Notes under the pieces: model-generated
Seen by the model: only the letters and a program-made list of their open reading frames with translations
Told to the model about the DNA's origin: nothing
The model's database searches: none
Shown: positions 1 through 64,000 of the stretch, in pieces
Position numbering within the stretch: the first letter of the stretch is position 1
Layout: each line of letters starts with the position of its first letter
Position numbers and translations under genes: made by a program
IMG/VR virus record: IMGVR_UViG_3300025909_000005
Length of the DNA: 64,000 bases
Strand: one strand, 5' to 3'
Source of the DNA: a virus
Lineage: Duplodnaviria; Caudoviricetes

Positions 1-585
1 GAACACGCCTGAGCCGCTGTCAGGGAACACCAGCGTTCCCTTGGTTGGCTGAGTCAGGGCATGGAAGACTGCTGACTGGTCAAAGACGTCGTTCAGGCTC
101 AGGTCAAACTGAGTTGCTCCGGCATTCTCGCTAATCGTGAAGAAGTCGGCGTTGGCAACTAGAGGTGCGCCAGAGCCGGAACCGCCAGACCCGCCAGACC
201 CGCCGTCGGTGCCGCTGCCCGAGTACCAGATGAATGGGATCGTGGCCGATGGAGTCGTGTCGGTCATGCCAAAGCCAGCCGTGGCACCATTACCGTCGTA
301 GCCCTTGACACCAACGTAGTACGTGTCTGCTGTCAGGTACGTCGAGATCTGTGAGGCGAGGTTGCCGCCGCTGTCATCGTCATAAGCGATGAGCGCGCCT
401 GTCGGACCATACAGGCCCATGTACGTGTCGACTGGAGAACCGGTTGTCGAAAACGTGTAGATGCCTGTCGTGTCAACGACGATCTTGAACCAAAGCATCG
501 TGTTCGCTGCTTTGAACGCGCCATCTGGCTGGTTGATCGGCAGCTGAACCGCGTCTGATGGTGGCGTGTAAACTGGCGTGCTCAT
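1..585 (-). CDS. Virion surface protein with PPC-like and Ig-like (Big_9/cadherin-like) domains; partial, runs off the window start
   Basis: Not in the ORF track. I translated it from ATG at 585 (ATGA overlap with the upstream stop); the frame is open to base 1. It reads MSTPVYTPP...DTYMGLYGPTGALIAYDDDSGGNLASQISTYLTADTYYVGV (PPC-like), then a GS linker, then ANADFFTISEN...DLSLND...TQPTKGTL (Ig-like). Confidence 0.7.
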   Translation of the reverse strand, partial: MSTPVYTPPSDAVQLPINQPDGAFKAANTMLWFKIVVDTTGIYTFSTTGSPVDTYMGLYGPTGALIAYDDDSGGNLASQISTYLTADTYYVGVKGYDGNGATAGFGMTDTTPSATIPFIWYSGSGTDGGSGGSGGSGSGAPLVANADFFTISENAGATQFDLSLNDVFDQSAVFHALTQPTKGTLVFPDSGSGVF

Positions 586-2222
586 TGCTTGATCCTGATG
601 GTCATCGCAACCGCGTTGTTGTCCGGCGAGCTGTCATTCTCAGGTGAGTGCAGGACGCCAGAAAGCGTCATGGATCCGTTCACCGATGGAGCCGTGAGAT
701 TGAATCTAGCTGTGACGTATTGGCCAGTGGCGAGCGAGGAGAGCACTGGAAGCGTAACAGTCGTGACGCCATTGGTACGAACAGAGGTGGAGCCCGTTGG
801 AAGGCCAGACACCGTGACTGCTTGACCGCCAACATCGCTGATCTTGATGACTCGAGTTGCCTGCGTCGCGCTGAGCAGGCCTTCATTGGAGGCCGTGACG
901 AGCACCTGAACTGTCTCGCCCTGCTGCGCGTTGAGCGGAGCAGAGAGCTGGAGCTTGAGGTTCGTGTTCTTGCCCTGTGTTGGAGGAGCCGCAACCACGA
1001 TGACGTTGGTCTTGAGCACCTCATCCTGGCCGTACACGCTCTTGACGCGGAACTTGACCGAGTAGTTGCCTGCGGCCGTGAAGGTGTAGGACGGATTCTG
1101 AGTTGTCGAGTCGACGATGCCATCGTTCTGGAAGTCCCACTCGAACTCGGTTGGGTTGTGCAACGCGGTGCTCGTGAACTGGACCGTCAGCGGCAGGGTA
1201 CCGGTGACTGGAGACGCCGTGAAGTTTGCAACAGGTGGGAGACCCGTCACTGGTGGCACGACGTACGTGATGTTCTTTTCAAGGATCGTGGCTGCCTGGA
1301 TCTCGATCCAGATGGAGTCAACGTCATAGACGTAGCCAGCGATTTGGTTCACACCGAGAGTTGGTGGAGTGGTGGTGACCTGACCGGTTGGACCACAGAA
1401 GATCGGGCGGCCGATCGCTTCGGCTGGCCAAGACCACTGCTCATTGCGAACAACGCCTGAGGTCACGACTGAGCCGACCTCAGAGGAGTAGAGGTCCTCA
1501 ACGACGATGCCGATGATTCGGCTGCGCCAGTTGTCGGAGCGAGCAAGCGCCAGCTTCCGGCCTGGCAGAACTTGAACGAAGCTGAAGGCAGGAATTGGCT
1601 CGTTTGCCATGCCTGCCAGCACCTCAGTCTCGAAGTTGACCTTTGTCGTGTCACCTGTGACAACAGACAGGCCAGACGTAGACGTGACGAACGTGCCATC
1701 AGAGGCGCGCAGCGGCTTGTTGTACTGGTCAAGAACGAGAGCGCCAGCGTCGTACGAACCGTTGTCACCGACCTGGGATCCCTTGGCCCATGGCTGAATC
1801 GTCGCACCGTTCAGGTACGTTGCAGCAAAGACGCGGAGCTTATCGAGCCACTTGTTACCGTTCCAGACCTTCATCTGGCTGATCGACGTGTCGTACCAGT
1901 GCTGGTCAACCGCTGGATTGTTCGGCGCCGTTGCTGCAACTATCAGCGGGAAGTTCGTGGCACCACGTGTCAGCGAGGCATCAAGAAGGTTGATGTCCCA
2001 GTAGAGGTACTTCGTCTGATTGGTGGTGAACGGACCCCAGGCATTCGGGACAGACCGCACCTCCTCAACCACGTACGTGGCAGAACGGTGCGCGAAGATG
2101 ATAACCGTCGGGTCTGGTGAAACGACCAGGTTGATGAAGTTACCGCTCTTCGCCAGGAATGTCGCGGTTGCATAGACATCGGTCTGATATCTTGCAATGC
2201 CTTGGCGGAAGGTCAGACGCAT
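582..2222 (-). CDS. Virion structural protein with PKD domain and C-terminal DUF11/CARDB-like Ig domain (546 aa)
   Basis: Clear PKD signature PPVANFTASPVTGTLPLTVQFT...EFEWDFQNDG...STTQNPSYTFTAAGNYSVKFRV. Tail-type motif NPAVDQHWYDT...KVWNGNKW. C-terminal LKLQLSAP...VLVTASNEG...NDSSPDNN. Confidence 0.8.
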   Translation of the reverse strand: MRLTFRQGIARYQTDVYATATFLAKSGNFINLVVSPDPTVIIFAHRSATYVVEEVRSVPNAWGPFTTNQTKYLYWDINLLDASLTRGATNFPLIVAATAPNNPAVDQHWYDTSISQMKVWNGNKWLDKLRVFAATYLNGATIQPWAKGSQVGDNGSYDAGALVLDQYNKPLRASDGTFVTSTSGLSVVTGDTTKVNFETEVLAGMANEPIPAFSFVQVLPGRKLALARSDNWRSRIIGIVVEDLYSSEVGSVVTSGVVRNEQWSWPAEAIGRPIFCGPTGQVTTTPPTLGVNQIAGYVYDVDSIWIEIQAATILEKNITYVVPPVTGLPPVANFTASPVTGTLPLTVQFTSTALHNPTEFEWDFQNDGIVDSTTQNPSYTFTAAGNYSVKFRVKSVYGQDEVLKTNVIVVAAPPTQGKNTNLKLQLSAPLNAQQGETVQVLVTASNEGLLSATQATRVIKISDVGGQAVTVSGLPTGSTSVRTNGVTTVTLPVLSSLATGQYVTARFNLTAPSVNGSMTLSGVLHSPENDSSPDNNAVAMTIRIKQ

Positions 2223-2256
2223 TCAGGATCTCTTGTTGTCGCCTTGCGGCGAGCTG

Positions 2257-2883
2257 TTACGAAACCGAGATCGTAAGCGTGTAGACGATGGTCAGTTCGC
2301 GGTTGCCAGTATGTTCGATTGGCGAGAAGATCAGATGTGACAGCATCAGCTCACCTGCACCAGAGAGCAGGGAGGTTGGCGTAGATGGGTTTGCAGTCTC
2401 GTGTGTGAACAGACCGAGCTCATCGAAGAAGTATGGCGAGTTGAAGTTGCCAGACGTCGTAGAACCGTCGTTCGTCGTGTCAGCTGTATTCTGGAAAGCC
2501 TCGGATGCCGAGATCACGCAGGTGATGATGACGCGCGTGTTTGTCGAAGCTGGAATGTTGGTGAACGTAACCGAGTTGCCAACGCCGACACCAGCATCAG
2601 ACTCATCCACAACTTCCACGTAGGTGGCGTTGTAGAGGTTTGCGGTGTCGCCAGTCGTGATGGCTGGGCGGAACACGATCTGCTGGTTCGAGTCGATGTA
2701 CGTACCTTGATTGCCAAGCTTCAGCTTGTAGATCTGGTAGTTGCTCGTGTTCGACAGACCGCGAGCGATGGCGGTTGCCATGTTCTTCGGGTGAATGTCG
2801 TTGTGCTTGTCGACCAGCACGTTGCCAGCATCGTCCTTGATGAGTACGTGGCCAGAGACGCGGGTGCTGAGAAGTTCTTGCAT
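2257..2883 (-). CDS. Virion structural (baseplate/tail-associated) protein (208 aa)
   Basis: Beta-rich ORF with GHVLIKD...KHNDI and FDELGLF...LSHLIFSPIEHTGNRELTIVYTLTI. It has its own late promoter and lies in the baseplate module. Confidence 0.6.
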   Translation of the reverse strand: MQELLSTRVSGHVLIKDDAGNVLVDKHNDIHPKNMATAIARGLSNTSNYQIYKLKLGNQGTYIDSNQQIVFRPAITTGDTANLYNATYVEVVDESDAGVGVGNSVTFTNIPASTNTRVIITCVISASEAFQNTADTTNDGSTTSGNFNSPYFFDELGLFTHETANPSTPTSLLSGAGELMLSHLIFSPIEHTGNRELTIVYTLTISVS

Positions 2884-2910
2884 GTAGTCCTCTAGGGGGT
2901 TATTCGGCTC

Positions 2911-2916
2911 TATTTA
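2911..2916 (-). promoter_or_regulatory. Late promoter core TAAATA
   Basis: Intergenic, upstream of the 2883 gene; T4 late consensus is TATAAATA. Confidence 0.75.
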
Positions 2917-2920
2917 TCGC

Positions 2921-5900
2921 TCAGGCCACAATGATTTGAAGCGTGGTTGGGGAAGCGAAAGAGAACTGGTAGGTGTAAGAGCCTGCAAGTTTCTGAGCGC
3001 CCACCTGCAGAGGAACGGTTTGGACAGGCAGCAGCACAGAGAAAGTAGGTGTGGACTGTGGCGCCACTGTGAACACGACCTGGAAGATGCGCGCCGGCAG
3101 TGTAACGTCAATTGTGGTTGGTGCAGACTGAATGAACGAGATGGAGGTAGACTCCGTCTGCGAGTCAAGGCCGCCAGTGTCGTAGCCAGCTGTGCCAAAC
3201 GTGTTACCGTTGTCTACAGACAGAAGCACCATCGAATCCGTGATCGAGGTGGCAACTGGTGTCGATGGACGATCGACGATGTCAAACGCGGAACCCTGCT
3301 CTGGGAAGCCGAAGTTCTGTGCCGTCAAGACGGTGTCTGCGTCCAGCGCAGCCAAGAAGTCTGGCAGGGTCGTCTGTGACAGGCTGCCGTTCACCAGGAA
3401 GTCACCAAGCAGGTCACGCAGGTCCGCGAGACGAGCTGAATCAGTTGGTGAAGGCGATGGCAGGGCCATGAGCTCCTGCGCCTCCAAGAAGTAGGCAGTC
3501 AGCGGCTGACCAAGGTCGTAGAAGCCGTTTGTCGTTTCGTTGTCGTACGGCAGGTTGTCGTAGCCGGCCAGGAAACCTGTGAATGGCCCGTCAACGATCG
3601 TGGTGTTGAAGGAGTCAACGAGGGTCTGGTTGATCGACCACTCGGTCGTGTCGACAACCGAGATGTTGGCATCATCCTCGAACATGTGGTCTTCAGCGAG
3701 TGGGCCACCATCGATAAGAAAGCGCAGGCTTTCGGCGATGCGAACTCGTGTGAGTTCGTTCCAGCTGTTGTCGATCGTGACAAGGTTGACCTGTGCGTTG
3801 AGCGGCAGGTACTTCGTGAAGAAGGCTTCGTCCCACTCAAACTCGATTGGCCAGTTGACGTTCGTGGCATCTGTCTGCTGGAGCTTGCCGATTGTCTCGC
3901 CACTTGCTGCCGTCGTGAAGACGTGTAGGGTGGTAGGGTCAGAGTACTCAGCGATGGATGTAACGCTGTCGTAGCGACCATCTGTCATTGGCAGCCAACC
4001 GTTCAGGATGGCGGTCTCTGGACTCGTGTTTGAAAGTGGAATGTCGCTGTTCGTGCTCGTCGAGATGAAGCGCGGGTCGATGTTGATCAGGTCAAGTGGT
4101 GACGTGTCAGCGGTGCTGGTCGTAATCGAGATGAGTGCGCGACCATCCTCAGACTTCTCCACAACTACCAGGTCACCCGCATCTGGCAGGCGTGGTGGCA
4201 GCGCTGGATTCAGAATGACCATGTCGGCTGAGTTCCACAGCTGGTAGCCGTGGTCAATGACCCTGAGGTGGACGACGTCCTCAGTCAGACCAGTCGACGT
4301 GGCGCTCAGGTACTTGTCGTTGAAGGTGCCGGTCGCTGGCATGAAGCCTGTCACGTTGATGTCAGAGCGCTGAACGAGGTAGCCACTCGAGGTCTTGGTG
4401 AACGTGTAGATCAGGGAGGGGCAGTCCTCACGGATCGTGTACGTCAGAGGCAGGTCTGTGCGAAGTGAGTTCGTCGTGTCAAAGAGCTGGCCAACTGGAG
4501 CGTTCAGCTTGAAGCCGATCTTGTCGTTCCAGTAGTACTCGCCAATGGTTGCTGGCTTCGTCCAGCCCGTGACAGAGCCGTGCACGAGGTACGATGGCTT
4601 CTTGTCAAACGTGTTGAACGTGAAGGTGTCGCCTGCAAAGATGCCGCCGTTTGGTACGATCGTGAAGTGAACGTAGTCGTTCTTGTACGAGAGACCCTCA
4701 GCGGCAATCAAGCCAGGAGTTGGAATCGTGTTGCCTGAGCTGTAGAAGCCCTTGTCGTTTGAGACGGTGTACGACGTGGTCGTGTCGAACTTGACAGTCC
4801 ACTTGGCTTCAGGCGCCTTGAAGAAGTCGTCGCTGTGCATGATCAGGCGCGGCAGACGGGCCGCAACGAGACCAACAGGGCGCTCAACAAGGGTGGGCAG
4901 TGGGTTGACAACCTGGAACGAGAAGACATCGCCACCTTCAACGCGAGGGTAGGTCGTGTCAGCAGCAGTTACGGCGATGAATGGCTTTGAACCTGCTGGA
5001 AGGTCAAAGCTGATGCCGTACGTGGAAGACGAGAACGACTCACCAACGTTGACGTTGCCAATGTGGTGCGAGGTCAGGAAGTTGTCGTCAGAGTAGTCGA
5101 CACTGAACGTCGTGGAGAGGTAGAGCTCCAACTCAGGAGCACCATAACGAGCTGCTGCATTCGAGGCAGGATCTGGTGACACGCCAGACGTAGCGTCGTC
5201 AAGGTCAACGAAGTCGCTAGAAGTGCCGTCCTTCTTGGTTGTGATGAGAGACGTGCTTGGCAGCGCACGGACGCGGAAGTAACGTCCGTCTTGGACTGCC
5301 TGCGTCAGTGTGAGGTTCAGCTGGGTGAGGTCATAGTCCGTGAAGCGGCCGTCATACGCGAAGTTGATCTTCGTCGTGCCGTCGGCATACGTGAGGTGAT
5401 CGTTGTCGTAGGCATCCAGGTCGTAGCCGTAGCCGAGGTCCAGGTTTTGCACTTCAGCTGGGATGTTCGCGATGCTGAAGTAGAACTTGTCACCTGCCTG
5501 GAATGGACCGACGAGGGTGAAGCCGAGCTTACCGTCGTTGAATGGAACGCCGACCTCTGCCACGCTGTAGTAGGTCGGCCCAACAACTGAGAAGTGCGTG
5601 GAATCCGTTGCAGTCATGACGAAGTCACCGATCAGGGTCTGATCGAGAAGGTCAATGTTGCCGACGGTGCCAGAGGAATCTTGAATGTGGCCGTAGTGCG
5701 AGGAGCCGTAGAACGGACGATCATGGGCAATTGGGTTGACCTTGATGATGTTCCACTGTTCGCGCAGCGCAGAGGTGCCGATCGTGATCTTGTTGTACGG
5801 CGTGAGCGCCAGCTTCTGGCCCACTGGAGGAGTGGCGAGCGACGTCAGCGTAAATGAAACGCGCGGCGAGGTGTACGTGCCTGGCGTAACGAAGGCCAAG

Positions 5901-6892
5901 AAGCCCGTCATAGAGCCGGCCAGCGTGTACGTCAGGGAGTCGGGATCAAGAACGGTGAGAGTGAACTCCTCAGCGTCAGAGCCACCACCCGTGATGTCTG
6001 TGACAGACGTGTAGGCGTCGGCAACGTCCTTGAAGACGAGCGCACCAGACTCGTAGATCTCCATGTCGCTGAAGTGGCGCAGGGCCAGCGAGGAGGTCAG
6101 CAGCTCAATCTTCTCCTGAACGCCATCACGTGCCTGCACGATGTCAGGGTTTGCAGAGGCGCCCATCCAGGCCAAGAGAGCTTCGTAGCTGGTTGGCAGG
6201 TCAGGAATTGCGATGATAGCGAACAAAGCATCGAGCTCTCGCTGTACGTCTGCATCACCGCCAACGTCAGTCACCACCGTTTGGATGTCGTTCAGGATCT
6301 TCGTGATCTGGCTGATCGCGCTCAGGGGGTTGGTCGTATCGAGCGCAGCGGCTCGTGCAATGTTCGTGGCCTCGGTGATGATGCCATCCTCGTTGGACGG
6401 GATCCACAGAGGATCAAATGGGCTTGACGAGTTGCCGGTGCCTGAGTACGTCTGCTTGATCTGAAACTGGAACGAGCCGTGGCTCTGGAAGAAGTCAACC
6501 GATTCCGTCTGCGGCTCGAGCAGACCAGCCTTCTTCACGAAGACCTGGTTCACGCCAATGGCGTCGAAGCTCTTCTTGGAGTAGACGTATGGGACCGTTG
6601 GCAGGTCGGTGTTCTCGTCCTGTCCCACCGTGAAGGTTCGAGTACGCATGAACGGCGACTGAACGCGGTGTGCAGGGAACGAACGATACAGCGGGTTCGC
6701 GCCAGAGAAGTAGTTGAAGGTCCAGGCAGGGCTGATCTTTGTCTTGATCAGCAGCTTCTCTGTGATCTTGACGTTGACGTCCTCAAAGAACTGGTACTCC
6801 TCAACGATCTCCGTCAACTTGGAGTGGTACGGCTTCGTGTCGTTGATGTAGTCAACAAGACTCTGGACGTAGAGGCTGTTCTTATTTGTCAT
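2921..6892 (-). CDS. Large virion structural protein, probable baseplate wedge/fibre-attachment (1323 aa)
   Basis: Long ORF with phage codon bias. N-terminus SLVDYINDTKPYHSKL, repeated beta modules (GDKFYF, GDVFSF, GDTFTF) and baseplate context. Confidence 0.6.
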   Translation of the reverse strand: MTNKNSLYVQSLVDYINDTKPYHSKLTEIVEEYQFFEDVNVKITEKLLIKTKISPAWTFNYFSGANPLYRSFPAHRVQSPFMRTRTFTVGQDENTDLPTVPYVYSKKSFDAIGVNQVFVKKAGLLEPQTESVDFFQSHGSFQFQIKQTYSGTGNSSSPFDPLWIPSNEDGIITEATNIARAAALDTTNPLSAISQITKILNDIQTVVTDVGGDADVQRELDALFAIIAIPDLPTSYEALLAWMGASANPDIVQARDGVQEKIELLTSSLALRHFSDMEIYESGALVFKDVADAYTSVTDITGGGSDAEEFTLTVLDPDSLTYTLAGSMTGFLAFVTPGTYTSPRVSFTLTSLATPPVGQKLALTPYNKITIGTSALREQWNIIKVNPIAHDRPFYGSSHYGHIQDSSGTVGNIDLLDQTLIGDFVMTATDSTHFSVVGPTYYSVAEVGVPFNDGKLGFTLVGPFQAGDKFYFSIANIPAEVQNLDLGYGYDLDAYDNDHLTYADGTTKINFAYDGRFTDYDLTQLNLTLTQAVQDGRYFRVRALPSTSLITTKKDGTSSDFVDLDDATSGVSPDPASNAAARYGAPELELYLSTTFSVDYSDDNFLTSHHIGNVNVGESFSSSTYGISFDLPAGSKPFIAVTAADTTYPRVEGGDVFSFQVVNPLPTLVERPVGLVAARLPRLIMHSDDFFKAPEAKWTVKFDTTTSYTVSNDKGFYSSGNTIPTPGLIAAEGLSYKNDYVHFTIVPNGGIFAGDTFTFNTFDKKPSYLVHGSVTGWTKPATIGEYYWNDKIGFKLNAPVGQLFDTTNSLRTDLPLTYTIREDCPSLIYTFTKTSSGYLVQRSDINVTGFMPATGTFNDKYLSATSTGLTEDVVHLRVIDHGYQLWNSADMVILNPALPPRLPDAGDLVVVEKSEDGRALISITTSTADTSPLDLINIDPRFISTSTNSDIPLSNTSPETAILNGWLPMTDGRYDSVTSIAEYSDPTTLHVFTTAASGETIGKLQQTDATNVNWPIEFEWDEAFFTKYLPLNAQVNLVTIDNSWNELTRVRIAESLRFLIDGGPLAEDHMFEDDANISVVDTTEWSINQTLVDSFNTTIVDGPFTGFLAGYDNLPYDNETTNGFYDLGQPLTAYFLEAQELMALPSPSPTDSARLADLRDLLGDFLVNGSLSQTTLPDFLAALDADTVLTAQNFGFPEQGSAFDIVDRPSTPVATSITDSMVLLSVDNGNTFGTAGYDTGGLDSQTESTSISFIQSAPTTIDVTLPARIFQVVFTVAPQSTPTFSVLLPVQTVPLQVGAQKLAGSYTYQFSFASPTTLQIIVA

Positions 6893-7226
6893 TCTTTGCT
6901 AGTTTCGCGAGCACGTCATTGTGCTTCTGGATGGCGCGCTCCACAACCTTCAGGTCGTCCTCAAGCTTCATGGCGCGAAGCGTGTTCTTGGTGGTGTCCT
7001 TCTTTGCAAGCAGGGCCAGCTCTGACTTGATGGCCTTCTGGCGGGTCAGCAGAGGAGCAAGCGCCTTGTTCTCGCGATTGGTTACCTTGGCCGCGTGCGT
7101 TGCACGGAACCGGACCTCATCGTCCTTCATGACCTTGTAGCTGTGGCCAAGAGCCGCAGCGCCGAGCACGGTTGCTGCGAGAGTGCTGGCAAACTTGCCT
7201 TCTTCCAGGAGTTCGTTAACTTTCAT
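6882..7226 (-). CDS. Small basic protein with capsid-targeting-like leader (MKVNELLEE), hydrophobic stretch and coiled coil (114 aa)
   Basis: Leader shared with many ORFs in the window. Inserted between two large structural genes. Confidence 0.6.
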   Translation of the reverse strand: MKVNELLEEGKFASTLAATVLGAAALGHSYKVMKDDEVRFRATHAAKVTNRENKALAPLLTRQKAIKSELALLAKKDTTKNTLRAMKLEDDLKVVERAIQKHNDVLAKLAKNDK

Positions 7227-7229
7227 GTC

Positions 7230-10200
7230 TTACTCGTATGTGGCTGCAGCCGTTCCAGATTGGACAACCTTGATCGAGTAAGCAGACAGACGTGATGTCT
7301 TGAAGAGATCCGTCAGCTCGTAGTTCGAGGCGACGATGTCATTCAAGGCTGCGAAGAAGATCTCATTCACCTGCGCCACCTTTGCCTGAGTCCAGATCTT
7401 GGTCATCATGTTGCGTGCTGCCACAGGATCCGCGAACCACGTGTCGCTCTGGTCAAAGTCCAGGAACGAGATGTAATCAGGAACTGGTGAGGCACCACTC
7501 GTATCTACCAAGCTGGTATTTAGGATGGTGTAGGTAATGGAAGAAATGAGCAGATCCTGTGGAGCAAGGGTTTGCTCTGGGCCGAAGCCGAACTGGGTCC
7601 GAGTTCCATTCCGTTCATCGTACAGGGAACGCGCGATTGCAGGCACCGAGTTTCCAGCGATGTCTCGACCAGCCACCGAGTCGGTGAGCTTCTGCCACAG
7701 CGCCTCGGGGATCAAGGTCTTCTGGCCTGGACGGATGAGCGTCCATTCCGTGTGCACGTTCTTGAGGTTCCACTCCTCTGGGTCATCGCGCAGCGTGAAG
7801 TTGCGGGTGAAGCGGAGCTTGAACGTGTCGTCCTTGGTGACCACGTAGGAGAGGCCAGCAATCGTGATGGCGTCGTAGACGTGCGTGACCGGGTCCATGT
7901 TCTGGAACGTCAGGAAATTGTCTGGACCGTCACGCAGTTCCTGGACAATCGACTGCACCGAGAGCGCCTTACCACGAGCTGCTGTCGACTTGTTCGAGAC
8001 CCAGAAGTAGTAGAGCGTCGACGAGAACGTGCCATCAGCGTCGCGAACAGGTAGCGAGACGTACTCGTAGTCCTGCTTGTACTGCGTCTGAACTGCGAGG
8101 TTGTCCTTGACATCTGGATCGAAGGCAAGTTCAGCAACCGTCGGCTGGTACTTGCGCGTGATGACGACGACCTGGGAACCAGCTGGAACGGAGTTCACCG
8201 TCAGGAGCTTGCCGCTGATCGTGTACGAGGCCTTGAGCTGTGCCACGCCGTTGATGTAGACCGAGGTGGAGGTCGAGTCGAAGTTCACGTCGTTGGTGAA
8301 CGTGCAGCCTGCACCGTCTGCCACAACTGTGTAGGAGATGTCGTCGTCCAGCTTCGGGTACGTGCGCTTCTTGTCAAGCAGCACAGACCAGTCGGTCCAC
8401 GTCGTGCTGTAACGGTCAACGATAGTGCCGTCGTTCAAGGTCAGAGGCGCCTTGGAGTAGGCGATGGCGTCCTGCACCTGGACAAGGCTGCCAGGAATTT
8501 CAACGTAGTCACCGACATACGGCTTCCAGGATGAGGTTGGATAGGTGCCGTCCGCGTCAAGCTCGGCCTGAGTTGGGACAGTCCAAGCACGCCAGCCGTA
8601 GAAGGTGCCAGGATCCGCACTGTCATTCGACAGAGGGCTCGTCACGCCTGCTGGGTTTGGAACAACCGCCTGGATCGTCACCGAGTTTCGTGCGTAGAGG
8701 TTTGCAGCCAGGCCGTTCACGATTGCGTCGCGAAGGTCAGTCACGTTGTAGGTACCGTCTGCCGCGATAGTCACCGTGATCAAGATGCCAAAGGCCGGCA
8801 GTTCGACCAGAATCTTCTCACCAGCCGTGTAGGTGACCTGAGCTGGAGTCGTCGTGAGGTCAGTCGAGGTAGTCGTCGTTGCGAAGTCGGTTGAGCCGTC
8901 CTCGAGTTGGGCCTTGATACCAACGGTCGTGTAGTACGAGGTCGTGACGCCGTCTGCGTCCAGGATTGGAGCCTGATCGTAGGTCGGGTAGAACGCAAGC
9001 TGACCGGTCAGGAGGTTCGTGTTGGACACGGCCACCGAGATGTTCGAGGCGATGCCGACGTTCGTCACGTCAGCAAACGTTCCACCATTCTGATCAACTA
9101 GGACCTTCGAGAACACGTCACCGACGATGTACTCGCTCATTGGCTTTGGAATGGCGTTGAAGACGTTCCAGGCACCGATGCGCATGCCGCTCGTGATGCC
9201 GATGGTGGCGAAGTCGCTGGCACCCAGAGAGACCGTCGTGCCACTGTCGTCAAACCACAGGCGACCTGCAGCTTCAAGAGTGTGGCCGCCGTTGAACGGT
9301 GGAGTCTCCTCGAAGTCGATGTTCAGTGGAACAGGTGAGTACGACCAGGCAACTGGACGCAGGCTCCAGACGCGTTCACGTTGGTACGTCTGCTGGTTGG
9401 CAACGGTGCCGGCGGCCTTCGTGTTCGGGTCCAGCGAGGCGTCACCTGCCTGGGTTGCAGCGAGGGCGTTGTACTCAGACGGTGGAACGGTCGACTCAAC
9501 CCACTCGTAGACGTCGATCGAGGCGTAGTCAGCGAGGGCACCCCAACGAGACAGTCGATCGGCAATCTCTGGGTAGATCACGTAGTCGTAGTACGGAACG
9601 TAGGCGAGGTTGCGCGTGTCAAACCAAACGCGACCGACTTCATTCGCACCCCATGGGCGTAGCGGGTCATACGAGTTGTTGTTCACGACCTGGGTCGAGA
9701 AGTTGTACTTCGCAGGGTTCAGGTTCGACGTAATGTTGATGCACTCGAGCGCCGCCGGCGTGTGCTGCCCAGTTGCTGGGTGCCAGATTGGAATCTCGGC
9801 AACGAGCTCCTCATCGACGTAGTTGAACAGCTTGACTGGGTTGAAGCGAGGACGGGCTGGACCGTAGCCAACGATCAGAGCTGGGAAGGTCGCTGAGCTG
9901 TCGATCGTCACAGTCGTGGCGTTGTTGACCGTCACGCCCGCTGGGTAGGTCAGCTGGTCAGCAATGAACGGCAGCGTGATGGTGCCTGGACCTACTGCGG
10001 CGAACGTTCCAACGACCTCAGCTGCGAAGCCAGTGCTTGGCTGGTTCAGGTCATCGTACGAGAACCAACGGTTCTCGTCGTAGTTACGAATCGTCGTGAA
10101 GGCGGGTGCGAGCGTGTCGTTGTCGAACTGGAGCTGCGTGAACTGTGTCACGGTGTCGTTAACCGACAGCTTCAGCTCAGGGAATGACTTCTGACGAGCG

Positions 10201-13200
10201 TCACCGTACTGAGCGACCTTGTAGGCCCAGTACTCGTCGATCTTCGCGTCGTCGAAGCGGTCGTTGTTCAGGTACGCGTCGATGGACATGTTCGTGCCCT
10301 TCGACTGGATCAGACCACGCCAGAAGTTGAACTGCGTCTTCTCCGAGATGTCGAGGTTGTCGAAGTACGACTTCGTGTTGAAGCCGAGGAGAGCAAGGGC
10401 GTGACGCGACGTCGTCTCATTCTCAAACGCCTTGTTCGCGTCGTAGAAGTTGCCGAAGTTGTCAGCGCTGGCCTGCATGTTCTGCTTGACCTCGTTGCCG
10501 ACCAAGAAGTGGCCGCCAAACTCTGGACGCAGCGTGTTCGTGGCCTGCTTGCGGCCGTGGAACTTGTACGTCACGACGCGAGAACCTGAGAAGGCGTCAT
10601 AGAGCAGGCCAGAGCTGGTCGATGGTTGTGCGTAGTCAGCGAAGATGAAGACGTGTTCGAACTCATCCACCTGCACGTGAGCCGAGAAGATTGGGCCCGC
10701 TGCACCAACCGAGGATTCCTGGTTGCCACGCAGCACCTTGAGGTCGTCCTTCTTGTACTTGACGCCAAGCACGTCGAAGATTCCCGGGTGACCAGACACG
10801 TCAAACAGCGGGCTGTCTACGAACTCAGACATCAGGCCCGTCTCCTGACCGAACCAGACGCGGTCCATGAAGGAGTTCACAACGTGGCCTTGACCGAGAG
10901 TGATGCCTGCGTAGCAGCGGTCAACAAACTTCTCAATCTCAAGCTGGAAGGTGCGGGTCCGACCAGTCTCGTCATCGATGTTGTAGTCACCCATCTTGTT
11001 GAACTCCCAACCCTGGTCTTCGAGGTAGGCCTCGTAACCGAACAGGAAGTTCACGACGTTCTGGATACCGGTGATCGTGAGCGGTAGGTTCGTGTGAACT
11101 GTGCCGGTCTTGACGGTTGGGTGGAGCCAGGCCAGTGAAGTGTGGGCCTTGCCCAGCGCGTAGAAGTCAACTGGATCGGTGGCCGTCGACATCGAGTAGT
11201 ACGTGATACCGAGGTGGCGTGGGTTGTAACCTTCCACGCGAAAGATCCAATCAGAGCCATCTGTTGGAGGAACGAACGTGCCGTCCGGACCAGCGCTCGT
11301 CTGACCGAACTGGGTTACCGAGATGCGGAGGCCCTGCAGCCACTCGTTGCGGGCAATCGGGTTCTTCTTGAAGATGAGCTCGTAGGCCGACTTCGAGAGG
11401 GTGTAGGAGTCGGTGAAGATCTCAAGGTCGTCAGTTGCCACGAGACCACCAGCACGGTAGCCCATGTTGACGTCCCACTCACGGAACGCTGCAACTGCGA
11501 AGCTCGAGGTCGTGTCGATCGAGACCTCACGCAGGGCGTGCGTGAACGTCTGACCGAAACCGAGGTAGCGGTACGTGGTGATTGGCACGAAGGTGGCAAC
11601 ACCGTTAGAGATCTCGAAGCGGTCACCCATGCGGAACGGCTGACCTTCGTCTTCAATCGTGAACGTGACGCCGCCTAGAGTTGCAGCCACACCGTTTTGA
11701 GCGTAGCCGATAGTGACACCGTTCTGAGTCACCGTGAAGTTCTGCTTGTGGTCGTCATCGTACGCGGTGTACGTGGCAACGATCGAGTCAGTTCCAGTGA
11801 CAGGCATGGTTGAGCGGCTGATCAGGCTAATCGCATCGCCGTGCAGGCGGAAGCGCTTGTGACCTGGCATGTTCATGTCGAAGCCGTCGTACAGGATACC
11901 GTCAGCCTCTACCCAGTTGAAGCCCCAGCAGAAGCCGAGGAACGCTAGTGGGTCAAAGCGGAACAGCGCGCGTGCCAGAGAGTAGCCATACTCGAGCGAC
12001 GTCTTCCAGGTCGTCTCAATTGGAGACGACTGGCCGTAGGAGTAACCAAGAGACGCGCCGATTGGAATGAAGTTCGTCAGCGCGTTGCCTGCATTTCCAG
12101 ACGATGGTCGAACGTACGGTGGCAAGAGACCATCGTTGGCCACGTCAACGCTGAGCTTCAGGCTTGGGTGTGCAGCTTGAACGTCGGCCCACAGTTGGCT
12201 CGACCAGATACGGGCCTGCTTGAAGATGACTGGATCGGTTGGGCCAGCAGTTGCAGTGAGCACCCACTTCGAACCCTTCCAAAGGGCGCCAGACGAGACA
12301 GTGACTACGAGCTTCTCAACGAGTGGTGTCAGGTTGCGGGTCCAGCCACCACTGTTCGCTGCCCAAATGCCGTTGTTCTCAGGAGACATCTCGTTCTGCA
12401 GGAGAACGAGGTCACCAGACACGAGCTGCACGCCGTCAATCACAGGCAGGCCGCTCAGCATGGTGATGCCAGCGTCGGTCTTCACGACTCGAACTGTTGG
12501 ACCCGTGATGTACGTTGCGTCGATCTGATCAAGGCGAATGTATGGAGTGTAGGCCGCCTGGGTGCCAGACGACAAGGAAGACCACCATGAATCATGATCA
12601 GCAAAGCCGAACAGCTTCCACGGTTCCATGTCTGGCCGCGGTGTTGGAATGACACCAGCCACCGTGGCTTGGTGTGCCATGAGGTAGTTGAACCAGCGGG
12701 CAGGAGTCGAGGACGTGTTGATTGGAACTGGACTCGTCAGCTGTGAGTAGTTCCACGTGAACGCGTTGCCAGCGTTGTAGTCAGGCGCCAGTGGGTCAAG
12801 ACCGTTCGTGGCACCAAACGAGAAGAGCTCAGCCTCAACCTCTGCCTGGAAGGCAGCGTTGCCCTCAAGCTGGCTGAAGTCAAACTTGCGGGCGTTAGGA
12901 TTGATGCCGTCGAAGAGCTTCTCCTCAACGCGAAGCATGAGCGAGTTCAGCACGTCAGCGAGGTTCGTCGCAACCCAAGGCGCGTTGATGTTCGAGACAG
13001 TGGACCAGGTGGTGCCAGTCCAGGTGAAGAGTGTCGCCGTGCTGCGCTGCAGCCAGTAGTCACCAACCGCAGGGCTCGTAGGTGCGTTCTTGTCCGACAC
13101 CACGTTGTAGGCGTACATGATGTCGCCTGGTGGGATCCACAGCTGGCCCTTGTACGGCAAAGCAGGAGGAGTGTTCGTGAACGAACCGACGGCACCAGTG

Positions 13201-15773
13201 TAGATGCCATCCGAACGTAGGATCTGGAGTGAGGTGAGGTTGCCCAGAATCGACTGGCGGAACTCATCGCTGTCCACAACCAGCGGCGACTCATGACCGT
13301 CATGGTGGACAAGCACAAGCTGGTTCAAGACGCCATCGAGACGGATCGTCGGCTGCACGAGGTCGAGAATGCCAAGCTGTGGCAGCGTGGCTGGGAAGCC
13401 CACGACCGAGGCAGTCGAGTCGTAGAGAACCGTTCGAACGTCATTGTCAGCAGCACGCACCGACTCCACGTACGCGAGCAGGGCGTCAAGGTCGTTGATG
13501 TCCGTCACTGGACCGTTGTTGGCCATGTACTGGACGATGTGCTGCTGGTAGATGTCACGGACCGTGTTCAGCGCGACCTCGTACTGACGTTCGGCAAGGT
13601 CGATCATCGAGATCGGGGTCATGTCACGCTGCATCAGCAGGGAGGCGAGCAGGGTCTGCTGCTCAGACCAGAGCTTGATCGAACCACCGAACGCGAGGTT
13701 CAGCTGGCTGTTTGGAAGCTGGTTCTGGAGGATGCCGCGGAAGTGGGAGTACAGCGTGCCTTCCAGGAGAGGAGACTGGGACTCGTTGTATGGGTTGTTG
13801 TAGAACGTGCGCGGAACCTGCCATGCACCGACGCTGTTCGTGTCAGCTTCTGGACCACCGTAGAAGTCCACGATGTTGTTGTCAGCATCGCGGAAGACGT
13901 AGCGTGGCGATTCAAGGTTGCCGACGGCGATCAGGAACGTGTCGCCTGGCGTGAATGGAATCGAGCCTGCGTTGATCGTGAACGAGATGTAGCCGTTGTT
14001 GAATGGTACGCCAACTGTAGCGATGTCGGGAACGTCAGGCATCTTAGAGCCCTGCATGCTGAACGTCGTTGACGTCTGTGCAGTGAGGGTCCAGATCTGC
14101 TGCTGTGAGAAGTTGATCGCGGCAGCGTTCGTGATCGTGCCGTTGCCAGCTCCACCGTAGTAGATCCCAGCAATCGTCGGAGAATTGTAGCCAGCGTGCC
14201 AGATCGTCTTGAGCTGGTTGCCTGCCTTGACAAACAGGAGCTGGCCATTGGCATCAGCCATGCCGTGATTGAACACGAAGTCAGCAGAGTCGTTGTTCGA
14301 CTGGAGTGGACGCTTCTGCAGGTCGATGTCAAGGGTTGCAGTTGGGTCTTCCTCGTAGAAGAAGACCGAGCTCACGAGACCAGAGTGGGTGCCATCGTAG
14401 CGGAAGAGGTCAAACATCGGAAGCTGGTTGAATTCCGTCTTGACTTGCTTGAACGCAGCACCACTGTCCGAAGGACGGCCGTTTTTGACGAAGCCATTCA
14501 ACTGCAGGTCAGAGGTGTACTCGATGATTGGACGGACGGCCTGGATGGTCGTCGAGCGGCTCAGGCCAAGACCAGCGAGGTCGTCGCCATGGACCCAGTA
14601 GTTGCCTTCCTGCCAGGAGTTCGTGTTAGAAAGGGATGGCACGCCTGTCCAGCCCGTACCACCGAAGGCAGAGGTGAAGAGCATGCCACCGTTTTGGGTA
14701 CCAGAGGTCACGTAGACTCGAGCGCCATCGGCGATGTAGGAACCAGTGTAGTCAGCGGCTCGGGCCCAGACGCCAGGTGCCACGACGTAGATGCCCGTGT
14801 CGGCTGGATTGCCGTCCTTCACGAGAACACGGTCACCAAGCTGGAGCTGCACACCGTCGATCGTCTGGTACTCGTTTAGCGACGAGACCTTGTAGAGCTT
14901 GCCCTTGACACCCTCAGTGCCGACGAACGACACGATGTAGTTGTGGGACAGGAAGGTCGGTGTAACCGTGAAGTAGTCGCCAGCGTCGAACGAGGCGGTG
15001 CCGATGACGTCACCGTTGTAGTTGATGATCGGTTCACGGGCAATGTTGAACGTGAGCAGGGTCTTGCCGCTAGACGCGAATGAGAACTGGTCGTCGTTTG
15101 TCGTGAGGTCACCGCTCCAGGTATCTGGAATGACGCCAGCTGGCTGGGGCGTAACCGTGAAGTGGGTAGGTGTGGTGAACAGCACCTTGAACGACATGGC
15201 TGGGAAGCCCGTGCCGGTCATGACAATCGAGCCCGTCGTGGCCACACGGGCGTTCAGCTTGTTCTGGTCGCCTGGACGTGGTGTCGCAATCGTGTAATAC
15301 TCTGGCAGGAGCTCAGGGTTCCAAGGCATGTCAGGGGTTGCAGCAACCGCCTTGGCCGTCCAGTAGTAGTTGAAGAAGTTCGTGAACTTGTCGAAGTCGA
15401 TCGGTGGGGCGAAGTTGTTGCCCTGCGAGTAAAGCCACTGCTGACCTGCGTCAGTGATGCCGATAGCCTCAGCCTTGCGCACGAGATCCTCAACGGTGAA
15501 GGCGAACTTCTCGGTACCGAGGGTGAACGAGATGACAGGGACGATCGAGTTGATGTCGCGCTCAACGTTCATCTGCGGGACGCGTGGCGAACGATCATCC
15601 TTGCTGGTTGGCTTGACACCAACGTAGCCGTAGAGCGGCACGCTCTCGTCATGAGTCATCTGCCGATTGAACAGGTTGTCGATCAGCGAGGTGATGACCT
15701 CGTCCCTCAGGTTCAGAGGAACGTAGTTGATGAGGTCATTGAAGGGAAGTTTGAAGTCTGGTGCTTGAGCCAT
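7230..15773 (-). CDS. Giant virion structural protein, probable baseplate wedge (T4 gp7-like role) (2847 aa)
   Basis: Uninterrupted 8.5-kb ORF with a late promoter upstream. Two copies of the IDGVQL..GD.VL.....NGI.....G.W tail motif. Follows the gp6-like gene. Confidence 0.65.
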   Translation of the reverse strand: MAQAPDFKLPFNDLINYVPLNLRDEVITSLIDNLFNRQMTHDESVPLYGYVGVKPTSKDDRSPRVPQMNVERDINSIVPVISFTLGTEKFAFTVEDLVRKAEAIGITDAGQQWLYSQGNNFAPPIDFDKFTNFFNYYWTAKAVAATPDMPWNPELLPEYYTIATPRPGDQNKLNARVATTGSIVMTGTGFPAMSFKVLFTTPTHFTVTPQPAGVIPDTWSGDLTTNDDQFSFASSGKTLLTFNIAREPIINYNGDVIGTASFDAGDYFTVTPTFLSHNYIVSFVGTEGVKGKLYKVSSLNEYQTIDGVQLQLGDRVLVKDGNPADTGIYVVAPGVWARAADYTGSYIADGARVYVTSGTQNGGMLFTSAFGGTGWTGVPSLSNTNSWQEGNYWVHGDDLAGLGLSRSTTIQAVRPIIEYTSDLQLNGFVKNGRPSDSGAAFKQVKTEFNQLPMFDLFRYDGTHSGLVSSVFFYEEDPTATLDIDLQKRPLQSNNDSADFVFNHGMADANGQLLFVKAGNQLKTIWHAGYNSPTIAGIYYGGAGNGTITNAAAINFSQQQIWTLTAQTSTTFSMQGSKMPDVPDIATVGVPFNNGYISFTINAGSIPFTPGDTFLIAVGNLESPRYVFRDADNNIVDFYGGPEADTNSVGAWQVPRTFYNNPYNESQSPLLEGTLYSHFRGILQNQLPNSQLNLAFGGSIKLWSEQQTLLASLLMQRDMTPISMIDLAERQYEVALNTVRDIYQQHIVQYMANNGPVTDINDLDALLAYVESVRAADNDVRTVLYDSTASVVGFPATLPQLGILDLVQPTIRLDGVLNQLVLVHHDGHESPLVVDSDEFRQSILGNLTSLQILRSDGIYTGAVGSFTNTPPALPYKGQLWIPPGDIMYAYNVVSDKNAPTSPAVGDYWLQRSTATLFTWTGTTWSTVSNINAPWVATNLADVLNSLMLRVEEKLFDGINPNARKFDFSQLEGNAAFQAEVEAELFSFGATNGLDPLAPDYNAGNAFTWNYSQLTSPVPINTSSTPARWFNYLMAHQATVAGVIPTPRPDMEPWKLFGFADHDSWWSSLSSGTQAAYTPYIRLDQIDATYITGPTVRVVKTDAGITMLSGLPVIDGVQLVSGDLVLLQNEMSPENNGIWAANSGGWTRNLTPLVEKLVVTVSSGALWKGSKWVLTATAGPTDPVIFKQARIWSSQLWADVQAAHPSLKLSVDVANDGLLPPYVRPSSGNAGNALTNFIPIGASLGYSYGQSSPIETTWKTSLEYGYSLARALFRFDPLAFLGFCWGFNWVEADGILYDGFDMNMPGHKRFRLHGDAISLISRSTMPVTGTDSIVATYTAYDDDHKQNFTVTQNGVTIGYAQNGVAATLGGVTFTIEDEGQPFRMGDRFEISNGVATFVPITTYRYLGFGQTFTHALREVSIDTTSSFAVAAFREWDVNMGYRAGGLVATDDLEIFTDSYTLSKSAYELIFKKNPIARNEWLQGLRISVTQFGQTSAGPDGTFVPPTDGSDWIFRVEGYNPRHLGITYYSMSTATDPVDFYALGKAHTSLAWLHPTVKTGTVHTNLPLTITGIQNVVNFLFGYEAYLEDQGWEFNKMGDYNIDDETGRTRTFQLEIEKFVDRCYAGITLGQGHVVNSFMDRVWFGQETGLMSEFVDSPLFDVSGHPGIFDVLGVKYKKDDLKVLRGNQESSVGAAGPIFSAHVQVDEFEHVFIFADYAQPSTSSGLLYDAFSGSRVVTYKFHGRKQATNTLRPEFGGHFLVGNEVKQNMQASADNFGNFYDANKAFENETTSRHALALLGFNTKSYFDNLDISEKTQFNFWRGLIQSKGTNMSIDAYLNNDRFDDAKIDEYWAYKVAQYGDARQKSFPELKLSVNDTVTQFTQLQFDNDTLAPAFTTIRNYDENRWFSYDDLNQPSTGFAAEVVGTFAAVGPGTITLPFIADQLTYPAGVTVNNATTVTIDSSATFPALIVGYGPARPRFNPVKLFNYVDEELVAEIPIWHPATGQHTPAALECINITSNLNPAKYNFSTQVVNNNSYDPLRPWGANEVGRVWFDTRNLAYVPYYDYVIYPEIADRLSRWGALADYASIDVYEWVESTVPPSEYNALAATQAGDASLDPNTKAAGTVANQQTYQRERVWSLRPVAWSYSPVPLNIDFEETPPFNGGHTLEAAGRLWFDDSGTTVSLGASDFATIGITSGMRIGAWNVFNAIPKPMSEYIVGDVFSKVLVDQNGGTFADVTNVGIASNISVAVSNTNLLTGQLAFYPTYDQAPILDADGVTTSYYTTVGIKAQLEDGSTDFATTTTSTDLTTTPAQVTYTAGEKILVELPAFGILITVTIAADGTYNVTDLRDAIVNGLAANLYARNSVTIQAVVPNPAGVTSPLSNDSADPGTFYGWRAWTVPTQAELDADGTYPTSSWKPYVGDYVEIPGSLVQVQDAIAYSKAPLTLNDGTIVDRYSTTWTDWSVLLDKKRTYPKLDDDISYTVVADGAGCTFTNDVNFDSTSTSVYINGVAQLKASYTISGKLLTVNSVPAGSQVVVITRKYQPTVAELAFDPDVKDNLAVQTQYKQDYEYVSLPVRDADGTFSSTLYYFWVSNKSTAARGKALSVQSIVQELRDGPDNFLTFQNMDPVTHVYDAITIAGLSYVVTKDDTFKLRFTRNFTLRDDPEEWNLKNVHTEWTLIRPGQKTLIPEALWQKLTDSVAGRDIAGNSVPAIARSLYDERNGTRTQFGFGPEQTLAPQDLLISSITYTILNTSLVDTSGASPVPDYISFLDFDQSDTWFADPVAARNMMTKIWTQAKVAQVNEIFFAALNDIVASNYELTDLFKTSRLSAYSIKVVQSGTAAATYE

Positions 15774-15798
15774 GTCAATCGCTGATCAGAGGATCAGG

Positions 15799-15804
15799 TA
15801 TTTA
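15799..15804 (-). promoter_or_regulatory. Late promoter core TAAATA
   Basis: Intergenic, upstream of the 2847-aa gene. Confidence 0.75.
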
Positions 15805-15835
15805 TGACCTAGCAGGTTTCCCCTCGGGGTGACTT

Positions 15836-17059
15836 TCAGGACTTGACTGGCTCGAAGTTCGCAAGGAACTTCGCATCGCCGACCTCAAACTTGGCGCCCT
15901 TAGTTGTCGCCTTCTTATCGAAGTAGGTGAACGGCTCATCGAATGTAAAGCCAATCCAATAAGAGCTTAGCGAGGATGTTGGGTCGACGTACTTGATCGT
16001 CACGACCTTGCCAATGGCGTTCTCTTTTTCCGTCTTGAAGCCAAGCATGTCATCCACAGGATGGTGTAGGAACACGTCACCTGTGATCTTCCACTTCTGA
16101 CCTACCTTTGGCGCCTCGTCCTTTAGCTTCGAGAGAACGCCCTCAGTAACTGGCTTTGCCTGGCCTCTCATCCACTTTGCGCCATCTTCTTCAAGGTACT
16201 CACCAAGTTTCTCAAGGTTTTCCAGAGAGCCAGTGAACGTTACAAGAGGGTAGCCGTGTTTGTCCCTGCTCGTGTGGTCTACATGAGCTTCGAGATTGTA
16301 CTCACGGGCCAGGCGATTGACGGTCTTTTCGATTCTATCGTGGTCATATCGACCGTAATCTTCTGGTCGTTGATTCGTCTGGAAGTTGAATGGGCTGAAG
16401 TTTCTAGTTTCGAACTTCCACTTGACAACCTTGTCGTAATCCTTCTTAAGGTCCTTTAGACCTTCCTTCACCTTGTTGGCCCGCTTGGCGTGCTTCCTGA
16501 AGTAGCGCTTTGCTGCCTGGGAATCCTCATCATAGTAGACGTACTCAAGTACGTCGATCAGAGCATTGTAGGTTCCCATCAACGTGAAGACGTTGCCGTT
16601 TCGATGAATGGACCGAGCACCCCAGATCTTGAACTCCTCTTCGATGTCATTGAGGTCGTAGGACGTGAAGTCAATGTCCATGAGCCACAGGTCATCATCT
16701 GAGTCGAAGTCCTTGGCCAAGTCCTTGAGCGCTTCCTGCACCTTCTTTTTCTTGACGCGCTTTGCGCCAGACTTGAAGTTGTACTCAGCTTGCCAAGCGC
16801 GTTCACCATCATCCACTACGTGGAGGAGTACGTCCATCAACCGTTCCTTGGTTCCCTCAAGCTCGTACCTGTAGCCATTGTGAGACAGCACAACGACGCC
16901 GCGCTTCTCAATCGCCTTCACGAACTTATCTTCGTTGGCCTTGTGCTTCTCGTCGTCAGCCGTGCGATCGTCATTGATGACAGCGATTCGCCACTTGTCG
17001 GCGTCATCGTAGTCCTTGGCCATGTCCTTCAGACCTTCAAGAAGTTCGGCAACTTTCAT
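15836..17059 (-). CDS. Four-module putative internal head polyprotein (407 aa)
   Basis: Leader MKVAELLE-GLKDMAKDYD recurs internally as VQE-ALKDLAKDFD, VKE-GLKDLKKDYD and VTE-GVLSKLKDE. Confidence 0.65.
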   Translation of the reverse strand: MKVAELLEGLKDMAKDYDDADKWRIAVINDDRTADDEKHKANEDKFVKAIEKRGVVVLSHNGYRYELEGTKERLMDVLLHVVDDGERAWQAEYNFKSGAKRVKKKKVQEALKDLAKDFDSDDDLWLMDIDFTSYDLNDIEEEFKIWGARSIHRNGNVFTLMGTYNALIDVLEYVYYDEDSQAAKRYFRKHAKRANKVKEGLKDLKKDYDKVVKWKFETRNFSPFNFQTNQRPEDYGRYDHDRIEKTVNRLAREYNLEAHVDHTSRDKHGYPLVTFTGSLENLEKLGEYLEEDGAKWMRGQAKPVTEGVLSKLKDEAPKVGQKWKITGDVFLHHPVDDMLGFKTEKENAIGKVVTIKYVDPTSSLSSYWIGFTFDEPFTYFDKKATTKGAKFEVGDAKFLANFEPVKS

Positions 17060-17394
17060 TTGATCAGCTGCTTGTCTGAGGTTACAGGCTTGGCGAATTC
17101 GTCAAAGAACTCCTTGTCTTCACCCCAGTGACGTTCGACCATGTCTAGCAGACGATAGTCCTTACCAACGAAGTGAACAAGCGGATTGCCGCCGCCCGGC
17201 CCAACGAGCTCAATCACCTTGGCCTTCACGCCACAGTCATTTGCAATGATGTCAGCGTCATGCTGCGCTACGCTCATGCTCGAGTTGTCGCTGTTCGCCA
17301 GGTCAAGGTCGATGTACCAAAGATCTCCGTACTTCCTGGCTTCGCTCTCAAGATCCTTGAGCTTACCTTCGAGGAACTGCTTGAACGTGATCAT
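17056..17394 (-). CDS. Small acidic protein with T4-IP-like leader MITFKQFLE (112 aa)
   Basis: Leader resembles the T4 internal-protein capsid-targeting sequence. GPGGGNPLVHFVG motif is shared with the 52876 ORF. Confidence 0.65.
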   Translation of the reverse strand: MITFKQFLEGKLKDLESEARKYGDLWYIDLDLANSDNSSMSVAQHDADIIANDCGVKAKVIELVGPGGGNPLVHFVGKDYRLLDMVERHWGEDKEFFDEFAKPVTSDKQLIK

Positions 17395-20300
17395 TTGGAT
17401 TGCCTGATGACGGTTGAAGTGAGTGCCTCGACGACGTCGATGTCAGAGATCTCTGCAGCAGATTGGAGGATCTCGTCAAAGCCGGCCTCTACGGTGAAGA
17501 GAGAACCGAACGAGTTCGTGGAGTAGACAGGGACTGGCACGACTGCAGCGACGTCTTCAGGCAGGCGCTGGTGAATCAGGGCGATGAGCTTCGTGGCGTA
17601 GAACGTGTCGCCGAAGTCCCAGTTGTCGATGTCGAAGAACGTGTTGATGACGTCGAGAACCTCTTCCTTGATGCGCTCGTCGGTCAGAGTGCCAGTCAGG
17701 GACTTCACAACCTTGAACTTGGCGCGCAGCTGTGGCTCGGCCAGACCACCAAAGAGTAGGCGGATCTTGCCAGAGTGCATGACGACCGTGTCAGAGAGCA
17801 TCTTCTTGCGAAGCAGATCGCCATAGGAGTTGCGCAGCTCGAGCGGAGTTGGAGGTGTCGGTGCGTAGACAGATGTGCCACGGACGTAGTCGATCACGTT
17901 GTTGTAGTAGCCTGAGGTCAGAACGTACGCGTCGTGAATGTTGGTTGGCGTTGGGTCGATGATGTTCGTGAACGGCGTGAAGTGCTGCCACATGAAGTCG
18001 AGACCCGTGTTGCCGCTGTCTAGAGCTGGCATGCGCTGTCGACGACCATAGACGAGTGAGTCATCAACGAAGGCGCCTGCACCCCATGTCATGCCAGCGG
18101 CGGTTGAAGCTGCAATGCCCGTCAGAGTGACAGTCGGGTTCGAGATGAGGAAGTACTCGTAGGACGGTTCAGTGCCACCCGAGAACGTCTCGTACTGCAG
18201 GAGGCGGTCAGGAACGAGGTCACCTGAGTCGTCTTCCTTGAGCAGGTCAGATGGAACGATCTGGAGCTGGTGAACGTCAAGCACACCGTCAGAGTCCTTG
18301 ACAGGACCGACGACGTCGTAGATCTGGTTCTTCTTCAGCTGAATGCCAGCTGAGTTGAAGTTCGAGCCAAGGATCTTGATGTTGTCGTAGACGACGTCCT
18401 TCGTCTCATTGTCTAGAAGCTGATCAACCGTGTTGAACCAGAAGTTCGTGTCCTCAGAACGGATCGTGAGTGCAACCTCGCGGTTGTGAACCTCGTAGCC
18501 GATGATCGTGGAGTTCTGGCGGAGCTTTCGGATGAAGATCACCCAGCTGTAGCGACGAACGGAAGGTGTGAACTTCTGGTCGTGGTACAGGGAGGAGTCA
18601 GGACCGTTGGCGAACTCAGACGTCAGGTCAGCTGCTGAGATGATTTCCCACCAGCCGTTGAGGTTGACGATGTTGTTTGGGTTGCCGTCCGAGAACAGGC
18701 GCTGCGTGACCGAACCATCTGAGTTCGTGTCAAGAATGAACGCGTCACCAGGCTGGAGTGGGTTGGTCGTTGAGGACGTGACGGTGAAGAACTCCTTAGA
18801 GCTCGTCTCACCTGGCAGCAGGATGCTGTACACGTCACCAATGGCACCAGTCGGAAATGAACCACGAAGGTTCGAGCGGACGTAGAGGGAGCCTCCATCT
18901 GCAGCGACCTCGATGGTCCAGACTTCTGCGACCGAGGTCGAGGTTGCTGGGATCGAGCTCGTGAAGCCTGAGACAGGAGTGATCGTGCCGGTACCAATGC
19001 CAGCGAAGTAGCGGTTGTAGCGGAGCGCGAAGTAGTCTTGGTCAGCGATTGGCTGGAGACCCGAGCCGATGTCGCCTGGTGGGAAGCGGTTCACGCCGTC
19101 GATCGTACGTGGCACCGTGGCCGCGTAGATCTTGGAGTCGTCCTTCGGGTTCAGGTCAGGATCCGGAATCTGAGCAAGAACTGTGCCGTCAGCGGCTTGG
19201 ACGTACTGCAGTGGCTCACCGTACCAGTGGCGGTCGATCAGGCCCTGAATGGACGTCTTCTCCTTGAGAGAGCCGTCGCCGATCAAGGTGCCAGTCGCGT
19301 CAGAGTAGATGCCGCCGCGGTTGTCCTCAATGAACTTGCGACGAGGAGCCGACACAACGCCCTGCATTCCAGGCGTGGTGGCCGAGGAGTGGAGCAGCGT
19401 ATTGATGACGCCAGAGGTGCTGAGCAGTGGCTCAATGACTGAGTCGATGAGGGCCTGGCCAGAGACAGAGGTCGTCTGGCTAGACAGAGAAAGCTGGTAC
19501 CGCATCGTGGCATCGTCACCGAAGAGCTTGACGTTCTCGTAGGTTCCAGAGGCGTCGTTCCAGTCGATGTACTTCGGCTGACCTGCAAAGGTGCGGTTGA
19601 TCGTGTTCAGGCGGAGGATCGATGGGTCCTCAAGCAGCAGCGTGTTGTAGTCCTGTCCGTTGACCATGCGGTCTTGGACGTAGAAGCTGCCAGGCATCGA
19701 CTGACGAATATGCTCGATCGTTTCAGTTGCCGAGCCATTCTGCAGGGTCGTCGTCAGGCTGAACGTCATCGAGCAGGACTCGGTGTTGTTCAGCGTGGAG
19801 GTGTACGAGAAGTTGAACGGTACGTTCTGAACCTTGTTCTTCTGGACAACGATCGAGCGGTTCGCCGACTGACGCATCCAGAACCGGAACAGGCCCTGAG
19901 GAATGTCCGAGAAGTCACCGTCACCGAAGATCAAAGTGATCTTGTCATTCTCACCCGTGTCAACTTCAAACTTCTTACGCGTGTTGCGGATCGAGTTGAA
20001 GACGAGGTTCTCAGAGAGCGTGTCAACCTGTGTCCAGCGTTCCGAGATGTTGGAGTTCGAGTCAAGCTTCTGAACCCAGATGTCCGTGTGGTTGACGTTC
20101 GTTGGGTCGAAGTCGAGGCGACGGTCAGGCAGAGCGTCAGCGATGTTGTAGTCGATGCGTGTCAGGGCACCCTGCTTCACGAAGCCAAGGAAGCCGGTGT
20201 AGTCAGAGCCATCACCGATACCGTCGTTCGCGTAGATGATCGAGAGCGGGGAGGTCAGGTCTGGTTCACGCTCGAACGGACCGTTCGAGTCGATATCAGC

Positions 20301-20936
20301 GGGCACGACCTCCATTGGGTAGGAGTCTTGACCGGCCTGAGCCGTGAATGGGAAGACGCCGTTCGTGAAGGAGCCAGAAGTGTTGCGCAGACCGTAGAGG
20401 TCCATGACAACGTCACCAATCTGGAAGGTCTTGGAGGGTTGACCGAAGCGGGTGTTCAGGACGCGGTTCATCACGAGGATGAACTGCTCCTTCCAGTTCG
20501 AGTTGTTCGGGTCGTTCCACTTGATTGTCAGACCAGCCAGGTCGGTGCCACGTGAGTCGACGACGCGTTCGGTGGTCGAGACGGTGTTGAACTTGATCAG
20601 GCCACGAACAGGAATGTTGCGGGTTGGCTTGTACGAGACGAGCTTGGCAAGGCGGAGGATCGACTGCTTACGCTGAGCAGTGGTCACGAAGTTCTCGTGA
20701 GCCATCATGTCGACGCGATAGGCCAGCTGCTCAGCGACGTAGGCGAACGACTCGATCAGGGCAATGAACTCGGACGACTCGATGTAGTCGTTGAAGACCT
20801 CTGGGTAGTAGGTCTTGGTGTAGTCGATCAGCGACTGCTTGATGCTGTCAAAGTCATATGAGACGAAGCTGACCTCGCTGAAGGCCTGGTAGATTCGATC
20901 CCAGGTCTCGGCCGAGTAAGTGGTACGGAGTGCCAT
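17391..20936 (-). CDS. gp6: Baseplate wedge subunit, T4 gp6-like (1181 aa)
   Basis: DFDSIKQSLIDY...NDYIESSEFIALIESFAYVAEQLAYRVDM...ENFVTTAQRKQSILRLAKLVSYKP, ETIEHIR, DRMVNGQDY, and a C-terminal IDNWDFGDTFY motif. Confidence 0.88.
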   Translation of the reverse strand: MALRTTYSAETWDRIYQAFSEVSFVSYDFDSIKQSLIDYTKTYYPEVFNDYIESSEFIALIESFAYVAEQLAYRVDMMAHENFVTTAQRKQSILRLAKLVSYKPTRNIPVRGLIKFNTVSTTERVVDSRGTDLAGLTIKWNDPNNSNWKEQFILVMNRVLNTRFGQPSKTFQIGDVVMDLYGLRNTSGSFTNGVFPFTAQAGQDSYPMEVVPADIDSNGPFEREPDLTSPLSIIYANDGIGDGSDYTGFLGFVKQGALTRIDYNIADALPDRRLDFDPTNVNHTDIWVQKLDSNSNISERWTQVDTLSENLVFNSIRNTRKKFEVDTGENDKITLIFGDGDFSDIPQGLFRFWMRQSANRSIVVQKNKVQNVPFNFSYTSTLNNTESCSMTFSLTTTLQNGSATETIEHIRQSMPGSFYVQDRMVNGQDYNTLLLEDPSILRLNTINRTFAGQPKYIDWNDASGTYENVKLFGDDATMRYQLSLSSQTTSVSGQALIDSVIEPLLSTSGVINTLLHSSATTPGMQGVVSAPRRKFIEDNRGGIYSDATGTLIGDGSLKEKTSIQGLIDRHWYGEPLQYVQAADGTVLAQIPDPDLNPKDDSKIYAATVPRTIDGVNRFPPGDIGSGLQPIADQDYFALRYNRYFAGIGTGTITPVSGFTSSIPATSTSVAEVWTIEVAADGGSLYVRSNLRGSFPTGAIGDVYSILLPGETSSKEFFTVTSSTTNPLQPGDAFILDTNSDGSVTQRLFSDGNPNNIVNLNGWWEIISAADLTSEFANGPDSSLYHDQKFTPSVRRYSWVIFIRKLRQNSTIIGYEVHNREVALTIRSEDTNFWFNTVDQLLDNETKDVVYDNIKILGSNFNSAGIQLKKNQIYDVVGPVKDSDGVLDVHQLQIVPSDLLKEDDSGDLVPDRLLQYETFSGGTEPSYEYFLISNPTVTLTGIAASTAAGMTWGAGAFVDDSLVYGRRQRMPALDSGNTGLDFMWQHFTPFTNIIDPTPTNIHDAYVLTSGYYNNVIDYVRGTSVYAPTPPTPLELRNSYGDLLRKKMLSDTVVMHSGKIRLLFGGLAEPQLRAKFKVVKSLTGTLTDERIKEEVLDVINTFFDIDNWDFGDTFYATKLIALIHQRLPEDVAAVVPVPVYSTNSFGSLFTVEAGFDEILQSAAEISDIDVVEALTSTVIRQSK

Positions 20937-20961
20937 TGCTGTCCTGTTCTAGGTGTACGTC

Positions 20962-20967
20962 TATTTA
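20962..20967 (-). promoter_or_regulatory. Late promoter core TAAATA
   Basis: Upstream of gp6; includes the upstream TAA stop. Confidence 0.75.
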
Positions 20968-21207
20968 CAGCGACACGAATTCGCCATCGGTTAGGTATCC
21001 GTGCCAGCCACAGCAGCGCTGAAGCAGCGAAGGCGTCAGAGTTGGCTTCTCTTCGTTACCGTTCCAGGTCCAGCCGTCATTGAACTCCTTGTCGATTGGA
21101 ACGTAGGAGTCGTCCCCACAGCCAGGACAGTCAAAGGCCACGCCACCAGGCCGGCCATCAGGATACTTCCGAATGGCCCATCCGTTTGGTCGCGGTTCCT
21201 TCCTCAT
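20965..21207 (-). CDS. Small Cys/His protein, DUF6527-like (80 aa)
   Basis: CPGC...GWTWNGNEEKPTLTPSLL..CCGWHGYLTDG. ATGA overlap with gp25. Confidence 0.65.
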   Translation of the reverse strand: MRKEPRPNGWAIRKYPDGRPGGVAFDCPGCGDDSYVPIDKEFNDGWTWNGNEEKPTLTPSLLQRCCGWHGYLTDGEFVSL

Positions 21208-21560
21208 GCAGTGGCGAACTCGAGGCGCAGGGTGTCCACGATTCCCAGTTCGATGTAGCGAAGGTCAAGAACAGCCACGATGGCGTTGTTCTCAGGAAGG
21301 GCCATGACAGCGATGTCAATAAGCTGAACGCGAGGGTCGTAGTCGACGACCTCCCGCAGGTCTGACTCAACGTCCTTTAGTGTGAGCTGGTCCAGAGGTT
21401 CAAAGGCGATCAGTGGGATGCGCGTGCCAAAGCCAGGCATCATGACGCGCTCGCCCTTGAGAGTGTAGATGTGGTTTAGGAGGTCTCGGTTGATGAGCTC
21501 TGCGCCCTTCATGCCGAAGCCTTTCTTCGCCTTGGTGGAGAAGCCGAGGTACTTACTCAT
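21204..21560 (-). CDS. gp25: Baseplate wedge subunit, T4 gp25-like (118 aa)
   Basis: Start reassigned to ATG 21560 (MSKYLGFST). LINRDLLNHIYTLKGERVMMPGFGTRIP...FEP...VVDYDPRV. Confidence 0.9.
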   Translation of the reverse strand: MSKYLGFSTKAKKGFGMKGAELINRDLLNHIYTLKGERVMMPGFGTRIPLIAFEPLDQLTLKDVESDLREVVDYDPRVQLIDIAVMALPENNAIVAVLDLRYIELGIVDTLRLEFATA

Positions 21561-21951
21561 CAAGTTCCCTAATATTGATGCGAACACGATTGGTGGACTC
21601 TGGTTTGCCTGTGTCGAAGTTGAAGGGGTTCCAAGAAGCAAACTCATGTAGGCCCAAGTTCGTTGACTTTGCCTCAATAGTCTTGCATAGCTTCGTCATG
21701 TTCCTGGCAACTTCCAGGTCATGTGCTCGATTTTGATCGTCATCCTCGATCGGGCCCGGCGAGGGGTCCCACTCAGGCACCTTCAGCGTCAAGTAGGAGT
21801 AACCGTCCTTATCGGGCTTTGTCAGCCCGAGGAACTTGTAACCAGGACCGAAGTTCAGTCTCTTAAGGAGGTCGTTGAAGATCGGAAGCTTCGTCTTCGG
21901 TATTGAAGCCTTGAGCTTTGCCAGGTCCTCAAGAAGTTCGGTGACTTTCAT
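21553..21951 (-). CDS. Small protein with capsid-targeting-like leader MKVTELLE (132 aa)
   Basis: Inserted between gp5 and gp25. Has the leader motif and a TAAATA at 22136-22141 upstream. Confidence 0.6.
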   Translation of the reverse strand: MKVTELLEDLAKLKASIPKTKLPIFNDLLKRLNFGPGYKFLGLTKPDKDGYSYLTLKVPEWDPSPGPIEDDDQNRAHDLEVARNMTKLCKTIEAKSTNLGLHEFASWNPFNFDTGKPESTNRVRINIRELDE

Positions 21952-23048
21952 TTCTTCCAGTTCTTGTTGCGTGCGAAGACACCGTCAGGGCGGGTCCATG
22001 GTTCATGGTCAGGTGTGATGTCTGGTTTGTCAGCGCACGGTGCAGACTTGGCAGGCGGGCCATTCAAGTGGATCTGAGATCCGGTCTGGTGAATGTAACC
22101 GCTAGCCTTGAGGTCGACTGCTGCCGTGCTCTCGATATTTAGGCCCTTGCCGGAAAGAGAGATGTCGCTGCAGGCGGAGCCGCGCAGCCAACCGCCAGAA
22201 CTCAGGTTGATGTTACCACCAGCCAGAAGATTGATGTTGCCGTTCGCTGTGAAATTCATGTCGGCGCCCGAGCTGACTGAGATGGATGAAGCTCCGTACA
22301 TGTGGACGTGACCATCAGAGTCCATCTCGATCCAGGTGTTGCCCTTCGCGGTGCTGATGTAGATGCGTTCGTTCGCGTCGTCTAGAATGATCTGGTGACC
22401 GTCAGCTGTCTTGAGGCGCATGCGGCCTGTTGCAGGGTTGTCCTGCATGATGATAGCGTGTCGGCCTGGCGTGACCAAGCAGTACGTCTGTGGGTCCAGG
22501 CCGGCATCTGGAACGACGCTATTCTGGTACCCCTCTGAGCCATCTCGGTTGTCCACGCCTTGCGCAACAGACCGCTCGTAGACACCACGAGTCAGGGCCT
22601 CAGGCGCATCCAGCTTTCCATTGAACTGCTGGCTCAGGTTCGTGTTCTGCGGTTCAACTGAGTCAAAGGTGTCAGAGAGTGGAACGTTGGCCAGGTCAGA
22701 GCGGTTTCGACCCTGTGGCAGGGAACGGTTGCCGTGTGGTCGGAAGATCGAGCCGAGGTAGTGGCGCTGCATCGGGTCACCGTACATCAGCGCAATCATG
22801 ACGATCGAGCCAACCTTCGGGATGGCCCAGAAGCCATACGACATGTGGCCTGTGGTGGGGGTGCCAGAGGATCCAGCAGGGTAGTTCGAGGTCTGACCAC
22901 CTAGAGGAGAGACGTACGTCGCCCAAGGAATGTTCTCGGGCCGATAGTCATCGCCATCAAGGGCAGGGCACCAGACCCGGACACGACCCATCTGCTGAGG
23001 ATCGCTGGAGTCGATGACGACGCCTTCAATGAGGCTGTGGTGAATCAT
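21948..23048 (-). CDS. gp5: Baseplate central spike, gp5/VgrG-like OB-fold plus beta-helix, no lysozyme domain (366 aa)
   Basis: GVVIDSSDPQQMGRVRVWCP...IPWA...GFWAIPKVGSIVMI (OB fold), T..GHQIILDD..ERI...GNTWIEMDSDG, and C-terminal IHLNG...PDHEPWTRP. Confidence 0.8.
   Translation of the reverse strand: MIHHSLIEGVVIDSSDPQQMGRVRVWCPALDGDDYRPENIPWATYVSPLGGQTSNYPAGSSGTPTTGHMSYGFWAIPKVGSIVMIALMYGDPMQRHYLGSIFRPHGNRSLPQGRNRSDLANVPLSDTFDSVEPQNTNLSQQFNGKLDAPEALTRGVYERSVAQGVDNRDGSEGYQNSVVPDAGLDPQTYCLVTPGRHAIIMQDNPATGRMRLKTADGHQIILDDANERIYISTAKGNTWIEMDSDGHVHMYGASSISVSSGADMNFTANGNINLLAGGNINLSSGGWLRGSACSDISLSGKGLNIESTAAVDLKASGYIHQTGSQIHLNGPPAKSAPCADKPDITPDHEPWTRPDGVFARNKNWKK
22136..22141 (-). promoter_or_regulatory. 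Embedded late promoter TAAATA inside gp5
   Basis: About 185 nt upstream of the 21951 gene; encoded as CTA AAT. Confidence 0.45.
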
Positions 23049-25192
23049 ACGGTCTTCACTGTCTTGGTTGTGGCGCTGTTCGTTGTCTTGCCCAGGCCAA
23101 ACACGTTGTGGAGGTAGAGCTCAAGCGTTTGCGTGAAGCTTGAACCTTCGATGTGGTTGGCGACCTTGAAGACGACGTAGTAGTTGTCCTTGAGAACCTC
23201 CGTGGCGTAGTTCGTGCCAGAGATTGGTTTGCCACGGAAATCGACGTTCGGACCCTTGATGTTGATGAGCACGAAGACCGGCGCGGAGGCGTAGCCCGTG
23301 CTGCCAAGCGTGTTCTGCAGCACGAGGGTGCCGTCCTCTCGCCTGAAACTGTTAACCTGCTCGCCTGTTGTAACGTTCGACGTCACCGTGTTGTTGCGGA
23401 TGATCTTGTCTACGAACCACTGACGATATGCCGTCTTTACGCTAGGGGCAACCGATGACGCTGTTCCACCAGCCGAGACAGTGCTGTCATTCGTATGGCG
23501 AAGCAAGGTATCGTAGTTGAACTTCTGCATGATCGTTGGGTTTCCACGAATCGTGATCAGCGCGGTGACGGGACTGGTGGCGTAGAAAGCTGACAGGTTC
23601 TTGGTGTAGTCCTGTGCCGACTTCTGGTGTTCCTTTGCATCCTTCGTTGACTTGAGTTTGCTGAACCGAGAAAAATTACGAAGCTCCTCACCCGTAGAAT
23701 GTGGCAGTAGAATCGCGTCGTAGGCACGTGCCTGAATCAACTCGGCTGTTCGATCAACAGGGTTCTTGGGATCCTCTTGGCCGTTATCAGAAATTCCTGC
23801 AAGAGCAGCAGCACCCACGTTCAAGTTGGCCTGGTACAGGTACTGGAGGTTCTGGATCTTGAGATCGAAGTTCAAGATGTCCTTGTTCATACCCGTGTAG
23901 ATGTAGTCAAACTCGGCGTAGTTCAAGGGGATCCGGCGACCGTCATCCCCGACGGGCTTGTAGAACTGCGAGGCATCCGAGTTGGCCTGCGAGTGAGCAT
24001 TGGCCTTCTGCACTTCCACGTTGGGCACAACGAACTCCACCACGTCAACGTGCACGCAGATCGTGTCATCGTCACTAGACAGGCCGATGATGTGGTTGTA
24101 GAACTTGATCACGTCCTTATCATGGACGCCAGCACCCAGGTCCTGAATGGCGGGGACAGAACGAAACAGTGCGTCAAGAGCGTCGGTGATCTTCGATTCA
24201 GGCTGAAATGAGAAGTGCGTATCAATGATCTTTGGAGATTCAAGAGTTTCCGGCGCCTGATTTTGGGCCTTCTTGATCTTTTCATTGGCGGCTGCTGACT
24301 CAGCGTCCCGTTTGAAGATGATCTCCTTCGCGTTAGCAACTGCGTGAGCGGACAGCTCAAAGTCGGCCCAGCGGCCTGGCGATCCAACTGCTAGCTCATC
24401 GCCAGGCAGAGTGATCATGTACTTTACCAGCCGGCCGAAGTGGCCGTTGCCGCCCTTTGCTGCTTGAACGTCATTGTAAAAATCTAGGGACTTCTTGTTG
24501 AGCACCGCCTGAAAGTTCTCCACGATGCTGCCTAGGGTGTTCGATCCAACCTTGGAGAAGATGGTAGCTGCTGAGGTGACACGAAGCCAGTCTGTATCCA
24601 CAACGGCATCGAAGTTCAGGTATGGCAGCCACTCGATAGTATAGACTCCCTTCGAGAAGTCAAGGTTCAACTCCAGCTTCTGAAGCATGAGCGGCAGAGT
24701 GATTGTCTGAACCGTTTCAGTGCCGTACTTTCCGGTCTTGGAGTTCTTGCCCTCACCAACGAAGATCACGCGGAGCATGAAGACGATGCCGTTGAAGTTG
24801 CACTGCATCTGCTCGTCAACAAGGTACTGCAGGAAGTTTACAAACGAGATGCCTACGGCATCCAGCATGGTCATTGAGACTTTGCTGACTACGTTCGAGT
24901 GTGCGTTTCCAGCGGCCAGACCGTTGATCAAGACCTCGTAGTCAAGGTGTTGAATGCTGAACTGGGAGAAGCGGCGGGTGTCCATGACCAGAAACGCGGC
25001 CCGCTTCTTGTTTAGGTACTCGATGGGATCACCAAGCTGTGAGGTGCTGTTGATCGCCTCGAGTGTGGCGTTCTGAACGTTACGGTCCTCGGAGACAAAG
25101 TCAGCTGCGTCCTCAGTCGTCCTTGTAGCGACCATGACGTAGTGGACCGAGTAGCTCTCGAACTCATCAAGCGGATTGTAAAGGGATGCCAT
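23045..25192 (-). CDS. Probable baseplate hub protein (gp27-like role) (715 aa)
   Basis: MASLYNPLDEFESYSVHY N-terminus and C-terminal ITIRGNP...YVVFKVANHIEGSSFTQTLEL. Lies between the gp53- and gp5-like genes. Confidence 0.6.
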   Translation of the reverse strand: MASLYNPLDEFESYSVHYVMVATRTTEDAADFVSEDRNVQNATLEAINSTSQLGDPIEYLNKKRAAFLVMDTRRFSQFSIQHLDYEVLINGLAAGNAHSNVVSKVSMTMLDAVGISFVNFLQYLVDEQMQCNFNGIVFMLRVIFVGEGKNSKTGKYGTETVQTITLPLMLQKLELNLDFSKGVYTIEWLPYLNFDAVVDTDWLRVTSAATIFSKVGSNTLGSIVENFQAVLNKKSLDFYNDVQAAKGGNGHFGRLVKYMITLPGDELAVGSPGRWADFELSAHAVANAKEIIFKRDAESAAANEKIKKAQNQAPETLESPKIIDTHFSFQPESKITDALDALFRSVPAIQDLGAGVHDKDVIKFYNHIIGLSSDDDTICVHVDVVEFVVPNVEVQKANAHSQANSDASQFYKPVGDDGRRIPLNYAEFDYIYTGMNKDILNFDLKIQNLQYLYQANLNVGAAALAGISDNGQEDPKNPVDRTAELIQARAYDAILLPHSTGEELRNFSRFSKLKSTKDAKEHQKSAQDYTKNLSAFYATSPVTALITIRGNPTIMQKFNYDTLLRHTNDSTVSAGGTASSVAPSVKTAYRQWFVDKIIRNNTVTSNVTTGEQVNSFRREDGTLVLQNTLGSTGYASAPVFVLINIKGPNVDFRGKPISGTNYATEVLKDNYYVVFKVANHIEGSSFTQTLELYLHNVFGLGKTTNSATTKTVKTV

Positions 25193-25566
25193 TAGACGAT
25201 AGGTAGGATGGTGGTCGGAATCTCACGGGTAGATGGGATGCCGCCAGTCTTTCCGCTGAGAATGACCTCAAGACGGGATGATGATGGGATAGCGATTCTG
25301 GCTCCAGCGACGATCTCGCTGAATGGATCTAGGATGTTGTTGTACTGAGCGAGAACCCACCAGTAGTGAGGATCACCCAGGAACAGGGCAGCAATCAGGT
25401 CAAGGCGACCCGAGAACTTCTGCTCCACCATGTAGACGATGTCGTCGGGCGCTGCAGAGAAGTTGTTGCGTTCCCACCACTCAATGGAGTTCTGGCCCAT
25501 CTCACTGCTGCCGCCTGAGACATAGCGGGTCTTGCTGTTCAAGACGGAGTTGCGTTGTACTGTCAT
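25192..25566 (-). CDS. gp53: Baseplate wedge protein, gp53/tail-X (LysM-like) (124 aa)
   Basis: YMVEQKFSGRLDLIAALFLGDPHYWWVLAQYNNILDPFSEIVAGARIAIP. Confidence 0.8.
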   Translation of the reverse strand: MTVQRNSVLNSKTRYVSGGSSEMGQNSIEWWERNNFSAAPDDIVYMVEQKFSGRLDLIAALFLGDPHYWWVLAQYNNILDPFSEIVAGARIAIPSSSRLEVILSGKTGGIPSTREIPTTILPIV

Positions 25567-27003
25567 TTAGCTTCCACGTGAGTTGACAACGTGGCCCTGC
25601 GCATTCAGCGAACGGCCCTTGCTGTCTGTGCTGACGGCATCCTGACTCTCGCTCGGATCAGCAGGGGTACCAAAATCTGAATCCATCTCAGCTGGAGCTT
25701 GAACATTTGTTTCAGTCTGAGTTGGTGACTTGTCAGTGTCTGCTGTGATGTCGCGAGATGGCGTGCCGAATGGGCTGTACGCGCCAAGCATGTCACCGTT
25801 GCGGTAGGCTGTGAGGTCGAACCCGTTGAACTCTTCAACCGAGAAGCTCTCGACGAGGGTCATGTTGACCTGCAGCACGACTGGCCATGGAACGTAGTTG
25901 CCATCGTACTCATTCGTATCTGTCGTTGGAATGTAGTCGACGTCCTTCGGCCAGTCCCAGTTCAAGGACGTGATGACGACAGGAACCTCACCCACAACAC
26001 CACGAAGGCCGAACAGGGACAGCACTGGAGGTGGGGCGCCGAGTCGGTCTGGGTTGTCGGTCGCGAGAATTTCTTGACCAAAGTACGGCATGGTCCAACC
26101 ACGGAGCATGTTTAGGTAGCCACGGTTCTTGGTAGCCTCAGACGACGTGCGCGACACGAAGGTGGCGCTAACCGTCCATTGAACCGATTCCGTTCCTTCG
26201 TACTTCTGAAAGGCACCTGGAAACTGAGCTGGTGAAACTGGAGTGTACTTGACAACGTGCGACTCAGTGACCTGAGGCATGATCTCGAAGATGACGACGT
26301 TCTTGAGGTCATCTCGCTCTGTCAGCGTGAAGACGTGGGCAGATGAACGGCCCTTGGCTCCGGCTGCTCGAATGATTGCAGAGGCTGATGGTTGTGCGGT
26401 TCCAGTGTTGCCGACGATCGTCGACTGCGCCTTCGGTGTGAGCAGGCCTGCCATACCGCCTGCGGTAGAGCCGCTGTTTCCTGTCATGATAGCGCTCTTC
26501 ATGCTCGAGAAGCCGGGCAGGTTTGCGCCGAGCGTGCTGAAGGCCGAGGTTGTGTCTAGGCCGAACTGATCAAAGGTGCGGTTGCTGGCTTCAGCCAACT
26601 TCGTCGTCGAATCTGTCAGCGTGAAGCTGCTGGTTGTTCCAGTTGGAACGTCCAGTGGCTGAGCGTCCAGGAACTGCTTCTTGACGAACTGCTGTTCTTC
26701 AGTCAGCGTCGCGTTGCCGTTTGGATCGACGTACGCGGTTGCTGGATCCTCTGTCTCGGTATCTGCAGAGCCGTTGTCAACGTCAACAGGAGGACGTGGG
26801 GATCCGGGCGGCGTGCTTGCGACCTGTGCTCGAACTGCTTGAAGGTCAGCAAGGTTCGCTGTCGCGTACTGGTAGCTTGAGGAGGTTTGATCCAGGCGTG
26901 GCAACACGTTCTGAATGCCAGAGATCTGCTTGTCGACCGCTGCGTACCATTCAGGTGAGCCAGGTGCTGTGCCACCGCCAATGGCGGATGGATCAATCGG
27001 CAT
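25567..27003 (-). CDS. Tail-tube-fold baseplate protein (gp48/gp54-like tube initiator) with low-complexity extensions (478 aa)
   Basis: Start reassigned to ATG 27003 (MPIDPS). Core FEIMPQVTESH...YEGTESVQWTVSATF...PPPVLSLFG...VPVVITSLNWDWPKDVDY. Confidence 0.6.
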   Translation of the reverse strand: MPIDPSAIGGGTAPGSPEWYAAVDKQISGIQNVLPRLDQTSSSYQYATANLADLQAVRAQVASTPPGSPRPPVDVDNGSADTETEDPATAYVDPNGNATLTEEQQFVKKQFLDAQPLDVPTGTTSSFTLTDSTTKLAEASNRTFDQFGLDTTSAFSTLGANLPGFSSMKSAIMTGNSGSTAGGMAGLLTPKAQSTIVGNTGTAQPSASAIIRAAGAKGRSSAHVFTLTERDDLKNVVIFEIMPQVTESHVVKYTPVSPAQFPGAFQKYEGTESVQWTVSATFVSRTSSEATKNRGYLNMLRGWTMPYFGQEILATDNPDRLGAPPPVLSLFGLRGVVGEVPVVITSLNWDWPKDVDYIPTTDTNEYDGNYVPWPVVLQVNMTLVESFSVEEFNGFDLTAYRNGDMLGAYSPFGTPSRDITADTDKSPTQTETNVQAPAEMDSDFGTPADPSESQDAVSTDSKGRSLNAQGHVVNSRGS

Positions 27004-27697
27004 CAGTCTTCTCCTCTTCTTGTGGCAGAACTGCCTTGATCTTGTTGAACATGAGCTGCGCCAGCTTCGGCTTGTTCTCCAAGCCAGTGATGTGGGCAAA
27101 CTCCTTCAGGTAACCGAGTTCGACGGCACGACGGGCCATGGTACCAGAAACTTCTGAGTCGTCAAGCACGTCACCCTTCTTGAGGGCAGCGAGTGCCTTC
27201 TCCATGGCCCCCTTCTTGTCTTCAGAAGGACCTTCCTGGTTTTCACGAGGCAGGTCAATCTTCGTGTGAGCAATCTTGCCACCATCTGGCGTGGTGAAGT
27301 ACTTGTTCAGGATCTTGATGTAGTTGTCAGCCCGGTCAGAGCCGGCGGCGACAGAGATTGGTTCGTAGCCTGCACGTCGCACGGCCTCAAAGGCGGCGAA
27401 GCCGGATGGTGCAGTGAGGAACTTCACACCATTTGCCTGGCCAGAGGCCTGCATAAACTTGATGCGGTCCTCAGCTGAGAGTGGATTCTTCGACTTGTCC
27501 TGACTGGTCTTCTCACCTTCTACAACCACGACGACGGGGGCAGCCAGGTTCAGGTCAGGGTTGTTCCGCATGTAGGCCTTCATGGTGTCGATCACCCTGT
27601 AGTGGCCACGGGTTGGCGGGTTCATTCGGCCAACCATGACAGCAGCCCGCTTCTTCTGCATGCCAACTGTCTCTTCGATGATAAATTCTTCTGTCAT
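26993..27697 (-). CDS. Cytidylyltransferase-like nucleotidyltransferase (HxGH/TxGH family) (234 aa)
   Basis: Start reassigned to ATG 27697 (ATGA overlap). VGRMNPPTRGH, KNPLSAEDRIKFM, AGSDR and SGTMARRAV motifs. Confidence 0.82.
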   Translation of the reverse strand: MTEEFIIEETVGMQKKRAAVMVGRMNPPTRGHYRVIDTMKAYMRNNPDLNLAAPVVVVVEGEKTSQDKSKNPLSAEDRIKFMQASGQANGVKFLTAPSGFAAFEAVRRAGYEPISVAAGSDRADNYIKILNKYFTTPDGGKIAHTKIDLPRENQEGPSEDKKGAMEKALAALKKGDVLDDSEVSGTMARRAVELGYLKEFAHITGLENKPKLAQLMFNKIKAVLPQEEEKTDAD

Positions 27698-27879
27698 TTG
27701 GTGAACACCACGGCAATAGCAAAGATGACTAGGATGAGAGCCCAAAGCCCAGCGGCGAAAAGAATCGCTCCCTCCTCGCTTTTTAGCTGCTTTTCGCATT
27801 CACACTTTAAAATGAACGAAACAGAGAAGTACAGCCCAAGACCGGCCATGAGAATGAGAAATGCTGCGAACCAGTACAT
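27694..27879 (-). CDS. Small two-TM membrane protein (61 aa)
   Basis: Two hydrophobic segments flanking a charged loop. Late promoter upstream; ATGA overlap downstream. Confidence 0.6.
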   Translation of the reverse strand: MYWFAAFLILMAGLGLYFSVSFILKCECEKQLKSEEGAILFAAGLWALILVIFAIAVVFTK

Positions 27880-27899
27880 ACGTGCTCCTTGCGATCGGA

Positions 27900-27905
27900 T
27901 ATTTA
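27900..27905 (-). promoter_or_regulatory. Late promoter core TAAATA
   Basis: Heads the leftward baseplate operon. Confidence 0.75.
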
Positions 27906-27945
27906 TGGACCATCCAGATCCCCTCGGTTCACCCTTTTCTCGTCC

Positions 27946-27951
27946 TAAATA
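27946..27951 (+). promoter_or_regulatory. Late promoter core TAAATA upstream of gp55
   Basis: Intergenic. Confidence 0.6.
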
Positions 27952-27960
27952 TGAACGCGA

Positions 27961-27969
27961 TGTTACAAT
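27961..27969 (+). promoter_or_regulatory. Extended -10 promoter TGTTACAAT upstream of gp55
   Basis: The same 9-mer occurs at 37302 and 57679. Confidence 0.65.
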
Positions 27970-28018
27970 CTATCTAACGTCGCATCAACTCTAAAATCCC
28001 GTAGGAAGGGTAAGATCC

Positions 28019-28501
28019 ATGGCGACGACTCCACAAAAGAAAATTGTACCGATCAAGAAGGCAAAGTCTACGAGCACTCGTGGGCACTACGTCACAAATG
28101 CACAGCTCCTCGAAGCCATCGCGGCTGACAAGGCCAACGGAAACAAGCTGAGCGAGAAGCTCGGCAACTACCTCTACATGATCGCTGAGAGGTACTCGTA
28201 CAGCTCGTCGTTTGCAGGTTACTCGTTCCGCGAAGACATGGTGTCCTTCGCAGTAGTGAACCTCTGCGCGAACTGGTACAAGTTCGACCCGGCAAAGTCA
28301 GACAACCCATTCGCATTCTACACCACAGCAGCCTACCGCTCGTTCCTTCAGTACCTCGCTGACGAGAAGAAGCAGCGCGACATCCGTGACAAGATGCTCG
28401 TCGATGCCGGCGCAAACCCATCCTTCTCGTACCAAGAACGGTCGAAGGCCAACACGTCCACATCAGACGACACGGCGTTCCGCTCCTCCGCAACGGAGTA
28501 A
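28019..28501 (+). CDS. gp55: Late-transcription sigma factor, T4 gp55-like (160 aa)
   Basis: HYVTNAQLLEAI...IAERYS...FAGYSFREDMVS...KFDPAKSDNPFAFYTTAAYRSFLQYLADEKKQ. Lies directly before gp47/gp46 as in T4. Confidence 0.9.
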   Translation: MATTPQKKIVPIKKAKSTSTRGHYVTNAQLLEAIAADKANGNKLSEKLGNYLYMIAERYSYSSSFAGYSFREDMVSFAVVNLCANWYKFDPAKSDNPFAFYTTAAYRSFLQYLADEKKQRDIRDKMLVDAGANPSFSYQERSKANTSTSDDTAFRSSATE

Positions 28502-28503
28502 GC

Positions 28504-29571
28504 ATGAAGGTCACGTCAACGATGGCCGAGTTCAAGAACATCCGAAAGCTGGCGATGTTCACGGACATTCACTTCGGCGCGCGCAACAACTCGGACCAGC
28601 ACAACCTCGACAACCTCGACTTCGTGGACTGGTTCTGCAAGATGGTCAAGGACGAGCAACCGAGTCACATCGCTTTTCTAGGAGACTGGTTTGAGAATCG
28701 GAATCAGATCAACATTCGGACCCTTCACCGTTCGAATGAGGCCTGCAGGCGTCTCAATGCGCTTGGGCTTCCCATTATCTTCATCGTCGGGAATCACGAT
28801 CTCTACCACCGTTCCGATCGCTCAATCTTCTCGACCGACATCTTCAGCAACTTCGAAAACTTCCACCTCATCTCAGAGCCGACGTCCCTCGGTAAGGATT
28901 GGTTTGTGGCACCGTATCTGTTCCGTGCTGAGTATCCAAATCTGGTAGCAGACATCAACACGGCGAAGTACGTGCTCGGTCACTTCGAGTTTCGTGGCTA
29001 CGTTGTGACTGGTGCAGACCGAGTGATGGACCATGGTCCAGATGCAGAGGACTTCAAGGGCCCGAAGTACATCTTCTCTGGTCACTTCCACAAGCGTCAG
29101 GCCAACAAGAACATCATCTACATCGGCAACACGTTCCCAACGAACTACGGCGATGCAGGTGACAAGGAACGTGGCTGCGCCATCTTCGACGTGGAGAAGG
29201 ACGAGATCTGGTTCCACGACTGGGAGGAAGCTCCGCTGTTCTTCAAGACGCGGCTGTCTCGCGTGCTTGGCGGTGAGGCTGACTTTCCACCGCGTTCACG
29301 CGTTCGCTGCGTGATCGACATGGACATCGGCTACTCAGACGTGCAGGCTCTCAAGGAGGAGATGCTCAAGGGCTTCGAGCTCCGTGAATTCTCGGTTGAG
29401 GAGGACATGGCCACTCGTAAGGAGATGATCGCAGAAGGCATGGAGCTGGAAGGTGACCTGGACCTGTCTTCACTTGACAACACAGTGCGCCAGCTGATCA
29501 CCGAAGGTGTGGCCCCATCGGCAACGATCGACCCCACCCACCTGATCAAACTCTATGAGGAGCTCGCATGA
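28504..29571 (+). CDS. gp47: Recombination endonuclease subunit, gp47 (Mre11/SbcD-like) (355 aa)
   Basis: Metallophosphoesterase motifs TDIHFG, LGDWFE, VGNHD, GHFE and SGHFH. Confidence 0.93.
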   Translation: MKVTSTMAEFKNIRKLAMFTDIHFGARNNSDQHNLDNLDFVDWFCKMVKDEQPSHIAFLGDWFENRNQINIRTLHRSNEACRRLNALGLPIIFIVGNHDLYHRSDRSIFSTDIFSNFENFHLISEPTSLGKDWFVAPYLFRAEYPNLVADINTAKYVLGHFEFRGYVVTGADRVMDHGPDAEDFKGPKYIFSGHFHKRQANKNIIYIGNTFPTNYGDAGDKERGCAIFDVEKDEIWFHDWEEAPLFFKTRLSRVLGGEADFPPRSRVRCVIDMDIGYSDVQALKEEMLKGFELREFSVEEDMATRKEMIAEGMELEGDLDLSSLDNTVRQLITEGVAPSATIDPTHLIKLYEELA

Positions 29572-29999
29572 TTCTAAGTTTGACCTACATGGACAGTGAA
29601 CTCAACTCGACGTCTCAGGACCTCCACATCCACTGGAAGTCAAGGTGCCTGGACTACGTTGAGGTGTTGAACACTGAGCTGCACCCAGAGACCTGCAAGT
29701 TTCGTGAGAGCATGTTTGAGACGCAGGCCATTCGACAGGCACGAGGTGAGGACATCGCCGCAGAGGAGCTCGCGACTGAGGACATGTGCCTTCGCGAGTA
29801 CGTCAACTGGAAGCTTGGAAAGCCAGCTGTGATGTATGGCATCGACATGGAGGTTGAGCTTTCCCAGATCTACATGGAGCGGCTCAACGACCGCACATCT
29901 GACAAGGAGCTCATGGCATATGGACGTCGCTTCAAGAACATCCTCAAGCTGATGGTCGCAGAGAAGGAGCACAACATGAGACTGGCAGGTGAGCTGTGA
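29568..29999 (+). CDS. Hypothetical protein (143 aa)
   Basis: Phage codon bias; overlaps both neighbours by 4 nt. Confidence 0.6.
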   Translation: MILSLTYMDSELNSTSQDLHIHWKSRCLDYVEVLNTELHPETCKFRESMFETQAIRQARGEDIAAEELATEDMCLREYVNWKLGKPAVMYGIDMEVELSQIYMERLNDRTSDKELMAYGRRFKNILKLMVAEKEHNMRLAGEL

Positions 30000-30151
30000 A
30001 GATCAAGACGCGTGACAAGCCGATTCAGTCCACGGGCGGCATCAACTTCGTGGCTCCCAAGACGCCGAAGACCTTCGCAGAAAAGGTCAAGGAGTGGCTG
30101 AAGCGGAAGCCAAAGGAAGAAGCAAAGCTTGATTGGGATTCCCTTGACTGA
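29996..30151 (+). CDS. Small basic hypothetical protein (51 aa, GTG start)
   Basis: My translation is MKIKTRDKPIQSTGG...LDWDSLD. GTGA overlap with the upstream stop; fills the gap. Confidence 0.5.
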   Translation: MKIKTRDKPIQSTGGINFVAPKTPKTFAEKVKEWLKRKPKEEAKLDWDSLD

Positions 30152-30167
30152 CGCGTCTGATTACTTC

Positions 30168-30428
30168 ATGAAGCACCGATGGGGCGTGTGCGCAATGTGC
30201 GGACCAGTCGTCATCTGTGGGAAGTGTGGTAACAACTGCTGCAATGGCGGCTACGGCGAGATCTTTGGCCCAGAACCTGGCGTCATGGTGCCGTGTGACA
30301 TGTGTCCCTCGGCCTATGACCTCCAAGACATGGGCAATGAACCAACAGGGGTAGCGGACCAGTTCGTGGAACCGATCCCTCCCCTCAATCCCAGCCGGTA
30401 CTGGGAAGGCAAGAACAGAAAACGATGA
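30168..30428 (+). CDS. Cys-rich putative zinc-binding protein (86 aa)
   Basis: CAMC...CGKCGNNCCNGGYG...CDMC. The start could lie further upstream (TTG 30129). Confidence 0.6.
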   Translation: MKHRWGVCAMCGPVVICGKCGNNCCNGGYGEIFGPEPGVMVPCDMCPSAYDLQDMGNEPTGVADQFVEPIPPLNPSRYWEGKNRKR

Positions 30429-32164
30429 GTACACCTCTTATCTTCAAGACCATCTCAATTCGCAACTTCATGTCCTTCGGCAATGTCGAAAGCACGATCG
30501 AGTTGGATGGTCAAGGCACAGTGACGATCACTGGTGAGAACATGGACAAGGGCGGTTCGAACGGCTCAGGCAAGACGACCATCATCAATGCCCTCTGCTA
30601 CGCGCTCTACAACAAGCCCTTCGACAACATCTCGAAGGAGCGGCTCGTCAACACGACGAACGCGAAGCAGAACACCCTCATGGAAGTTCGTCTCGTCTTT
30701 GAGAAGGACGGCATCGAGTACGAGATCTACCGCGCTCGTGGTGAGGAGTACCGCATCGAGGTTCGCAAGGACGGCGAGGACATCACTCCTGGCAAGGGCG
30801 TCTACGAAACTGATGACATGATCCAAGAGATCATCGGCATCTCGTACGAGCTCTTCACGAAGACAATCATCTTCTCAGGCAACGCACAGCCGTTCCTGCA
30901 GCTTCCGATTCACCAACAGCGGACGCAGATCGAAGAGCTCTTCAACATCACGATGCTCTCTGAGAAGGCGAAGCAGCTCAAGGAGAAGATTCGCGAGACT
31001 GAGGCGAACATCAAGATTGCCGAGGCAGTCGTGAAACAGCAGGAAGTCGCCATCGACCTGCACAAGAAGCACGTGCGAGAAGCACAGCATCGCATCGATC
31101 GTTGGGAAGAGTCTCGTAACGACGAGATTGCCGACATCGAAGCAACCCTTGCCAAGATCGCCACGATTGACTTTGAGGGCGAGCAGGCACTGCACGATGA
31201 GAAGGTCGAGCTTCAGCAGAAGGGCGCGTACCTTGCCGCGAAGCTGGCACCGGCCCGTAAGGACCGAACTATCCTGACAAGTCGCGTCGAAGCTCTCATG
31301 AAGGAGCACGCTCACCTGGCAGACGCGAAGTGCCCGTACTGCTCGCAGCAGTTCGCTGATGCTCCTCACAAGATGATCGGCATCGATGCCGAGCTCGAAG
31401 AGAAGGGTGCGAAGCTGCTTGAAGTAGAGGAGCAGGTTGAGCTGCTTGAGAAGCAGGATGACGTTCGCAAGGAGCGCCTGGCCGAAGTCACGAGCCAGAT
31501 CAAGCACACCGACCTGTCTGAGCTTTCCAAGGCCCGCACGAACTCGTCAGTCCTGCAGACGAAGCTCGAGGAGCTCCGAGTTGCCACGAACCCCCACACC
31601 GAGGCGTATGAGAAGCTGGTCGCTGAGGGCTGCGATGCAGTCGACAACACCAAGGTTGACAAGCTGAAGAAGCGCGCGGATCACCAGTCGTTCCTGCTCA
31701 AGCTCCTGACCGACAAGAGCTCGTTCCTGCGCCGGAAGATCATCAACAAGACGATCCCGTTCCTGAACAACCGTCTCAACCACTACACGAACGCTCTCGG
31801 TCTGCCGCACATCGTGAAGTTCGATGCCGACATGTCCTGCACAGTGGCTGAGTTCGGACGAGAGTTGGACTTCGGTAACCTGTCGGCGGGTGAGAAAAAG
31901 CGCGTGAACACGGCAATGGCCCTGGCCTTTCGAGATGTGCTCCACCACCTGCACGCGAAGACGAACCTGCTGATCATCGATGAATTGGATGGTGCTCTTG
32001 ACCAGCTTGGCATCGACTACATCATCAAGACCCTCAAGGAAAAGTCACGCGATGAGGAGCTTTCAGTCTTCATCATCTCGCATCACCCATCCGTCCAGGG
32101 CCGCCTCGATCGCGATCTAAAGATCAGAAAAGAGAACGGATTTAGTTCTGTCGTTTTCGACTAA
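30425..32164 (+). CDS. gp46: Recombination ATPase subunit, gp46 (Rad50/SbcC-like) (579 aa)
   Basis: RNFMSFGN, Walker A GSNGSGKTT, zinc hook CPYC, signature LSAGEKKR, Walker B LLIIDELDG and H-loop ISHH. Confidence 0.95.
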   Translation: MSTPLIFKTISIRNFMSFGNVESTIELDGQGTVTITGENMDKGGSNGSGKTTIINALCYALYNKPFDNISKERLVNTTNAKQNTLMEVRLVFEKDGIEYEIYRARGEEYRIEVRKDGEDITPGKGVYETDDMIQEIIGISYELFTKTIIFSGNAQPFLQLPIHQQRTQIEELFNITMLSEKAKQLKEKIRETEANIKIAEAVVKQQEVAIDLHKKHVREAQHRIDRWEESRNDEIADIEATLAKIATIDFEGEQALHDEKVELQQKGAYLAAKLAPARKDRTILTSRVEALMKEHAHLADAKCPYCSQQFADAPHKMIGIDAELEEKGAKLLEVEEQVELLEKQDDVRKERLAEVTSQIKHTDLSELSKARTNSSVLQTKLEELRVATNPHTEAYEKLVAEGCDAVDNTKVDKLKKRADHQSFLLKLLTDKSSFLRRKIINKTIPFLNNRLNHYTNALGLPHIVKFDADMSCTVAEFGRELDFGNLSAGEKKRVNTAMALAFRDVLHHLHAKTNLLIIDELDGALDQLGIDYIIKTLKEKSRDEELSVFIISHHPSVQGRLDRDLKIRKENGFSSVVFD

Positions 32165-32167
32165 ATA
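32162..32167 (+). promoter_or_regulatory. Late promoter core TAAATA
   Basis: Overlaps the gp46 stop; 5 nt before ATG 32173. Confidence 0.75.
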
Positions 32168-32172
32168 GTCGC

Positions 32173-32952
32173 ATGAAAATTACTGAGCTTCTGGATTCTG
32201 ATGTCGACCTGCGTGTCAAGATGGATACTGACCGGGTCTTCCGTGCCTACACTACTGTGAATGGCAGAAAGATCAACATCGACATTGAGAACAACCGGAA
32301 GTACGGTTGGTCAGTCATGTTTGGTGAAGATGGCAACATCAGCAACGCCCCAACTGGAAACGGCGGCGCCCTTCAGGTCTACAGCGCAGTTGTCAAGGCC
32401 ATTCAGCACGTCATTCAGAAGCATCACCCTGAGAAGATTACCTTCCATGGAATGAACGATACGGGCCAGGCCGCTGTCTACAAACGAATTGCGAGTCGAA
32501 TCAAGGGCTACACCATCAAGTCGACTGAGATTACGGGTAGCACAAAGTTCGAGCTCGACAGAATTAGCGAGGGCCTTGGAGATCTGGCGAAGGCAACTGA
32601 CGAGGCGCCGAAGGCTGAGCAAATGTTCAGCCACGTTGTCAGCATGATGAAGAAGTTTACGGCGAAAGGTGCCCATGTCGAAGTCGTAGACTTCAAACGT
32701 CCCTTCATTGAGTTCTTCGTGATCACAGGCGAGGACTTCGATCACGCCAAAGACAAGGACAGGCGTAAGATGTTTCCAACGGTAGCTGAAGTAGAAGCTG
32801 AGATGGGCCCGTTCTTTCGCAAGGTGATTCGACTGGCCGATAGCGGCAACTTTGACTACTCTGTCTACTACGCCGATCCGCGCCCATATGGGGAAGATGT
32901 TGACGAACTCAAGGCGCTCTTCGCCCATAAATACCCAGACATCCTCATCTGA
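32173..32952 (+). CDS. Two-module putative internal head polyprotein (259 aa)
   Basis: Leader MKITELLD and internal ISE-GLGDLAKATD. Module 1 is paralogous to both modules of the 60410 ORF. Confidence 0.65.
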   Translation: MKITELLDSDVDLRVKMDTDRVFRAYTTVNGRKINIDIENNRKYGWSVMFGEDGNISNAPTGNGGALQVYSAVVKAIQHVIQKHHPEKITFHGMNDTGQAAVYKRIASRIKGYTIKSTEITGSTKFELDRISEGLGDLAKATDEAPKAEQMFSHVVSMMKKFTAKGAHVEVVDFKRPFIEFFVITGEDFDHAKDKDRRKMFPTVAEVEAEMGPFFRKVIRLADSGNFDYSVYYADPRPYGEDVDELKALFAHKYPDILI

Positions 32953-32958
32953 GACATC

Positions 32959-33438
32959 ATGAAACTCTCTGAAATCAAGCTCTTTGAAGAGCCCATCGAA
33001 ACCAAGAACGCGGAAGACGTGTGGGCTGAGGGCGAGGGCGACGCTGCTTCGTACATCACTTCTACAGTCTACTACGTCAAGCCAGCTGCCAAGGCAGGCT
33101 ACTTTGATGTCACGTACGATGATGACAACGATCAACGCAAGACGTACGGCACCATGACCAAGCAGGACTTGGATTCTGCCTTCACGCCTCTGCGTGGCAA
33201 TCAAAAGGCCGACGCGGAGGGCTACCTCCAGTACCGGTCAGGCGACGTCTACGACGCGTTCAAATACCAAGGCGACCCAGTTCGCGTGAACCTCGGCGCT
33301 GCTGGCAAGGACAAGGACATCGTCGTGCTAATGAACAAGGGTGACTACCTGCTTCGCCAGACGTCAGGTGACAACTTCATCTACACCGTCGAGAAGGCCA
33401 ACTACTTCGACAACGGCTACGTAAAGAAGACATCATGA
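32959..33438 (+). CDS. Acidic protein with leader MKLSEIKLFEE (159 aa)
   Basis: Leader motif. C-terminal MNKGDYLL...YTVEKANYFDNGY pattern. Confidence 0.6.
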   Translation: MKLSEIKLFEEPIETKNAEDVWAEGEGDAASYITSTVYYVKPAAKAGYFDVTYDDDNDQRKTYGTMTKQDLDSAFTPLRGNQKADAEGYLQYRSGDVYDAFKYQGDPVRVNLGAAGKDKDIVVLMNKGDYLLRQTSGDNFIYTVEKANYFDNGYVKKTS

Positions 33439-33764
33439 AAATCTCTGAACTCTTAGAAAGCCGCCGTGGTCGTCCGGATCCTGACAACGTCATGATGGCA
33501 AACATGTCGTCTGCACGACTAAAGTGGAAACAATCCGAGAAGCATGGTCCAAAATGGACTTTTATTGATCTTGCTGGTAGGTTTGGCGTCTCAGTGCAAA
33601 ACCTTAAGGCTCTGGTTAGGTCACATCCAGGATTTCCTGAAACAGCAATGAAAACAAGCGGCAACACCACCTCTAATCCCGCGCGCTATTATGATCTTCG
33701 AGATGCGGTGAAGTGGTGGAATTCAATCAAAGATCAAGTTGATCCAAAAATGCTTGAGGATTGA
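33435..33764 (+). CDS. AlpA/excisionase-like winged-HTH DNA-binding protein with leader MKISELLE (109 aa)
   Basis: WTFIDLAGRFGVSVQNLKALVRSHPGFPE...RYYDLRDAVKWW. Confidence 0.65.
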   Translation: MKISELLESRRGRPDPDNVMMANMSSARLKWKQSEKHGPKWTFIDLAGRFGVSVQNLKALVRSHPGFPETAMKTSGNTTSNPARYYDLRDAVKWWNSIKDQVDPKMLED

Positions 33765-33766
33765 AT

Positions 33767-33772
33767 TAAATA
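33767..33772 (+). promoter_or_regulatory. Late promoter core TAAATA
   Basis: Upstream of the resolvase-like gene. Confidence 0.7.
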
Positions 33773-33795
33773 GAGGATCCACAGAAAGGATCCCC

Positions 33796-34359
33796 ATGTC
33801 AGAAGAAAAGACCGTCATCAAGTCCAAGCGCAAGATGCGCCCTGGTGGTGGCAAGGCCAAGGGCAATGGCTTCGAAGGCACGGTCGCCAAGAAGCTCTCG
33901 GCGGCCCTCCCAATCAACTTCATTCGTTCTCCAGGTTCTGGTGCCCGCATCGGTGGCAAGAACTTCGCAACCGTCGGCGCCCTCATGGGCGAAGAGGTCA
34001 TGAAGCTCTTCAACGCAGACGTCGTGCCAATCAACGAGAAGGAAGCGGGCTACACGTTCCGCTACTCCATCGAGTGCAAGTTCTACGCCACGCAGGATCA
34101 CTTCACGTCCCTCGTGGCCCACACAGCAAACGTCTTCAAGTGGTTTGAGGAGTCTGTTGTTGATGCCCAGAAGATTGGTCGAAAGCCGATCCTGATCTTC
34201 AAGTGGAACCATACTCCCATCTTTGTTGCCACCCTCTCAGAGGAAGCGCGCTGGAAGATACCACGGATGGTGATCGGCGAACCATGTGGTCGTATACTTG
34301 ACATCTACGAGCTCGACGACCTTCTCAATGTCCCAGACTTCTGGGTCACCAAAACGTAA
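33796..34359 (+). CDS. Holliday junction resolvase-like PD-(D/E)XK nuclease (187 aa)
   Basis: Start reassigned to ATG 33796 (SD AAGGA). KAKGNGFEGTVAKKL, RSPGSGA, DVVP and SIECKFY motifs. Confidence 0.75.
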   Translation: MSEEKTVIKSKRKMRPGGGKAKGNGFEGTVAKKLSAALPINFIRSPGSGARIGGKNFATVGALMGEEVMKLFNADVVPINEKEAGYTFRYSIECKFYATQDHFTSLVAHTANVFKWFEESVVDAQKIGRKPILIFKWNHTPIFVATLSEEARWKIPRMVIGEPCGRILDIYELDDLLNVPDFWVTKT

Positions 34360-34365
34360 CCTCCC

Positions 34366-34959
34366 ATGACAGATAGCACTCTGCCACGCTGGAGCGTGCG
34401 GCTCGATGCCACGCGCCCCACGACTGGCTTCTCCGACCTTCTTCCGATCGTCAACTCCCACTTCCGCGCCCATGAGGCCGTCGACAAGTTCCTAGGCCCG
34501 TACAACGCGAAGCAGCGCAACTCGCGCTACCCGTATCAACCACCTGATCGTGAGACCCTCCGCCAGCTCGTGAAGCAGGGCGGCATGAACGACTTCTCGT
34601 ATTCAGCGATGCTAAATAGCATCATCCGGTTCTGTGAGCAGCACAAGGGCCTCCGTGCTCCTCCTGCTCCGCACCCATCGACCATCCACTCGATTCAACT
34701 TCCACTCCCAGCCTTTGAGCTGAAGACAAAGAAGCCTGGAGAGACCGAGGTTCACATCATGGGTGCAGACGAACCGCTGATCGTCAAGGGGCTACGGGAC
34801 CCAGACACGGTCAAGTTCATCATCGTCAGACCGAAGTTGAGCCAGCTTGGCACGGCATCGGCAAAGAACTGGGAAATCCTGTTCTACCGCACGCCGCTCG
34901 GCTACATTCCAGACTGGGCGGATTCACATCTCAATCCCCGTTACAGTGGAGTTTTCTGA
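34366..34959 (+). CDS. Hypothetical protein (197 aa)
   Basis: Phage codon bias; no recognised motif. Confidence 0.6.
   Translation: MTDSTLPRWSVRLDATRPTTGFSDLLPIVNSHFRAHEAVDKFLGPYNAKQRNSRYPYQPPDRETLRQLVKQGGMNDFSYSAMLNSIIRFCEQHKGLRAPPAPHPSTIHSIQLPLPAFELKTKKPGETEVHIMGADEPLIVKGLRDPDTVKFIIVRPKLSQLGTASAKNWEILFYRTPLGYIPDWADSHLNPRYSGVF
34613..34618 (+). promoter_or_regulatory. Possible embedded late promoter TAAATA
   Basis: Inside the 197-aa CDS; encoded as CTA AAT. Confidence 0.35.
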
Positions 34960-35174
34960 TGCTAGTTGAATACACCCCAATCTCTTCCCTCAATGCAGGC
35001 GAACTTGCAGCTCTCAAGGCTGCCGTGAAGCACCAGGTCCTCGAAGGCCGTGGTACCCACTTCGTCTTCCAAGGCAAGACCTTCTCGATGAATGAACTCC
35101 GCGCAGCACAATCGCGCTGGTTGGCTGAAGATCGGGGCCCTGGCAAGCAGCTTCTGAATGAGTCGACTCTGTAA
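34959..35174 (+). CDS. Hypothetical protein (71 aa)
   Basis: Overlaps the upstream stop; its own stop forms part of the next late promoter. Confidence 0.55.
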   Translation: MLVEYTPISSLNAGELAALKAAVKHQVLEGRGTHFVFQGKTFSMNELRAAQSRWLAEDRGPGKQLLNESTL

Positions 35175-35177
35175 ATA
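35172..35177 (+). promoter_or_regulatory. Late promoter core TAAATA
   Basis: Overlaps a TAA stop; upstream of the 35207 cluster. Confidence 0.75.
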
Positions 35178-35206
35178 TCGGATCTAACAATCCGATAGGA
35201 CCCCAC

Positions 35207-35818
35207 ATGTCACAGACCTTCAAGGAGTTTCTGGCTGAAGCCCGAGACCCGAAGCGTACCTACACCGAGAAATCCGTCAAGGGTGTCGTTGAGCGCGTTA
35301 CCGCTCAGCTCAAGGGGTCCGACTCTGGCAATTGGACGAAGCTTGCACGTCGTTACGCCCGCCTTGAGGCCAGCCTCGTTGCGCTGAAGGAACAGCGCGA
35401 CCGCCTGAACCTGACGCTCAAGGACCAAGTTGCTGACGTCTTCGATCCTGCTGACGTCGTCCTGACCCGTGTGGTTGAGACGGCTCAGTTCACGATCACG
35501 CTGAACAAGCAGACCAAGAAGCCAGACACGACTGAGACTCGCATCGACTTCGAGAAGATTGCTGGTGCCCTTGCTGAGTTGATCAGCGATGACCTGCAGC
35601 CGAAGGTCGATGAGATCGTCAAGCAGTACACGACCGTTGAGGTTGTCCCAGGCAAGACAAATGCAGCTTCGCTGAAGGTCTCCAAGGAAGAGCTCAAGGA
35701 GGCCATGTCCTTTGGTCAGGTCACGGCTTGGGTCAAGCGCATGGTCAAATCGATCACTGACTGGGCTTCGCGCTACGATCGTAAGCTTGATGGACTTCGT
35801 GCACGGGCCGGCAAGTGA
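35207..35818 (+). CDS. Coiled-coil putative internal head protein with leader MSQTFKEFLAE (203 aa)
   Basis: Closest match in the window to the T4 internal-protein targeting sequence. Late promoter and SD upstream. Confidence 0.7.
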   Translation: MSQTFKEFLAEARDPKRTYTEKSVKGVVERVTAQLKGSDSGNWTKLARRYARLEASLVALKEQRDRLNLTLKDQVADVFDPADVVLTRVVETAQFTITLNKQTKKPDTTETRIDFEKIAGALAELISDDLQPKVDEIVKQYTTVEVVPGKTNAASLKVSKEELKEAMSFGQVTAWVKRMVKSITDWASRYDRKLDGLRARAGK

Positions 35819-36210
35819 TCACCTTCAAGCAGTTTCTCGAGGCTGACCTCTCAAAGCTGGCCAAGGACGTCGACAGTGAGAAGGGAAACCTCAAGCTCAC
35901 GTACGATGAGTTTCGCCAGTTTCAAGACGTCATCCCCTTCGTAGAGAAACCGGACAGCTGGGATCACATCGACGAGCATACGGTTCCAAGGTCGACGATC
36001 GAGAAGATTGAGAAGTCACTGGGCTTCAAGCTTGAGACCTTCACCGTGAAGGAGCTGTTCGGTAAGTCAAGCTTGCCAAATGGTCCGCTGGCTGATGCGC
36101 ATTGGCCTGAGAATACCTACATGGGCATCCTCGAAACAGACCGTGGCTCCTACATCTTCAACACTACAGGCGCTCGCTCGTACGTTCGTTTCTGGGCAAA
36201 GATCAAATGA
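35815..36210 (+). CDS. Putative internal head protein, leader MITFKQFLE-ADLSKLAKD (131 aa, GTG start)
   Basis: The first 9 aa are identical to those of the 17394 ORF. Confidence 0.65.
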   Translation: MITFKQFLEADLSKLAKDVDSEKGNLKLTYDEFRQFQDVIPFVEKPDSWDHIDEHTVPRSTIEKIEKSLGFKLETFTVKELFGKSSLPNGPLADAHWPENTYMGILETDRGSYIFNTTGARSYVRFWAKIK

Positions 36211-36608
36211 AGCTCGGCCAACTCCACGAAGCGAGTGCGCTGTCACGAATCAAGGACAGTGTGCCTCATGATACGGTAGTTGCGCATCAGACATTCTGGG
36301 CAACGGCGCGCGCCGACTACATGAACCTGCTTGTCAAGATGATTGAGAGTGCCGGCTTTACAGATGCAGAGTCTGACTTCAAAGACGATGCAGCAACCTT
36401 CAGCGGTGATACCATCGAAGCCAAGCTGCATGGTACGTATCCCGTTTATTTCCATCTCTCAGAGTCAGGTGCAAGTTTTGTTGAGGTAGAAGCAGTCCTG
36501 TTTGGTGGTGAACACGTGTTCAGACAGAGGAATGTCAAGGACCTGAAGAAGTGCTTCGCTGAAATCGAGAGCTATGCTCGAGTGAATGGACCCGACGAGG
36601 ACGACTGA
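36207..36608 (+). CDS. Putative internal head protein, leader MKLGQLHE-ASALSRIKD (133 aa)
   Basis: Leader parallels the 46559 ORF (MKLRELHE-SALSNMK). Confidence 0.6.
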   Translation: MKLGQLHEASALSRIKDSVPHDTVVAHQTFWATARADYMNLLVKMIESAGFTDAESDFKDDAATFSGDTIEAKLHGTYPVYFHLSESGASFVEVEAVLFGGEHVFRQRNVKDLKKCFAEIESYARVNGPDEDD

Positions 36609-37294
36609 TGATCCTAAGTGAAGTTGTCGACATTCACGATGTCAACTCCTCTGCTGAAAAGTGGGGCGACCTCATCGTCAAGAACTGCAAGCCGTTCCTT
36701 GCACTGGCTGGTGGCAAGCCGCTCTACCGTGGCATCCACCGCAGCAACATTGGTGGCCTGGCAACAATCACACCTCGCACTGATCGCAAGCCAATGGACA
36801 CAAAGCCCGAGGTTCAAAAGGGACTTGACAGGTACTTCGAGAAGAAGTATGGCGTCAAGCCCCGCACAGAAGGTCTGTTCACGACAGGTGACAGTCACAA
36901 CGCTGCCTCCTTCGGCCAGGTCTGCTACCTCTTCCCGCTTGGGGAGTTCAAGTACTTCTGGTTCTACGACAAGCGGTTCAAGGAAGTTCTTCGTGACACG
37001 GTCCGACTGACGCGCCACATTCGCCTTCGTGGTGATGCGCGCATCTACGACCGCGAGGACAGTGAGGAAGAACAGGAAGACCTGGCCGACTTCATTAGCC
37101 ACACGTTCAGCAAGGACGGCCCGTTTGAGATTCGTACAGACAACTTCAAGCAGGCACTGCAGTCTGGCGCGGAAATCATCGTTGTCTGCCGGCGCGCCTA
37201 TGCCGTTCCTCGCTACATTGGTGGCGACAATGGACAGGGCTTCTTTGAAGTTCACTACGACACGCTGATCCACCCTGAGGATTACCAAGAGTAA
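36608..37294 (+). CDS. ADP-ribosyltransferase-like protein (228 aa)
   Basis: LYRG, then LFTTGDSHNAASFG, in the order of ART strand-1 and strand-2 motifs. Short leader MILSE. Confidence 0.5.
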   Translation: MILSEVVDIHDVNSSAEKWGDLIVKNCKPFLALAGGKPLYRGIHRSNIGGLATITPRTDRKPMDTKPEVQKGLDRYFEKKYGVKPRTEGLFTTGDSHNAASFGQVCYLFPLGEFKYFWFYDKRFKEVLRDTVRLTRHIRLRGDARIYDREDSEEEQEDLADFISHTFSKDGPFEIRTDNFKQALQSGAEIIVVCRRAYAVPRYIGGDNGQGFFEVHYDTLIHPEDYQE

Positions 37295-37301
37295 ATCGGT
37301 G

Positions 37302-37310
37302 TGTTACAAT
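37302..37310 (+). promoter_or_regulatory. Extended -10 promoter TGTTACAAT
   Basis: Intergenic, upstream of the 37332-38857 genes. Confidence 0.65.
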
Positions 37311-37331
37311 AGCTCTTTAGCAGGAGCGTAT

Positions 37332-37622
37332 GTGAACGGAAAACAAGCAAAGCGACTTCGTCGTGCGGCCCTCGGTCTGGCTGCAACCCTCGACCAGAAC
37401 GGCAAGAAGATCCACAAGGACGGTCACGTCGTGCAAGAGCACCGCGTGTACAGCCCTTCCTCAATCTCGGCGCAGTTCAGCTCTGACCCGGCGGCTCAAC
37501 GAGATGTAGAGCCACCAACCATCTCCTACACCGTTCACAATCGTCCTGACTCCCTTCGCGCGCTCTATCGCACGATCAAGAAGGGTGTCGTCACCGGCAA
37601 GATCAAGAACCCGCCGAAGTGA
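37332..37622 (+). CDS. Small basic hypothetical protein (96 aa, GTG start)
   Basis: SD GGAG at 37323 and TGTTACAAT promoter upstream. MNGKQAKRLRRAA start. Confidence 0.65.
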   Translation: MNGKQAKRLRRAALGLAATLDQNGKKIHKDGHVVQEHRVYSPSSISAQFSSDPAAQRDVEPPTISYTVHNRPDSLRALYRTIKKGVVTGKIKNPPK

Positions 37623-38857
37623 TTTACAAGGTCTCCTCGACCAAGCAGCTGCACTTCTCTGATCCGCTCCATGTGGGGCGGTTCTACCCACATGCGCAGC
37701 GTGTGCACCAAGGGAAGATGCAGGAACGCCAAGACCTGATCCTCTACCTCGCGAGCATTCACGAGGCGGCGATCAAGTCTGGCATGCCTCGTGGTTTCTG
37801 TCGGATTCCGATGCGGCTCACGAGTCTGAAGGAATGGGTGCACGACTACAAGGGTGCGTTCAATCACTTCTTCACGATCGTCGAGTCAGGCTACCACATC
37901 GGCGATGATTGGCAGTACAGCGTCATCATCCCGAACGAGCTGCCACGGGATCCTGACTTCGAGCACACCGAGCGGAAACTCGTGTACGTTCCACCTCCAG
38001 TCCCCGCTCAGGGTGTCGTGTCGAAGGTGTTCGTGCAGGTGCAGAAGAAGGAGCCCATCCTCAAGAAGCTGGCCACGAACAACCGCCTGGACCTCTACGC
38101 TCCAGTCGAGTGGCTCCTGTCCCAGCCAACCAACGAGTTCAACTTCTACTTCATCCCATCTGGGAAGCTGCAGATGCGGGATACCTCGATCTGGCCAATC
38201 GCGGCCATCGAGACCTGGCCCTCGTGGCTGCGTGAGGATCTCTTTGGCCCTGGCATTGACATCGAGGCCGCGTACACCCAGTTCCTGATCGAGGGAGTTC
38301 GCAAGGCATACGAGAAGGAACCGGACATGGTTCGGATTCTCTACCCAGACCTGCTGCGTTCACTCGAGGACAAGACGCAGTGGCGCCGAGAGATCTGTGA
38401 AGATGTGCTCGGCATGGAGTGGAATGACCACAGCGTGGGCGTGGTGAAGAAGATCTGCATGAGCCTGGCCAACGGTTCAAAGATCTCACCTGGGATCCTG
38501 CTCTCGGAGATGGGTCACTCAATGACTCGCAACATTATCCTCGAAGAGTCGGCAGACGTGACTGCAAGCAAACTGATCCACATCGGTCAACGGCTCCTCA
38601 CCATTTCACGACAGTACTCCGCAGCAAAGAAGGTGGTGTGCAGGTGGGAGCTCGGCTTGGCACCAACCAGGGCCAACCAGAAGAAGGTCTTCGCTGGCTA
38701 CTTCGAGTGGGAACGTGAGGCGCGCTACAAGATCTGGGAAAGTGTTGGGAGACACGGGATCATGGTGCACGATGGGATCGACGGCATTCCTGAAGAGGAG
38801 CTCAGCCGAATCCCTGAGATCATTTCGAGCTTGAACTTGAAGCTGACCCGCTCTTAG
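37619..38857 (+). CDS. Compact family-A/T7-RNAP-superfamily polymerase-like protein (412 aa)
   Basis: SGKLQ...WLREDLF...GIDIEAAYTQFL (motif A), VVKKICMSLANG (motif B) and IMVHDGID (motif C), in the canonical order. Confidence 0.55.
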   Translation: MIYKVSSTKQLHFSDPLHVGRFYPHAQRVHQGKMQERQDLILYLASIHEAAIKSGMPRGFCRIPMRLTSLKEWVHDYKGAFNHFFTIVESGYHIGDDWQYSVIIPNELPRDPDFEHTERKLVYVPPPVPAQGVVSKVFVQVQKKEPILKKLATNNRLDLYAPVEWLLSQPTNEFNFYFIPSGKLQMRDTSIWPIAAIETWPSWLREDLFGPGIDIEAAYTQFLIEGVRKAYEKEPDMVRILYPDLLRSLEDKTQWRREICEDVLGMEWNDHSVGVVKKICMSLANGSKISPGILLSEMGHSMTRNIILEESADVTASKLIHIGQRLLTISRQYSAAKKVVCRWELGLAPTRANQKKVFAGYFEWEREARYKIWESVGRHGIMVHDGIDGIPEEELSRIPEIISSLNLKLTRS

Positions 38858-39215
38858 ACGGGAAGATCATCACGAAGCGGTACCGGTCGGAGTGCGTGAA
38901 CTTCTGACCGGTTACCTTCACGTCTGAGTTCTGCTTCTTGATGAGATCGAGGTACTGCTTCATGCGCACGTCGGCGATCGGCGGGCTCTTTGGCGTGATT
39001 AGAGTTACCACAGCCTCGTAGTGAAACTTGTCAGGGCTACGAGGATCCTCAACCTTGACCCTCACATAGGACTGGAATGACAAACCCTTAATCTGCCTTG
39101 CGAGCATGCGAAGGGTGTACTCGGCCTTGTGCGGGTCTGACAGTGACGTGGTGACGTCATCGTAGTGGCCCTTAAGCTTGTCAAGGGCTTCGAGGAATTG
39201 GCGGAAGGTTTGCAT
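38820..39215 (-). CDS. Putative internal head protein, leader MQTFRQFLE-ALDKLKGHYD (131 aa)
   Basis: Leader motif. TAAATA 6 nt upstream of the ATG. 3' end overlaps the convergent gene. Confidence 0.65.
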   Translation of the reverse strand: MQTFRQFLEALDKLKGHYDDVTTSLSDPHKAEYTLRMLARQIKGLSFQSYVRVKVEDPRSPDKFHYEAVVTLITPKSPPIADVRMKQYLDLIKKQNSDVKVTGQKFTHSDRYRFVMIFPSKSGSASSSSSK

Positions 39216-39221
39216 TGGTGC

Positions 39222-39227
39222 TATTTA
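39222..39227 (-). promoter_or_regulatory. Late promoter core TAAATA
   Basis: 6 nt before ATG 39215. Confidence 0.75.
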
Positions 39228-39252
39228 GCCACTAATGCTATTACCCGTGCGC

Positions 39253-39576
39253 TCACCACTGCTGCGGGTCTTCAATCTCAACCCAGTGCTTCGCGTCTTT
39301 TTTGTAGATGAAGTGAGTTGAACTAGTTCGATCAACCTCAGTTCCGTCGGGTTTGTATGTCTCGTCGTTTCCGAAGCCCTTACGCTGCCCGATCCAGCCC
39401 TCGAGATGATAGAGGGAGTTCCATTGGTCGTACCACGCATGGATCGTGAATTGAGAAGGCTCGTACTTGCCGACCGCCAAGCACCATTCAGCCATGCGTT
39501 TGCGGAACTTCGCAGCCATCCCGGCTGGAAGCTTGGTCGGTGGCTCTACAGTCTTGGCAAGGTCTTTGAGTTTCAT
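39253..39576 (-). CDS. Small late protein starting MKLKDLAK (107 aa)
   Basis: TAAATA 5 nt upstream of the ATG. Starts with the LKDLAK motif. Confidence 0.6.
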   Translation of the reverse strand: MKLKDLAKTVEPPTKLPAGMAAKFRKRMAEWCLAVGKYEPSQFTIHAWYDQWNSLYHLEGWIGQRKGFGNDETYKPDGTEVDRTSSTHFIYKKDAKHWVEIEDPQQW

Positions 39577-39581
39577 GCCGG

Positions 39582-39587
39582 TATTTA
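39582..39587 (-). promoter_or_regulatory. Late promoter core TAAATA
   Basis: 5 nt before ATG 39576. Confidence 0.75.
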
Positions 39588-39590
39588 GGA

Positions 39591-39815
39591 TCAGTAGACC
39601 GGGAACGTTGCCTTTGACGCCGCCTCAAGGCGTTTGTTGACGAAGGCAACAGCCAGGTCTCTCTCCAGCGGCGTCATCTCAAGAACGGTCTCATACGGCC
39701 AGGCACCGCGAGAGAAGTAGGAGACCTCCAGCGCGGTCTGGAGCAGGTTGCGTGTGTCGATACCCAGAGTCGTGATCATTTCGGCGATCCTGCTCTCATC
39801 GCCGGACATGATCAT
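39591..39815 (-). CDS. Small baseplate-hub/tail assembly chaperone module (74 aa), possibly expressed as a -1 frameshift extension of the upstream gene
   Basis: LEVSYFSRGAWPYETVLEMTPLERDLAVAFVNKRLE. The frame is open across the upstream slippery site. Confidence 0.7.
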   Translation of the reverse strand: MIMSGDESRIAEMITTLGIDTRNLLQTALEVSYFSRGAWPYETVLEMTPLERDLAVAFVNKRLEAASKATFPVY

Positions 39816-39827
39816 TCTGTGAAAAAA
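39773..39827 (-). other. Candidate -1 programmed ribosomal frameshift signal (slippery T TTT TTC plus stimulatory hairpin)
   Basis: In-frame heptamer at 39827-39821 and 6-nt spacer. TGATCAT/ATGATCA and CGGCGAT/ATCGCCG stems lie between 39814 and 39773. Confidence 0.7.
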
Positions 39828-40636
39828 GAGATCGGGTTGACCGGGAGGTCGACCTTCATGTCCTTCTTGCAGTCCTTGCAACAGAGCGTGACAGTCTGTG
39901 ATGGACCCCAGGTGTTTGTCTTCTCGATGGTCTCTGTGATCCGGTTCTGCCAAGGAGTCGTGATGCCGGAAACCCACTCACGAATCTGCTTCTTGTCTTC
40001 GATCCCGTCCACTGACTTGATCAGTGAGGTCAGGGTTACGACGACGTTCTCCTTGATGTCTTCAGTCTCAAACTTCTTCTTGCCTGCGTTCAGGTGGAAG
40101 AGCTTGATCATGTGAGCGAACTTCACAGGTTCGACCTTTACAACCTGTCCGTTGGGAAGCGTGCAGGTGTACTCCTCTTCGATCGTGGTTGGGTCCAGCA
40201 TCGGCATGTTCATGACGAGCTGCTCGATGTTCACGGAGTAGCCGTGCTCGGTGTGCTTGACCTTCTCAGAGCCATCTGGGAGGGTGAGCGTCTTCTTGGA
40301 CTCCTCGCAGTCGTGCGTGACTTGAATGTCGAAGTTCGGTCCATACGTCACCAACCTGAGGAAGTACATGATCGCGTCGATGTCGCGGCCGTAGAGCTCC
40401 GTTGCCTTCTTGATCTGCGGGATGCACTCAGCGAAGACACGCTCGATCGCCTTGCCGTTGAACAGGGTGTCTGGGTTCTTCAGGTCAATCTCAGCGAGAG
40501 CTGAGAGGGCGTGAACGTGGATCTCACCCTCCGACGCGTCGATCTCACCGTTCTTGTACAGAGCACCACGGGATGGGAGCTGAAACGTCTTGCCAGGAAG
40601 CTTGATCTTGGCAAGAAGCGGGTTTGTTGTGTCCAT
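39812..40636 (-). CDS. gp26: Baseplate hub assembly protein, T4 gp26/gp51 family (274 aa)
   Basis: Start ATG 40636 with SD GGAG. FQLPSRG...DIDAIMYFLRLVTYG...HDC...TLCCKDC...LPVNPISFF. Confidence 0.78.
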   Translation of the reverse strand: MDTTNPLLAKIKLPGKTFQLPSRGALYKNGEIDASEGEIHVHALSALAEIDLKNPDTLFNGKAIERVFAECIPQIKKATELYGRDIDAIMYFLRLVTYGPNFDIQVTHDCEESKKTLTLPDGSEKVKHTEHGYSVNIEQLVMNMPMLDPTTIEEEYTCTLPNGQVVKVEPVKFAHMIKLFHLNAGKKKFETEDIKENVVVTLTSLIKSVDGIEDKKQIREWVSGITTPWQNRITETIEKTNTWGPSQTVTLCCKDCKKDMKVDLPVNPISFFTE

Positions 40637-40656
40637 CTGGGGTTTCTCCAATGTCA

Positions 40657-40662
40657 TAAATA
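40657..40662 (+). promoter_or_regulatory. Late promoter core TAAATA for the tape measure gene
   Basis: Intergenic. Confidence 0.7.
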
Positions 40663-40680
40663 TGTCTCTCAGGATCATGA

Positions 40681-40686
40681 TATTTA
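40681..40686 (-). promoter_or_regulatory. Late promoter core TAAATA for the gp26-like gene
   Basis: Intergenic, facing the 40657 promoter. Confidence 0.7.
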
Positions 40687-40723
40687 CGCACTGGGCCAAA
40701 CGCCCGCCGGGACACCCATCAGG

Positions 40724-43522
40724 ATGGCAGTAGAAGACGACATTCTCAAGGTTCTACAACGAATCGAGAAGGCCTTTGGTAACTCAAGCGCTACCATTGG
40801 TGGGGGTGGCGGCGTCAATCGTCGCGTGCTTCCAACCGGCCAAAGTGTAGGCGCTGATTCAGCGAAGGCGCAGCAGCTTTCCAAGAAGGATCAAGCCGAC
40901 CAGAGCAAGCACTTCAAGGCCACAACCAAGTCGTTGACCGACCTTGGAGACGTAGCTGACGCCCTCGGCAAGCAGTTCAACGGCCTCGGTAAGACGGTTT
41001 TCAACACTCGCGCGAACTTCGTGCAGATGAACCGCTCGATGCGCGCCTACGTCAAGGGCGTCGCGGGTGGAGCAAGTGGTGGCGGTGGTGAGACCATTAG
41101 CCAAGCCGATGTCAAGAAGGCAGCAGCTGGTCCAGCGCGGACAGGTGGTCGCACTGGCGGGGGCGGTGGTGGCGGTGGTGTACTTGACCTGCTTCACGCT
41201 GACGCGGGTGGCAGCGGTGTAAAGCGCATTCTCGGCTCGGTCATTCAGCAGACGTTCAAGCCTGCTGGTCAAATGGTTAAGACTGCCGAAGGCGACACTG
41301 TTGAACAGATCCTGTCTTTCGGTAAGAAGTACGAAGTCACAGCTGCATCCATCGTAGGTGTTGGCACCGCACTCGTCAAGGCAGTAAAGCCGCTCGCTGA
41401 GGACTTCCTCTTCCTTCAGAGCCAGTCGTTCAACGCTGGCTCGTCAATGATTGACCTCTACAAGAACGCTGCTGCAGCGGGTATGTCACTGAAGGACTAC
41501 ACCAAGCTCCTTCAAGAGAACAACTCGCTGCTGACCCGTTCAGCTTCGATTGACGACTTCAACAAGAAGATTCAGGGAACAGTTCAAAGCCTGAACAGCT
41601 TCGGCATCTTTGGTGAGCAGGCCACGGCTCTCGCGGCAACGTTCGCCAACTCTGCCACGATGGTCGGTGTTGCTCAAGGCAACCTCGATCAAGTCAGCCG
41701 TCCTCTTGAGAAGATGTTTGAGACCCTGGCGACGAACGTCGGTCTCACAGCTGATCAATTCAGGGAGATGACGAAGACGCTCGCTGACAACGAGGACATT
41801 CAAGACTCCCTCATCGGCCTTGCAAAGAAGGACCGTGCGGCGCGCTTCGTTGAGTACGTTCAGACGCAGACTCTCGGTCTTGCAATGGGCGGCACCGTCA
41901 AGCAGTCGAATGCACTTGCTCAGGCCCTGCTTGACCAGCGCAAGGCCTCCGTTCAAGACACGTTCCAGCAGTCAGGCACCCTCAGCCAAGCTGGCGCCAT
42001 CTTCGGTATGGACCCCGGCCAAATCGAAGCCGCTCGCCGCATCTCATTGAAGTCAGAGGCAACTCAGACTGAACAAGAAAAGACACTGCTCGCCAACGTT
42101 ACTGGTGAGCTCGATCAGCGCCTCTCAGCTGCTGAGAACAGCAACGACCTGAACACTCGTAACATCGCCCAGTCGCTGCGGGCCGGTCTTGGCAACCTTG
42201 GTAAGATTGGTCAGGCACGAGCTCGCATCGGCCTTGCTGCTGACTCTGGCGACAACCAAGGCGTGAACAAGGACTTCACACGTGGAGTTGACAAGTTCGG
42301 TGAGTTCGTAGGTCAGCTGACGACATGGGGCAAGGGCCTCGCGGCCAATCCAATCGCTGAGGCCATCATTGGTGGCGTCACCTCCGGTCTGACGACGCTC
42401 ATTGGCACGAAGGTTGGCGCCAACATCTTTGGTCGCATCTTCGGCAAGGGCACGGCCGCAGCTACTGGCGATGCAGCCAATGTCGGTAAGTTCTTCACTG
42501 AATCCGAGAAGGCAGCTCAGGCAGCGACCACTGCTGGAGCAGAAGCCACTGCGGCTGCCGAAGGTGCGGCTGCAACGGGTGAAGCTGCCGTCGCAGTTGA
42601 CGCGGCTGCTGTTACGGCTTCGACTGGAATTGGAACTGCTCTTGGCACGTTTGGCAAGATCCTGGCAAAGGGACCAATCATTGCTGCCTTCGTGGACGGC
42701 ATTGAAGAGGCGTTCACCGGCGCCCTTGCAAATGCACTCGACCCAAATGGCGGCCTTTTCGGGCGCATTGAAGGCGTCGCGATCGCAGCCTTCTCAGCCA
42801 TTCCGCAGATGCTCATTGATGCCTTGTCCTGGGCGATCGGCCCAGATGCGCTCAAGCCAATCCAGCACTACTTTGACATGTTCAAGACCGGCCTCGCCTT
42901 CGGCATCAACACGCTCATCTTCGGTTTGCTTCACGCCATCTCGTTCGTCACCGACCTCTTGCCAAAGGATTCTGGTCTTCGCAAGATGGTTGAGAATGGT
43001 CAAGAGACGTTTGCAGCCGCGATGTCCGCGAATGAAGAGACGATGGCGAAGCTGCAGGACGGCAACGACAAAACTCTCAAGGAAGTTGGTGATGCCAACA
43101 AGGCAGCAGCAAAGGTTGCAACTACCACTGCGAGCGCCGCCACGGCAAACATCCAGCAGGCGGCAGGCGTTCTCACGAGTACAAACAATCTCGCCGGCTC
43201 TGTGCTTACAACGGCTCAAGGTATCGCTGCTTCACCAGCTGCACAAACTCGCCCAAGTGTCAATTCGGGAGCTGTAAATACGCCAGCAAATGGAACCAAC
43301 CCAGATGGAACTCCAGCGATTGCGACCGCTCCTGGTACGACAACCACAGGAGCGCCTGCTGCTCCTGACATGCCAACTCAACTGGCTCAGGTGATCCAGC
43401 TTCTTACGAAGATGTTGGACAGCGAACAAGCACAGGCAAGTGGTCTTACGTCTCTGGCTTCTGCTCTTGGTCGCCCAACGTTCACGGACAACACCGCTGT
43501 TGCCGCGAACCTCATCATGTAA
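40724..43522 (+). CDS. Tape measure protein (932 aa)
   Basis: Start reassigned to ATG 40724 (SD AGGA). Long Ala/Gly-rich helical ORF with amphipathic repeats, next to the hub chaperones and before the portal. Confidence 0.75.
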   Translation: MAVEDDILKVLQRIEKAFGNSSATIGGGGGVNRRVLPTGQSVGADSAKAQQLSKKDQADQSKHFKATTKSLTDLGDVADALGKQFNGLGKTVFNTRANFVQMNRSMRAYVKGVAGGASGGGGETISQADVKKAAAGPARTGGRTGGGGGGGGVLDLLHADAGGSGVKRILGSVIQQTFKPAGQMVKTAEGDTVEQILSFGKKYEVTAASIVGVGTALVKAVKPLAEDFLFLQSQSFNAGSSMIDLYKNAAAAGMSLKDYTKLLQENNSLLTRSASIDDFNKKIQGTVQSLNSFGIFGEQATALAATFANSATMVGVAQGNLDQVSRPLEKMFETLATNVGLTADQFREMTKTLADNEDIQDSLIGLAKKDRAARFVEYVQTQTLGLAMGGTVKQSNALAQALLDQRKASVQDTFQQSGTLSQAGAIFGMDPGQIEAARRISLKSEATQTEQEKTLLANVTGELDQRLSAAENSNDLNTRNIAQSLRAGLGNLGKIGQARARIGLAADSGDNQGVNKDFTRGVDKFGEFVGQLTTWGKGLAANPIAEAIIGGVTSGLTTLIGTKVGANIFGRIFGKGTAAATGDAANVGKFFTESEKAAQAATTAGAEATAAAEGAAATGEAAVAVDAAAVTASTGIGTALGTFGKILAKGPIIAAFVDGIEEAFTGALANALDPNGGLFGRIEGVAIAAFSAIPQMLIDALSWAIGPDALKPIQHYFDMFKTGLAFGINTLIFGLLHAISFVTDLLPKDSGLRKMVENGQETFAAAMSANEETMAKLQDGNDKTLKEVGDANKAAAKVATTTASAATANIQQAAGVLTSTNNLAGSVLTTAQGIAASPAAQTRPSVNSGAVNTPANGTNPDGTPAIATAPGTTTTGAPAAPDMPTQLAQVIQLLTKMLDSEQAQASGLTSLASALGRPTFTDNTAVAANLIM
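43275..43280 (+). promoter_or_regulatory. Embedded late promoter TAAATA in the 3' end of the tape measure gene
   Basis: About 250 nt upstream of the portal; encoded as GTA AAT. Confidence 0.5.
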
Positions 43523-43531
43523 GGAACGCCC

Positions 43532-45268
43532 TTGGCACAGCTCCAAAACTACTGGCGCATTATTACGCCAGCATCACGTAAGCAGTTGTATACGACACTG
43601 TCGGTAGACGCCTACGATCCGCGCACCACTGACAACTCGTCGATGACGTCCGTGCAGTGGTACTCACAGGTTCTTCGTGGTCTAGGTACTCGTCAAGCGA
43701 ACTACAAGCAGTACGATGCCATGGACATGGACATCGACATCAACCGCTCTCTCGACATCATCGCTGAGGAAATGTCTGGCAAGGACGAGAAGACCGGTTT
43801 GCCGTTCGAGATCGAGTACCAGAAGGAAGACAACCAAGACATCAGCGACACGACTGCTGTCACCCTTCGCCAGGCTGTCCGCCAGTGGTCGTCCACGCAG
43901 GACCTGAACAAGCGCATCTTCTCGATCGCCCGTCAGATGGTCAAGTACGGTGACTGCTTCTTCCGCAAGGTCTCTGACACTCAGAAGTGGGCGGCCGTTG
44001 ATCCATCTCTGGTGCACGGCATTGAGATCGACATGCTCGGCAACAAGATCGCCTATCACTTGAAGAAGCCAACGAACAACACGTTCTACGGTTCCAAGAA
44101 CGAGCAGATGGAAGTGGTGCCAGCCTCGGCCATGATTCACTTCACGCTGTCTGACGACATGGGCGACTCAGCACCGTTCGGTAACTCCGTGCTCCGCCCA
44201 ATTCACCGCGTCTACCGCCAGCTCTCCATGCTGGAAGACGCCGTCATCATCTACCGCATCGTTCGCGCACCTGAGCGTCGCCTGTTCTACATCGACGTCG
44301 GCAACATGCCACCTCAGCGCGTGAAGCAGTACCTCGAACAGATCAAGAACGAGATGCGACAGAAGCGGATCCCGGGTGTGAACGGTGGCAAGGACACCGT
44401 CGACGGTCAGCTTGACCCAATGTCCATTCAGGAAGACATGTTCTTCCCTGTCACCGCAGGTGGCCGTGGCTCACGCGTTGAGACCCTGCCTGGCGGCACT
44501 GAGGACTTCGGTACGAACCTGATCAAGCTGTTCCAAGACAAGATCTTCCGCGGTCTCCGCATCCCAACCTCGTACATGACTGGTACGGATGGTCAGGGTG
44601 CGCAGTACAACGACGGCAAGGTCGGTATTGCCTACATCGAGGAACTGCGCTTCGCTCAGTTCATTCGTCGTATGCAGGACCGCCTCGATGAGATCTTCGA
44701 CGAAGAGTTCAAGATCTACCTGAAGGTTCTCGGTCTGAAGGTCGATGATGAGATCTTCCGCATCAAGCTCCCAGATCCAGCCAATTTCGCCCTGTACCGT
44801 CAGGCCGCCCTTGACGCTGACCTGATTGGTTCGTTCAACAACATTGCCGCTGAGAAGACCTTGAGCCGCCGCTTCATCCTGAAGCGCTACCTCGGCCTGA
44901 CCGACGACGAGATCCAGATGAACGAAGTGATGCTCAAGGAAGAGCGTGGCATCCTCGAGAACGCCAACATCCCATCGATCCAGCAGATGTACGACCCAGC
45001 CGTCTACGACAACCGTGAAGCTCTCACGGTCGAGGCTGCGTCTCCTGATGCTCCTCAAGGTTCTGGCCCATCGGCCGGTGGAGATGAGGGCGGTGGTGGC
45101 GGTGGAGGAGGCGGGGAGACCGGCTTCTTCGATGAGACCGGTGGCGGTGGAGGTGAAGAAGGTGGTGGAGGTGGAGGTGGAGGTGAAGAAGCCGCTCCTG
45201 AAACTGGAGGCGCCCCAACTCCTGCACCTGCTCCGGCCCCAGCAACAGCACCTGGCCCATCGGCATGA
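43532..45268 (+). CDS. gp20: Portal protein, T4 gp20-like, with Gly/Glu/Pro-rich C-terminal tail (578 aa, TTG start)
   Basis: LSMLEDAVIIYRIVRAPERRLFYIDVGNMPPQRVKQYLEQIKN, EDMFFP...GRGSRVETLPGG and ELRFAQFIRRMQ. Confidence 0.95.
   Translation: MAQLQNYWRIITPASRKQLYTTLSVDAYDPRTTDNSSMTSVQWYSQVLRGLGTRQANYKQYDAMDMDIDINRSLDIIAEEMSGKDEKTGLPFEIEYQKEDNQDISDTTAVTLRQAVRQWSSTQDLNKRIFSIARQMVKYGDCFFRKVSDTQKWAAVDPSLVHGIEIDMLGNKIAYHLKKPTNNTFYGSKNEQMEVVPASAMIHFTLSDDMGDSAPFGNSVLRPIHRVYRQLSMLEDAVIIYRIVRAPERRLFYIDVGNMPPQRVKQYLEQIKNEMRQKRIPGVNGGKDTVDGQLDPMSIQEDMFFPVTAGGRGSRVETLPGGTEDFGTNLIKLFQDKIFRGLRIPTSYMTGTDGQGAQYNDGKVGIAYIEELRFAQFIRRMQDRLDEIFDEEFKIYLKVLGLKVDDEIFRIKLPDPANFALYRQAALDADLIGSFNNIAAEKTLSRRFILKRYLGLTDDEIQMNEVMLKEERGILENANIPSIQQMYDPAVYDNREALTVEAASPDAPQGSGPSAGGDEGGGGGGGGGETGFFDETGGGGGEEGGGGGGGGEEAAPETGGAPTPAPAPAPATAPGPSA
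45063..45264 (+). repeat. Low-complexity GGT/GGA/GGC and Pro-Ala repeats encoding the portal C-terminal tail
   Basis: GGGGGGGG runs, EE pairs and APAPAPAP. Confidence 0.8.
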
Positions 45269-45702
45269 CCCTTCTTCTTGAAGTAACCTCAGGTTTCACC
45301 TACAAGATGGTGCGTGGGCCTGAGCTCTACGAGAAGCTCTGGCACCTGCCGGAGAATGAGGAGCTGCACAAGCGGATCAAGTACCTGTCAAGTGGTTACA
45401 GCGACTACAAGGAAGAGATTGACTGGCTCTGTCTTGAGGGTAGGAAGATTGTCGGCGTAGCCGGATTCAAGAACAACCCGTACGACAAGAACGACATGTG
45501 GATCACCTTCATCTCAGTCGATCCTGACTATCGGGAGAAGGGAATTGGCCAAGAGCTCGCCCGAAAGGTCATTCAGTTCGCAGCCAAGCACAAGCTCTCT
45601 GTCACACCATCTAGCTACACGGCCATGGGCCAGAAGTCTCTCAAGAAAATCATCGATTCTGAGGCTGAAAAGCTCGGTGTAACAGTGAACAAAGAAGGCT
45701 GA
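45265..45702 (+). CDS. GNAT-family acetyltransferase (145 aa)
   Basis: ITFISVDPDYREKGIGQELARKV is the acetyl-CoA binding motif A. Leader MTLLLE. Confidence 0.85.
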   Translation: MTLLLEVTSGFTYKMVRGPELYEKLWHLPENEELHKRIKYLSSGYSDYKEEIDWLCLEGRKIVGVAGFKNNPYDKNDMWITFISVDPDYREKGIGQELARKVIQFAAKHKLSVTPSSYTAMGQKSLKKIIDSEAEKLGVTVNKEG

Positions 45703-45706
45703 TCCA

Positions 45707-45712
45707 TAAATA
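45707..45712 (+). promoter_or_regulatory. Late promoter core TAAATA
   Basis: Upstream of the protease. Confidence 0.75.
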
Positions 45713-45738
45713 CGGGATCTAACCCAGAAGGAATAAGC

Positions 45739-46359
45739 ATGAAGTCCATCCTCCTCGTTGAAGACCTGACCCCAGTTCAGACCGCTCTTCGCGAACAACG
45801 TACCGCCTCTGGCGAGCTCTTCCTGAACGGCATCATGATGCAGTCTGAGCTCAAGAACGGCAACGGCCGTGTCTACCCATTGGCTGAGATCTCCCGTGCG
45901 GTGGACGAAGCTGCAAAGCGAATCGCCGAAGGCAACCCGATCATGGGCGAGCTGAACCACCCTGACGTTCTCTCGATCAACCTGGACCGCGTCTCGCACA
46001 TCATCACCGAGGTCCGCATGGACGGCAACAACGCCATCGGCAAGATGAAGCTCCTGAACACCCCAACTGGCCAGATCGCCCGCGGTCTGATCGAAGGTGG
46101 TGCACGTCTAGGTGTCTCTTCCCGTGGTACCGGCAACGTGAACGAATCTGGCGCGGTCTCTGACTTTGCCTTCGTAACTGTCGACATCGTTTCCCAGCCA
46201 TCGGCACCTGACGCCTACCCGAACGTGGTTCGTGAGGCCATGGAGAACAAGAAGATCCTGAGCCTGGCAGAAGCCGTCGTTCACGATCCGAAGGCACAGG
46301 CCTACTTCAAGAAGGAAATGTCCCTGTTCCTCGAGGCCATCACCAAGGGTAAGAAGTGA
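45739..46359 (+). CDS. gp21: Prohead protease, T4 gp21-like (206 aa)
   Basis: GIMMQSELKNGNGRVYP, GELNHP...INLDRVSHII, LGVSSRGTG and TVDIVSQPSAPDAY. Confidence 0.95.
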   Translation: MKSILLVEDLTPVQTALREQRTASGELFLNGIMMQSELKNGNGRVYPLAEISRAVDEAAKRIAEGNPIMGELNHPDVLSINLDRVSHIITEVRMDGNNAIGKMKLLNTPTGQIARGLIEGGARLGVSSRGTGNVNESGAVSDFAFVTVDIVSQPSAPDAYPNVVREAMENKKILSLAEAVVHDPKAQAYFKKEMSLFLEAITKGKK

Positions 46360-46562
46360 ACCTCCAAGAAGCACGCAAGTTGGCTGGTCTCCAGGAAGCC
46401 AAGAACATGAAGAACCCAAAGGTCGATGCAATGGTCGAGAAGCTCATGGGTTCCTGGAAGAAGATGTCCGAGCCAGAGTGCCAGACAGAGGTTGCCAAGC
46501 AGCTTCGTGCGGCCTACTCTGAAGGCTACAAGGACGGCTACAACGATTCCCCGAAGAAATGA
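46356..46562 (+). CDS. Small prohead core/internal protein with tandem LQE-A sites (68 aa)
   Basis: MNLQE-ARKLAGLQE-AK. Lies in the head operon. Confidence 0.6.
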   Translation: MNLQEARKLAGLQEAKNMKNPKVDAMVEKLMGSWKKMSEPECQTEVAKQLRAAYSEGYKDGYNDSPKK

Positions 46563-46888
46563 AGCTGCGTGAGCTGCACGAGAGCGCCCTCTCCAACATG
46601 AAGGCAGCTCACGCCGATCTCGTCGAGGCCGCGGAGAAGATCAAGAAGTGGATGCTTCAGTCCATGGAGAAGAAGGACTGGGATCTTGAGGGCATCAAGG
46701 ACAAGGAAGTCCATGTCTACCATGATGTCGATTACGGTTTCCTTATAGGACACGTCACTTGGCGCGGTAAGGACGATCCTGAACACATTGAACATTCCTA
46801 CACGGCAGTTTTCAACCTTGACGGCACCCTCTCAGCTGACACCAGCCACGGCTATGATCCGCCTCACGGGCTTGAAAAAGTCATATGA
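46559..46888 (+). CDS. Putative internal head protein, leader MKLRELHE (109 aa)
   Basis: Leader motif; lies in the head operon. Confidence 0.6.
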   Translation: MKLRELHESALSNMKAAHADLVEAAEKIKKWMLQSMEKKDWDLEGIKDKEVHVYHDVDYGFLIGHVTWRGKDDPEHIEHSYTAVFNLDGTLSADTSHGYDPPHGLEKVI

Positions 46889-47691
46889 AATTTACCGATC
46901 TCCTTGAAGCTTCCGAACCGAAGCAGAAAGTTGGCACTTCTAACTTTGCCAAGATGTCACGTGAGCAGAAGAAGGAGTACAAGGCCATCTATTCCATGCC
47001 TGACGACACCAAGGAAGACGAGGAGGCTCACTACGCCGCGCTGGCTGCCTACGAGGAAAAGTGGCAGATCGGCAAACACGCTAAGCCGACACCTCCCAAG
47101 TTCAAGATCGGTGACTTTGTTGAAGCCAAGGGGGAGCTCGGTGTCATCACGGGCATTGACCACCAGCCGCCAGACGAGCACAACGACTACGAGCAACCTG
47201 AGATTGGCTATGACATCAAGTCGTTCGATGGTGACATTTACGCCGATGAGTCTGCCGTAAAGAAGGCAGCACGTCCAAAGCTTGATGTACATCGCTTCAA
47301 CGGCACTTCACGTGGTGCACTGGACATTCTTCAGCGCGCCATCACTAGTGGTCTATCCTACCATCTTGGCGGAACCCCAAAGAAGAAAAGCAAAGGCACT
47401 TCTGCTCTGTCACGAATGCTTGACGACTACCACCACCTGCTAGGCAACTGGACTTTCCAGGTTGACAGGGATCCCGAACATAGCCATGCCTGGCTTATCA
47501 CTGTCGCAAACACCAAAACAAAGAAGTATTTCGTTGGAATCTTCTACACGAAGGACCACCCAGACTTTGATGAAGACGAGTTTGTGGACGGCTTTGGCTC
47601 CAGTGAGAAGCAAATTTTTAAGGCGCTCGAGCATGCAGGCAGCCGTGACATTGCCCGTGAGCTCTGGGAGTGCGGCTACACTCCGGAATGA
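46885..47691 (+). CDS. Putative internal head protein with SH3/KOW-like module, leader MKFTDLLE (268 aa)
   Basis: Leader motif. KFKIGDFVEAKGELGVITGI segment. Confidence 0.6.
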   Translation: MKFTDLLEASEPKQKVGTSNFAKMSREQKKEYKAIYSMPDDTKEDEEAHYAALAAYEEKWQIGKHAKPTPPKFKIGDFVEAKGELGVITGIDHQPPDEHNDYEQPEIGYDIKSFDGDIYADESAVKKAARPKLDVHRFNGTSRGALDILQRAITSGLSYHLGGTPKKKSKGTSALSRMLDDYHHLLGNWTFQVDRDPEHSHAWLITVANTKTKKYFVGIFYTKDHPDFDEDEFVDGFGSSEKQIFKALEHAGSRDIARELWECGYTPE

Positions 47692-47705
47692 GCCCGCGCA
47701 ATCGA

Positions 47706-47711
47706 TAAATA
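47706..47711 (+). promoter_or_regulatory. Late promoter core TAAATA
   Basis: Upstream of the 47742 core gene. Confidence 0.75.
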
Positions 47712-47741
47712 GTTGCATCCCAACCTAACAAAGGATACACC

Positions 47742-47942
47742 ATGGCAGATCATGCTGAAAACCTGAAGTCGATGCTTCAAGACCTGATCAACGATCGTCA
47801 CGAACAAGCCATCGTCACGGTCCATGACTACGTCGTTGCAAAGACCCGCGAGATCACTGGCCTTGGCCAACCTGCGGTTCAAGTTGAGGATGACGACGTC
47901 GACCTCTCGGCTCTGGAAACTGACGGCTCGGACGACGAGTAA
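47742..47942 (+). CDS. Small acidic prohead core protein (gp67-like role) (66 aa)
   Basis: Short helical acidic ORF with its own late promoter, immediately before the scaffold. Confidence 0.55.
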   Translation: MADHAENLKSMLQDLINDRHEQAIVTVHDYVVAKTREITGLGQPAVQVEDDDVDLSALETDGSDDE

Positions 47943-47956
47943 CTCCCCCGCTATAG

Positions 47957-47996
47957 AAAATAGGCGAAAACGCACCGTTTTTACGCCTATTTTTTT
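47957..47996 (+). terminator. Long terminator-like hairpin with U-tract before the scaffold gene
   Basis: AAAATAGGCG-AAAACG / CGTTTT-TA-CGCCTATTTT arms with a 3-nt loop, followed by Ts. Confidence 0.65.
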
Positions 47997-48101
47997 GCAC
48001 GGTCCTATATAGAAAATGCAAACAATTTCAGGTTGTGAAACCTGTGTTGTCCAAGACGCGGCAGTGAAAGCTGTCCAACATCAACCACAGGAGAAAAGCA
48101 C

Positions 48102-49007
48102 ATGGACGAAATTCTGAACAAACTGCTTCAGTCCGAGCTTCTCAGCGAAGAAACAAAGGCTGAAATCTCCGAGCAATGGACCGCATCGGTCGAAGCCTTC
48201 AAGACCCAGGTCCGTGAAGAAGTTTCGGGTGAAGTGCGTGCAGAGCTCGCCAGCCAGTGGATTACCGAACGCGACGAGCTCATCAGCAAGGTTGATGAAT
48301 TCGTGGCCGAGGCGCTGACCAACGAAATCGAAGAACTCAAGGGTGACATCGAACGCTTCCGCGATCTGGAAGCCGAGTACGCTCTCAAGCTCGTCGAAGA
48401 AAAGCACAAGATGGCCGGCGAAGTCGCCCAGGAGCTTGACGCTCTTGTCGACAAGATCGACCAGTTCTTTGAGATGCGTCTCGCAGCCGAGATGGAAGAG
48501 CTCAAGGAAGACATCGAAGTAGTCAAGCAGAATGACTTCGGTCGCAAGATCTTTGAAGCATACGCTCAGACCTACGCAACCAACTATGTTGACGACGACT
48601 CGGTTCAGTCCAAGCTCGTTGTTGCTGAATCGAAGCTTGAAGAAGCCGAAGCTCAGCTTGCAGCTCTCGAAGAAGAGCGCAACAAGATGATTCGCGAAGC
48701 GAAGATGGAACAAGTTCTGTCGCCGCTGACTGGCAAGAAGCGCGAACAAATGGCCATGGTCCTCAAGAATGTGGACACTGGTCGTCTGGAAGAATCCTAC
48801 AAGTTCTTCATCAGCCGCATCCTCAAGGAAGACGACTCGTCGGCACCAGCCGCCAAGCCGCTGACCGAGGCTGCTAAGCCGGTTCAAACCACCGTTGCAA
48901 CGGGCGATAAGCCAGTTGCTCCAGCGCCTACTGACAGCGCTCCAACCGCTCTTCAAGAGCACCTGGCTCGCGTCCGCAGCCTCGCAGGTCTCACCAAGAC
49001 TGCCTAA
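48102..49007 (+). CDS. gp22: Prohead scaffolding protein, T4 gp22-like (301 aa)
   Basis: Glu-rich coiled coil, FGRKIFEAY motif, strong SD GGAG, directly before the MCP. Confidence 0.88.
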   Translation: MDEILNKLLQSELLSEETKAEISEQWTASVEAFKTQVREEVSGEVRAELASQWITERDELISKVDEFVAEALTNEIEELKGDIERFRDLEAEYALKLVEEKHKMAGEVAQELDALVDKIDQFFEMRLAAEMEELKEDIEVVKQNDFGRKIFEAYAQTYATNYVDDDSVQSKLVVAESKLEEAEAQLAALEEERNKMIREAKMEQVLSPLTGKKREQMAMVLKNVDTGRLEESYKFFISRILKEDDSSAPAAKPLTEAAKPVQTTVATGDKPVAPAPTDSAPTALQEHLARVRSLAGLTKTA

Positions 49008-49024
49008 CAAGGAGAAGTTCCAAA

Positions 49025-50293
49025 ATGACACTTATCGAAAACTGGTCTGAGACCAAAGAGGCCCTGCTCGAAGGACTCTCCGGCTCGAAGCGCACCATCG
49101 TCGCGACTCTGATGGAAAATCAGAAGAAGATCTTCGAAACGGCACCGGCTAACGCTGTCGTTTCTGCGGACGTAGCAACGTTCCAGAAGATCATGATTCC
49201 GATGATCCGCCGTATCATCCCTGGCACGATCGGCGGCGAGCTCGTCGGCGTTCAGCCAATGACCGGCCCAACGGGTCTGATCTACACGCTGCGTTTCGCA
49301 TTCGCAGAACCAGTTGATGCCCCAGGCACGCTGCACGACATCACGCCAGGTGACGAAGCTTTCGTCTACAACGGCAAGATGAAGCGCTTCTACTCGGCTG
49401 CCAATGTCGGCACCGCTGGCTACCCACCAAGCCTCACGGCCAACACGTCTGACGGTTTCGCCGCCAAGACTGAGGACTACGAAGGTTACGGCGGTCGTCA
49501 GATGCGCCTCTCCGTTCTGAAGCAAGCTGTCAACGTTGGCACCCGCAAGCTGCAAGCTCGCTGGACCATGGAAGCTGCGCAGGACATGAACGCACAGCAC
49601 GGCATCGACATCGAAAGCGAACTGACTGCAGCTCTCGCCGCTGAAATCGCCCACGAAATCGACAACGAAATCCTGACCGACCTGCTCGCTCTGGCTTCGA
49701 CGACGGCTACGTACGACTTCGCAAACCCAGCTCCAGGCTTCTCGCCGAACTACATCGGCGACCGTTACGCTGAACTCGGTATCCTGATCAACCAGATGGC
49801 CAACGAAATTGGTGCACGCACCAAGCGCGGTCCTGGTAACTGGATCGTCGGCGGTCACCTGATCACCTCCATCCTCCAATCCGGTTCGCGCTCGGTCTTC
49901 GCACCAGCAATCTCCGGTACGTTCGATGCTCCAACCGGCAACCGCCTGGTTGGTACCCTCAACGGTGGTATCAAGGTCTACACCTACAACTGGGGTCTGA
50001 ACGACAACTACGACTGGATGTCCGGTGGCGTGAACACTGCATCCGGCTCGACCGGTGAAGACGTTCTGATCGGTTACAAGGGCGGCAACTCGGAGCTCGA
50101 CTCCGGTTACTTCTACTGCCCATACGTGCCGCTCATGAGCACCGGCCAGGTCATGGACGCCAACACGTTCATGCCAGCAGTTTCGCTCTCGACTCGTTAC
50201 GGCAAGGCAACGTTCACGAACGCTGCAACGTCGTTCGGTAACTCCGCTGATTACTACGCTCGCGTACTGGTCCGCAACGTCGCTTTCTCGTAA
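49025..50293 (+). CDS. gp23: Major capsid protein, T4 gp23-like (422 aa)
   Basis: IPMIRRIIP...GVQPMTGPTGLIYTLR, TRKLQARWTMEAAQDMNAQHGIDIESEL, EIDNEIL and FYCPYVPL...TRYG. Confidence 0.97.
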   Translation: MTLIENWSETKEALLEGLSGSKRTIVATLMENQKKIFETAPANAVVSADVATFQKIMIPMIRRIIPGTIGGELVGVQPMTGPTGLIYTLRFAFAEPVDAPGTLHDITPGDEAFVYNGKMKRFYSAANVGTAGYPPSLTANTSDGFAAKTEDYEGYGGRQMRLSVLKQAVNVGTRKLQARWTMEAAQDMNAQHGIDIESELTAALAAEIAHEIDNEILTDLLALASTTATYDFANPAPGFSPNYIGDRYAELGILINQMANEIGARTKRGPGNWIVGGHLITSILQSGSRSVFAPAISGTFDAPTGNRLVGTLNGGIKVYTYNWGLNDNYDWMSGGVNTASGSTGEDVLIGYKGGNSELDSGYFYCPYVPLMSTGQVMDANTFMPAVSLSTRYGKATFTNAATSFGNSADYYARVLVRNVAFS

Positions 50294-50339
50294 AGCCTCG
50301 CACACAGATAAGAGCCCTCCTTCAGAGGGCCACCCTTCC

Positions 50340-50366
50340 AAAAGGACCTTCGGGTCCTTTTGTTTT
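50340..50366 (+). terminator. Rho-independent terminator after the MCP
   Basis: AAAAGGACC-TTCG-GGTCCTTTT-GTTTT. A second hairpin GCCCTC/GAGGGC lies at 50314-50330. Confidence 0.9.
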
Positions 50367-50376
50367 GCCCGGGCCT

Positions 50377-50405
50377 GTGTACATCTTGGTGGCCCTTGAT
50401 ATAAT
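50377..50405 (+). promoter_or_regulatory. Early promoter GTGTAC-N17-TATAAT
   Basis: One of four near-identical sigma70-like promoters. Confidence 0.8.
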
Positions 50406-50428
50406 GGTCTCAACAACTGGAGAACATC

Positions 50429-50707
50429 ATGAGCCGCGGCAAGTACTCCCCCTCCCTCCCGAAGCACACCGACTTCTCGTTCAACTGCTACGGCCAGCCG
50501 GCTGTCGAGTGGAACAAGGACTCCACCGGCGAGTACGACGAGAAGACGATGTTCGGCAACTACGATCACGAAGGCTTCGACAGCTACGGCTACTCCTGCT
50601 TCGACGCTGAAGGCAACTACGTCGGTATCGGCGATGGAGTCGACCGCCTCGGCTACACCGAGATGGACTACCTCTGCATGTCGGACGAAGACTTCCTCTC
50701 CATCTGA
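50429..50707 (+). CDS. Highly acidic early protein with GFD/GYS-type repeats (92 aa)
   Basis: First gene after the GTGTAC/TATAAT promoter; SD GGAG. Confidence 0.75.
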   Translation: MSRGKYSPSLPKHTDFSFNCYGQPAVEWNKDSTGEYDEKTMFGNYDHEGFDSYGYSCFDAEGNYVGIGDGVDRLGYTEMDYLCMSDEDFLSI

Positions 50708-50737
50708 GTGTACATTCCGCCGCAAACTTGCTATAAT
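50708..50737 (+). promoter_or_regulatory. Early promoter GTGTAC-N18-TATAAT (extended TG)
   Basis: Intergenic; same motif. Confidence 0.8.
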
Positions 50738-50743
50738 CGTCCT

Positions 50744-51115
50744 ATGTCATCCTACACCACTCTCCCCCTCACGAACTCGCTGGCTGTCCTGAAGGTGCTT
50801 CAGGACAAGAAGCTCTCGCTGACGGACTGCTACAAGCAGGTTCCTCGCCTGATGTTCGTGAAGTACGAAACGTACGTGACGCTTCACGACGTCAACGGCA
50901 TCGTCGGTGAAGCCGGCGGTCAGATCTTCGAAGGCGGCACAGGCGACGACTGGGCTCAGGTCGGCCTCGACGAGGAACACTGGTTCTTCGGCGAAGCAGA
51001 CCTCGACAAGCCCGGAATGTTCCGTGACAACAGCGGCGGCCAGTACCTCACGCGCGACAACATGATTCGCATCGTGAAGGGCCACATCGACACCATCAAG
51101 AAGGCCAAGAAGTGA
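50744..51115 (+). CDS. Hypothetical early protein (123 aa)
   Basis: ATG 6 nt after TATAAT; phage codon bias. Confidence 0.7.
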   Translation: MSSYTTLPLTNSLAVLKVLQDKKLSLTDCYKQVPRLMFVKYETYVTLHDVNGIVGEAGGQIFEGGTGDDWAQVGLDEEHWFFGEADLDKPGMFRDNSGGQYLTRDNMIRIVKGHIDTIKKAKK

Positions 51116-51402
51116 GCGCGTTCAATCACGCCTTCAAGCAGACGCTGCTTGACCAACTCACCGCGTATCAGGAGCTGCTCGACGAGCTGATCGGCCGGTT
51201 GCCGCGCTCGTCGGAAGAGAGCGTCTACCTTATGCGAATCACGTTCATCATGCCGAACGGCTTGTTCGAAGAAGCCACTGTGGAAGCGGTTCCGCGCATC
51301 GGCGAAGATGTCTACCTGAAGGATGATAACTTCACCGTAGTGCACGTCCGGCACTTCATCAACTCGTCGGCCGGAATCCGCGTGTTCCTGGGTCCTGCAT
51401 GA
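51112..51402 (+). CDS. Hypothetical protein (96 aa)
   Basis: GTGA overlap; codon bias. Confidence 0.65.
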   Translation: MSAFNHAFKQTLLDQLTAYQELLDELIGRLPRSSEESVYLMRITFIMPNGLFEEATVEAVPRIGEDVYLKDDNFTVVHVRHFINSSAGIRVFLGPA

Positions 51403-51647
51403 CCAATCCGATCTGGATCGTCGTCGAAGGTGGCGACCTCTTCGAGGGGCACCAAGGCCACTGGGCCGACTGCTTCTTCTCCAACGCAACGAAGGAGCAG
51501 ATCGTCTACGCCTGCTCTGAAGAAGGTGGGCTGTTCGGTGAAGATGCCGGCCTGCTCATCCGTGAGATGACTGATGAAGAAGTCGCACAGTACCCCGAGG
51601 CTGTCGAGTTCCGTGACCAACTGATTCGGGAGTATGGAGAAGCATGA
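51399..51647 (+). CDS. Acidic hypothetical protein (82 aa)
   Basis: ATGA overlaps on both sides. Confidence 0.7.
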   Translation: MTNPIWIVVEGGDLFEGHQGHWADCFFSNATKEQIVYACSEEGGLFGEDAGLLIREMTDEEVAQYPEAVEFRDQLIREYGEA

Positions 51648-51922
51648 CACCGGAAGAGAACCTGACCCTCTCGAAGGGCATCGAAAAGGCGATCAAGCTC
51701 GCCATCACCGACTGCCCGCGCAAGAGCGTGCCGGCTGAAGTCGTGGCCTGCGTCAGCGGCACGATGACCACGCTGATGTGCGTCGGCGTCGTGAAGAGCT
51801 CGATGATCGAGGTCGGCCCTGGTGGCCTCGACAAGCACCGCATGAGCGGCTACTCCATCGTCGTGCGCTACTCGATCGAGAAGATCGAGTACAAGCACGT
51901 CGAACCTGTCTTCGACCTCTAA
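51644..51922 (+). CDS. Hypothetical protein (92 aa)
   Basis: ATGA overlap; codon bias. Confidence 0.7.
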   Translation: MTPEENLTLSKGIEKAIKLAITDCPRKSVPAEVVACVSGTMTTLMCVGVVKSSMIEVGPGGLDKHRMSGYSIVVRYSIEKIEYKHVEPVFDL

Positions 51923-51931
51923 GGAGCACGC

Positions 51932-52363
51932 ATGTCTTTCCTGAAAGCCGGCACGTATTACCTCGGCGATCCGTGTTACGCCATCGCCAACAAGCAGTGG
52001 GACACGTTCACCGACAAGACCATCGGTGAACGCAAGATGGGCGTGACCTTCGAGATCACGATAAAGGGCAAGACTGGTCAGTGCTGGGCAGACTACACCG
52101 CCTATGGAGATGGCGGCTACGATGGGTCTGATGGCGTCGTCTATGGCGTCGACTCCGGTTCGATCGGCCTGGTGCCCGTCGAGCTCATGGAGAATCCTGA
52201 GGACTTCGAAGACGGCAGCAAGGTCGAAGCTCCCTACGGCCTTACCGCGTGGTCGATCGACGGCTGCTTCTGCATCGACATTCTCGGTGAGAACGGGATC
52301 GCAGCGTCCCGCATCGAGATCGAGACGGGCGATGGACAGAACTTCGAGGACAGCGAATGGTGA
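51932..52363 (+). CDS. Acidic conserved-looking phage protein (YLGDPCY / GDGGY / VDSGSIG motifs) (143 aa)
   Basis: SD AAGGAG; distinctive Gly/Asp motifs. Confidence 0.75.
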   Translation: MSFLKAGTYYLGDPCYAIANKQWDTFTDKTIGERKMGVTFEITIKGKTGQCWADYTAYGDGGYDGSDGVVYGVDSGSIGLVPVELMENPEDFEDGSKVEAPYGLTAWSIDGCFCIDILGENGIAASRIEIETGDGQNFEDSEW

Positions 52364-52629
52364 ACGTGCGTGCGCTGAAGAGGCGCAGCTACTCCACCCT
52401 GACCCATCGAAACCGTGCGCGGCTGGCTGAGCGCATGAGAAGCGCCCGTCCTGCGCCGTACTTCGCGGTGCCACCCTACAAGGCCGAGCTGTTCTCACCA
52501 AGGACTGGATGGTCAGGCGTGATGAACGCCAACAAGATCAACTGTCTGACCTTTGCAGATCGGCCAGGCCACGTGATCACCGACATCAACACGGCAAGGG
52601 CTCTTGCTGAGAAGTGGAACCGAGCATGA
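52357..52629 (+). CDS. Basic hypothetical protein (90 aa)
   Basis: Overlaps both neighbours. Confidence 0.6.
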   Translation: MVNVRALKRRSYSTLTHRNRARLAERMRSARPAPYFAVPPYKAELFSPRTGWSGVMNANKINCLTFADRPGHVITDINTARALAEKWNRA

Positions 52630-52850
52630 AGATCATGGACAGAGAGTACAGCTGGGAAGAGCTGGCTGACCTCGAGCGGGATGTCTCGGAGGCCATCTCC
52701 GATGCGCCGATTCCTGGTGAGTACGAGGGAACCATTCGCGTTGCGATTGTCTACATCCCTCCATATCCTGAAGGAGATGTACCCGGGCCCTGTATCTGTG
52801 GAAGCTGGCCAGGCGGCAAATGCCTGCGCTGTGAGGTGCAAGCGCCATAA
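52626..52850 (+). CDS. Hypothetical protein with C-terminal CxC...CxxC (74 aa)
   Basis: ATG 52626 overlaps the upstream TGA. Confidence 0.6.
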   Translation: MKIMDREYSWEELADLERDVSEAISDAPIPGEYEGTIRVAIVYIPPYPEGDVPGPCICGSWPGGKCLRCEVQAP

Positions 52851-52853
52851 ATA
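52848..52853 (+). promoter_or_regulatory. Late promoter core TAAATA
   Basis: Upstream of the 52876 gene; overlaps a TAA stop. Confidence 0.75.
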
Positions 52854-52875
52854 GATTCTCAATCTAGGAGGATCT

Positions 52876-53484
52876 GTGGAAAAACTATTCGAACGCCGCT
52901 TCACGAAGAAGAAAATCTCAGACGGCCACTGGGTCGTTGCTGATCCAGAAGGTGGTGAACTGCGTGGCTTCGGTGTCTTCACTGATGAAGACAAGATCGA
53001 TGACAAGCTCGACCAACTGAACGGCACGAGCAAGTCTCGCAAGAACGGTGGTCAAGGCGCGCAAGCAGGTATCGGCCTCGGCACAGGTGCTGGTCGCAGC
53101 GAGCGGGGAGATCGTCGAATGGCGACAACCGAGAGCGAACAGCAGACCTTCCCAATGCTGAAGGAACTGGGGCTTTTTGAGGACGTTGCTCCTGCAAAGG
53201 AGCAGATTTGGCAGTCAGAAATGCCGTTCGCTTTTGACGACAGCCGTTCTTCAAGCAGTCCGGCAGCTGAAGCTGCCAAGTTCGCAAAGCGCTTCAAGGT
53301 TCATCACAAGATGACGGTCGCAAATGGCCCTTCAGGTGGCTGGCCAGAGTTCCTTTTCTGGGGCCCACGCTCGAACATGGAAAAGCTGCTCAAGGTTTAC
53401 AACAAGGGCGCTGGTCTTTCCAAGGAAGAAGAACACCAAGGATTGGTGAAATCGAAGCGCAAGTACGACCCGAGCGCGTTCTAA
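52876..53484 (+). CDS. Late-expressed putative internal head polyprotein inside the early region (202 aa, GTG start)
   Basis: Own TAAATA, SD AGGAGG and terminator. Leader MEKLFE and internal LGLFE-D. GPSGGWPEFLFWG is shared with the 17394 ORF. Confidence 0.65.
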   Translation: MEKLFERRFTKKKISDGHWVVADPEGGELRGFGVFTDEDKIDDKLDQLNGTSKSRKNGGQGAQAGIGLGTGAGRSERGDRRMATTESEQQTFPMLKELGLFEDVAPAKEQIWQSEMPFAFDDSRSSSSPAAEAAKFAKRFKVHHKMTVANGPSGGWPEFLFWGPRSNMEKLLKVYNKGAGLSKEEEHQGLVKSKRKYDPSAF

Positions 53485-53489
53485 ACTCT

Positions 53490-53517
53490 ATGGGTCCTGA
53501 AAGCAGGACCCATTTTT
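53490..53517 (+). terminator. Rho-independent terminator after the 52876 gene
   Basis: ATGGGTCCTG-AAAG-CAGGACCCAT-TTTT. Confidence 0.88.
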
Positions 53518-53529
53518 CTGCCTCCAGTT

Positions 53530-53535
53530 TACAAT
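53530..53535 (+). promoter_or_regulatory. Possible -10 element TACAAT
   Basis: Right after a terminator and before the 53562 operon. Confidence 0.45.
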
Positions 53536-53561
53536 GATCGTATGTGTAACTAGGAGGCGTT

Positions 53562-53942
53562 GTGGCATTTGAACCCGACAACCAAGAAGAGCCGAAGCCG
53601 TACCACCACTCTCGGCCAATTCTGCGCCCAGATGGGACGGTAGACGAGGGCCAACTGACTCGTCGAAATCTCGCTCACCTCGAGAAGATTCGCTTGGAGC
53701 GGCAGAAGTATCTTGGCTGCGCTGAGATCATTCGAGAAGCCAAGGTCATCTACCTCCTCGCAGAGACCATCCGTCGTGCGGCGAACCGAGATGCGTTCGC
53801 CTACGACGACTACCCAGGCGTCTATCACGCGCAGTGGCGCCTCATGAACTACCTCGCAACAGGTGAACTTCGCTTTCCGACAAATGAAGAGGTGGAGCGC
53901 CAGCGCGAGCTCGACCTAACCCCAGGAGATTCAACCGTATGA
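53562..53942 (+). CDS. Hypothetical protein (126 aa, GTG start)
   Basis: SD AGGAGG. Confidence 0.7.
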   Translation: MAFEPDNQEEPKPYHHSRPILRPDGTVDEGQLTRRNLAHLEKIRLERQKYLGCAEIIREAKVIYLLAETIRRAANRDAFAYDDYPGVYHAQWRLMNYLATGELRFPTNEEVERQRELDLTPGDSTV

Positions 53943-54265
53943 TGACAATCAAGACACGAAACACCGGTAGCGGTCAGAAGGCCGCAGCTGTGAACCCGAT
54001 CCCATCAACCTTCCAGATCGGTGACATCGTGACGTTTGCCCCATGTGCAACGTGGCCCCGTCCCGGTGGTGTCTACGTTTCTTGGGTTGGGCTAGATGCC
54101 CTCGTCGTCGGCGTGAAGTTCGAGAAGAGCAAGGTGCTGTACGACCTTGCCATGAAGGACGACAGTGGGGGCTTCTACATAGAGCGACCTCTCAAGGAGG
54201 TCGACTCGATCTTTATTGAGCACACCATTCCAACTACCCCTGGCCTGCAGTACCTCCAGCCATGA
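53939..54265 (+). CDS. SH3/KOW-like hypothetical protein (108 aa)
   Basis: FQIGDIVTF...LVVGVKFEKSKVLYDL. Confidence 0.65.
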   Translation: MMTIKTRNTGSGQKAAAVNPIPSTFQIGDIVTFAPCATWPRPGGVYVSWVGLDALVVGVKFEKSKVLYDLAMKDDSGGFYIERPLKEVDSIFIEHTIPTTPGLQYLQP

Positions 54266-54597
54266 TGAAGACCGCTGACATCCAACTCGTGATCGAAACC
54301 CTCGAGGACGCGCTGCGCTCCTACGAAGGCGGCACCCTCTGGAACCCAGAGAAGCACATCGAGAACCTTCACAAGACGATCAACATCATGAAGCGTGAGC
54401 TGCGTGCGTCGAAGAGCCGCGACAAACTGGATACGCTGATCGCCGCACGCCACAACTCGGTGGCGCTCGACGCGAATGGTCGCGCCTTCGGTACAGTCAG
54501 CGACGAGCAGATCGAGGCAGTTCTGATGGGCGCGTTGAAGGACGTGCAGGAAAGAAGTGGTCTCAATGACCACGAAGCACCTTGGTCCTGGGACTAA
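54262..54597 (+). CDS. Hypothetical protein (111 aa)
   Basis: ATGA overlap; codon bias. Confidence 0.65.
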   Translation: MMKTADIQLVIETLEDALRSYEGGTLWNPEKHIENLHKTINIMKRELRASKSRDKLDTLIAARHNSVALDANGRAFGTVSDEQIEAVLMGALKDVQERSGLNDHEAPWSWD

Positions 54598-54620
54598 TCT
54601 CGAACTGTTACACTTGAACT

Positions 54621-54649
54621 GTGTACTTTCCCCATCAAGTCGCTATAAT
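54621..54649 (+). promoter_or_regulatory. Early promoter GTGTAC-N17-TATAAT
   Basis: Intergenic; same motif. Confidence 0.8.
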
Positions 54650-54687
54650 GAATCTATCGACTAACCAACCTGATGAAGGAAACGATC

Positions 54688-54969
54688 ATGACCCAAGTTC
54701 AAGACCAAGCCGTCCAATCGACCACCGCTCAGGTGGCCACCGTCAAGCCGCTCGCCGGCTACCTCGTCGAACGCCAGGCCCGCAAGCGCTGCACGTTCGG
54801 CCCGGTCTGGATTCAGTCGGTGCTCGCCGGCACCGTGACCGACCAGGTCAAGCTCGTCGAACACGCCGTCGCCCTCAAGGTCGGCGCCCGTTCGGACATG
54901 AAGCGCCTGAAGCCGGAAACCCTGCTCCGCAAGGTGCAGGAAGCGCTGGTCCCGGGCTACACGGCCTGA
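54688..54969 (+). CDS. Early monocistronic hypothetical protein (93 aa)
   Basis: Flanked by a GTGTAC/TATAAT promoter, SD AAGGA and a UUCG terminator; very strong codon bias. Confidence 0.75.
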   Translation: MTQVQDQAVQSTTAQVATVKPLAGYLVERQARKRCTFGPVWIQSVLAGTVTDQVKLVEHAVALKVGARSDMKRLKPETLLRKVQEALVPGYTA

Positions 54970-54988
54970 GCAACCGCTCATTCAACTC

Positions 54989-55012
54989 AAAAGGGGCTTC
55001 GGCCCCTTTGTT
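54989..55012 (+). terminator. Rho-independent terminator
   Basis: AAAGGGGC-TTCG-GCCCCTTT-GTT. Confidence 0.88.
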
Positions 55013-55015
55013 GCG

Positions 55016-55024
55016 TGTTAAAAT
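55016..55024 (+). promoter_or_regulatory. Extended -10 promoter TGTTAAAAT
   Basis: After a terminator; 6 nt before ATG 55031. Confidence 0.55.
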
Positions 55025-55030
55025 GACCAT

Positions 55031-55390
55031 ATGGCAAGCGCAAAGAAACGTGTACAAGAGCTCTTCGACAGGATGGATCTGACCGTCAATCCTGAAATGG
55101 GAATCTGGTCGCGCCAGTATCATGAAGTGGAGAGCTACGTCGAAGAATCTCCAAGGCTCGTAGTTAAGGCCTTCACAGAGCTCTTTGGCGCACCTGAGCT
55201 CCTTCTTCAATGGGACAAGACTGTTCGCTACGTCTTCACCATCTGCGATGGTGGAAAGCCGACGTGCGAGGTGCTTGTCGACCAGTACCATGAAGAAGGC
55301 GTCTACATCTGCTTCATTGACTTGGAAGCTGGTTTTCACGTCAATCGAGCTCAGTATGTCGATGATGAGTGTGAATGCGACTACGAATGA
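55031..55390 (+). CDS. Acidic hypothetical protein (119 aa)
   Basis: ATG 6 nt after TGTTAAAAT. Confidence 0.65.
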   Translation: MASAKKRVQELFDRMDLTVNPEMGIWSRQYHEVESYVEESPRLVVKAFTELFGAPELLLQWDKTVRYVFTICDGGKPTCEVLVDQYHEEGVYICFIDLEAGFHVNRAQYVDDECECDYE

Positions 55391-55818
55391 AGGCCGGCAA
55401 CTTCCCCCGCGTCAACATCATTGGCTGCAACCTCCCCTTCGAGGTGACTGAGGATGACTGGCTCGTCTCCATCGCAGATGCGAAGACCCCACCTGCACTT
55501 ACGATGCTACCGTTCGGTCGCATTCTCTACATGCACTTTGACGACGTCGGCGATGAGCGCGAGAGAAACGCCATCACAGACGAGCAGGCGAAGGAGATTG
55601 CTGACTTTATCAAGGAGGCTCGTGCCCAAGGCAAGAACCTCTGGGCAAACTGCCACGCTGGTATCTGTCGCTCAGGCGCTGTAGTCTCCCTTGCGATCGA
55701 CCTGGGTTGGGAAGATGCAAAGCACTGGAACTCTCCAGGCCGAATTCCGAACCACCTCGTCTTCAACAAGGTGCGCAAGCACTTCCCTGAACTCACCTAC
55801 TCTTGGGAAACCCAATGA
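55387..55818 (+). CDS. Protein-tyrosine/dual-specificity phosphatase-like protein (143 aa)
   Basis: Catalytic loop NCHAGICRSG (CX5R) and upstream HFDDV acid loop. ATG 55387 overlaps the upstream stop. Confidence 0.8.
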   Translation: MKAGNFPRVNIIGCNLPFEVTEDDWLVSIADAKTPPALTMLPFGRILYMHFDDVGDERERNAITDEQAKEIADFIKEARAQGKNLWANCHAGICRSGAVVSLAIDLGWEDAKHWNSPGRIPNHLVFNKVRKHFPELTYSWETQ

Positions 55819-56096
55819 GAACCTCAATCCTCCTTCTGGCTCTGCTCGCCCTCGCGGGTTGTAAGCAGGACACTTCCACGCAGGCCGTGATCACAGCGAC
55901 CGATGCGTGCCGTCACTTCGGCGGTCTCAAGTCAATCTCTGTCAACAACGACAACACCGACGGACCAATTCAGGAGGTCGTTGCCTCGTGCAATGGAAAG
56001 CCTGACTCGTACGGCACGGACATTGTCGTAACTCAGCACATCGACACCCGTCCTGCCCTTGCGGCCTCCGCTCCTGCTTCAGGCGCCTCACAATGA
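55815..56096 (+). CDS. Lipoprotein (93 aa)
   Basis: MRTSILLLALLALAG-C signal with LAGC lipobox; two further Cys. Confidence 0.8.
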   Translation: MRTSILLLALLALAGCKQDTSTQAVITATDACRHFGGLKSISVNNDNTDGPIQEVVASCNGKPDSYGTDIVVTQHIDTRPALAASAPASGASQ

Positions 56097-56443
56097 AGAG
56101 GCTCACCGTCGTGGTGAGCCTGCTTTGTATCTCTGCCTGCGCCACCCCACCAGAACCTAAGCTCGAGCTGAAGCTCGATATGAGCGACGTGGGGCTTGAA
56201 GGCATTCCCAAGTCAATGCGTACCCGCGAGAATGACATCGCGTGCGCAAGGGTGGCCAAGTACGCTGACGGCGTGAACATGCTTCGCATCGCAGGCGTGC
56301 TCAAGGAAGACCTACCCCATCCAGTTCTTGACTTCGATGCAGAAGTAGTGAAGAACGCCGTCTACAAAAACAGAGGAATCTACGACATCCTCTGGAACTG
56401 CTACACGCTTGGACCTGAGAACCTGTCTGTCACGCTCAAATGA
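56093..56443 (+). CDS. Lipoprotein (116 aa)
   Basis: MKRLTVVVSLLCISA-C signal with ISAC lipobox. Confidence 0.72.
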   Translation: MKRLTVVVSLLCISACATPPEPKLELKLDMSDVGLEGIPKSMRTRENDIACARVAKYADGVNMLRIAGVLKEDLPHPVLDFDAEVVKNAVYKNRGIYDILWNCYTLGPENLSVTLK

Positions 56444-56472
56444 GTGTACATCCTGCACCGACGTGCTATAAT
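56444..56472 (+). promoter_or_regulatory. Early promoter GTGTAC-N17-TATAAT (extended TG)
   Basis: Intergenic; same motif. Confidence 0.8.
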
Positions 56473-56498
56473 GGTTCTATCAACTCAAAGGACACACC

Positions 56499-56708
56499 TT
56501 GGCCAAAATGAAGTCGTGGTATATCGTCGTGATGCTGGGTGCGACCCAGGTCTCTGCCCGTGAATGCAGTTCCGTGGGCCAGTCCCGCGAGCTTTTCGAT
56601 GAAGTCAAGAAGAAGTACGCCGAGATCGACGAGCAGCGTCTCGCCGAGGCGAAGGCAAAGGGCGTCGATGCCCCGCGTCTGCACCAAGTTTCCCGCGAGT
56701 GGTACTGA
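56499..56708 (+). CDS. Hypothetical early protein (69 aa, TTG start)
   Basis: Promoter and SD AAGGA upstream. Confidence 0.65.
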   Translation: MAKMKSWYIVVMLGATQVSARECSSVGQSRELFDEVKKKYAEIDEQRLAEAKAKGVDAPRLHQVSREWY

Positions 56709-56863
56709 TGCGCATCATTCTGTACACGCTCGCTGCCATCATCGGTTGGCTGGTGTCCACGATCCTGTGCTACCAGCACGGATCACCGCTGATCGCAGGC
56801 GCGGGGCTGACGCTGATGATCTACAGCATCTTCACGCTCGGCCGCCTCACCATCAACCGCTGA
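56708..56863 (+). CDS. Small two-TM membrane protein (51 aa)
   Basis: My translation is MRIILYTLAAIIGWLVSTILCYQHGSPLIAGAGLTLMIYSIFTLGRLTINR. TGATG overlap. Confidence 0.65.
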   Translation: MRIILYTLAAIIGWLVSTILCYQHGSPLIAGAGLTLMIYSIFTLGRLTINR

Positions 56864-56895
56864 CCTCTTTCGTTCAACACCTGGAGAACCGTCCC

Positions 56896-57594
56896 ATGTT
56901 CCGTTCCGTCACTCTTCTCGCTGTCGCGTCCGCGATGGCCCTTGCCGCCTGCGGCCCATCCCAACCGCAGGTCGTGTACCAAGCGCCGCCGCAACAGCCG
57001 CAGGTCGTGGTCGAACAGCAGCAACCGCAGTACGTTCCGCAACCGCAGATCCAGTACGTGCCGCAACCTGTCTTCGTGCAACCGACCTACAACAACGGCT
57101 ACATGGACGTCGTCGCCGGCGCAGTGCTCTCGGCCGCCGTCATCAGCGCGCTCCGCCCGGACCAATACACCTACCGCAACGGCCAGTACTACTCGACCAC
57201 GGTCATCCACAACCACGTCGACCGCTCCACCTACGACCGTATCGCAGCGAAGAACGCCACCATCAACGCGCAGCGTGACACGATCAACGCTCAGCGCCAG
57301 GCGGCCGTCGCCAAGGAGAACCAGCACCGCCAAGAGCTCGCTGCCCAGCAGCAGAAGCACGACGCCGCCATGGCGCAGCAGAAGGCGCAGATGCAGGCCA
57401 GCCAGGACCGCATGAAGCAGCAGATGGCACAGCAACAGCAGGTTCAACAGCAGCGTGCCCAACAGCGCCAGCAGGCCGCGCAGCCCTCCACGTCCGGCGG
57501 CTTCAACGCCATGAGCCGCAGTGCCGCAGCCCAACCGACCCGCTCGGCCGCGCCGGCCGCCGCTCCTGCCCGCAGCTGGAACAAGAAGCGCTAA
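56896..57594 (+). CDS. Gln/Pro-rich lipoprotein with coiled coil (232 aa)
   Basis: Start ATG 56896 (SD GGAG). MFRSVTLLAVASAMALAA-C lipobox, PQ repeats and Q/A coiled coil. Confidence 0.8.
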   Translation: MFRSVTLLAVASAMALAACGPSQPQVVYQAPPQQPQVVVEQQQPQYVPQPQIQYVPQPVFVQPTYNNGYMDVVAGAVLSAAVISALRPDQYTYRNGQYYSTTVIHNHVDRSTYDRIAAKNATINAQRDTINAQRQAAVAKENQHRQELAAQQQKHDAAMAQQKAQMQASQDRMKQQMAQQQQVQQQRAQQRQQAAQPSTSGGFNAMSRSAAAQPTRSAAPAAAPARSWNKKR

Positions 57595-57611
57595 GCTTCT
57601 CTTCCTTCTTC

Positions 57612-57639
57612 AAAGGCCCCCCTCGTGAGGGCCTTGTTG
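57612..57639 (+). terminator. Probable terminator after the Gln-rich lipoprotein
   Basis: AAGGCCC...GGGCCTT-GTT stem. Confidence 0.6.
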
Positions 57640-57678
57640 CACTTGGACCTCAACATAGGACGAGTCCGACGCTCCCAG

Positions 57679-57687
57679 TGTTACAAT
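57679..57687 (+). promoter_or_regulatory. Extended -10 promoter TGTTACAAT
   Basis: Intergenic, after a terminator. Confidence 0.65.
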
Positions 57688-57732
57688 ACTCTATCGCCTC
57701 TCAACCCTGGTTACACGCTTGGAGGCGCATAA

Positions 57733-58215
57733 ATGGACAAGACAAAATCAAACGCACACTGGGTCGGTGACATCGCCGACATGCACACCAAGTTCGGTGT
57801 CAACCCCGTCATCAACAACCTGGACTACAACCAGCTCATGACGTTCCTGCAGTTTCGCATCGACTTCCTCCAAGAGGAGCTCGACGAGATGCAGGCAGCG
57901 AAGCAGAAGCTGAACTCGATGTCCTTCGCCGAGGTCACCTACGACATCGCGAAGGCAGAAGCCCACAAGGCAGCTGACGACATCGTCGACGCCCTCATCG
58001 ACCTCTGCGTCGTTGCGATTGGCACCCTCAACGCCTTCGAGGTAGACGCCTACGAAGCATGGAGCCGCGTGCACGACAAGAACATGCAGAAGAACGCAGG
58101 CGTCAACAAGAACCGCCCGAACCCGCTCGGCCTGCCTGACCTCATCAAGCCAGAAGGCTGGACCCCGCCAACTCACTCCGACAACATTGGCCTCCTCGCC
58201 AAGCTCGTGCCATGA
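57733..58215 (+). CDS. MazG-like/PRA-PH-type nucleoside triphosphate pyrophosphohydrolase (160 aa)
   Basis: LQEELDEM...DIVDALIDLCVVAIG...VHDKNMQK...DLIKPEGW.PP. Confidence 0.8.
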   Translation: MDKTKSNAHWVGDIADMHTKFGVNPVINNLDYNQLMTFLQFRIDFLQEELDEMQAAKQKLNSMSFAEVTYDIAKAEAHKAADDIVDALIDLCVVAIGTLNAFEVDAYEAWSRVHDKNMQKNAGVNKNRPNPLGLPDLIKPEGWTPPTHSDNIGLLAKLVP

Positions 58216-58400
58216 CCATCGACATTCTGCGGAACGCGTGCACCTCCCTCTACAAGCTGACTGGAAAGGTGGCTGAGGTAGAGGCGCTTCTGCTGAATGA
58301 GATGTTGACAGGTCGAATCGAGGACTACACGATCCTCGATCCGCTAACAGTCGCTGTGAAGATAAACCACTTCCAGAACTTCTACGTTTTCCCCCTCTAA
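58212..58400 (+). CDS. Hypothetical protein (62 aa)
   Basis: ATGA overlap. Confidence 0.5.
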   Translation: MTIDILRNACTSLYKLTGKVAEVEALLLNEMLTGRIEDYTILDPLTVAVKINHFQNFYVFPL

Positions 58401-58411
58401 GGAATCCAACC

Positions 58412-58822
58412 ATGATGAATATCCGCCAACGTTCGGTGAACGTTTCCCGTACCGAGCTCCTCGAGAAGCTGAAGGAAAACCGGAAGATCCACGCGAAGGA
58501 GTACGCCGACCTGCTGCTCGAGTTCCGTGCACGTCTTGAGTCTGACCTGAAGGCAGCGCTCGAGAAGGTGAGCAAGGCCAAGAACAACGAAAAGCTGAAG
58601 CAGTTCCGCTTCAACGTCGTGCCACCGCAGAACTACACGTCGCAGTACGACGAAGTCATCGAGATGCTGGAGATGTCGGTTGATGAGGTCATCAACCTCG
58701 ACGCCGAATCGTTCAAGGCCTACATCAAGAACGAGTGGTCGTGGTCCAACCAACTGATCACGTCGAAGGCCCTGTACGCCGCCGCCGGTTCGTTCCTCGG
58801 CAACTCCAACGAAGACTTCTAA
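58412..58822 (+). CDS. Helical hypothetical protein (136 aa)
   Basis: SD AAGGA; codon bias. Confidence 0.7.
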   Translation: MMNIRQRSVNVSRTELLEKLKENRKIHAKEYADLLLEFRARLESDLKAALEKVSKAKNNEKLKQFRFNVVPPQNYTSQYDEVIEMLEMSVDEVINLDAESFKAYIKNEWSWSNQLITSKALYAAAGSFLGNSNEDF

Positions 58823-58829
58823 GGCAACC

Positions 58830-59129
58830 ATGAAGATCGTTACGCGTAAGCCAGTTGTTGCGCGCGGTCCGAAGGTGATGAAGGACACCGACATTCAGGC
58901 GCTCTTCGACACGATCTGTCATGCTGCCAACGTAGTGGCCTCGACAAGTGACGAGCGCATGCAGATTGCTCGAACAGGCATTGAAGGCGCGGTGCTGGCC
59001 TTCTATTCCGCTGAGATCATCGACGCGCCTGCGTGCACGCTGCTAGCTCCCGACCGGCTGGTCGTTTCCTTCATGATGAGGAATGAGCCAGAACCCCGCG
59101 ACTTCGTTGAGATCGTTGTCGGCCTGTGA
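58830..59129 (+). CDS. Hypothetical protein (99 aa)
   Basis: SD AAGG; codon bias. Confidence 0.65.
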   Translation: MKIVTRKPVVARGPKVMKDTDIQALFDTICHAANVVASTSDERMQIARTGIEGAVLAFYSAEIIDAPACTLLAPDRLVVSFMMRNEPEPRDFVEIVVGL

Positions 59130-59515
59130 AGACGTCCTACTTCTCAAACATCCGCAACCTCAAGAAGGTGCTGTCGATCAGTCAGTACCCTCCGAAGTGG
59201 TACGCGGGCCCGCAGTTCAAGGTGCTGGCTCCTCCATGGGACCTCGTGAACCTGGCTCAAAAGGGCCTGTCCGATGTCCTGTATGAGAAGGAGTTCCACC
59301 GCCAAGTGCTTGCTGACCTTGACCCCCGTGAGGTCTACGACGCCATCGTAGCTGAGTACGGAGAGGATGTGGTGCTCCTTTGCTTTGAGAAGTTGGAGTC
59401 ACCGGGTGACTACTGCCACCGACGAATCGTGGCGCGTTGGTTCGAGAAGAACCTAGGTGTTGAGGTGCCTGAGTGGGAGAAACCTGCTCGGGTTCGCAAC
59501 ACAATGGAGTTCTAA
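59126..59515 (+). CDS. DUF488-like protein (129 aa, GTG start)
   Basis: TSYF...SISQYPP...LAPPW...VVLLCFE...CHRRIVARW. Confidence 0.75.
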   Translation: MKTSYFSNIRNLKKVLSISQYPPKWYAGPQFKVLAPPWDLVNLAQKGLSDVLYEKEFHRQVLADLDPREVYDAIVAEYGEDVVLLCFEKLESPGDYCHRRIVARWFEKNLGVEVPEWEKPARVRNTMEF

Positions 59516-59522
59516 TCTCCCA

Positions 59523-59528
59523 TAAATA
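59523..59528 (+). promoter_or_regulatory. Late promoter core TAAATA
   Basis: Upstream of the 59553 structural gene. Confidence 0.75.
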
Positions 59529-59552
59529 CCTGACTAGCAATCAGGTATCTTC

Positions 59553-60413
59553 ATGCGCACAATCAAGATCATCTCGGTCAACCCAAACGTTGGTGGCACA
59601 CCAGGCTCCATCGTCGTTGCCGGTGACTTCACGGCCATCTTCAATGGCAAGTTCTATCGGGATCCGACAACTGGAGCCACTCTTCCAGCCTACACGGTCA
59701 ACCCAGGCTCCAACTACGACCTGATCGATGCGACGCAGTTCGACGTCTCAGACAACGCGAAGTACTCAGGCCGCTACACCGTCTACACACCAACTGGCTC
59801 AGGCGACCTGCCACCAAGCAGCCTGGGTGGTGGCAACACGACCATCTACGTCAACGAGGTCGTTCCTCCTCTGGTTTCTGGTGATGCACCAAGCGTCGCG
59901 TCAGATGGCAACGTCGACAACATCTCGACGTACCTGCTCCAGGCTGGCGGCACGACAATCATCGTGCCGCCTGGCGTCGACCTCACGACGTATCCGCTCG
60001 AGTTCCAAGGCCGCAACTCCATCGGTTGGGGTGAGGTGTTCGCGCAGAACTTCCTGAACCTGGCCAGCAACTTCTCAAGCCCTACTCCTCCAGCCAACCC
60101 ATTTGTCGGTCAGATCTACTACGATACCGACGACAGTCAAGTGCGCGTCTGGAACGGCACGAGCTGGGGGCTGCTGAACCAGGCTTCTTTCGGCACGACG
60201 GCTCGCTTCACGCAGTCAACTCCTGCTACCACCTGGACAGTCAACCACGGGCTGAACCTCCAGTCACCGTACATCGCCTTCGTTCAGTTCTTCGTTGATC
60301 GTGGAGCCGGCCCGAAGCTGATCATTCCCTCTGACGTCTCCTTCGTTTCTGCTAACCAGTTGACGGTCACGTTCTCCAACCCAGAGCAGGGCTACGTCCT
60401 GGTTCGTCCATGA
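59553..60413 (+). CDS. Late virion structural (tail/fibre-associated) protein (286 aa)
   Basis: Late promoter upstream. WGEVFAQNFLNLASNFSSPTPPANPFVGQIYYDT...VWNGTSW and TWTVNHGL. Confidence 0.7.
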   Translation: MRTIKIISVNPNVGGTPGSIVVAGDFTAIFNGKFYRDPTTGATLPAYTVNPGSNYDLIDATQFDVSDNAKYSGRYTVYTPTGSGDLPPSSLGGGNTTIYVNEVVPPLVSGDAPSVASDGNVDNISTYLLQAGGTTIIVPPGVDLTTYPLEFQGRNSIGWGEVFAQNFLNLASNFSSPTPPANPFVGQIYYDTDDSQVRVWNGTSWGLLNQASFGTTARFTQSTPATTWTVNHGLNLQSPYIAFVQFFVDRGAGPKLIIPSDVSFVSANQLTVTFSNPEQGYVLVRP

Positions 60414-61540
60414 AGATCAATGAGCTCTTCGATCAGGAGGACCATGATGGCGACTCGACGTCTTCGAGCTTCGGCTACCATGTGACCAAAAAGATTGGTG
60501 ATCGCCTTCTTCAGTTTGAGGCTGCTCGCAGTGGTGAAACATGGGAGGTTTCATTTGGTCAGAAGATGCCGAATGGCGCGTTGAAGTACCAGCTCACCAA
60601 GACTGGTGATGAAATTCAAGTCTTCAGCTTCATCGTCTCTGCAATGCGGAGCTTCGTGAAGAAGTACCAGCCAAAGCGCATTCAGTTCAGCGTACGCAAG
60701 ATTGAGGGCTCACGCGCCTCGCTCTACCGCAAGCTCGTTGACCGCTTCCTGAAGGACTCTTACTGGAAGCAGGAGTACGAGATCGGTCTGGGATCTGCGG
60801 AAAAGTACGTACAGTTTGACCTCATCAAGAAGCCGACATCAGAGAGCCTTGATGAAGCGTTCGACAAGGCGACGAAGTACAAGGTAGTGACCCACAACAA
60901 CCACGAGTTCTGCGCCGAGTTTGAGTCTAATGGCAGGACCATTCGCGTCGACATCGAAGAGATGGGCGGCAACTTTGGCTGGGACATTGGCTTCATCGAG
61001 AAGTCAGGTAAGAACGGTGGTATGGGGGACTGGGCCGCGACTGGCAGCGGCGGTGAGTTGGAGGTCTTCGCGACTGTTAAGGCCATTGTGCATCAGTTCC
61101 TCCAGGAGTACAAGCCAAAGAAGATCGGCTTCGCGTCAGATCGAAGCGAGCTTAGCCGTGGTAAGCTCTACGATCGGTTCGTGAAACGTGGCATGTTTCC
61201 TGGCTATCGCCTGATCAAGAGGACTGATGACCCACGACAGATCTACGACAAGTGGGTTTTGGTTCGTGATGATTTGGATGAAGGCATGATGAAGCGGTCA
61301 AACCCCTTCGTCAGCGGAGAGCTTGAGCTGCCGAAGACGAGGGAGCGAAGCGTCGCTCCTACACCGGTCTCAACGAACGTTCGCGTTGAGAAGATGCTGA
61401 AGAATCTGGCTCAGCGTGCCAATGTCGACGTCTCTGTCGTTCGCAAGGCGCGTGACGAGATCATGAAGGACGTCGACTCGAAGCACCCAAACCGCTGGAA
61501 CATCATCATGTCCCGGCTGAACCGTCGCCTCGGCCTGTAA
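60410..61540 (+). CDS. Three-module putative internal head polyprotein (376 aa)
   Basis: Leader MKINELFD; internal SLDE-AFDK and DLDE-GMMK. Two tandem copies of one domain. Confidence 0.65.
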   Translation: MKINELFDQEDHDGDSTSSSFGYHVTKKIGDRLLQFEAARSGETWEVSFGQKMPNGALKYQLTKTGDEIQVFSFIVSAMRSFVKKYQPKRIQFSVRKIEGSRASLYRKLVDRFLKDSYWKQEYEIGLGSAEKYVQFDLIKKPTSESLDEAFDKATKYKVVTHNNHEFCAEFESNGRTIRVDIEEMGGNFGWDIGFIEKSGKNGGMGDWAATGSGGELEVFATVKAIVHQFLQEYKPKKIGFASDRSELSRGKLYDRFVKRGMFPGYRLIKRTDDPRQIYDKWVLVRDDLDEGMMKRSNPFVSGELELPKTRERSVAPTPVSTNVRVEKMLKNLAQRANVDVSVVRKARDEIMKDVDSKHPNRWNIIMSRLNRRLGL

Positions 61541-61565
61541 CGTCGAACACGTGGACCGGCGCCCA

Positions 61566-61574
61566 TGTTATAAT
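61566..61574 (+). promoter_or_regulatory. Extended -10 promoter TGTTATAAT
   Basis: 5 nt before ATG 61580. Confidence 0.7.
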
Positions 61575-61579
61575 GGGCT

Positions 61580-62269
61580 ATGAACATCTTTCGGCTGGAC
61601 AACGACCCGCGTGTAGCTGCGCGAATGCACTGCGACAAGCACGTCGTCAAGATGATCCTGGAGTATGCGCAGCTCCTGAGCACCGCCCACCGTCTCCTCG
61701 ATGGTCGACGTGCTGAGGCGTTGAACATGCACCGAGTCAAGGGCCAGCGGTACAAGCAGGTCTTCTGGCTCTTCGATGGTGAGAACGTCATCACCGAGAA
61801 CCGCATCAAGGTTGTCGACGGTGTCGAGATGTCGAAGCATGTCTTCGTGATCGAGAACCCGCAGTGCTACAACATCGCGCACGCGAACCACCCCTCGAAC
61901 ATCTGGGCCCGCACCAGCTCCGAGAACTACTCATGGCTCTTCGCCCTGTGGCACGAGCTCATGATCGAATATCATCTCCGTTATGGCAAGATTCATGCAT
62001 GCCGCCGCTACATGAAAAAGCTCATCGAGCAGCCTGTAAATATCAGACCAGGAGCGGAGACTCCCCTCCCGTTGGCGATGCCGGACGAATACAAGGTCGA
62101 CGATGCCGTCACTTCTTACCAAAATTATTACGTGGGCAGCAAGGCGTCGTTCGCCAAATGGACGGCACGGAAGCCACCCGAGTGGTTCACAACAAGGATT
62201 CCCGAATATGACGAAGCCGATTTCTATCGAGCGCGCGAACTGGCTGAGCGAGCGTCTCAAGGTAGTTGA
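61580..62269 (+). CDS. Pyrimidine-dimer DNA glycosylase family protein (229 aa)
   Basis: MNIFRLDNDP..AARMHCDKHVVKMILEYAQLLSTAH...HANHPSNIWAR...EYHLRYGKIH...PLAMPDEYK...YQNYY. Confidence 0.82.
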   Translation: MNIFRLDNDPRVAARMHCDKHVVKMILEYAQLLSTAHRLLDGRRAEALNMHRVKGQRYKQVFWLFDGENVITENRIKVVDGVEMSKHVFVIENPQCYNIAHANHPSNIWARTSSENYSWLFALWHELMIEYHLRYGKIHACRRYMKKLIEQPVNIRPGAETPLPLAMPDEYKVDDAVTSYQNYYVGSKASFAKWTARKPPEWFTTRIPEYDEADFYRARELAERASQGS

Positions 62270-62426
62270 GGAGTGCATCAAGATTGCACAATCGCAGATG
62301 TACCAAATGCAAGGTGGAGGCGTAGCTCGTGATGAGATGCAGCGCGCCCTCATGGAGTTCAACAGTGAGCGCGTCATGATCAGCATCGAGCTGCACGTGC
62401 TCAGCAGATTTGATGTGAAGGCATAA
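62208..62426 (+). CDS. Hypothetical helical protein (72 aa)
   Basis: ATG 62208; overlaps the end of the upstream gene and abuts the next start. Confidence 0.45.
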   Translation: MTKPISIERANWLSERLKVVEECIKIAQSQMYQMQGGGVARDEMQRALMEFNSERVMISIELHVLSRFDVKA

Positions 62427-63028
62427 TGGCAGCAGATCTATCTGAGATTCTGGTGGTGGACGTTGAGTCCACGTGCTGGAACGGCGACTATGACCTCTAT
62501 CCTGAGGAGCGGGAACTCAAGCCCGCTGAGATGGTGAACGAGGTGATTGAGATCGGCGTAGCCGCGCTCAACATCAAGACGCGAGGCGTCACGCAGCGGG
62601 CCAGCATCGTGATCAAGCCACAGTTCAGCAAGGTCTCTCGGTTCTGCACCGAGCTGACGGGCTGGACGCAGGAGCAGGTTGATGAAGAGGGCCTCACCAT
62701 CGAGCAGGCCCTCGACGAATTCGAGAAGATGTTCCAGCCGAAGGGCAAGGTCTGGTGCTCGTACGGTGAGTACGACCGCTGGATGCTGAGCTCGACGACC
62801 AGGCAGGGTCTGAAAATGTACGGCATCAAGCCCGAGTCGAACCCCTTCGACCAGATGCGTGGTCACTTCAACATCAAGACCCTCATGGCGCTGAAGCACA
62901 AGCTGAATCGCGAGATGGGGATGGCAAAGGCGCTGAACTACTACGGCCTCAAGCTTGAGGGTCGACACCACAATGGCGCAGACGACGCCTGGAACATCGC
63001 ACAAATTGCGAGCAAGGTGTTATCTTGA
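62426..63028 (+). CDS. DEDDh 3'-5' exonuclease (ERI-1/KapD-like) (200 aa)
   Basis: VVDVESTC (ExoI), EIIEIG-like EVIEIG, WCSYGEYD (ExoII) and HHNGADDAWN (ExoIII). Confidence 0.88.
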   Translation: MAADLSEILVVDVESTCWNGDYDLYPEERELKPAEMVNEVIEIGVAALNIKTRGVTQRASIVIKPQFSKVSRFCTELTGWTQEQVDEEGLTIEQALDEFEKMFQPKGKVWCSYGEYDRWMLSSTTRQGLKMYGIKPESNPFDQMRGHFNIKTLMALKHKLNREMGMAKALNYYGLKLEGRHHNGADDAWNIAQIASKVLS

Positions 63029-63046
63029 TCCTGTTTGTGGTATAAT
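63017..63046 (+). promoter_or_regulatory. Early-type promoter GTGTTA-N18-TATAAT (extended TG)
   Basis: 6 nt before ATG 63053. Confidence 0.6.
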
Positions 63047-63052
63047 GGATTC

Positions 63053-63283
63053 ATGCACCACACCATCACCTCCGTCGCCAGGACCCAACGTCTCGATGTC
63101 GAGAAGCTCGTTGAGTTCGCCAAGACCAACCGCAACGCGTTCGTCGACACGAGTGGCGAGCTGATCACCACGACGTTCTTCGTCGATGGCCTGATCAATG
63201 ACTTCCTCGCGGCCGGCAACGAACGCCTCGCCTGGGTTCGCGATCCGAAAGGTGGCCTGATCCAACCGGGACTCCTGAAATGA
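63053..63283 (+). CDS. Hypothetical early protein (76 aa)
   Basis: ATG 6 nt after TATAAT. Confidence 0.65.
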   Translation: MHHTITSVARTQRLDVEKLVEFAKTNRNAFVDTSGELITTTFFVDGLINDFLAAGNERLAWVRDPKGGLIQPGLLK

Positions 63284-63492
63284 GCAAGAACAAAGTCTAC
63301 AAGGGCTGCGAAGTGGCCCCGAACTCCAAGCTGTACGAGCTGATGGAGACCGCTGAGAAGACCAAGAAGGTCGAGGATCAGCGGGCAGTCATCGACCACT
63401 ACGACGCCGTGCACGCGAAGTTCATCGAGCAATGCGGACTGCCGAAGGGATACGTTTCCCGTCACTGGTCCATCGGACGGGCAGATGCGTGA
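63280..63492 (+). CDS. Hypothetical protein (70 aa)
   Basis: ATGA overlap. Confidence 0.65.
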   Translation: MSKNKVYKGCEVAPNSKLYELMETAEKTKKVEDQRAVIDHYDAVHAKFIEQCGLPKGYVSRHWSIGRADA

Positions 63493-63752
63493 TCATTTCG
63501 AAGGTTCACTACTGGTCGATTGAGTGCCTCACCTGGCTGTTCACTCGGATCTGGGGCCACCTCCTGATCCCAGTGCTGCTGGGTAGCATCTTTTGGCTGC
63601 TCACCGTCTATTGGATGGGCTGGGTGTTTGCACACTGGCTGGCCTGGGTAGGCGGCATGCTCGTTCTTGGGTGGCTGTTGACCATCTGGAACTGGGTCCT
63701 CTTCTACTGGGACCTCATGTACACCCCGAACGAGGATGATGAGATCGTCTGA
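63489..63752 (+). CDS. Trp-rich membrane protein (87 aa, GTG start)
   Basis: Two to three hydrophobic segments and an acidic tail; GTGA overlap. Confidence 0.65.
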   Translation: MIISKVHYWSIECLTWLFTRIWGHLLIPVLLGSIFWLLTVYWMGWVFAHWLAWVGGMLVLGWLLTIWNWVLFYWDLMYTPNEDDEIV

Positions 63753-64000
63753 TGCTGAACTACATCGCAACACCGACCATCGATGGCCGAGTCCATGCTG
63801 GCTACGCGAAGTCGCTGGCTTGTCTGAATGAGGGCCGGCTGACGGTCGACTTCGAGGTGGGCAACAGCCTGATCGCAGATGCACGGAACAAGCTCGTCGA
63901 GCGGTTCCTGCGGAGCCAGTACGACCAGCTCGTGTTCATCGACTCAGACATTTCATGGTACGGTGTCGACTTCGCACGCCTGACCCAGCAGCGAGAGGAC
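63752..64000 (+). CDS. GT-A fold glycosyltransferase; partial, runs off the window end
   Basis: My translation is MLNYIATPTIDG...SLIADARNKLVERFL...QLVFIDSDISW (DxD motif). Confidence 0.75.
   Translation, partial: MLNYIATPTIDGRVHAGYAKSLACLNEGRLTVDFEVGNSLIADARNKLVERFLRSQYDQLVFIDSDISWYGVDFARLTQQRED

Follow-up and report, generated by a model that had tools for sequence, protein, structure and literature searches.

Why do dissimilar small genes, slotted between the structural genes of a phage, begin with the same few amino acids? We addressed this in a window of 64 kb (the whole stretch of DNA analysed, ~81 genes) from a giant, T4-related soil phage, which probably loads its head with an uncommonly large and varied set of proteins beside the DNA. 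In our reading the leaders are this phage's own forms of the signal that serves T4 for capsid targeting and as a propeptide, with the tagged late proteins packaged in the head, cleaved and in some cases injected, and we put the probability of this reading at about 70%.

Two leader classes were found on 14 window genes (Table 1), four of type A (consensus x-TF(K/R)(Q/E)FL(A)E) and ten of type B (MK-Φ-x-(E/D/Q)-L-(L/H/F)-(E/D)). Every N-terminus quoted in the first-pass annotation was present at its position and begins at the first possible Met of the maximal open reading frame (GTG at 35815 and 52876), and a codon model ranked each leader ORF top among the six frames. The type A search pattern T[FY][KRQ][QE]F[LI].?E matched four times in the six-frame translation, each at gene residues 3-4 (starts at 17394 and 39215 on the minus strand, 35207 and 35815 on the plus strand), and nowhere else in the window; a degenerate DNA version matched 3 times, compared with 0.00 for 100 shuffles. 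The strict type B pattern was observed at residue 3 of 9 genes, with 0.03 expected, and had 7 matches over ~20,500 internal positions (binomial P ~1e-20 for the N-terminal set). The tenth type B gene, 36207, fits a slightly looser form only. Overall, the exact N-terminal register is enriched ~300-fold, and none of the 363 phiKZ genes used as a control carries a leader of either type.

Table 1 Leader genes and related features of the window. Genes are cited in the text by their first coordinate; a slash marks a predicted cleavage site.
Feature	Coordinates	Strand	N-terminus	Remarks
Type B gene, 114 aa	6882..7226	−	MKVNELLEE/G	
Type B gene, 407 aa	15836..17059	−	MKVAELLE/G	four tandem repeats, ~95 aa each
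Type A gene, 112 aa	17056..17394	−	MITFKQFLE/GKLKDL	
Type B gene, 132 aa	21553..21951	−	MKVTELLE/D	between gp5-like hub gene and gp25-like wedge gene
Type B gene with Asp, 259 aa	32173..32952	+	MKITELLD	TAAATA 5 nt ahead of ATG
Type B gene, 159 aa, acidic	32959..33438	+	MKLSEIKLFEE/P	own TAAATA 25 nt upstream
Type B gene, 109 aa, basic	33435..33764	+	MKISELLE/S	small helix-turn-helix-like protein
Type A gene, 203 aa, basic	35207..35818	+	MSQTFKEFLAE/AR	own TAAATA 29 nt upstream
Type A gene, 131 aa	35815..36210	+	MITFKQFLE/ADLSKLAK	GTG start
Type B variant gene, 133 aa, acidic	36207..36608	+	MKLGQLHE/A	
228-aa protein, large viral family phrog_11975	36608..37294	+	MILSEVVD	leader status uncertain
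Type A gene, 131 aa, basic	38820..39215	−	MQTFRQFLE/A	TAAATA 6 nt ahead of ATG
Portal protein (T4 gp20 family)	43532..45268	+		
GNAT acetyltransferase	45265..45702	+	MTLLLE	between portal and protease
Prohead protease, Peptidase_S77 (T4 gp21 family)	45739..46359	+		Pfam S77 E 3e-26; TAAATA 26 nt upstream
Small conserved prohead-core-type protein	46356..46562	+	MNLQE/ARKLAGLQE/AK	leader weak by itself
Type B gene, 109 aa	46559..46888	+	MKLRELHE/S	protease operon
Type B gene, 268 aa	46885..47691	+	MKFTDLLE/A	protease operon
gp22-like scaffold, coiled coil	48102..49007	+		
Major capsid protein (Pfam Gp23)	49025..50293	+		
Self-contained late unit, weak leader	52876..53484	+	MEKLFE	TAAATA 22 nt upstream; strong terminator 53490-53513
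Type B gene, 376 aa, two DUF6934-like domains	60410..61540	+	MKINELFDQE/D	
TAAATA late-promoter-like motif, example	32162..32167	+		
Further TAAATA motif starts	32928, 35172, 45707, 47706, 52848, 59523	+		
Further TAAATA motif starts	39227, 39587, 20967, 15804	−		

An earlier count of ~18 leader genes had included the starts MILSE, MTLLLE, MNLQE and MEKLFE. These four short forms are indistinguishable from chance: hydrophobic-x-E on its own, ending within residues 4-12, is present in 24% of the window's other genes and 18% of phiKZ genes. The firm count is therefore ~14. Judged by motif only, the leader status of the acetyltransferase gene 45265 is no better than chance, and the gene is missing from the equivalent site of the related genome G001. 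Relatives encode a small '..RKLAGLP..E' protein in the position equivalent to 46356. An ADP-ribosyltransferase-like fold for the product of 36608 was a weak lead that found no confirmation.

The proposed likeness to T4 capsid targeting and gp21 cleavage is borne out by the T4 record (NC_000866), whose N-termini match both leader types. The tagged T4 proteins are IPI-III, Alt and gp24: IPII and IPIII (MKTYQEFIAE) and IPI (MKTFKEFTS...ITE) show the type A pattern, gp24 (MAKINELLRE) and Alt (M(M)ELITELFDE) the type B pattern; alt.-1 and 61.1 start similarly. The window leaders MKVNELLEE and MKINELFDQE are nearly superimposable on those of gp24 and Alt. In T4, the first 10 residues of IPIII are enough for targeting; residues 4 and 7 of the leader serve targeting and residues 8 and 10 processing, gp21 cleaves after L/I-x-E, and an Asp in position 10 prevents cleavage while leaving targeting intact (PMC9026906). 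At the equivalent positions 4, 7, 8 and 10, the window leaders have an aromatic or hydrophobic residue, F/L, L/I and E.

The window's prohead protease keeps both catalytic residues (H74 and S127, aligned with T4 H85 and S140), and its N-terminus, MKSILLVE/D, aligns with the MNEPQLLIE/T of T4 gp21 (NC_000866), the LVE site opposite LIE. The density of hydrophobic-x-E sites reaches its window maximum, 7.3 per 100 aa, in the gp22-like scaffold. Alignment with T4 gp23 suggests that the short propeptide of the major capsid protein probably ends at KIFE/TAP near residue 38. Of the 22 TAAATA sites in the window, 17 are located 5-67 nt ahead of a gene start, and 14/14 leader genes fall within units headed by such late-promoter motifs. 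The first-pass annotation had also held that leader genes often have their own TAAATA promoter; just 4/14 do, and the other 10 lie downstream in shared late units, where stop and start codons mostly overlap. Its observation on the early region (50.4 to 64 kb) was accurate: 60410 is co-transcribed with the late-promoter gene 59553-60413 (TAAATA 24 nt upstream), which it follows, 52876 heads a late unit of its own, and no gene there other than 60410 has a strong leader.

Tagged genes fill, interchangeably, the spaces between conserved structural genes, as had been proposed. A homologue in G001 or in Ralstonia phage RsoM2USA, the nearest isolate, was found for 4/14 leader genes, compared to 28/36 late genes nearby (Fisher P 0.002). 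In G001 the slot from gp6 to the giant protein is occupied by other tagged genes, 32959 is the sole leader gene with a syntenic G001 homologue, and a search for homologues of 6882 in both genomes found none. The earlier description of the set as swappable does not hold for at least one cargo, the 35207 family (structure model of low confidence), which is conserved in the clade. Its Glu11 and Arg13 are invariant, the 34 homologues retain TFKEHLxLxE/AR, and in the orthologue from G001 type A is replaced by a type B leader, MKVSELLVE/DR. The cargoes had been called unrelated, and mostly they are: all-against-all BLASTP of the 14 proteins detected no similarity beyond the paralogues 15836/17056 and the pair 32173/60410, both of which carry a DUF6934-like domain. 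No recognisable family was found for 46885, the tagged genes of the window include no identified gp24 homologue or ADP-ribosyltransferase, and none of the window's own cargoes could be assigned a function, in anti-defence or otherwise. The mature part of the 6882 product has a basic pI (10) and a hydrophobic stretch (residues 12-29), and its gene is flanked by tail/fibre-like genes of 2847 and 1323 aa. Codon use in 33435 is atypical (GC3 0.41 versus ~0.7); its family of ~27 small proteins has a variable N-terminus, leader-like in some members and not in others.

In four related genomes of 336-360 kb, 11/11 DNA-pattern hits to TFK[QE]F[LI] lie at N-termini, and the reversed control gave 0 hits. 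Tagged genes number 16/475 in RsoM2USA and 15/492 in G001. Type A occurs widely among T4-like contigs; no type A leader was found in XacN1, whose virion chitinase and lipase have no such tag. Tagged cargo in the relatives includes an ADP-ribosyltransferase (ART-PolyVal, with a type B tag in G001), Amidoligase_2 and the anti-CBASS enzyme Acb1, in which the Pfam domain begins only at residue 14. Of the ten principal virion bands of RsoM2USA, two were assigned to tagged proteins, ORF89 (MKTFKQFLSE, 28.56 kDa) and ORF132 (MKTFKQFLNT, 76.62 kDa), assignments that the authors call 'most likely' in a report that leaves cleavage unmentioned (PMC8504454). Two tagged proteins among ten bands correspond to a hypergeometric P of 0.004-0.008.

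Sites of the same kind recur inside at least two cargoes. Each repeat of the 15836 protein is preceded by hydrophobic-x-E (LLE/G, VQE/A, VKE/G, VTE/G) and continues with LKDLxKDYD..W, which makes it a candidate 'polycargo' cut into four units. In a variant that is 87% identical (P0038) there are three repeats, and its leader joins them precisely at the VQE/A site. The product of 17056 is a single-copy paralogue of the repeat unit (hmmsearch E 0.005), the only other match to the repeat-unit HMM in the window proteome, and its Atlas model (pTM 0.72) shows a globular alpha/beta domain from ~residue 22. The 32173 protein consists of an N-module like DUF6934, a joint ISE/GLGDLAK at residue 131, and a C-module; in a variant (P0036) the N-module has diverged and the C-module is near-identical from the joint on.

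If the leaders are capsid-targeting signals, the tagged proteins would be synthesised late in infection and their amphipathic N-terminal 8-11 residues would dock them on the prohead scaffold core before the shell closes. The S77 (gp21-family) protease would then cleave after the Glu of the leader-terminal hydrophobic-x-Glu, and at least two proteins would also be cut internally at hydrophobic-x-Glu/Gly-Leu-(Lys/Gly)-Asp-Leu joints. Mature proteins of 11-46 kDa would be released and kept in the head with the DNA. At least some may exit with it and act in the host before phage gene expression; the injection and effector roles suggested by the first-pass annotation would parallel those of T4 IPI*, Alt and other internal proteins. 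Against this reading, two leaders (32173 and 60410) end in the Asp that blocks processing in T4, and P3 of the MITFKQFLE-type leaders is Phe, not Leu or Ile. Some cargoes, at 42-46 kDa, are also large for passage through the portal without unfolding or cleavage.

The leaders could target the prohead core while most cargoes are assembly or core parts or DNA-condensing fillers (compare T4 IPII, IPIII, gp67 and gp68), degraded and expelled, or kept inert in the head, rather than injected. Three tagged or weakly tagged genes do lie in the protease operon, T4's site for core proteins, and genes beside the protease have leader-like starts in relatives. Moreover, the clade-wide 35207 family resembles a structural gene, and several cargoes are small and highly charged, with no enzyme signatures. 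We nevertheless consider this unlikely, since 10/14 leader genes lack a homologue in the two related complete genomes, unlike assembly components, and the relatives' tagged ART-PolyVal, amidoligase and Acb1 make sense only within a host cell. In T4, IPI and Alt bear the same tag and are injected, with roles in the host (PMC9026906, PMC3012670).

A function unconnected with the capsid appears distinctly improbable, whether as an initiation or mRNA feature, a host-protease half-life tag or a helix that docks onto some other late assembly, for example the baseplate. It would fit the four leader genes within the baseplate and fibre module and the start contexts, as most leader genes are missing a clear Shine-Dalgarno sequence and several starts follow TAAATA by 5-6 nt or overlap the stop codon before them; untagged genes, however, are also expressed from contexts of these kinds. 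T4 61.1 starts MKTFKEFIKE, yet lies in an early region and is not known as a head protein, so the tag alone is no proof of packaging. Against such a function, what is conserved is the amino-acid sequence, with synonymous codons differing freely and no conserved DNA found upstream of the leader genes. The residue-by-residue match to experimentally defined T4 positions, the untagged phiKZ genes and the two tagged RsoM2USA virion proteins point the same way. Paralogy or chance, that is, one recent gene-family expansion or a common N-terminal composition, could draw on the two related pairs and on the general frequency of MK starts and of hydrophobic-x-E near N-termini, but is largely refuted by the BLASTP and HMM results, the enrichment at the exact register, and the same leaders on unrelated proteins of other genomes (76/77 occurrences in an IMG/VR sample stand at the start of ORFs of >=50 aa).

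Systems of this kind are known from the T4 targeting sequence and internal proteins; the scale, the dispersal and the candidate repeat 'polycargo' protein are new. As in T4, a ~10-residue tag ending in hydrophobic-x-Glu (T4 MKTYQEFIAE, MKTFKEF...; window MxTFKQFL(x)E) occurs with a gp21-family protease, on late genes whose products have the tag alone in common. In contrast to the three IPs at one or two T4 loci, at least 14 tagged genes occupy eight sites in 64 kb, including the baseplate module; several leaders have no spacer residue (FLE versus L-x-E), and packaging and cleavage here are predicted. The set had been described as much larger than T4's three IPs, and an excess remains, but at ~2-3 fold per window or genome it is not an order of magnitude, T4 also tagging Alt and gp24. 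T4 Alt is a packaged, injected ADP-ribosyltransferase; T4 has type B leaders on one vertex protein and one enzyme, whereas the window has them on ten mostly orphan proteins.

T-even hypervariable IP loci, in the account of Repoila et al. 1994 given in PMC3012670, hold diverse, quickly exchanged cargo that keeps only the targeting sequence, and the exchange is read there as an arms race with host defences. Window cargo genes are likewise diverse and rapidly exchanged with the targeting sequence kept, but they occupy dispersed slots in a jumbo phage (~377 kb, XacN1/RsoM2USA group), their leader classes are interchangeable on orthologues, and mosaic joints fall at internal cleavage-type motifs. 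Phages phiKZ, 201phi2-1 and SPN3US have many head-internal proteins that are cut after Glu by a gp21-related protease, and many of these are ejected. They too are giant phages, but their propeptides are long (often >100 residues), the cleavage motif is S/A-x-E, and phiKZ has no short T4-type leaders. The ART-PolyVal and amidoligase domain types tagged in the relatives are shared with the polyvalent proteins of phages and conjugative elements (Iyer et al. 2017), for which delivery with the DNA against host defences has reportedly been proposed. Polyvalent proteins are single giant fusions, whereas here every domain has a small gene to itself that carries a tag, and the 407-aa repeat protein would be a small-scale fusion with predicted cleavage joints.

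Fourteen genes in the window open with one of two short leaders, type A (x-TF(K/R)(Q/E)FL(A)E, four genes) or type B (MK-Φ-x-(E/D/Q)-L-(L/H/F)-(E/D), ten genes). We name these genes by start or range (6882, 15836, 17056, 21553, 32173, 32959, 33435, 35207, 35815, 36207, 38820, 46559, 46885 and 60410). All N-termini quoted in the first-pass annotation were present, each opening its maximal ORF, and the leader methionine was the first start of that ORF in 14/14 cases. The type A pattern T[FY][KRQ][QE]F[LI].?E matched four times, each at gene residue 3 or 4, with no other match in the six-frame translation of the window, and the degenerate type A DNA pattern gave 3 matches versus 0 in 100 shuffles. 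Strict type B was found nine times at residue 3 and seven times at ~20,500 internal positions (expected 0.03, P ~1e-20); MKLGQLHE (36207), the tenth type B gene, lies outside the strict pattern. About 18 leader genes had been claimed, and we count 14 as firm because the short forms MILSE (36608), MTLLLE (45265), MNLQE (46356) and MEKLFE (52876) match the internal background rate: 24% of the remaining window genes and 18% of phiKZ genes have a bare hydrophobic-x-E that ends within residues 4-12. By motif alone, these short forms were rejected as members.

The same bare ending was commoner N-terminally (24-26%) than internally (16-18%) in the T4-related genomes of RsoM2USA (the nearest isolate, a Ralstonia phage), G001 (a related 336-kb IMG/VR genome) and T4 itself, and showed no excess in the phiKZ gene set (18% in both places). 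Degenerate leaders may exist beyond the strict-pattern counts, perhaps many, and composition effects could contribute.

Among the leaders the amino acids are conserved while synonymous codons differ and upstream DNA is unrelated, which rules out a recently duplicated DNA cassette as their source. Nor do the proteins form one large paralogous family. All-against-all BLASTP of the 14 found similarity only between 32173 and 60410, which have a DUF6934-like domain in common, and an HMM search related 15836 to 17056; except for these two pairs, the earlier description of the cargoes as unrelated was borne out. Homologues in G001 or RsoM2USA were found for 28 of 36 untagged late genes versus 4 of 14 tagged genes (Fisher P 0.002), and G001 has two different genes with similar leader-like starts in the slot that separates gp6 from the giant protein. 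The 35207 protein is an exception to this turnover, with 34 homologues whose leader reads TFKEHLxLxE/AR (the slash marks the predicted cut, here and below), Glu and Arg being invariant. In its G001 orthologue a type B leader stands in place of type A, which makes the two types functionally interchangeable.

We compared the leaders with T4 N-termini (NC_000866). The internal proteins (IPs) IPII and IPIII start with MKTYQEFIAE and IPI with MKTFKEFTS...ITE, gp24 with MAKINELLRE, Alt with M(M)ELITELFDE and the prohead protease gp21 with MNEPQLLIE. Because these N-termini match, type A reads as the IP form and type B as the gp24/Alt form of one general pattern, namely hydrophobic, x, acidic or polar, hydrophobic, hydrophobic, (x), Glu. 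T4 gene 61.1 (18966-19130), an early-region gene for a 54-aa hypothetical protein, also starts with a near-perfect capsid-targeting sequence (CTS), MKTFKEFIKE; its product is not among the known head proteins. In IPIII the first ten residues are enough to direct encapsidation, CTS residues 4 and 7 carry targeting and 8 and 10 processing, gp21 cuts after L/I-x-E, and Asp at position 10 blocks cutting while targeting is kept (PMC9026906), which bears on the Asp-ending window leaders 32173 and 60410. Aligned by eye to IPI-III, gp24 and Alt, the 14 leaders fit the ~10-residue T4 tag, which is defined by a residue that is hydrophobic or aromatic at the equivalent of position 4, F/L at 7, L/I at 8 and Glu at 10. 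Scored by the motif of T4 gp21, which may not be that of the window protease, ten of the 14 leaders end in L-x-E, three type A leaders in F-L-E (Phe at P3) and 32173 in L-L-D; 60410 is among the ten on its D-Q-E alternative and also reads L-F-D. Type B leaders hold an additional, earlier hydrophobic-x-E at residues 3-5.

A gp21-family prohead protease is encoded in the window, as had been proposed. It matches the S77 family (PF03420, E 3.1e-26), its H74 and S127 align with T4 H85 and S140, so both catalytic residues are kept, and its N-terminal LVE aligns with T4 LIE. The scaffold holds the densest candidate cleavage sites in the window, and the capsid propeptide probably ends at KIFE/TAP. A complex predicted between the scaffold and the 45 N-terminal residues of 17056-17394 scored 0.00 in a run without controls and counts neither way. 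The likeness to CTS-tagged T4 head proteins lies in the N-terminal register, the S77 protease and cargoes that have the tag alone in common. In contrast, phiKZ inner-body and ejection proteins have long propeptides and an S/A-x-E motif (PMC9026906), whereas the window leaders have 8-11 residues and end in L/F-x-E; the phiKZ genome holds 0 genes with either strict leader.

All 14 leader genes lie in units headed by TAAATA, a layout that predicts late expression alongside the head genes; 17 of the 22 TAAATA motifs in the window lie 5-67 nt upstream of gene starts. The earlier statement that leader genes often have their own TAAATA promoter holds for four of the 14, and the other ten lie downstream in the same units, mostly with overlapping stop and start codons. 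It was correct that the only leader candidates in the early block are 52876 and 60410, both with late promoters: 52876, whose leader is weak, is flanked by a TAAATA of its own and a strong terminator; 60410 stands behind the late-promoter gene 59553.

The tag was also found in relatives. The strict type A DNA pattern matched four times in RsoM2USA and one to four times in each of three complete IMG/VR relatives, all of them N-terminal and in proteins unrelated to each other; the reversed pattern gave 0 matches in these four genomes. In whole-genome calls, RsoM2USA had 475 genes, 16 of them tagged, and G001 had 492, 15 of them tagged; strict patterns gave three tagged genes in T4. When IMG/VR was scanned for ATG-x-TFK[QE]F[LI]-x-E, at least 120 contigs matched. 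Because 69 of the 80 matched loci taken also encode T4- or window-clade relatives, and 76 of 77 occurrences among the matches listed start an ORF of 50 aa or more, the tag is taken as a general feature of T4-related phages. Distinctive here is the number of tags per genome segment, 14 in 64 kb. On one other contig (L186, IMGVR_UViG_3300025288_000189; 7000-9422) four such genes stand in tandem in 2.4 kb, like an IP locus, and several further contigs have two each. XacN1 was dropped as supporting proteomics, as type A leaders are missing from its genome and the enzymes of its virion lack the tag.

In RsoM2USA, the ten most abundant virion bands were excised for LC-MS/MS and assigned, "most likely" according to the authors, to ORFs 38, 86, 89, 132, 257, 356, 359, 361, 383 and 438 (PMC8504454). 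ORF89 starts with MKTFKQFLSE and ORF132 with MKTFKQFLNT, and their computed masses agree with those published. Given 5-7 type A genes among 486 ORFs, at least two tagged proteins among ten bands has P = 0.004-0.008. Two TFKQFL-tagged proteins are most likely among the main RsoM2USA virion bands, which is indirect evidence for the window's leader proteins; the band data are silent on N-terminal trimming. We consider prohead targeting and protease processing of the leader proteins the best explanation (probability about 0.7). The first-pass observation was confirmed for 14 genes in place of ~18, and its interpretation was supported in part. The kind of system, T4 CTS-type tagging, is known already; new here are its scale and dispersal, leader classes that can replace each other, and module joints of the cleavage type.

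These joints are best seen in 15836-17059, whose 407 aa comprise four tandem units of ~95 aa and whose neighbour 17056-17394 is a single-unit paralogue. Hydrophobic-x-E stands before each repeat and (G/A)LKDLxKDYD follows, and a mature start of this type also comes after the type A leaders of 17056 and 35815 and occurs inside 32173 at residue 131. In an 87%-identical variant of 15836-17059, taken from a different sample, there are three repeats and MKVAELLE is joined on exactly at our VQE/A joint, and a 32173 variant has a diverged N-module and a C-module near-identical from the joint onward. Both patterns fit cleavage and recombination at those joints. We tentatively propose, as a possibility that we rate as rather unlikely, that prohead-protease sites also serve as joints between modules, both genetically and physically, and that this jumbo lineage loads its head with a kit of at least two dozen pre-made proteins. 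Polycargo proteins (the four-repeat 15836-17059 and the two-module 32173) would be cut inside the prohead into separate internal proteins, and recombination at the hydrophobic-x-E/GL(K/G)DLAK joint would add, remove or swap modules. The head-borne kit would act before any phage gene is transcribed and would include anti-defence enzymes, of which Acb1 and ADP-ribosyltransferases are examples from relatives.

After the predicted cut, the window cargoes are 11-46 kDa and acidic or basic. Pfam and PHROGs searches of all of them returned only DUF6934 and weak or unknown-function matches, and an Atlas search of 46885-47691 gave nothing usable. AlphaFold2 modelled only a short helix at residues 5-11 of the 35207 family (19-sequence alignment, pTM 0.29) and gave an unusable model of 36608-37294 (single sequence, pLDDT 32), for which weak Atlas rows (TM 0.34) offer an ADP-ribosyltransferase fold as a lead. 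The small helix-turn-helix-like protein 33435-33764 belongs to a family with ~27 distant members whose N-termini vary, only some being leader-like, and the homologues considered for genomic context, tagged and untagged, stand on contigs shorter than 1 kb; its GC3 of 0.41, versus ~0.7 in neighbours, suggests recent acquisition. Tagged proteins in G001 include ART-PolyVal and Amidoligase_2, and RsoM2USA has a tagged Acb1 (anti-CBASS) whose Pfam domain begins only at residue 14. Such activities operate inside a host cell, which by analogy favours delivery of tagged cargo over a purely structural role; T4 IPI* and Alt make it plausible that the cargoes would be ejected with the DNA and act as effectors in the host. 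Acb1 homologues with leader-like short N-terminal extensions occur in three T4-related phages, RsoM2USA (29535-30023, MKVTELLD...), G001 (111546-111971, MLLNELKNVE...) and T4 (73952-74410, 57B, MMEFKDFS...), the last adjoining ipI, which raises the question whether Acb1 is packaged.

Should the tagged proteins prove to be packaged, a short signature would read the head-borne cargo of an uncultured jumbo-phage group from genomes and list candidate first-strike host-takeover or anti-defence proteins, most without known fold or function. The T4 targeting rule, already in use to load foreign proteins into T4 heads, would then hold in a distant lineage whose head is much larger, and protease sites would be suggested to act as joints at which cargo is shuffled. 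The idea is directly testable in the relative RsoM2USA, which is in culture and carries the same tags.

The window has a GC content of 56% and ~81 genes by a codon-model call, among them gp47/gp46-like genes and the modules tabulated here.

Head and tail features of the window
Feature	Position	Remark
Baseplate and fibre module	1 to 27.9 kb	minus strand
Portal	43532-45268	T4-type head module
S77 protease	45739-46359	T4-type head module
gp22-like scaffold	48102-49007	T4-type head module
Gp23-family capsid protein	49025-50293	T4-type head module

No phage record is a close match to the window. By capsid protein, RsoM2USA (51%) is the nearest isolate, followed by XacN1, Xoo-sp13 and then Rak2-like jumbo phages. 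G001 is syntenic with the window at 154-213 kb, a 376,619-bp contig on record encodes one of the window proteins, and fragments identical to the window are present in two JGI metagenomes. A single 2847-aa late gene (7230-15773) has 47% identity to a 2684-aa G001 protein, and at the equivalent place RsoM2USA encodes ORF361, a structural protein of 2541 aa. A GNAT acetyltransferase gene (45265-45702) is inserted between portal and protease and absent at the G001 site; in T4 this interval is the site of the core proteins gp67 and gp68.

A small-gene block from 50.4 kb lies behind three identical early-type promoters, TGTACA-N16/17-TGnTATAAT (50378-50405, 50709-50737 and 56445-56472). Lipoprotein-type signal peptides (lipobox-like LAGC, ISAC, LAAC) open the early-region genes 55803-56096, 56093-56443 and 56896-57594, possibly envelope or superinfection-exclusion proteins. 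Three TAAATA motifs end 5-6 nt before an ATG (32162-32175 for 32173+, 39215-39227 for 39215- and 39576-39587 for 39576-), so these mRNAs would be leaderless or nearly so if initiation is as at T4 late promoters. Some early mRNAs may likewise be leaderless, since TATAAT-like hexamers end ~6 nt before the ATG of genes 50744 and 61580.

Follow-up and report, generated by a model that had tools for sequence, protein, structure and literature searches.

A leader-bearing chain of fused modules in a soil jumbo myovirus: a candidate concatenated counterpart of the T4 internal proteins

The internal proteins of T4-type phages comprise IPI, IPII and IPIII and, in the T-even phages, over 30 IP variants, and these proteins, tagged with a capsid-targeting sequence (CTS), form the injected anti-restriction arsenal of T4. 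To our knowledge, CTS-tagged internal proteins are known only as single-unit proteins. The T4 CTS reads MKTYQEFIAE (PMC8442874); residues 4 and 7 function in targeting and residues 8 and 10 in processing (PMC9026906). The protease gp21 requires L/I-x-E and cuts after the glutamate (PMC9026906); an Asp in place of this P1 glutamate prevents processing in T4 and leaves targeting intact (PMC9026906). Each T4 internal protein receives a single cut (PMC8442874). These proteins have only the leader in common and are encoded at hypervariable loci; Ip1-3 act as specific inhibitors of GmrSD (PMC3012670, PMC2839356, PMC12373910), each of them blocking a different GmrSD enzyme (PMC12373910).

Here, we describe P0001, an open reading frame on the minus strand (15836..17059) of a 64,000-nt stretch of phage DNA, referred to below as the window. 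Its stop-free translation yields a protein of 407 aa and 47.3 kDa, in which a single complete leader is joined to three modules that are paralogues of each other and to a C-terminal domain of a different kind. The T4 internal-protein system is the closest known kind, and P0001 is probably a fused variant of it. As in the T4 proteins, positions 4 and 7 of the P0001 leader are aromatic or aliphatic and the leader ends in aliphatic-x-Glu, one leader heads several small proteins of this phage that are not related in any other respect, and the putative products are small (10.7-12.7 kDa, with a pI of 4.8-8.1). The locus is likewise hypervariable between close relatives, and the window encodes a gp21-type protease and a gp23-type capsid protein, as expected from the T4 system. 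Unlike the T4 internal proteins, P0001 combines several cargo units in one frame with partial leader remnants at the joints, and the element shared in this phage runs about 12 residues past the putative cut. The modules are neutral to acidic (pI 4.8-7.0) and not highly basic, whereas the T4 internal proteins are basic. P0001 also has no sequence similarity to any T4 internal protein, and it is encoded by a jumbo phage from soil with a genome of about 377 kb.

The closest multi-domain analogue of P0001 is the group of polyvalent packaged proteins. Like these (PMC5512222), P0001 is a multi-domain accessory protein that is encoded among late virion genes and predicted to be packaged and injected, and its domains, like theirs, have been duplicated and exchanged among relatives. 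For some polyvalent proteins, it has been proposed that the domains are released from each other by processing (PMC5512222). However, polyvalent proteins carry recognisable enzymatic or effector domains and often their own peptidase, whereas P0001 has no Pfam or PHROG family, no recognisable domain, no informative structural match and no protease domain, and would instead depend on cleavage by the prohead protease at sites derived from the leader. In giant phages like phiKZ and SPN3US, the head and ejection proteins also form paralogous families, which are head-internal there, and a gp21-related protease cuts them after Glu. In those phages, the sites are of the A/S/G-x-E type and sometimes several cuts are made per chain, fragmenting long propeptides that are then discarded, whereas cuts in P0001 would part folded domains, all of which would be retained.

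The window derives from a jumbo myovirus (soil, RsoM2USA/XacN1 lineage), and the record of P0001 itself lies on a 376,619-bp contig. Besides a portal, a coiled-coil scaffold-like protein and a Gp23-type capsid protein (E 4.5e-86), the window encodes a gp21-type prohead protease (45739..46359, plus strand; Peptidase_S77, E 3e-26), which we infer to be the processing enzyme and whose own N-terminus reads MKSILLVE↓D (the arrow marks a putative cut here and below). P0001 is directly preceded by P0002 (17056..17394, minus strand), a single-module paralogue of 112 aa, which starts with MITFKQFLE↓GKLKDL, ends in AKPVT... and has a marginal PHROG match only. P0002 is coupled by ATGA overlaps to P0001 and to a gp6 homologue (17391..20936), whose nearest cultured relatives are found in Ralstonia phage RsoM2USA (42% identity), XacN1, PA5oct and Rak2-like phages. 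On the other side, the pair is followed by a gene for a 2,847-aa giant gp7-like protein, which places P0001 and P0002 in the baseplate block rather than among the head genes. The orthologues of gp6 and the giant protein are adjacent in RsoM2USA, and the P0001/P0002 pair is absent from this position; since the flanking orthologues adjoin there, the pair represents an insertion into the baseplate block. A scan of the locus for sigma-70 promoters and terminators gave no signals above those of shuffled sequences.

The N-terminus of P0001 is formed by a T4-CTS-like leader, MKVAELLE (residues 1-8; 17036..17059, minus strand), with a putative gp21 site after E8 (L-L-E↓G). The sequence-only reading had taken this segment for a prohead-targeting leader, and the same type of leader turned out to be widely used in the window. 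The pattern M-x(4-7)-[LF][LHAV]-E is present at the start of 11 of 66 ORFs (crude calls covering the 64,000 nt), whereas 0.61 would be expected from internal positions (P = 2.6e-11). Apart from the protease itself, leader-bearing ORFs are found beside the protease gene (MKFTDLLE↓A and MKLRELHE↓S), in a cluster at 33.4-39.6 kb (MKISELLE↓S, MSQTFKEFLAE↓A, MITFKQFLE↓A, MKLGQLHE↓A and MQTFRQFLE↓A) and directly behind the giant gp7-like gene (6882..7226, MKVNELLE↓E). Two ORFs, 35815..36210 and 38820..39215, share only their first ~21 residues with the module family, including LE[GA]L.KLAK.YD, and have unrelated bodies according to hhalign, which indicates that the leader and its continuation are a portable N-terminal cassette that lies outside the module fold. 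As judged from these comparisons, a portable cassette of about 20 residues heads many unrelated small proteins in this jumbo T4-like myovirus lineage. It consists of a T4-CTS-like leader of 8-10 residues (MK..ELLE or M.TFKQFL.E), which in some proteins is extended by an amphipathic [GA]LKDLAKDYD..W segment. In RsoM2USA, a search for TFK[QE]F with a degenerate DNA pattern matched four genes, all of them at ORF starts. Two of the four, ORF89 (MKTFKQFLSE...) and ORF132 (MKTFKQFLNT...), whose leaders would end in LSE and LME, respectively, are abundant virion proteins: both belong to the ten abundant RsoM2USA virion proteins determined by LC-MS/MS, for which no cleavage was reported (PMC8504454). 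The chance of finding at least two of the four leader genes in this ten-protein set is small (hypergeometric P 0.002).

Behind the leader, four junctions of the form [L/V]-x-E↓[G/A] are located at residues 6-9, 107-110, 197-200 and 304-307 of P0001, and each is followed by an LKDLAKDYD-like helix. All four had been noticed in the raw sequence and were confirmed at the same positions in the translated ORF. Junction 1, LLE↓GLKDMAKDYDDADKW (residues 6-23, minus strand), contains the first copy of the motif, GLKDMAKDYDDADKW (residues 9-23; 16991..17035, minus strand). Junction 2 reads VQE↓ALKDLAKDFDSDDDLW (residues 107-125; 16685..16741, minus strand), and these two represent the 5' and 3' partners, respectively, of a natural 303-nt deletion described below. 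Junction 3, VKE↓GLKDLKKDYDKVVKW (residues 197-214; 16418..16471, minus strand), is the same in the orthologue P0003 and is replaced by VGE↓GLGD in the related metagenome locus L004. In junction 4, VTE↓GVLSKLKDE (residues 304-315; 16115..16150, minus strand), the motif is degenerate and V-x-E↓G is intact. The pattern [LIV]-x-E-[GA] occurs in P0001 at the four junctions and nowhere else, with about 1.1 occurrences expected from the window proteome, although the four sites are not independent of each other because the motif is repeated. The likeness of the junctions is also visible at the DNA level, as the sequence-only reading had pointed out: a 32-nt unit is present in three copies, at 17007-17038, 16704-16735 and 16434-16465, with 84% and 69% identity to the reference copy. 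The first 29 nt of motif copy 1 (17007-17035) fall within the first of these.

The junctions divide P0001 into four parts, and the modular build that had been suggested for the protein, with three paralogous modules and a different fourth domain, was borne out. Module 1 (M1, residues 1-105; 16745..17059, minus strand) has a ferredoxin-like alpha+beta core, as does the model of module 2 (M2, residues 106-195; 16475..16744, minus strand) in its general fold matches. M1 and M2 share 36% identity over 95 aa (pairwise E 1e-9), and with motif-free leave-one-out profiles both were recovered (E 2.5e-4 for M1 and 9e-5 for M2). Module 3 (M3, residues 196-302; 16154..16474, minus strand) contains a long insertion and was not significantly recovered with the same profiles (E 0.23). 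By hhalign, its match is confined to the C-terminal strand-helix (E 1.3e-3 over 26 columns), while the order of its predicted secondary-structure elements is that of the other modules. On these sequence grounds, M1 and M2 are clear paralogues and M3 is a diverged paralogue. The initial idea that modules 1-3 are paralogous thus held past the motif for M1 and M2, whereas for M3 the sequence support comes from the motif and the last strand-helix. Module 4 (M4, residues 303-407; 15839..16153, minus strand) is different, beta-rich and possibly SH3-like. An Atlas model of residues 311-407 matches barrels of the SH3_13, DUF1653 and FeThRed_A types with a TM of 0.5-0.64; M4 has a pLDDT of about 28 in the full-length AlphaFold model, and a Pfam search with M4 gave no match. 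The models only hint at an SH3-like fold.

The full-length AlphaFold model of P0001 has a pLDDT of 54.5 and predicts three separate beta-alpha-beta-beta-alpha-alpha cores (pLDDT 65-86), rather than the single integrated fold with buried repeats that would speak against a chain of units. The three motif helices have a pLDDT below 50 in this model. When residues 100-200 were modelled as a single module with an alignment of ten sequences, the pLDDT rose to 75.6, with 75-88 for the core and 55-59 for the motif helix, which is parted from the core by a loop with a pLDDT below 50. The alignments behind these folds are very shallow (7-10 sequences), and the low pLDDT of the motif helix is for this reason weak evidence of flexibility. 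PDB Foldseek, BFVD and VIA-align wide, queried with the module model, returned generic ferredoxin-like, ACT or RRM-type matches only. The best match had a Z of 6.1, which lies inside the stated noise range of the tool, so that the searches provide no functional lead.

How did such a chain arise? A search with the module profile against 1.84 billion representatives yielded five proteins, namely the orthologue P0003 and four free-standing proteins of 102-113 aa. The free-standing homologues start with M..FKQFLE↓GLKDLAK or MKFKDFLNE↓S, with the motif directly behind the start, and end in AKPVT-type tails. The homologue P0007 is encoded in a T4-like phage, where its neighbours are nrd and EndoIV genes. 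In P0001, corresponding tails (AKRV.., AKRAN.. and AKPVT) run straight into E↓[GA]LKD. Because other members of the family are free-standing, with the motif at their own N-terminus and AKPVT-type tails, tandem genes that were once separate appear to have been fused, and we regard it as very probable from the sequence comparison that P0001 is an in-frame fusion of once-separate, leader-tagged module genes. Three ferredoxin-like modules of about 90-107 aa and the small beta-rich domain would have been linked in this way. Each join would have dropped a stop codon together with six or seven codons from the front of the next leader, and would have retained the aliphatic P3, the Glu at P1, the small P1' residue and the continuation helix. 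A metagenome scan with P0001 as the single query protein returned only the loci L009 and L010, a scan of IMG/VR found no relative, and neither tblastn with P0001 nor megablast with the locus gave a match among 50,697 annotated phage records. A fusion created by sequencing error was ruled out, as M2, M3 and M4 are also fused in independent metagenome contigs and the fusion is under purifying selection; relative to the orthologue, synonymous to non-synonymous changes number 9:4 in M2 and 9:1 in M3.

We propose that P0001 is translated late, coupled to the baseplate genes, and that its single complete leader would carry the 47-kDa chain into the prohead core, where the gp21-type protease would take off the leader after LLE8. 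The protease would probably also cut after VQE109, VKE199 and VTE306, giving four proteins of about 11-13 kDa, which would be ejected with the DNA and might, by analogy only, have an accessory or anti-defence role like T4 Ip1-3. Packaging of P0001 into the virion or head with trimming of its N-terminus is likely. Doubt about a head cargo arises from the position of the gene between the gp6 and gp7 homologues and from the neutral to acidic modules, which are unlike the basic T4 internal proteins. The Alt-family head cargo genes of T4-like phages, however, also adjoin baseplate genes (PMC5512222), and as these cargo genes sit there too, the baseplate location is no strong counter-evidence. Internal cleavage into four products we place slightly short of an even chance, and the whole sequence of events, in which fused leader-tagged cargo is also cut internally, is just as tentative. 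The internal junctions keep the equivalents of the processing positions of the T4 CTS and have lost the targeting positions. They sit at domain boundaries, where the models predict low-confidence inter-domain segments for the junction helices (pLDDT from below 50 to 59), and V-x-E↓G persists amid drift, both in VGE↓GLGD of L004 and ahead of the degenerate motif in M4. The fuller idea of a cargo polyprotein, in which one leader loads a chain of modules, the maturation protease splits it at leader-derived sites into 1:1:1:1 doses and the cleavage site is at the same time the recombination site, is possible but doubtful.

The doubt about internal cleavage comes from the Val at P3, from the single cut in the T4 internal proteins and from retention of the sites by descent, and the same points could be explained if P0001 is packaged through its leader, is trimmed once at LLE8↓G and stays a 46-kDa beads-on-a-string protein, in which the internal E↓G-LKDLAKDYD segments are fusion relics or the N-terminal helices of the modules. 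Val occupies P3 at each of the three internal sites, whereas the leaders have L or F at this position in the window and L or I in RsoM2USA. But the P3 preference of gp21-family proteases varies, with L/I in T4, A in SPN3US and S/A/G in phiKZ (PMC5694885), so that Val may be accepted and is neither excluded nor supported. The free-standing homologues indicate that the motif is inherited with each module, and a retained E↓G and helix are also expected from common descent of once-separate genes; junctions 2 and 3 may even be copies of one ancestral junction, in which case they are not independent evidence. Against mere inheritance, V-x-E↓G has outlasted the decay of the adjoining motif in M4 and L004, and the sites open segments that are modelled as inter-domain. 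Precedents exist for an intact chain, since multidomain polyvalent proteins are packaged by phages and can be packaged unprocessed (PMC5512222), and a single cut is the rule for the T4 proteins (PMC8442874). Overall, we consider an uncleaved multidomain cargo rather unlikely.

Two further explanations do without a head-targeting role for the leader in P0001. P0001 and P0002 might be baseplate or tail accessories, made together with gp6 and gp7, with the modules serving as decoration or adaptor domains. Their place between the gp6 and giant gp7-like homologues, the ATGA start/stop overlaps and the leader-bearing ORF 6882..7226 directly behind the giant gene would fit such a role. It is nevertheless improbable, as the genes are missing at this position in RsoM2USA, the number of modules differs between near-identical phages, and P0007 is not encoded among tail genes; moreover, the same leader is present on the protease-adjacent ORFs and on the protease itself, and the adjacency of Alt-family cargo genes to baseplate genes (PMC5512222) takes weight from the argument by gene order. 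Alternatively, P0001 could be a cytoplasmic, non-virion protein, the N-terminus of which is a common helix or a translation-initiation feature of a paralogous gene set, with the tandem modules at work in the infected cell. In a variant of this reading, V107 and V197, which are both encoded by GTG codons, could be internal starts and give rise to separate module proteins. The generic ferredoxin-like fold of the modules, with no informative match, would be compatible with this. However, no Shine-Dalgarno-like sequence was found before the two internal GTGs, the leader is common to proteins with unrelated bodies and resembles the T4 CTS at functionally mapped positions (PMC9026906), and two leader-bearing RsoM2USA proteins are abundant in virions (PMC8504454), which makes a cytoplasmic protein very improbable.

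If concatenated cargo, the reading that we favour, is true, phages would have a new way to expand and dose injected proteins, and the CTS system would extend to soil jumbo phages of the RsoM2USA/XacN1 lineage. Such a cargo polyprotein would be a protein-level analogue of a cassette array, and it could provide a natural blueprint for using a single tag to bring several proteins into a capsid. Should the internal junctions stay uncut, the finding is a modest one, a tandem-fused paralogue family with a known kind of leader.

The repeated motif DNA probably also has a role of its own, as a homology patch for the loss, gain or swap of modules. The sequence-only reading had suggested that the linker DNA serves as a recombination handle and that the number of modules should be compared in related loci. 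Four related metagenome loci (the two identical loci L002 and L003 as well as L009 and L004) are without exactly module 1 (303 nt). As far as ...GGACATGGCCAAG, L002 tracks the M1 copy of the window, and beyond this point the M2 copy; its alignments to the two copies have the 32-nt repeat in common and are shifted against each other by 303 nt, which places the crossover of the module-1 loss inside the repeated motif. M1 as a recent duplicate of M2 was ruled out, with 36% identity between M1 and M2 compared with 87% between orthologues, and because of this low identity the module-1 indel is not a recent duplication either. Judging from the alignments, the difference arose through the motif, either by deletion or by insertion of DNA from a diverged donor. 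At L004, the position of P0002 holds a diverged allele, with a DNA identity of 47-57% within the gene and 92-97% in the gp6 flank, recovering at the conserved 3' tail; by this pattern, the upstream single-module gene was swapped as a cassette. The 303-nt indels with their crossover in the motif and the cassette swap in L004 agree with the proposed recombination handle, and it is highly likely on this sequence evidence that motif-mediated recombination has occurred. A 303-nt module indel whose crossover falls within a motif derived from the tag shows directly that such tags shape the evolution of gene content. At the other end of the gene, M4 is the fastest-evolving part, with 29 synonymous and 24 non-synonymous changed codons of 84.

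Small genes are clustered on both strands at window 33435-39576, and every one of them starts with a leader resembling the capsid-targeting sequence (CTS) of T4. The cluster consists of the genes at 33435..33764 (leader start MKISELLE), 35207..35818 (MSQTFKEFLAE), 35815..36210 (MITFKQFLE), 36207..36608 (MKLGQLHE) and 38820..39215 (MQTFRQFLE), and among these leaders MSQTFKEFLAE is the nearest to the T4 CTS. Located immediately 5' of the head genes, the cluster looks like an internal-protein-type locus. Leader-bearing genes also stand next to one another in runs in the cultured relative, Ralstonia phage RsoM2USA (MG752970.1; 64.9-67.7 kb and 164.3-166.2 kb, regions L015 and L017), namely ORF87 (MKLSE), ORF88 (MKLHE), ORF89 (MKTFKQFLSE), ORF90 (MSFKTFLE), ORF254 (MTTFKEYLLE), ORF255 (MNQTFKQFLTE) and ORF256 (MKFSDYILE), which indicates that the tagged arsenal spans the whole RsoM2USA-related lineage.

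Two further ORFs in the window carry a leader or a leader-like start. A 114-aa ORF (6882-7226, -), which immediately follows the giant gp7-like gene and is the second gene with a leader in the baseplate block, begins with MKVNELLE/E, where the slash marks the putative gp21-type cut. The second, a 376-aa ORF (60410-61540, +), begins with MKINELFD/Q, which has an Asp at the position of the expected Glu; in T4, such an Asp blocks processing but not targeting (PMC9026906). This ORF also contains an internal duplication, with two of its stretches matching phrog_16075.

Further observations concern the module family of the 407-aa multi-module protein P0001 (15836..17059, -). The free-standing single-module gene directly upstream of it (17056-17394, -) is replaced by a diverged allele, P0005, in a near-identical phage (L004:483-824), and the swap is delimited by the conserved leader at one end and the conserved AKPVT tail at the other. 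A 202-aa ORF (52876-53484, +), whose C-terminal residues 124-175 show weak similarity to the body of the modules by hhalign (E 7e-5) and by hmmsearch (E 0.002-0.004), may be a distant additional family member lacking a leader. Within P0001, module 4 (15839-16153, -) has diverged from its orthologue much faster than modules 2 and 3, with 53 of 84 codons changed, 24 of these non-synonymous, and this suggests, from the sequence comparison, diversifying pressure or a recombination boundary. GTG encodes the valine at P3 in both junction 2 (V107; 16739-16741, -) and junction 3 (V197; 16469-16471, -), so internal translation starts at these two codons are conceivable; neither is preceded by a Shine-Dalgarno-like sequence.

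Among the head genes, the capsid protein (49025-50293, +) contains LLE/G at residues 14-16, LME/N at 29-31 and IFE/T at 36-38, all N-terminal to the Gp23 domain, which begins near residue 50; its propeptide probably carries several protease sites. The portal protein (43532-45268, +) has a long low-complexity C-terminal tail, first Gly/Glu-rich and then Pro/Ala-rich (GGGGGGGGGE...APAPAPA). A GNAT acetyltransferase gene (45265-45702, +; Pfam Acetyltransf_1, E 1.7e-13) is flanked by the portal and prohead protease genes, and genes for SbcD-like and SbcC-like nuclease subunits (PHROG 100 and 77; 28504-32164, +) separate the baseplate and head regions.

Follow-up and report, generated by a model that had tools for sequence, protein, structure and literature searches.

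The PF12322 hub chaperone gene of this giant soil phage likely undergoes a programmed -1 ribosomal frameshift near its 3' end, yielding a short and a long form of the protein. We put the probability of this reading at roughly 0.78, no protein or RNA data being available. The features of the site in the window, i.e., the whole 64,000-nucleotide stretch of DNA analyzed here, are listed in Table 1. On the minus strand the gene ends ...CCG ATC TCT TTT TTC ACA GAA TGA, and the slippery heptamer, with its phase set against the stop codon, lies in the X_XXY_YYZ register of the zero frame. An open -1 frame (...FFHRMIMSGDE...) extends from 39977 to 39591, predicting a fusion of 272 + 76 = 348 aa. The gene-caller version of this extension is a 74-aa ORF that starts at ATG 39815, at the foot of the outer stem of the downstream hairpin, a second candidate ATG (39809) being located inside that stem. 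TTTTTTY occurs only twice in the 64 kb (both strands) compared to 8.2 ± 3.7 times in shuffled sequences, and the presence of the slip heptamer is therefore beyond chance; the other occurrence forms the T-tail of a terminator-like hairpin between genes. TTT accounts for 18% of the Phe codons (35/195) in ten long ORFs of the window. The fold of the hairpin has a z score of -2.1, with an equally good fold in 6 of 200 shuffles, and the 6-nt spacing to the UGAUCAU stem is also found in 20 sequences of the window clade. A promoter/terminator scan of positions 38500 to 41200 found nothing. Everything previously stated about the site from the sequence alone (heptamer, spacer, hairpin, -1 ORF, ATGs, and product lengths of 274 and 348 aa) held exactly, as did the claim that TTT is disfavored for Phe.

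Table 1. Features of the predicted recoding site and of the gene that carries it
Feature	Position	Strand	Details
gp26-like gene for a baseplate-hub assembly chaperone; short zero-frame product, 274 aa	40636-39812	minus	translation; stop TGA 39814-39812
Slippery heptamer T_TTT_TTC (U_UUU_UUC)	39827-39821	minus	codons Ser270-Phe271-Phe272
Spacer ACAGAA, 6 nt, from heptamer to hairpin	39820-39815	minus	
Two-tier hairpin, putative stimulator	39814-39773	minus	minimum-free-energy fold -22.1 kcal/mol
Outer stem TGATCAT/ATGATCA	39814-39808 with 39779-39773	minus	
Inner stem CGGCGAT/ATCGCCG	39804-39798 with 39788-39782	minus	
Hairpin loop, 9 nt	39797-39789	minus	
-1 frame extension, HRMIMSGDE...FPVY following FF; stop TGA 39593-39591	39827-39591	minus	76 residues past Phe272

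The gp26-like product matches Pfam PF12322 (T4_baseplate) over residues 52 to 272, with 34 bits versus a gathering-score cut-off of 24.5, and phrog_150 (baseplate hub) at 3.7e-12. It has 341 homologues, the top 120 of which are all 256 to 285 aa long, and its body carries a C-terminal CxxC zinc-ribbon-like motif. The AlphaFold model of the product has a pLDDT of 88, and a BFVD fold search with the body retrieved baseplate hub assembly proteins with E values down to 1e-17. Fold searches of the AFDB clusters and BFVD recovered the same family only (baseplate hub or uncharacterized proteins) and no named tail chaperone. There was no match for either the body or the -1 tail in NCBIfam, none at the DNA level in a phage collection, and none for the body in a Foldseek search of the PDB at E ≤ 0.001; a sequence-profile search of the PDB returned chance-level rows only, with no chaperone. 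No second copy of PF12322 or of the tail was found, this search being limited to the 64-kb window. The ORFs downstream in the same orientation (107 and 131 aa) have no family match, and the adjoining 1003-aa ORF, which is divergent and lies beside the portal gene, has no PHROG match.

The signal is present, and conserved, across a wide range of relatives. We compared 55 loci with protein identities of 25 to 72%, comprising the window, the 8 GenBank jumbo phages RsoM2USA, Xoo-sp13, XacN1, RAS14, XaC1, Serratia BF, MIJ3, and 121Q, 45 metagenome loci, and 1 locus from IMG/VR; with cyanophage S-WAM1 and Agrobacterium phage OLIVR5 added, the set numbers 57. T_TTT_TTY was in register in 57/57 of these orthologous loci, each with a -1 ORF of ~75 aa open from the heptamer. 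The heptamer is under synonymous-site constraint in the orthologues. The codon preceding Phe-Phe ends in T in all 55 loci of the first set (third-position T background in the same ORFs, 27%) and encodes Ser (TCT and AGT), Val, Ala, His, Asn, or Thr, while the first Phe codon is TTT in 55/55 versus 40% TTT elsewhere in the same ORFs. The loci share phylogeny, and counts such as 55/55 hence overstate the number of independent events. The T-run is 6 long in the window, 7 in XacN1, Xoo-sp13, and RAS14, 8 in locus L053, and 9 in RsoM2USA. T4 gp26 served as a negative control: it ends ...KEFFELL (stop), with Phe-Phe encoded as the non-slippery TTC TTT, and is without a -1 ORF.

The -1 ORF is protein-coding, open from the slip site, and independent of a start codon of its own. 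It encodes a conserved domain of ~75 aa across loci, and gene callers place its start at many differing codons. The window and ~38 of 46 window-type loci have an ATG that overlaps the stop codon (ATGA); in other clades the position of the window's ATG is occupied by GTA, CTG, ATA, GCC, or ACA. The -1 ORF of MIJ3 lacks ATG, GTG, and TTG codons throughout, that of RsoM2USA, which is unannotated, has no start codon before codon 49, and in XacN1 and Xoo-sp13 the tail similarity starts 16 codons upstream of the annotated ATG, within the gp26 ORF. A separate small ORF is annotated in GenBank for 121Q, BF, XaC1, XacN1, Xoo-sp13, RAS14, and OLIVR5; in all GenBank records examined, the tail ORF is either absent or a free "hypothetical protein" of 46 to 74 aa. 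A search with the tail profile matched 311 proteins. Three giant proteins among the matches, with TPR, PKD-repeat, or IalB domains, were treated as helical-repeat false positives. Four homologues (P0270, P0197, P0228, and P0272; 325 to 340 aa) are natural in-frame long forms that run past the same ...FF/F position, and their tails match the tail profile with E values of 1e-7 to 1e-10. One locus, L057, carries a short (276 aa) and a long (334 aa) form as a tandem pair.

Population data concur with the reading of both frames as coding. Both ORFs are under purifying selection, each in its own frame: 4/4 population SNPs in the gp26-like ORF and 10/11 in the tail frame are third-position changes; the 11th tail SNP together with a neighboring SNP preserves an Arg residue (AGA to CGN). 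Contigs of three other rhizosphere metagenomes span the site with no indel and no substitution from 39721 to 39880, indicating that the T-run is not an assembly error.

The region 3' of the heptamer is enriched in RNA structure. In 51 distinct loci, the 70 nt following the heptamer had a mean folding z score of -2.3, versus -0.2 in control windows of the same genes (Mann-Whitney p 2e-15, the sequences not being independent). The stems vary from clade to clade. Within the window clade (19 distinct sequences), 95.9% of the stem cells are paired, the inner pair 27-43 occurs as CG, AU, UA, GU, and UG, and the covariation score of the hairpin was reached by 0 of 500 shuffles. Double changes are confined to two inner-stem pairs; the outer stem also encodes conserved residues (MI..., EMI) and, being invariant, gives no covariation signal. 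The sequence-only reading had proposed heptamer conservation and stem covariation in relatives as checks; the heptamer passed in every locus, and the stems showed compensatory changes at those two inner pairs, with the outer stem unchanged. The central claim of that reading, a G/GT-style -1 recoding switch in a gp26-family gene, is supported by the conservation in 57/57 loci and further by the synonymous constraint, the -1 ORFs without start codons, the enriched and partly covarying structure, and the in-frame long forms.

How the two products relate to phage T4 proteins follows from family comparisons. T4 gp26 and gp51 are paralogues and both full-length PF12322 proteins, each matching the full profile. 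Aligned to the gp51 family profile with hhalign, the -1 tail gave a modest match (72% probability, E 3.4e-5, 36 columns), and the in-frame long forms reached 91% against the same family, collinear to the C terminus. The S-WAM1 tail matched T4 gp51 by BLASTP (9e-6), the alignment starting right at the slip position. When aligned by hhalign to T4 gp51 or gp26 as a single sequence, the tail gave no significant match, the method being informative only with the gp51 family profile, and alignment to the single S-WAM1 tail was weak. The gp51 homologues carry PF28602, a family absent from the Pfam copy used, and homologues of the 74-aa ORF have no entry in the precomputed Pfam field. These alignments, none of them strong, lend support to the notion that the -1 tail corresponds to the ~48-aa C-terminal extension present in gp51 only. 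Since gp26 and gp51 are paralogous and the tail matches just the gp51 extension, the gp26-like protein is the short product and the gp51-like one the fusion as a whole. The idea that the shift fuses a gp26-type with a gp51-type gene thus held in part, the 74-aa ORF not being itself a gp51-type gene.

In the mechanism we propose, most ribosomes would read TCT TTT TTC ACA GAA TGA and produce the 274-aa short form, the gp26 equivalent. Some ribosomes, with Phe-tRNAs on UUU and UUC, would stall at the hairpin that begins 6 nt downstream, slip one base back to UUU UUU, and continue in the -1 frame (CAC AGA AUG). They would thereby append 76 residues, modeled as a helical hairpin (predicted pLDDT 88), to give the 348-aa long form, the gp51 equivalent, for whose trans-frame junction the predicted tryptic peptide is VDLPVNPISFFHR. 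The phage would in this way obtain, in a fixed proportion, a short and a long form for which T4 has two paralogous genes, and the analogy with lambda G/GT and T4 26/51 suggests that the two may act in hub and tail-initiation assembly. The slippage itself, its efficiency, and the assembly role are inferred. Coupled initiation at the ATGA could possibly coexist with frameshifting in the window clade. A targeted literature search found no published report of the slip; the word "frameshift" is absent from the genome papers of RsoM2USA, PA5oct, MIJ3, XacN1, Atu_ph07, and CBB and from the phAPEC6 structural paper, and a search of the text of Sharma et al. 2014 (PMC4066793) did not turn up U_UUU_UUC.

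Other explanations of the arrangement were weighed against ribosomal frameshifting. In transcriptional slippage, RNA polymerase would add one U on the T-run and ordinary translation would then give the same 348-aa long form; the product being identical, protein-level evidence cannot separate the two mechanisms. In its favor, the signal is a homopolymer that is longer in some relatives (7 to 9 T). However, the run in the window is just 6 T, and efficient bacterial transcriptional slippage usually needs about 8 to 9 T. Moreover, the run is always anchored as NNT TTT TTY, with the final base free to be C, and never as NNV TTT TTT, which agrees with the X_XXY_YYZ rule and not with selection for maximal run length, and a conserved structure lies 3' of the site at the spacing of ribosomal frameshift signals. 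We consider transcriptional slippage very unlikely. An artefact, in which a homopolymer sequencing or assembly error split a single in-frame 348-aa gene, might be suspected as homopolymers are error-prone and in-frame long forms exist in other phages. It can be practically ruled out: the same frame offset is seen in 57/57 loci, from isolates as well as metagenomes and from differing sequencing platforms, the 6-T run is without indel in the three other metagenomes, and 120/120 of the top close homologues have the short length.

A further possibility is that these are two ordinary genes, the 74-aa ORF starting at ATG 39815 or 39809 by termination-reinitiation coupling with no fusion made, and the T-run and hairpin being kept for other reasons, such as the protein sequence or control of downstream initiation. 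The overlap of the ATG with the stop codon in the window and most of its clade means that the ORF could also, or instead, start by translational coupling, and GenBank annotators list a separate small ORF in 7 phages. Against this, the start is not conserved, being missing altogether in MIJ3 and before codon 49 in RsoM2USA, and the similarity in XacN1 and Xoo-sp13 begins 16 codons ahead of the annotated ATG. Neither the wobble T nor the TTT codon varies, whereas T4 uses TTC TTT for Phe-Phe; the natural in-frame long forms join at exactly the slip residue; and no Shine-Dalgarno-like motif is seen in the sequence ahead of either ATG. Two separately translated genes with no fusion are thus also very improbable, and ribosomal frameshifting remains the preferred reading.

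Xu, Hendrix, and Duda (2004) reportedly described a conserved -1 frameshift in the tail assembly chaperone genes of long-tailed phages. Assembly of the T4 hub requires gp26 and gp51, neither of which is known to be present in baseplate structures or to have a defined role. A bolder reading, toward which we are slightly more skeptical than favorable, is that T4-type contractile tails have their long-missing tail assembly chaperone in the gp26/gp51 family. Ancestrally, the T4 superfamily (jumbo phages, cyanophages, and Pootjesviridae) would have had one gene with a G/GT-like -1 frameshift, and in the Straboviridae (T4) duplication into genes 26 and 51 would have taken the place of recoding. If true, the Xu-Hendrix-Duda rule would extend to the one large long-tailed group thought to lack the frameshift, and a concrete role would be assigned to gp26 and gp51. 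T4 is the reference model for contractile tails, and if most of its relatives encode the pair from one recoded gene, this would provide a simple rationale for the existence of both forms and a testable parallel with lambda G/GT. The data also call for an annotation correction, the tail ORF now being missing or called a free hypothetical protein in the records examined. With its deep conservation, the U_UUU_UUY site would join the small number of frameshift signals of bacterial viruses, and its natural stem variants suit mechanistic work.

The parallel with lambda G/GT concerns the logic of the system and not the protein family, and homology is not shown. The sequence-only reading had suggested that the switch joins the two chaperone systems; the logic held, a shared family was not supported, and the fold match is weak. 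The gp26-like product has no match to any Pfam tail assembly chaperone family, PF12322 being its sole match at E up to 0.1. In a fold comparison with 48,161 chains, the top hits were YqbN (3klu: Z 5.8, rmsd 3.8, 86 aligned) and, second, the HK97 tail assembly chaperone (2ob9: Z 5.5, rmsd 3.6, 97/104 aligned), both with Z below the tool's noise guide. Nor does the gene adjoin a recognizable tape-measure gene; a G/GT-type gene would be expected immediately upstream of one and co-oriented with it. The lambda gpG/gpGT-type -1 frameshift is summarized in PMC5009743 (Figure 4), a review of 449,034 characters, the first 300,000 of which do not mention gp26, gp51, or baseplate. As in lambda, the predicted -1 shift lies a few codons ahead of the stop of a tail-assembly helper gene, the slip site is kept across very divergent phages, and an abundant short and a rarer long form sharing an N-terminal body at a fixed ratio are predicted for the window. 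In contrast to lambda, the body is 272 aa rather than ~140 and belongs to PF12322, and the heptamer is U_UUU_UUY instead of G_GGA_AAG.

The X_XXY_YYZ heptamer, spacer of ~6 nt, and stable 3' hairpin are shared with Escherichia coli dnaX (tau/gamma) and IS elements. The window sequence differs from these sites in having no evident upstream Shine-Dalgarno-like stimulator and, compared with dnaX, in that the shift would extend the protein instead of truncating it. T4 encodes its pair as two diverged paralogous genes on opposite strands with no recoding, whereas the window has only one PF12322 gene in 64 kb; T4 gene 26 also differs in having an internal in-frame start, annotated 26'. The bodies of gp26, gp51, and the window product are nonetheless of the same PF12322 family with the same C-terminal ...CxxC...FF landmark. 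T4 gp51 consists, like the predicted long form, of this body followed by an extension at the C terminus. The gp51 extension can be aligned with the -1 tail and begins where gp26 ends, i.e., at the position of the slip site in the other phages.

The gp26-like ORF of the window matches Pfam family PF12322 (T4_baseplate; 34 bits, cut-off 24.5) as well as phrog_150 ("baseplate hub"). Its 3' end reads CCG ATC TCT TTT TTC ACA GAA TGA, which places the T_TTT_TTC heptamer in the X_XXY_YYZ register; a slip there would give a product of 272 + 76 = 348 aa, in which the gp26-like body continues into a -1 frame tail listed by gene callers as a 74-aa ORF. The two-tier hairpin claimed by the sequence-only reading held, the minimum-free-energy fold of the window sequence being identical to the drawn structure (-22.1 kcal/mol, z -2.1). 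TTTTTTY occurs twice in the window (both strands; 56% G+C) versus 8.2 copies expected, and TTT and TCT account for 18% of the Phe and 15% of the Ser codons, respectively, in ten long ORFs of the window. The other TTTTTTY copy (47953-47996, plus strand) belongs to a terminator-like hairpin (TAGGCG...CGCCTA + TTTTTTT), of which it forms the T7 tail, in the intergenic space between an ORF ending at 47691 and one starting at 48102.

Features of the gp26-like locus and its neighbors (window coordinates)
Feature	Position	Strand	Remarks
gp26-like ORF	ATG 40636 to TGA 39814-39812	minus	274 aa
T_TTT_TTC heptamer	T39827-C39821	minus	
Spacer ACAGAA	between heptamer and hairpin	minus	6 nt
Outer stem of hairpin	39814-39808 with 39779-39773	minus	minimum-free-energy fold
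Inner stem of hairpin	39804-39798 with 39788-39782	minus	minimum-free-energy fold; loop 9 nt
-1 frame	open from 39977 to stop 39593-39591	minus	reads ...FFHRMIMSGDE...
Portal gene	43532-45268	plus	neighbor of gp26-like gene
1003-aa ORF	40511-43522	plus	divergent from gp26-like gene, adjoins portal gene
107-aa ORF	39253-39576	minus	downstream of tail
131-aa ORF	38820-39215	minus	downstream of tail

The window derives from a rhizosphere metagenome, and a product identical to that of its 74-aa ORF is encoded on a 376,619-bp contig. The gp26-like protein shares 48% identity with its counterpart in the Ralstonia jumbo phage RsoM2USA and 25-31% with those of XacN1, Xoo-sp13, Stenotrophomonas RAS14/CM1, XaC1, Serratia BF and Erwinia relatives, PA5oct-like MIJ3, and Rak2/121Q-like phages. 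SbcCD-like nuclease genes also lie nearby, and the portal/divergent ORF/SbcCD-like neighborhood is common to the window, 121Q, BF, and XaC1; "T4-related jumbo myophage" describes this phage fairly. The 1003-aa ORF has no PHROG or Pfam family match; its positional counterparts in 121Q, BF, and XaC1 bear the annotation "virion structural protein." The GTG start listed for the 1003-aa ORF gives it an overlap of ~125 nt with the gp26-like gene, and the true start therefore probably lies further downstream. No family match was found for the 107-aa and 131-aa downstream ORFs.

We compared the 3' ends of orthologues from 8 GenBank jumbo phages, one IMG/VR contig, and 45 metagenome contigs, making 55 loci with the window. 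In all 55, a T_TTT_TTY heptamer begins at codon position 3 (within a run of 9 T in RsoM2USA) and the -1 frame is open for 72-84 codons from the heptamer, in many of them opening merely 3-21 nt upstream of it. The residue preceding Phe-Phe varies, being Ser (TCT 31 times and AGT 15 times, unrelated codon families), Asn, Ala, Val, His, or Thr; its codon ends in T at every locus, T occupying 27% of third positions elsewhere in these ORFs. Likewise, the first Phe codon is TTT in 55/55 loci, compared with 40% of Phe codons in the rest of the ORFs. T_TTT_TTC and the -1 ORF are also kept in the distant cyanophage S-WAM1 (Kyanoviridae) and Agrobacterium phage OLIVR5 (Pootjesviridae). T4 gp26 serves as a natural control: its C-terminus is ...KEFFELL*, with Phe-Phe written TTC TTT, and it has no -1 ORF, gene 25 coming directly after.

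Across 51 distinct loci, the 70 nt 3' of the heptamer gave a mean z of -2.3 and a mean minimum free energy of -19.9 kcal/mol, versus -0.2 and -13.1 kcal/mol for controls taken from the same genes 150-450 nt upstream (Mann-Whitney p ~2e-15, indicative only since the sequences are related). The stems differ by clade: RsoM2USA has a perfect 11-bp stem, XacN1 has long stems, and a further subclade has CUGGUG/CACCAG. Among the 20 sequences of the window clade, 95.9% of cells pair, the inner pair 27-43 appears as CG (13), AU (3), UA, GU, and UG, and the covariation score was reached by 0/500 shuffles. The outer stem never varies in this clade and is hence uninformative on covariation. Among the checks proposed with the original frameshift claim, heptamer conservation in relatives held at every locus read, and stem covariation held in part, for the inner stem.

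In the absence of protein or RNA data, we infer that the long form is very likely made by a -1 event at the TTTTTTC run. That this event is ribosomal is likewise an inference without such data, and a likely one (probability roughly 0.78): ribosomal -1 frameshifting agrees with the register rule, with the freedom of the Z position, and with a structure placed 6 nt 3' of the heptamer. Transcriptional slippage at the T-run would yield an identical protein and is more plausible in RsoM2USA, with its 9-T run, but leaves the register and the 3' hairpin unexplained; it is very improbable as the main cause, although it could contribute at 8-9 T. An assembly error splitting one in-frame gene can be practically ruled out. 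Contigs from three other rhizosphere metagenomes, ~3% different from the window, show no T-run indels and no substitutions at 39721-39880. Variable sites lie at third positions of the gp26 frame in the gp26 part (4/4) and of the tail frame in the tail ORF (10/11), the eleventh (39662), with 39660, changing AGA to CGN with Arg retained. In two other rhizosphere metagenomes, contigs follow the window as far as the tail stop (39591) and then continue into wholly unrelated sequence; body and tail therefore travel together as one module, whose end coincides exactly with the mosaic breakpoint.

Independent initiation of the 74-aa ORF draws support from the ATG overlapping the stop (ATGA), which the window shares with the greater part of its clade; coupled initiation therefore cannot be excluded there. 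However, it cannot account for relatives without a start codon. The codon matching the window's ATG is GTA in RsoM2USA, CTG at three relatives' loci (L047, L048, L051), ATA at another (L049), and GCC or ACA in Xanthomonas and Stenotrophomonas phages, while the MIJ3 -1 ORF lacks any ATG, GTG, or TTG over its whole length. The tail ORF is unannotated in RsoM2USA and MIJ3; in XacN1 and Xoo-sp13, similarity to the window's tail begins 16 codons before the ATG given in the annotation, within the gp26-like ORF. A tail profile searched against 1.84 billion proteins matched mostly short ORFs, with called starts scattered over tail positions 1, 5, 17, 21, 28, and 33, as expected for an ORF without a true start. 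The start of the tail ORF is not conserved among relatives. As sole cause, independent initiation is very unlikely, but it may coexist with frameshifting in the window clade.

The same search matched three giant proteins (P0225, P0254, and P0263; 1949-2781 aa) in several stretches. One is rich in TPRs, another has PKD repeats, and the third shows an IalB match only; false positives due to helical repeats are the most likely explanation.

T4 gp26 (208 aa) and gp51 (249 aa) each match the full PF12322 profile, gp51 carrying ~48 additional C-terminal residues. Residues 40-75 of the tail profile aligned with positions 221-256, at the end of a gp51 family profile built from 33 members (72% probability, E 3.4e-5), and the S-WAM1 -1 tail aligned with T4 gp51 residues 200-244 (BLASTP 9e-6), beginning one residue after the slip position. 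Long forms that are naturally in frame were also found by the tail profile; these four proteins (325-340 aa) run past ...DQFF/... into the tail and are collinear with the gp51 family to the C-terminus (91% probability). One relative's locus, L057 (1959-3790), has a tandem PF12322 pair (short, 276 aa; long, 334 aa) whose genes overlap at ATGA. T_TTT_TTA is still present at the end of the short gene, but only two codons follow in the -1 frame before a stop. Another, L056 (225-1247), has a single in-frame long form, CAA TTT TTT AAC, without slippery register. Both are alternative genomic arrangements of the same short/long pair. The 46-aa downstream ORF of OLIVR5 is annotated "baseplate hub assembly catalyst." In precomputed annotation, T4 gp51 homologues carry a second Pfam family, PF28602, and homologues of the window's 74-aa ORF have no Pfam match. 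No second PF12322 gene was found within the 64-kb window. The profile matches, tail alignments, and in-frame long forms lead us to infer, from sequence alone, that gp26 is likely the counterpart of the short product and gp51 that of the fusion. The "gp26/gp51-type hub genes" of the sequence-only reading thus held in part: the 74-aa ORF by itself is only the gp51-type extension, and the whole fusion is gp51-like.

No report of frameshifting in this gene was found in the literature searched; a 2016 recoding review (PMC5009743) does not mention gp26, gp51, or the baseplate in the portion of text searched. The window adds a well-formed member to the putatively recoded group; it belongs to a soil clade whose two-tier hairpin is clean. 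Among cultured relatives, RsoM2USA is the closest and offers a good experimental system: at L001:3785-3833 its 9-T run is followed after 13-14 nt by the perfect 11-bp hairpin, and its unannotated 84-codon -1 ORF has no start before codon 49.

The link to lambda G/GT that had been proposed held for the logic and was not shown for the protein family. The gp26-like protein matched no Pfam tail-chaperone family, and Foldseek found no PDB match for the AlphaFold model of its body (pLDDT 88); the model predicted for the tail is a helical hairpin (pLDDT 88). An exhaustive structural alignment against 48,161 chains ranked YqbN (3klu; Z 5.8), which we take to be an XkdN-like tail chaperone, first and the HK97 tail assembly chaperone (2ob9; Z 5.5) second, both within the tool's noise range. 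That two tail-chaperone names top a ranking based on a predicted model is a lead rather than a result. Unlike in lambda, no recognizable tape-measure gene adjoins the window's gp26-like gene, and membership of this gene in the G/GT family is not shown. By analogy, what the two systems would share is the logic only: one gene gives rise to a short helper protein and a longer one via a -1 shift near its stop.
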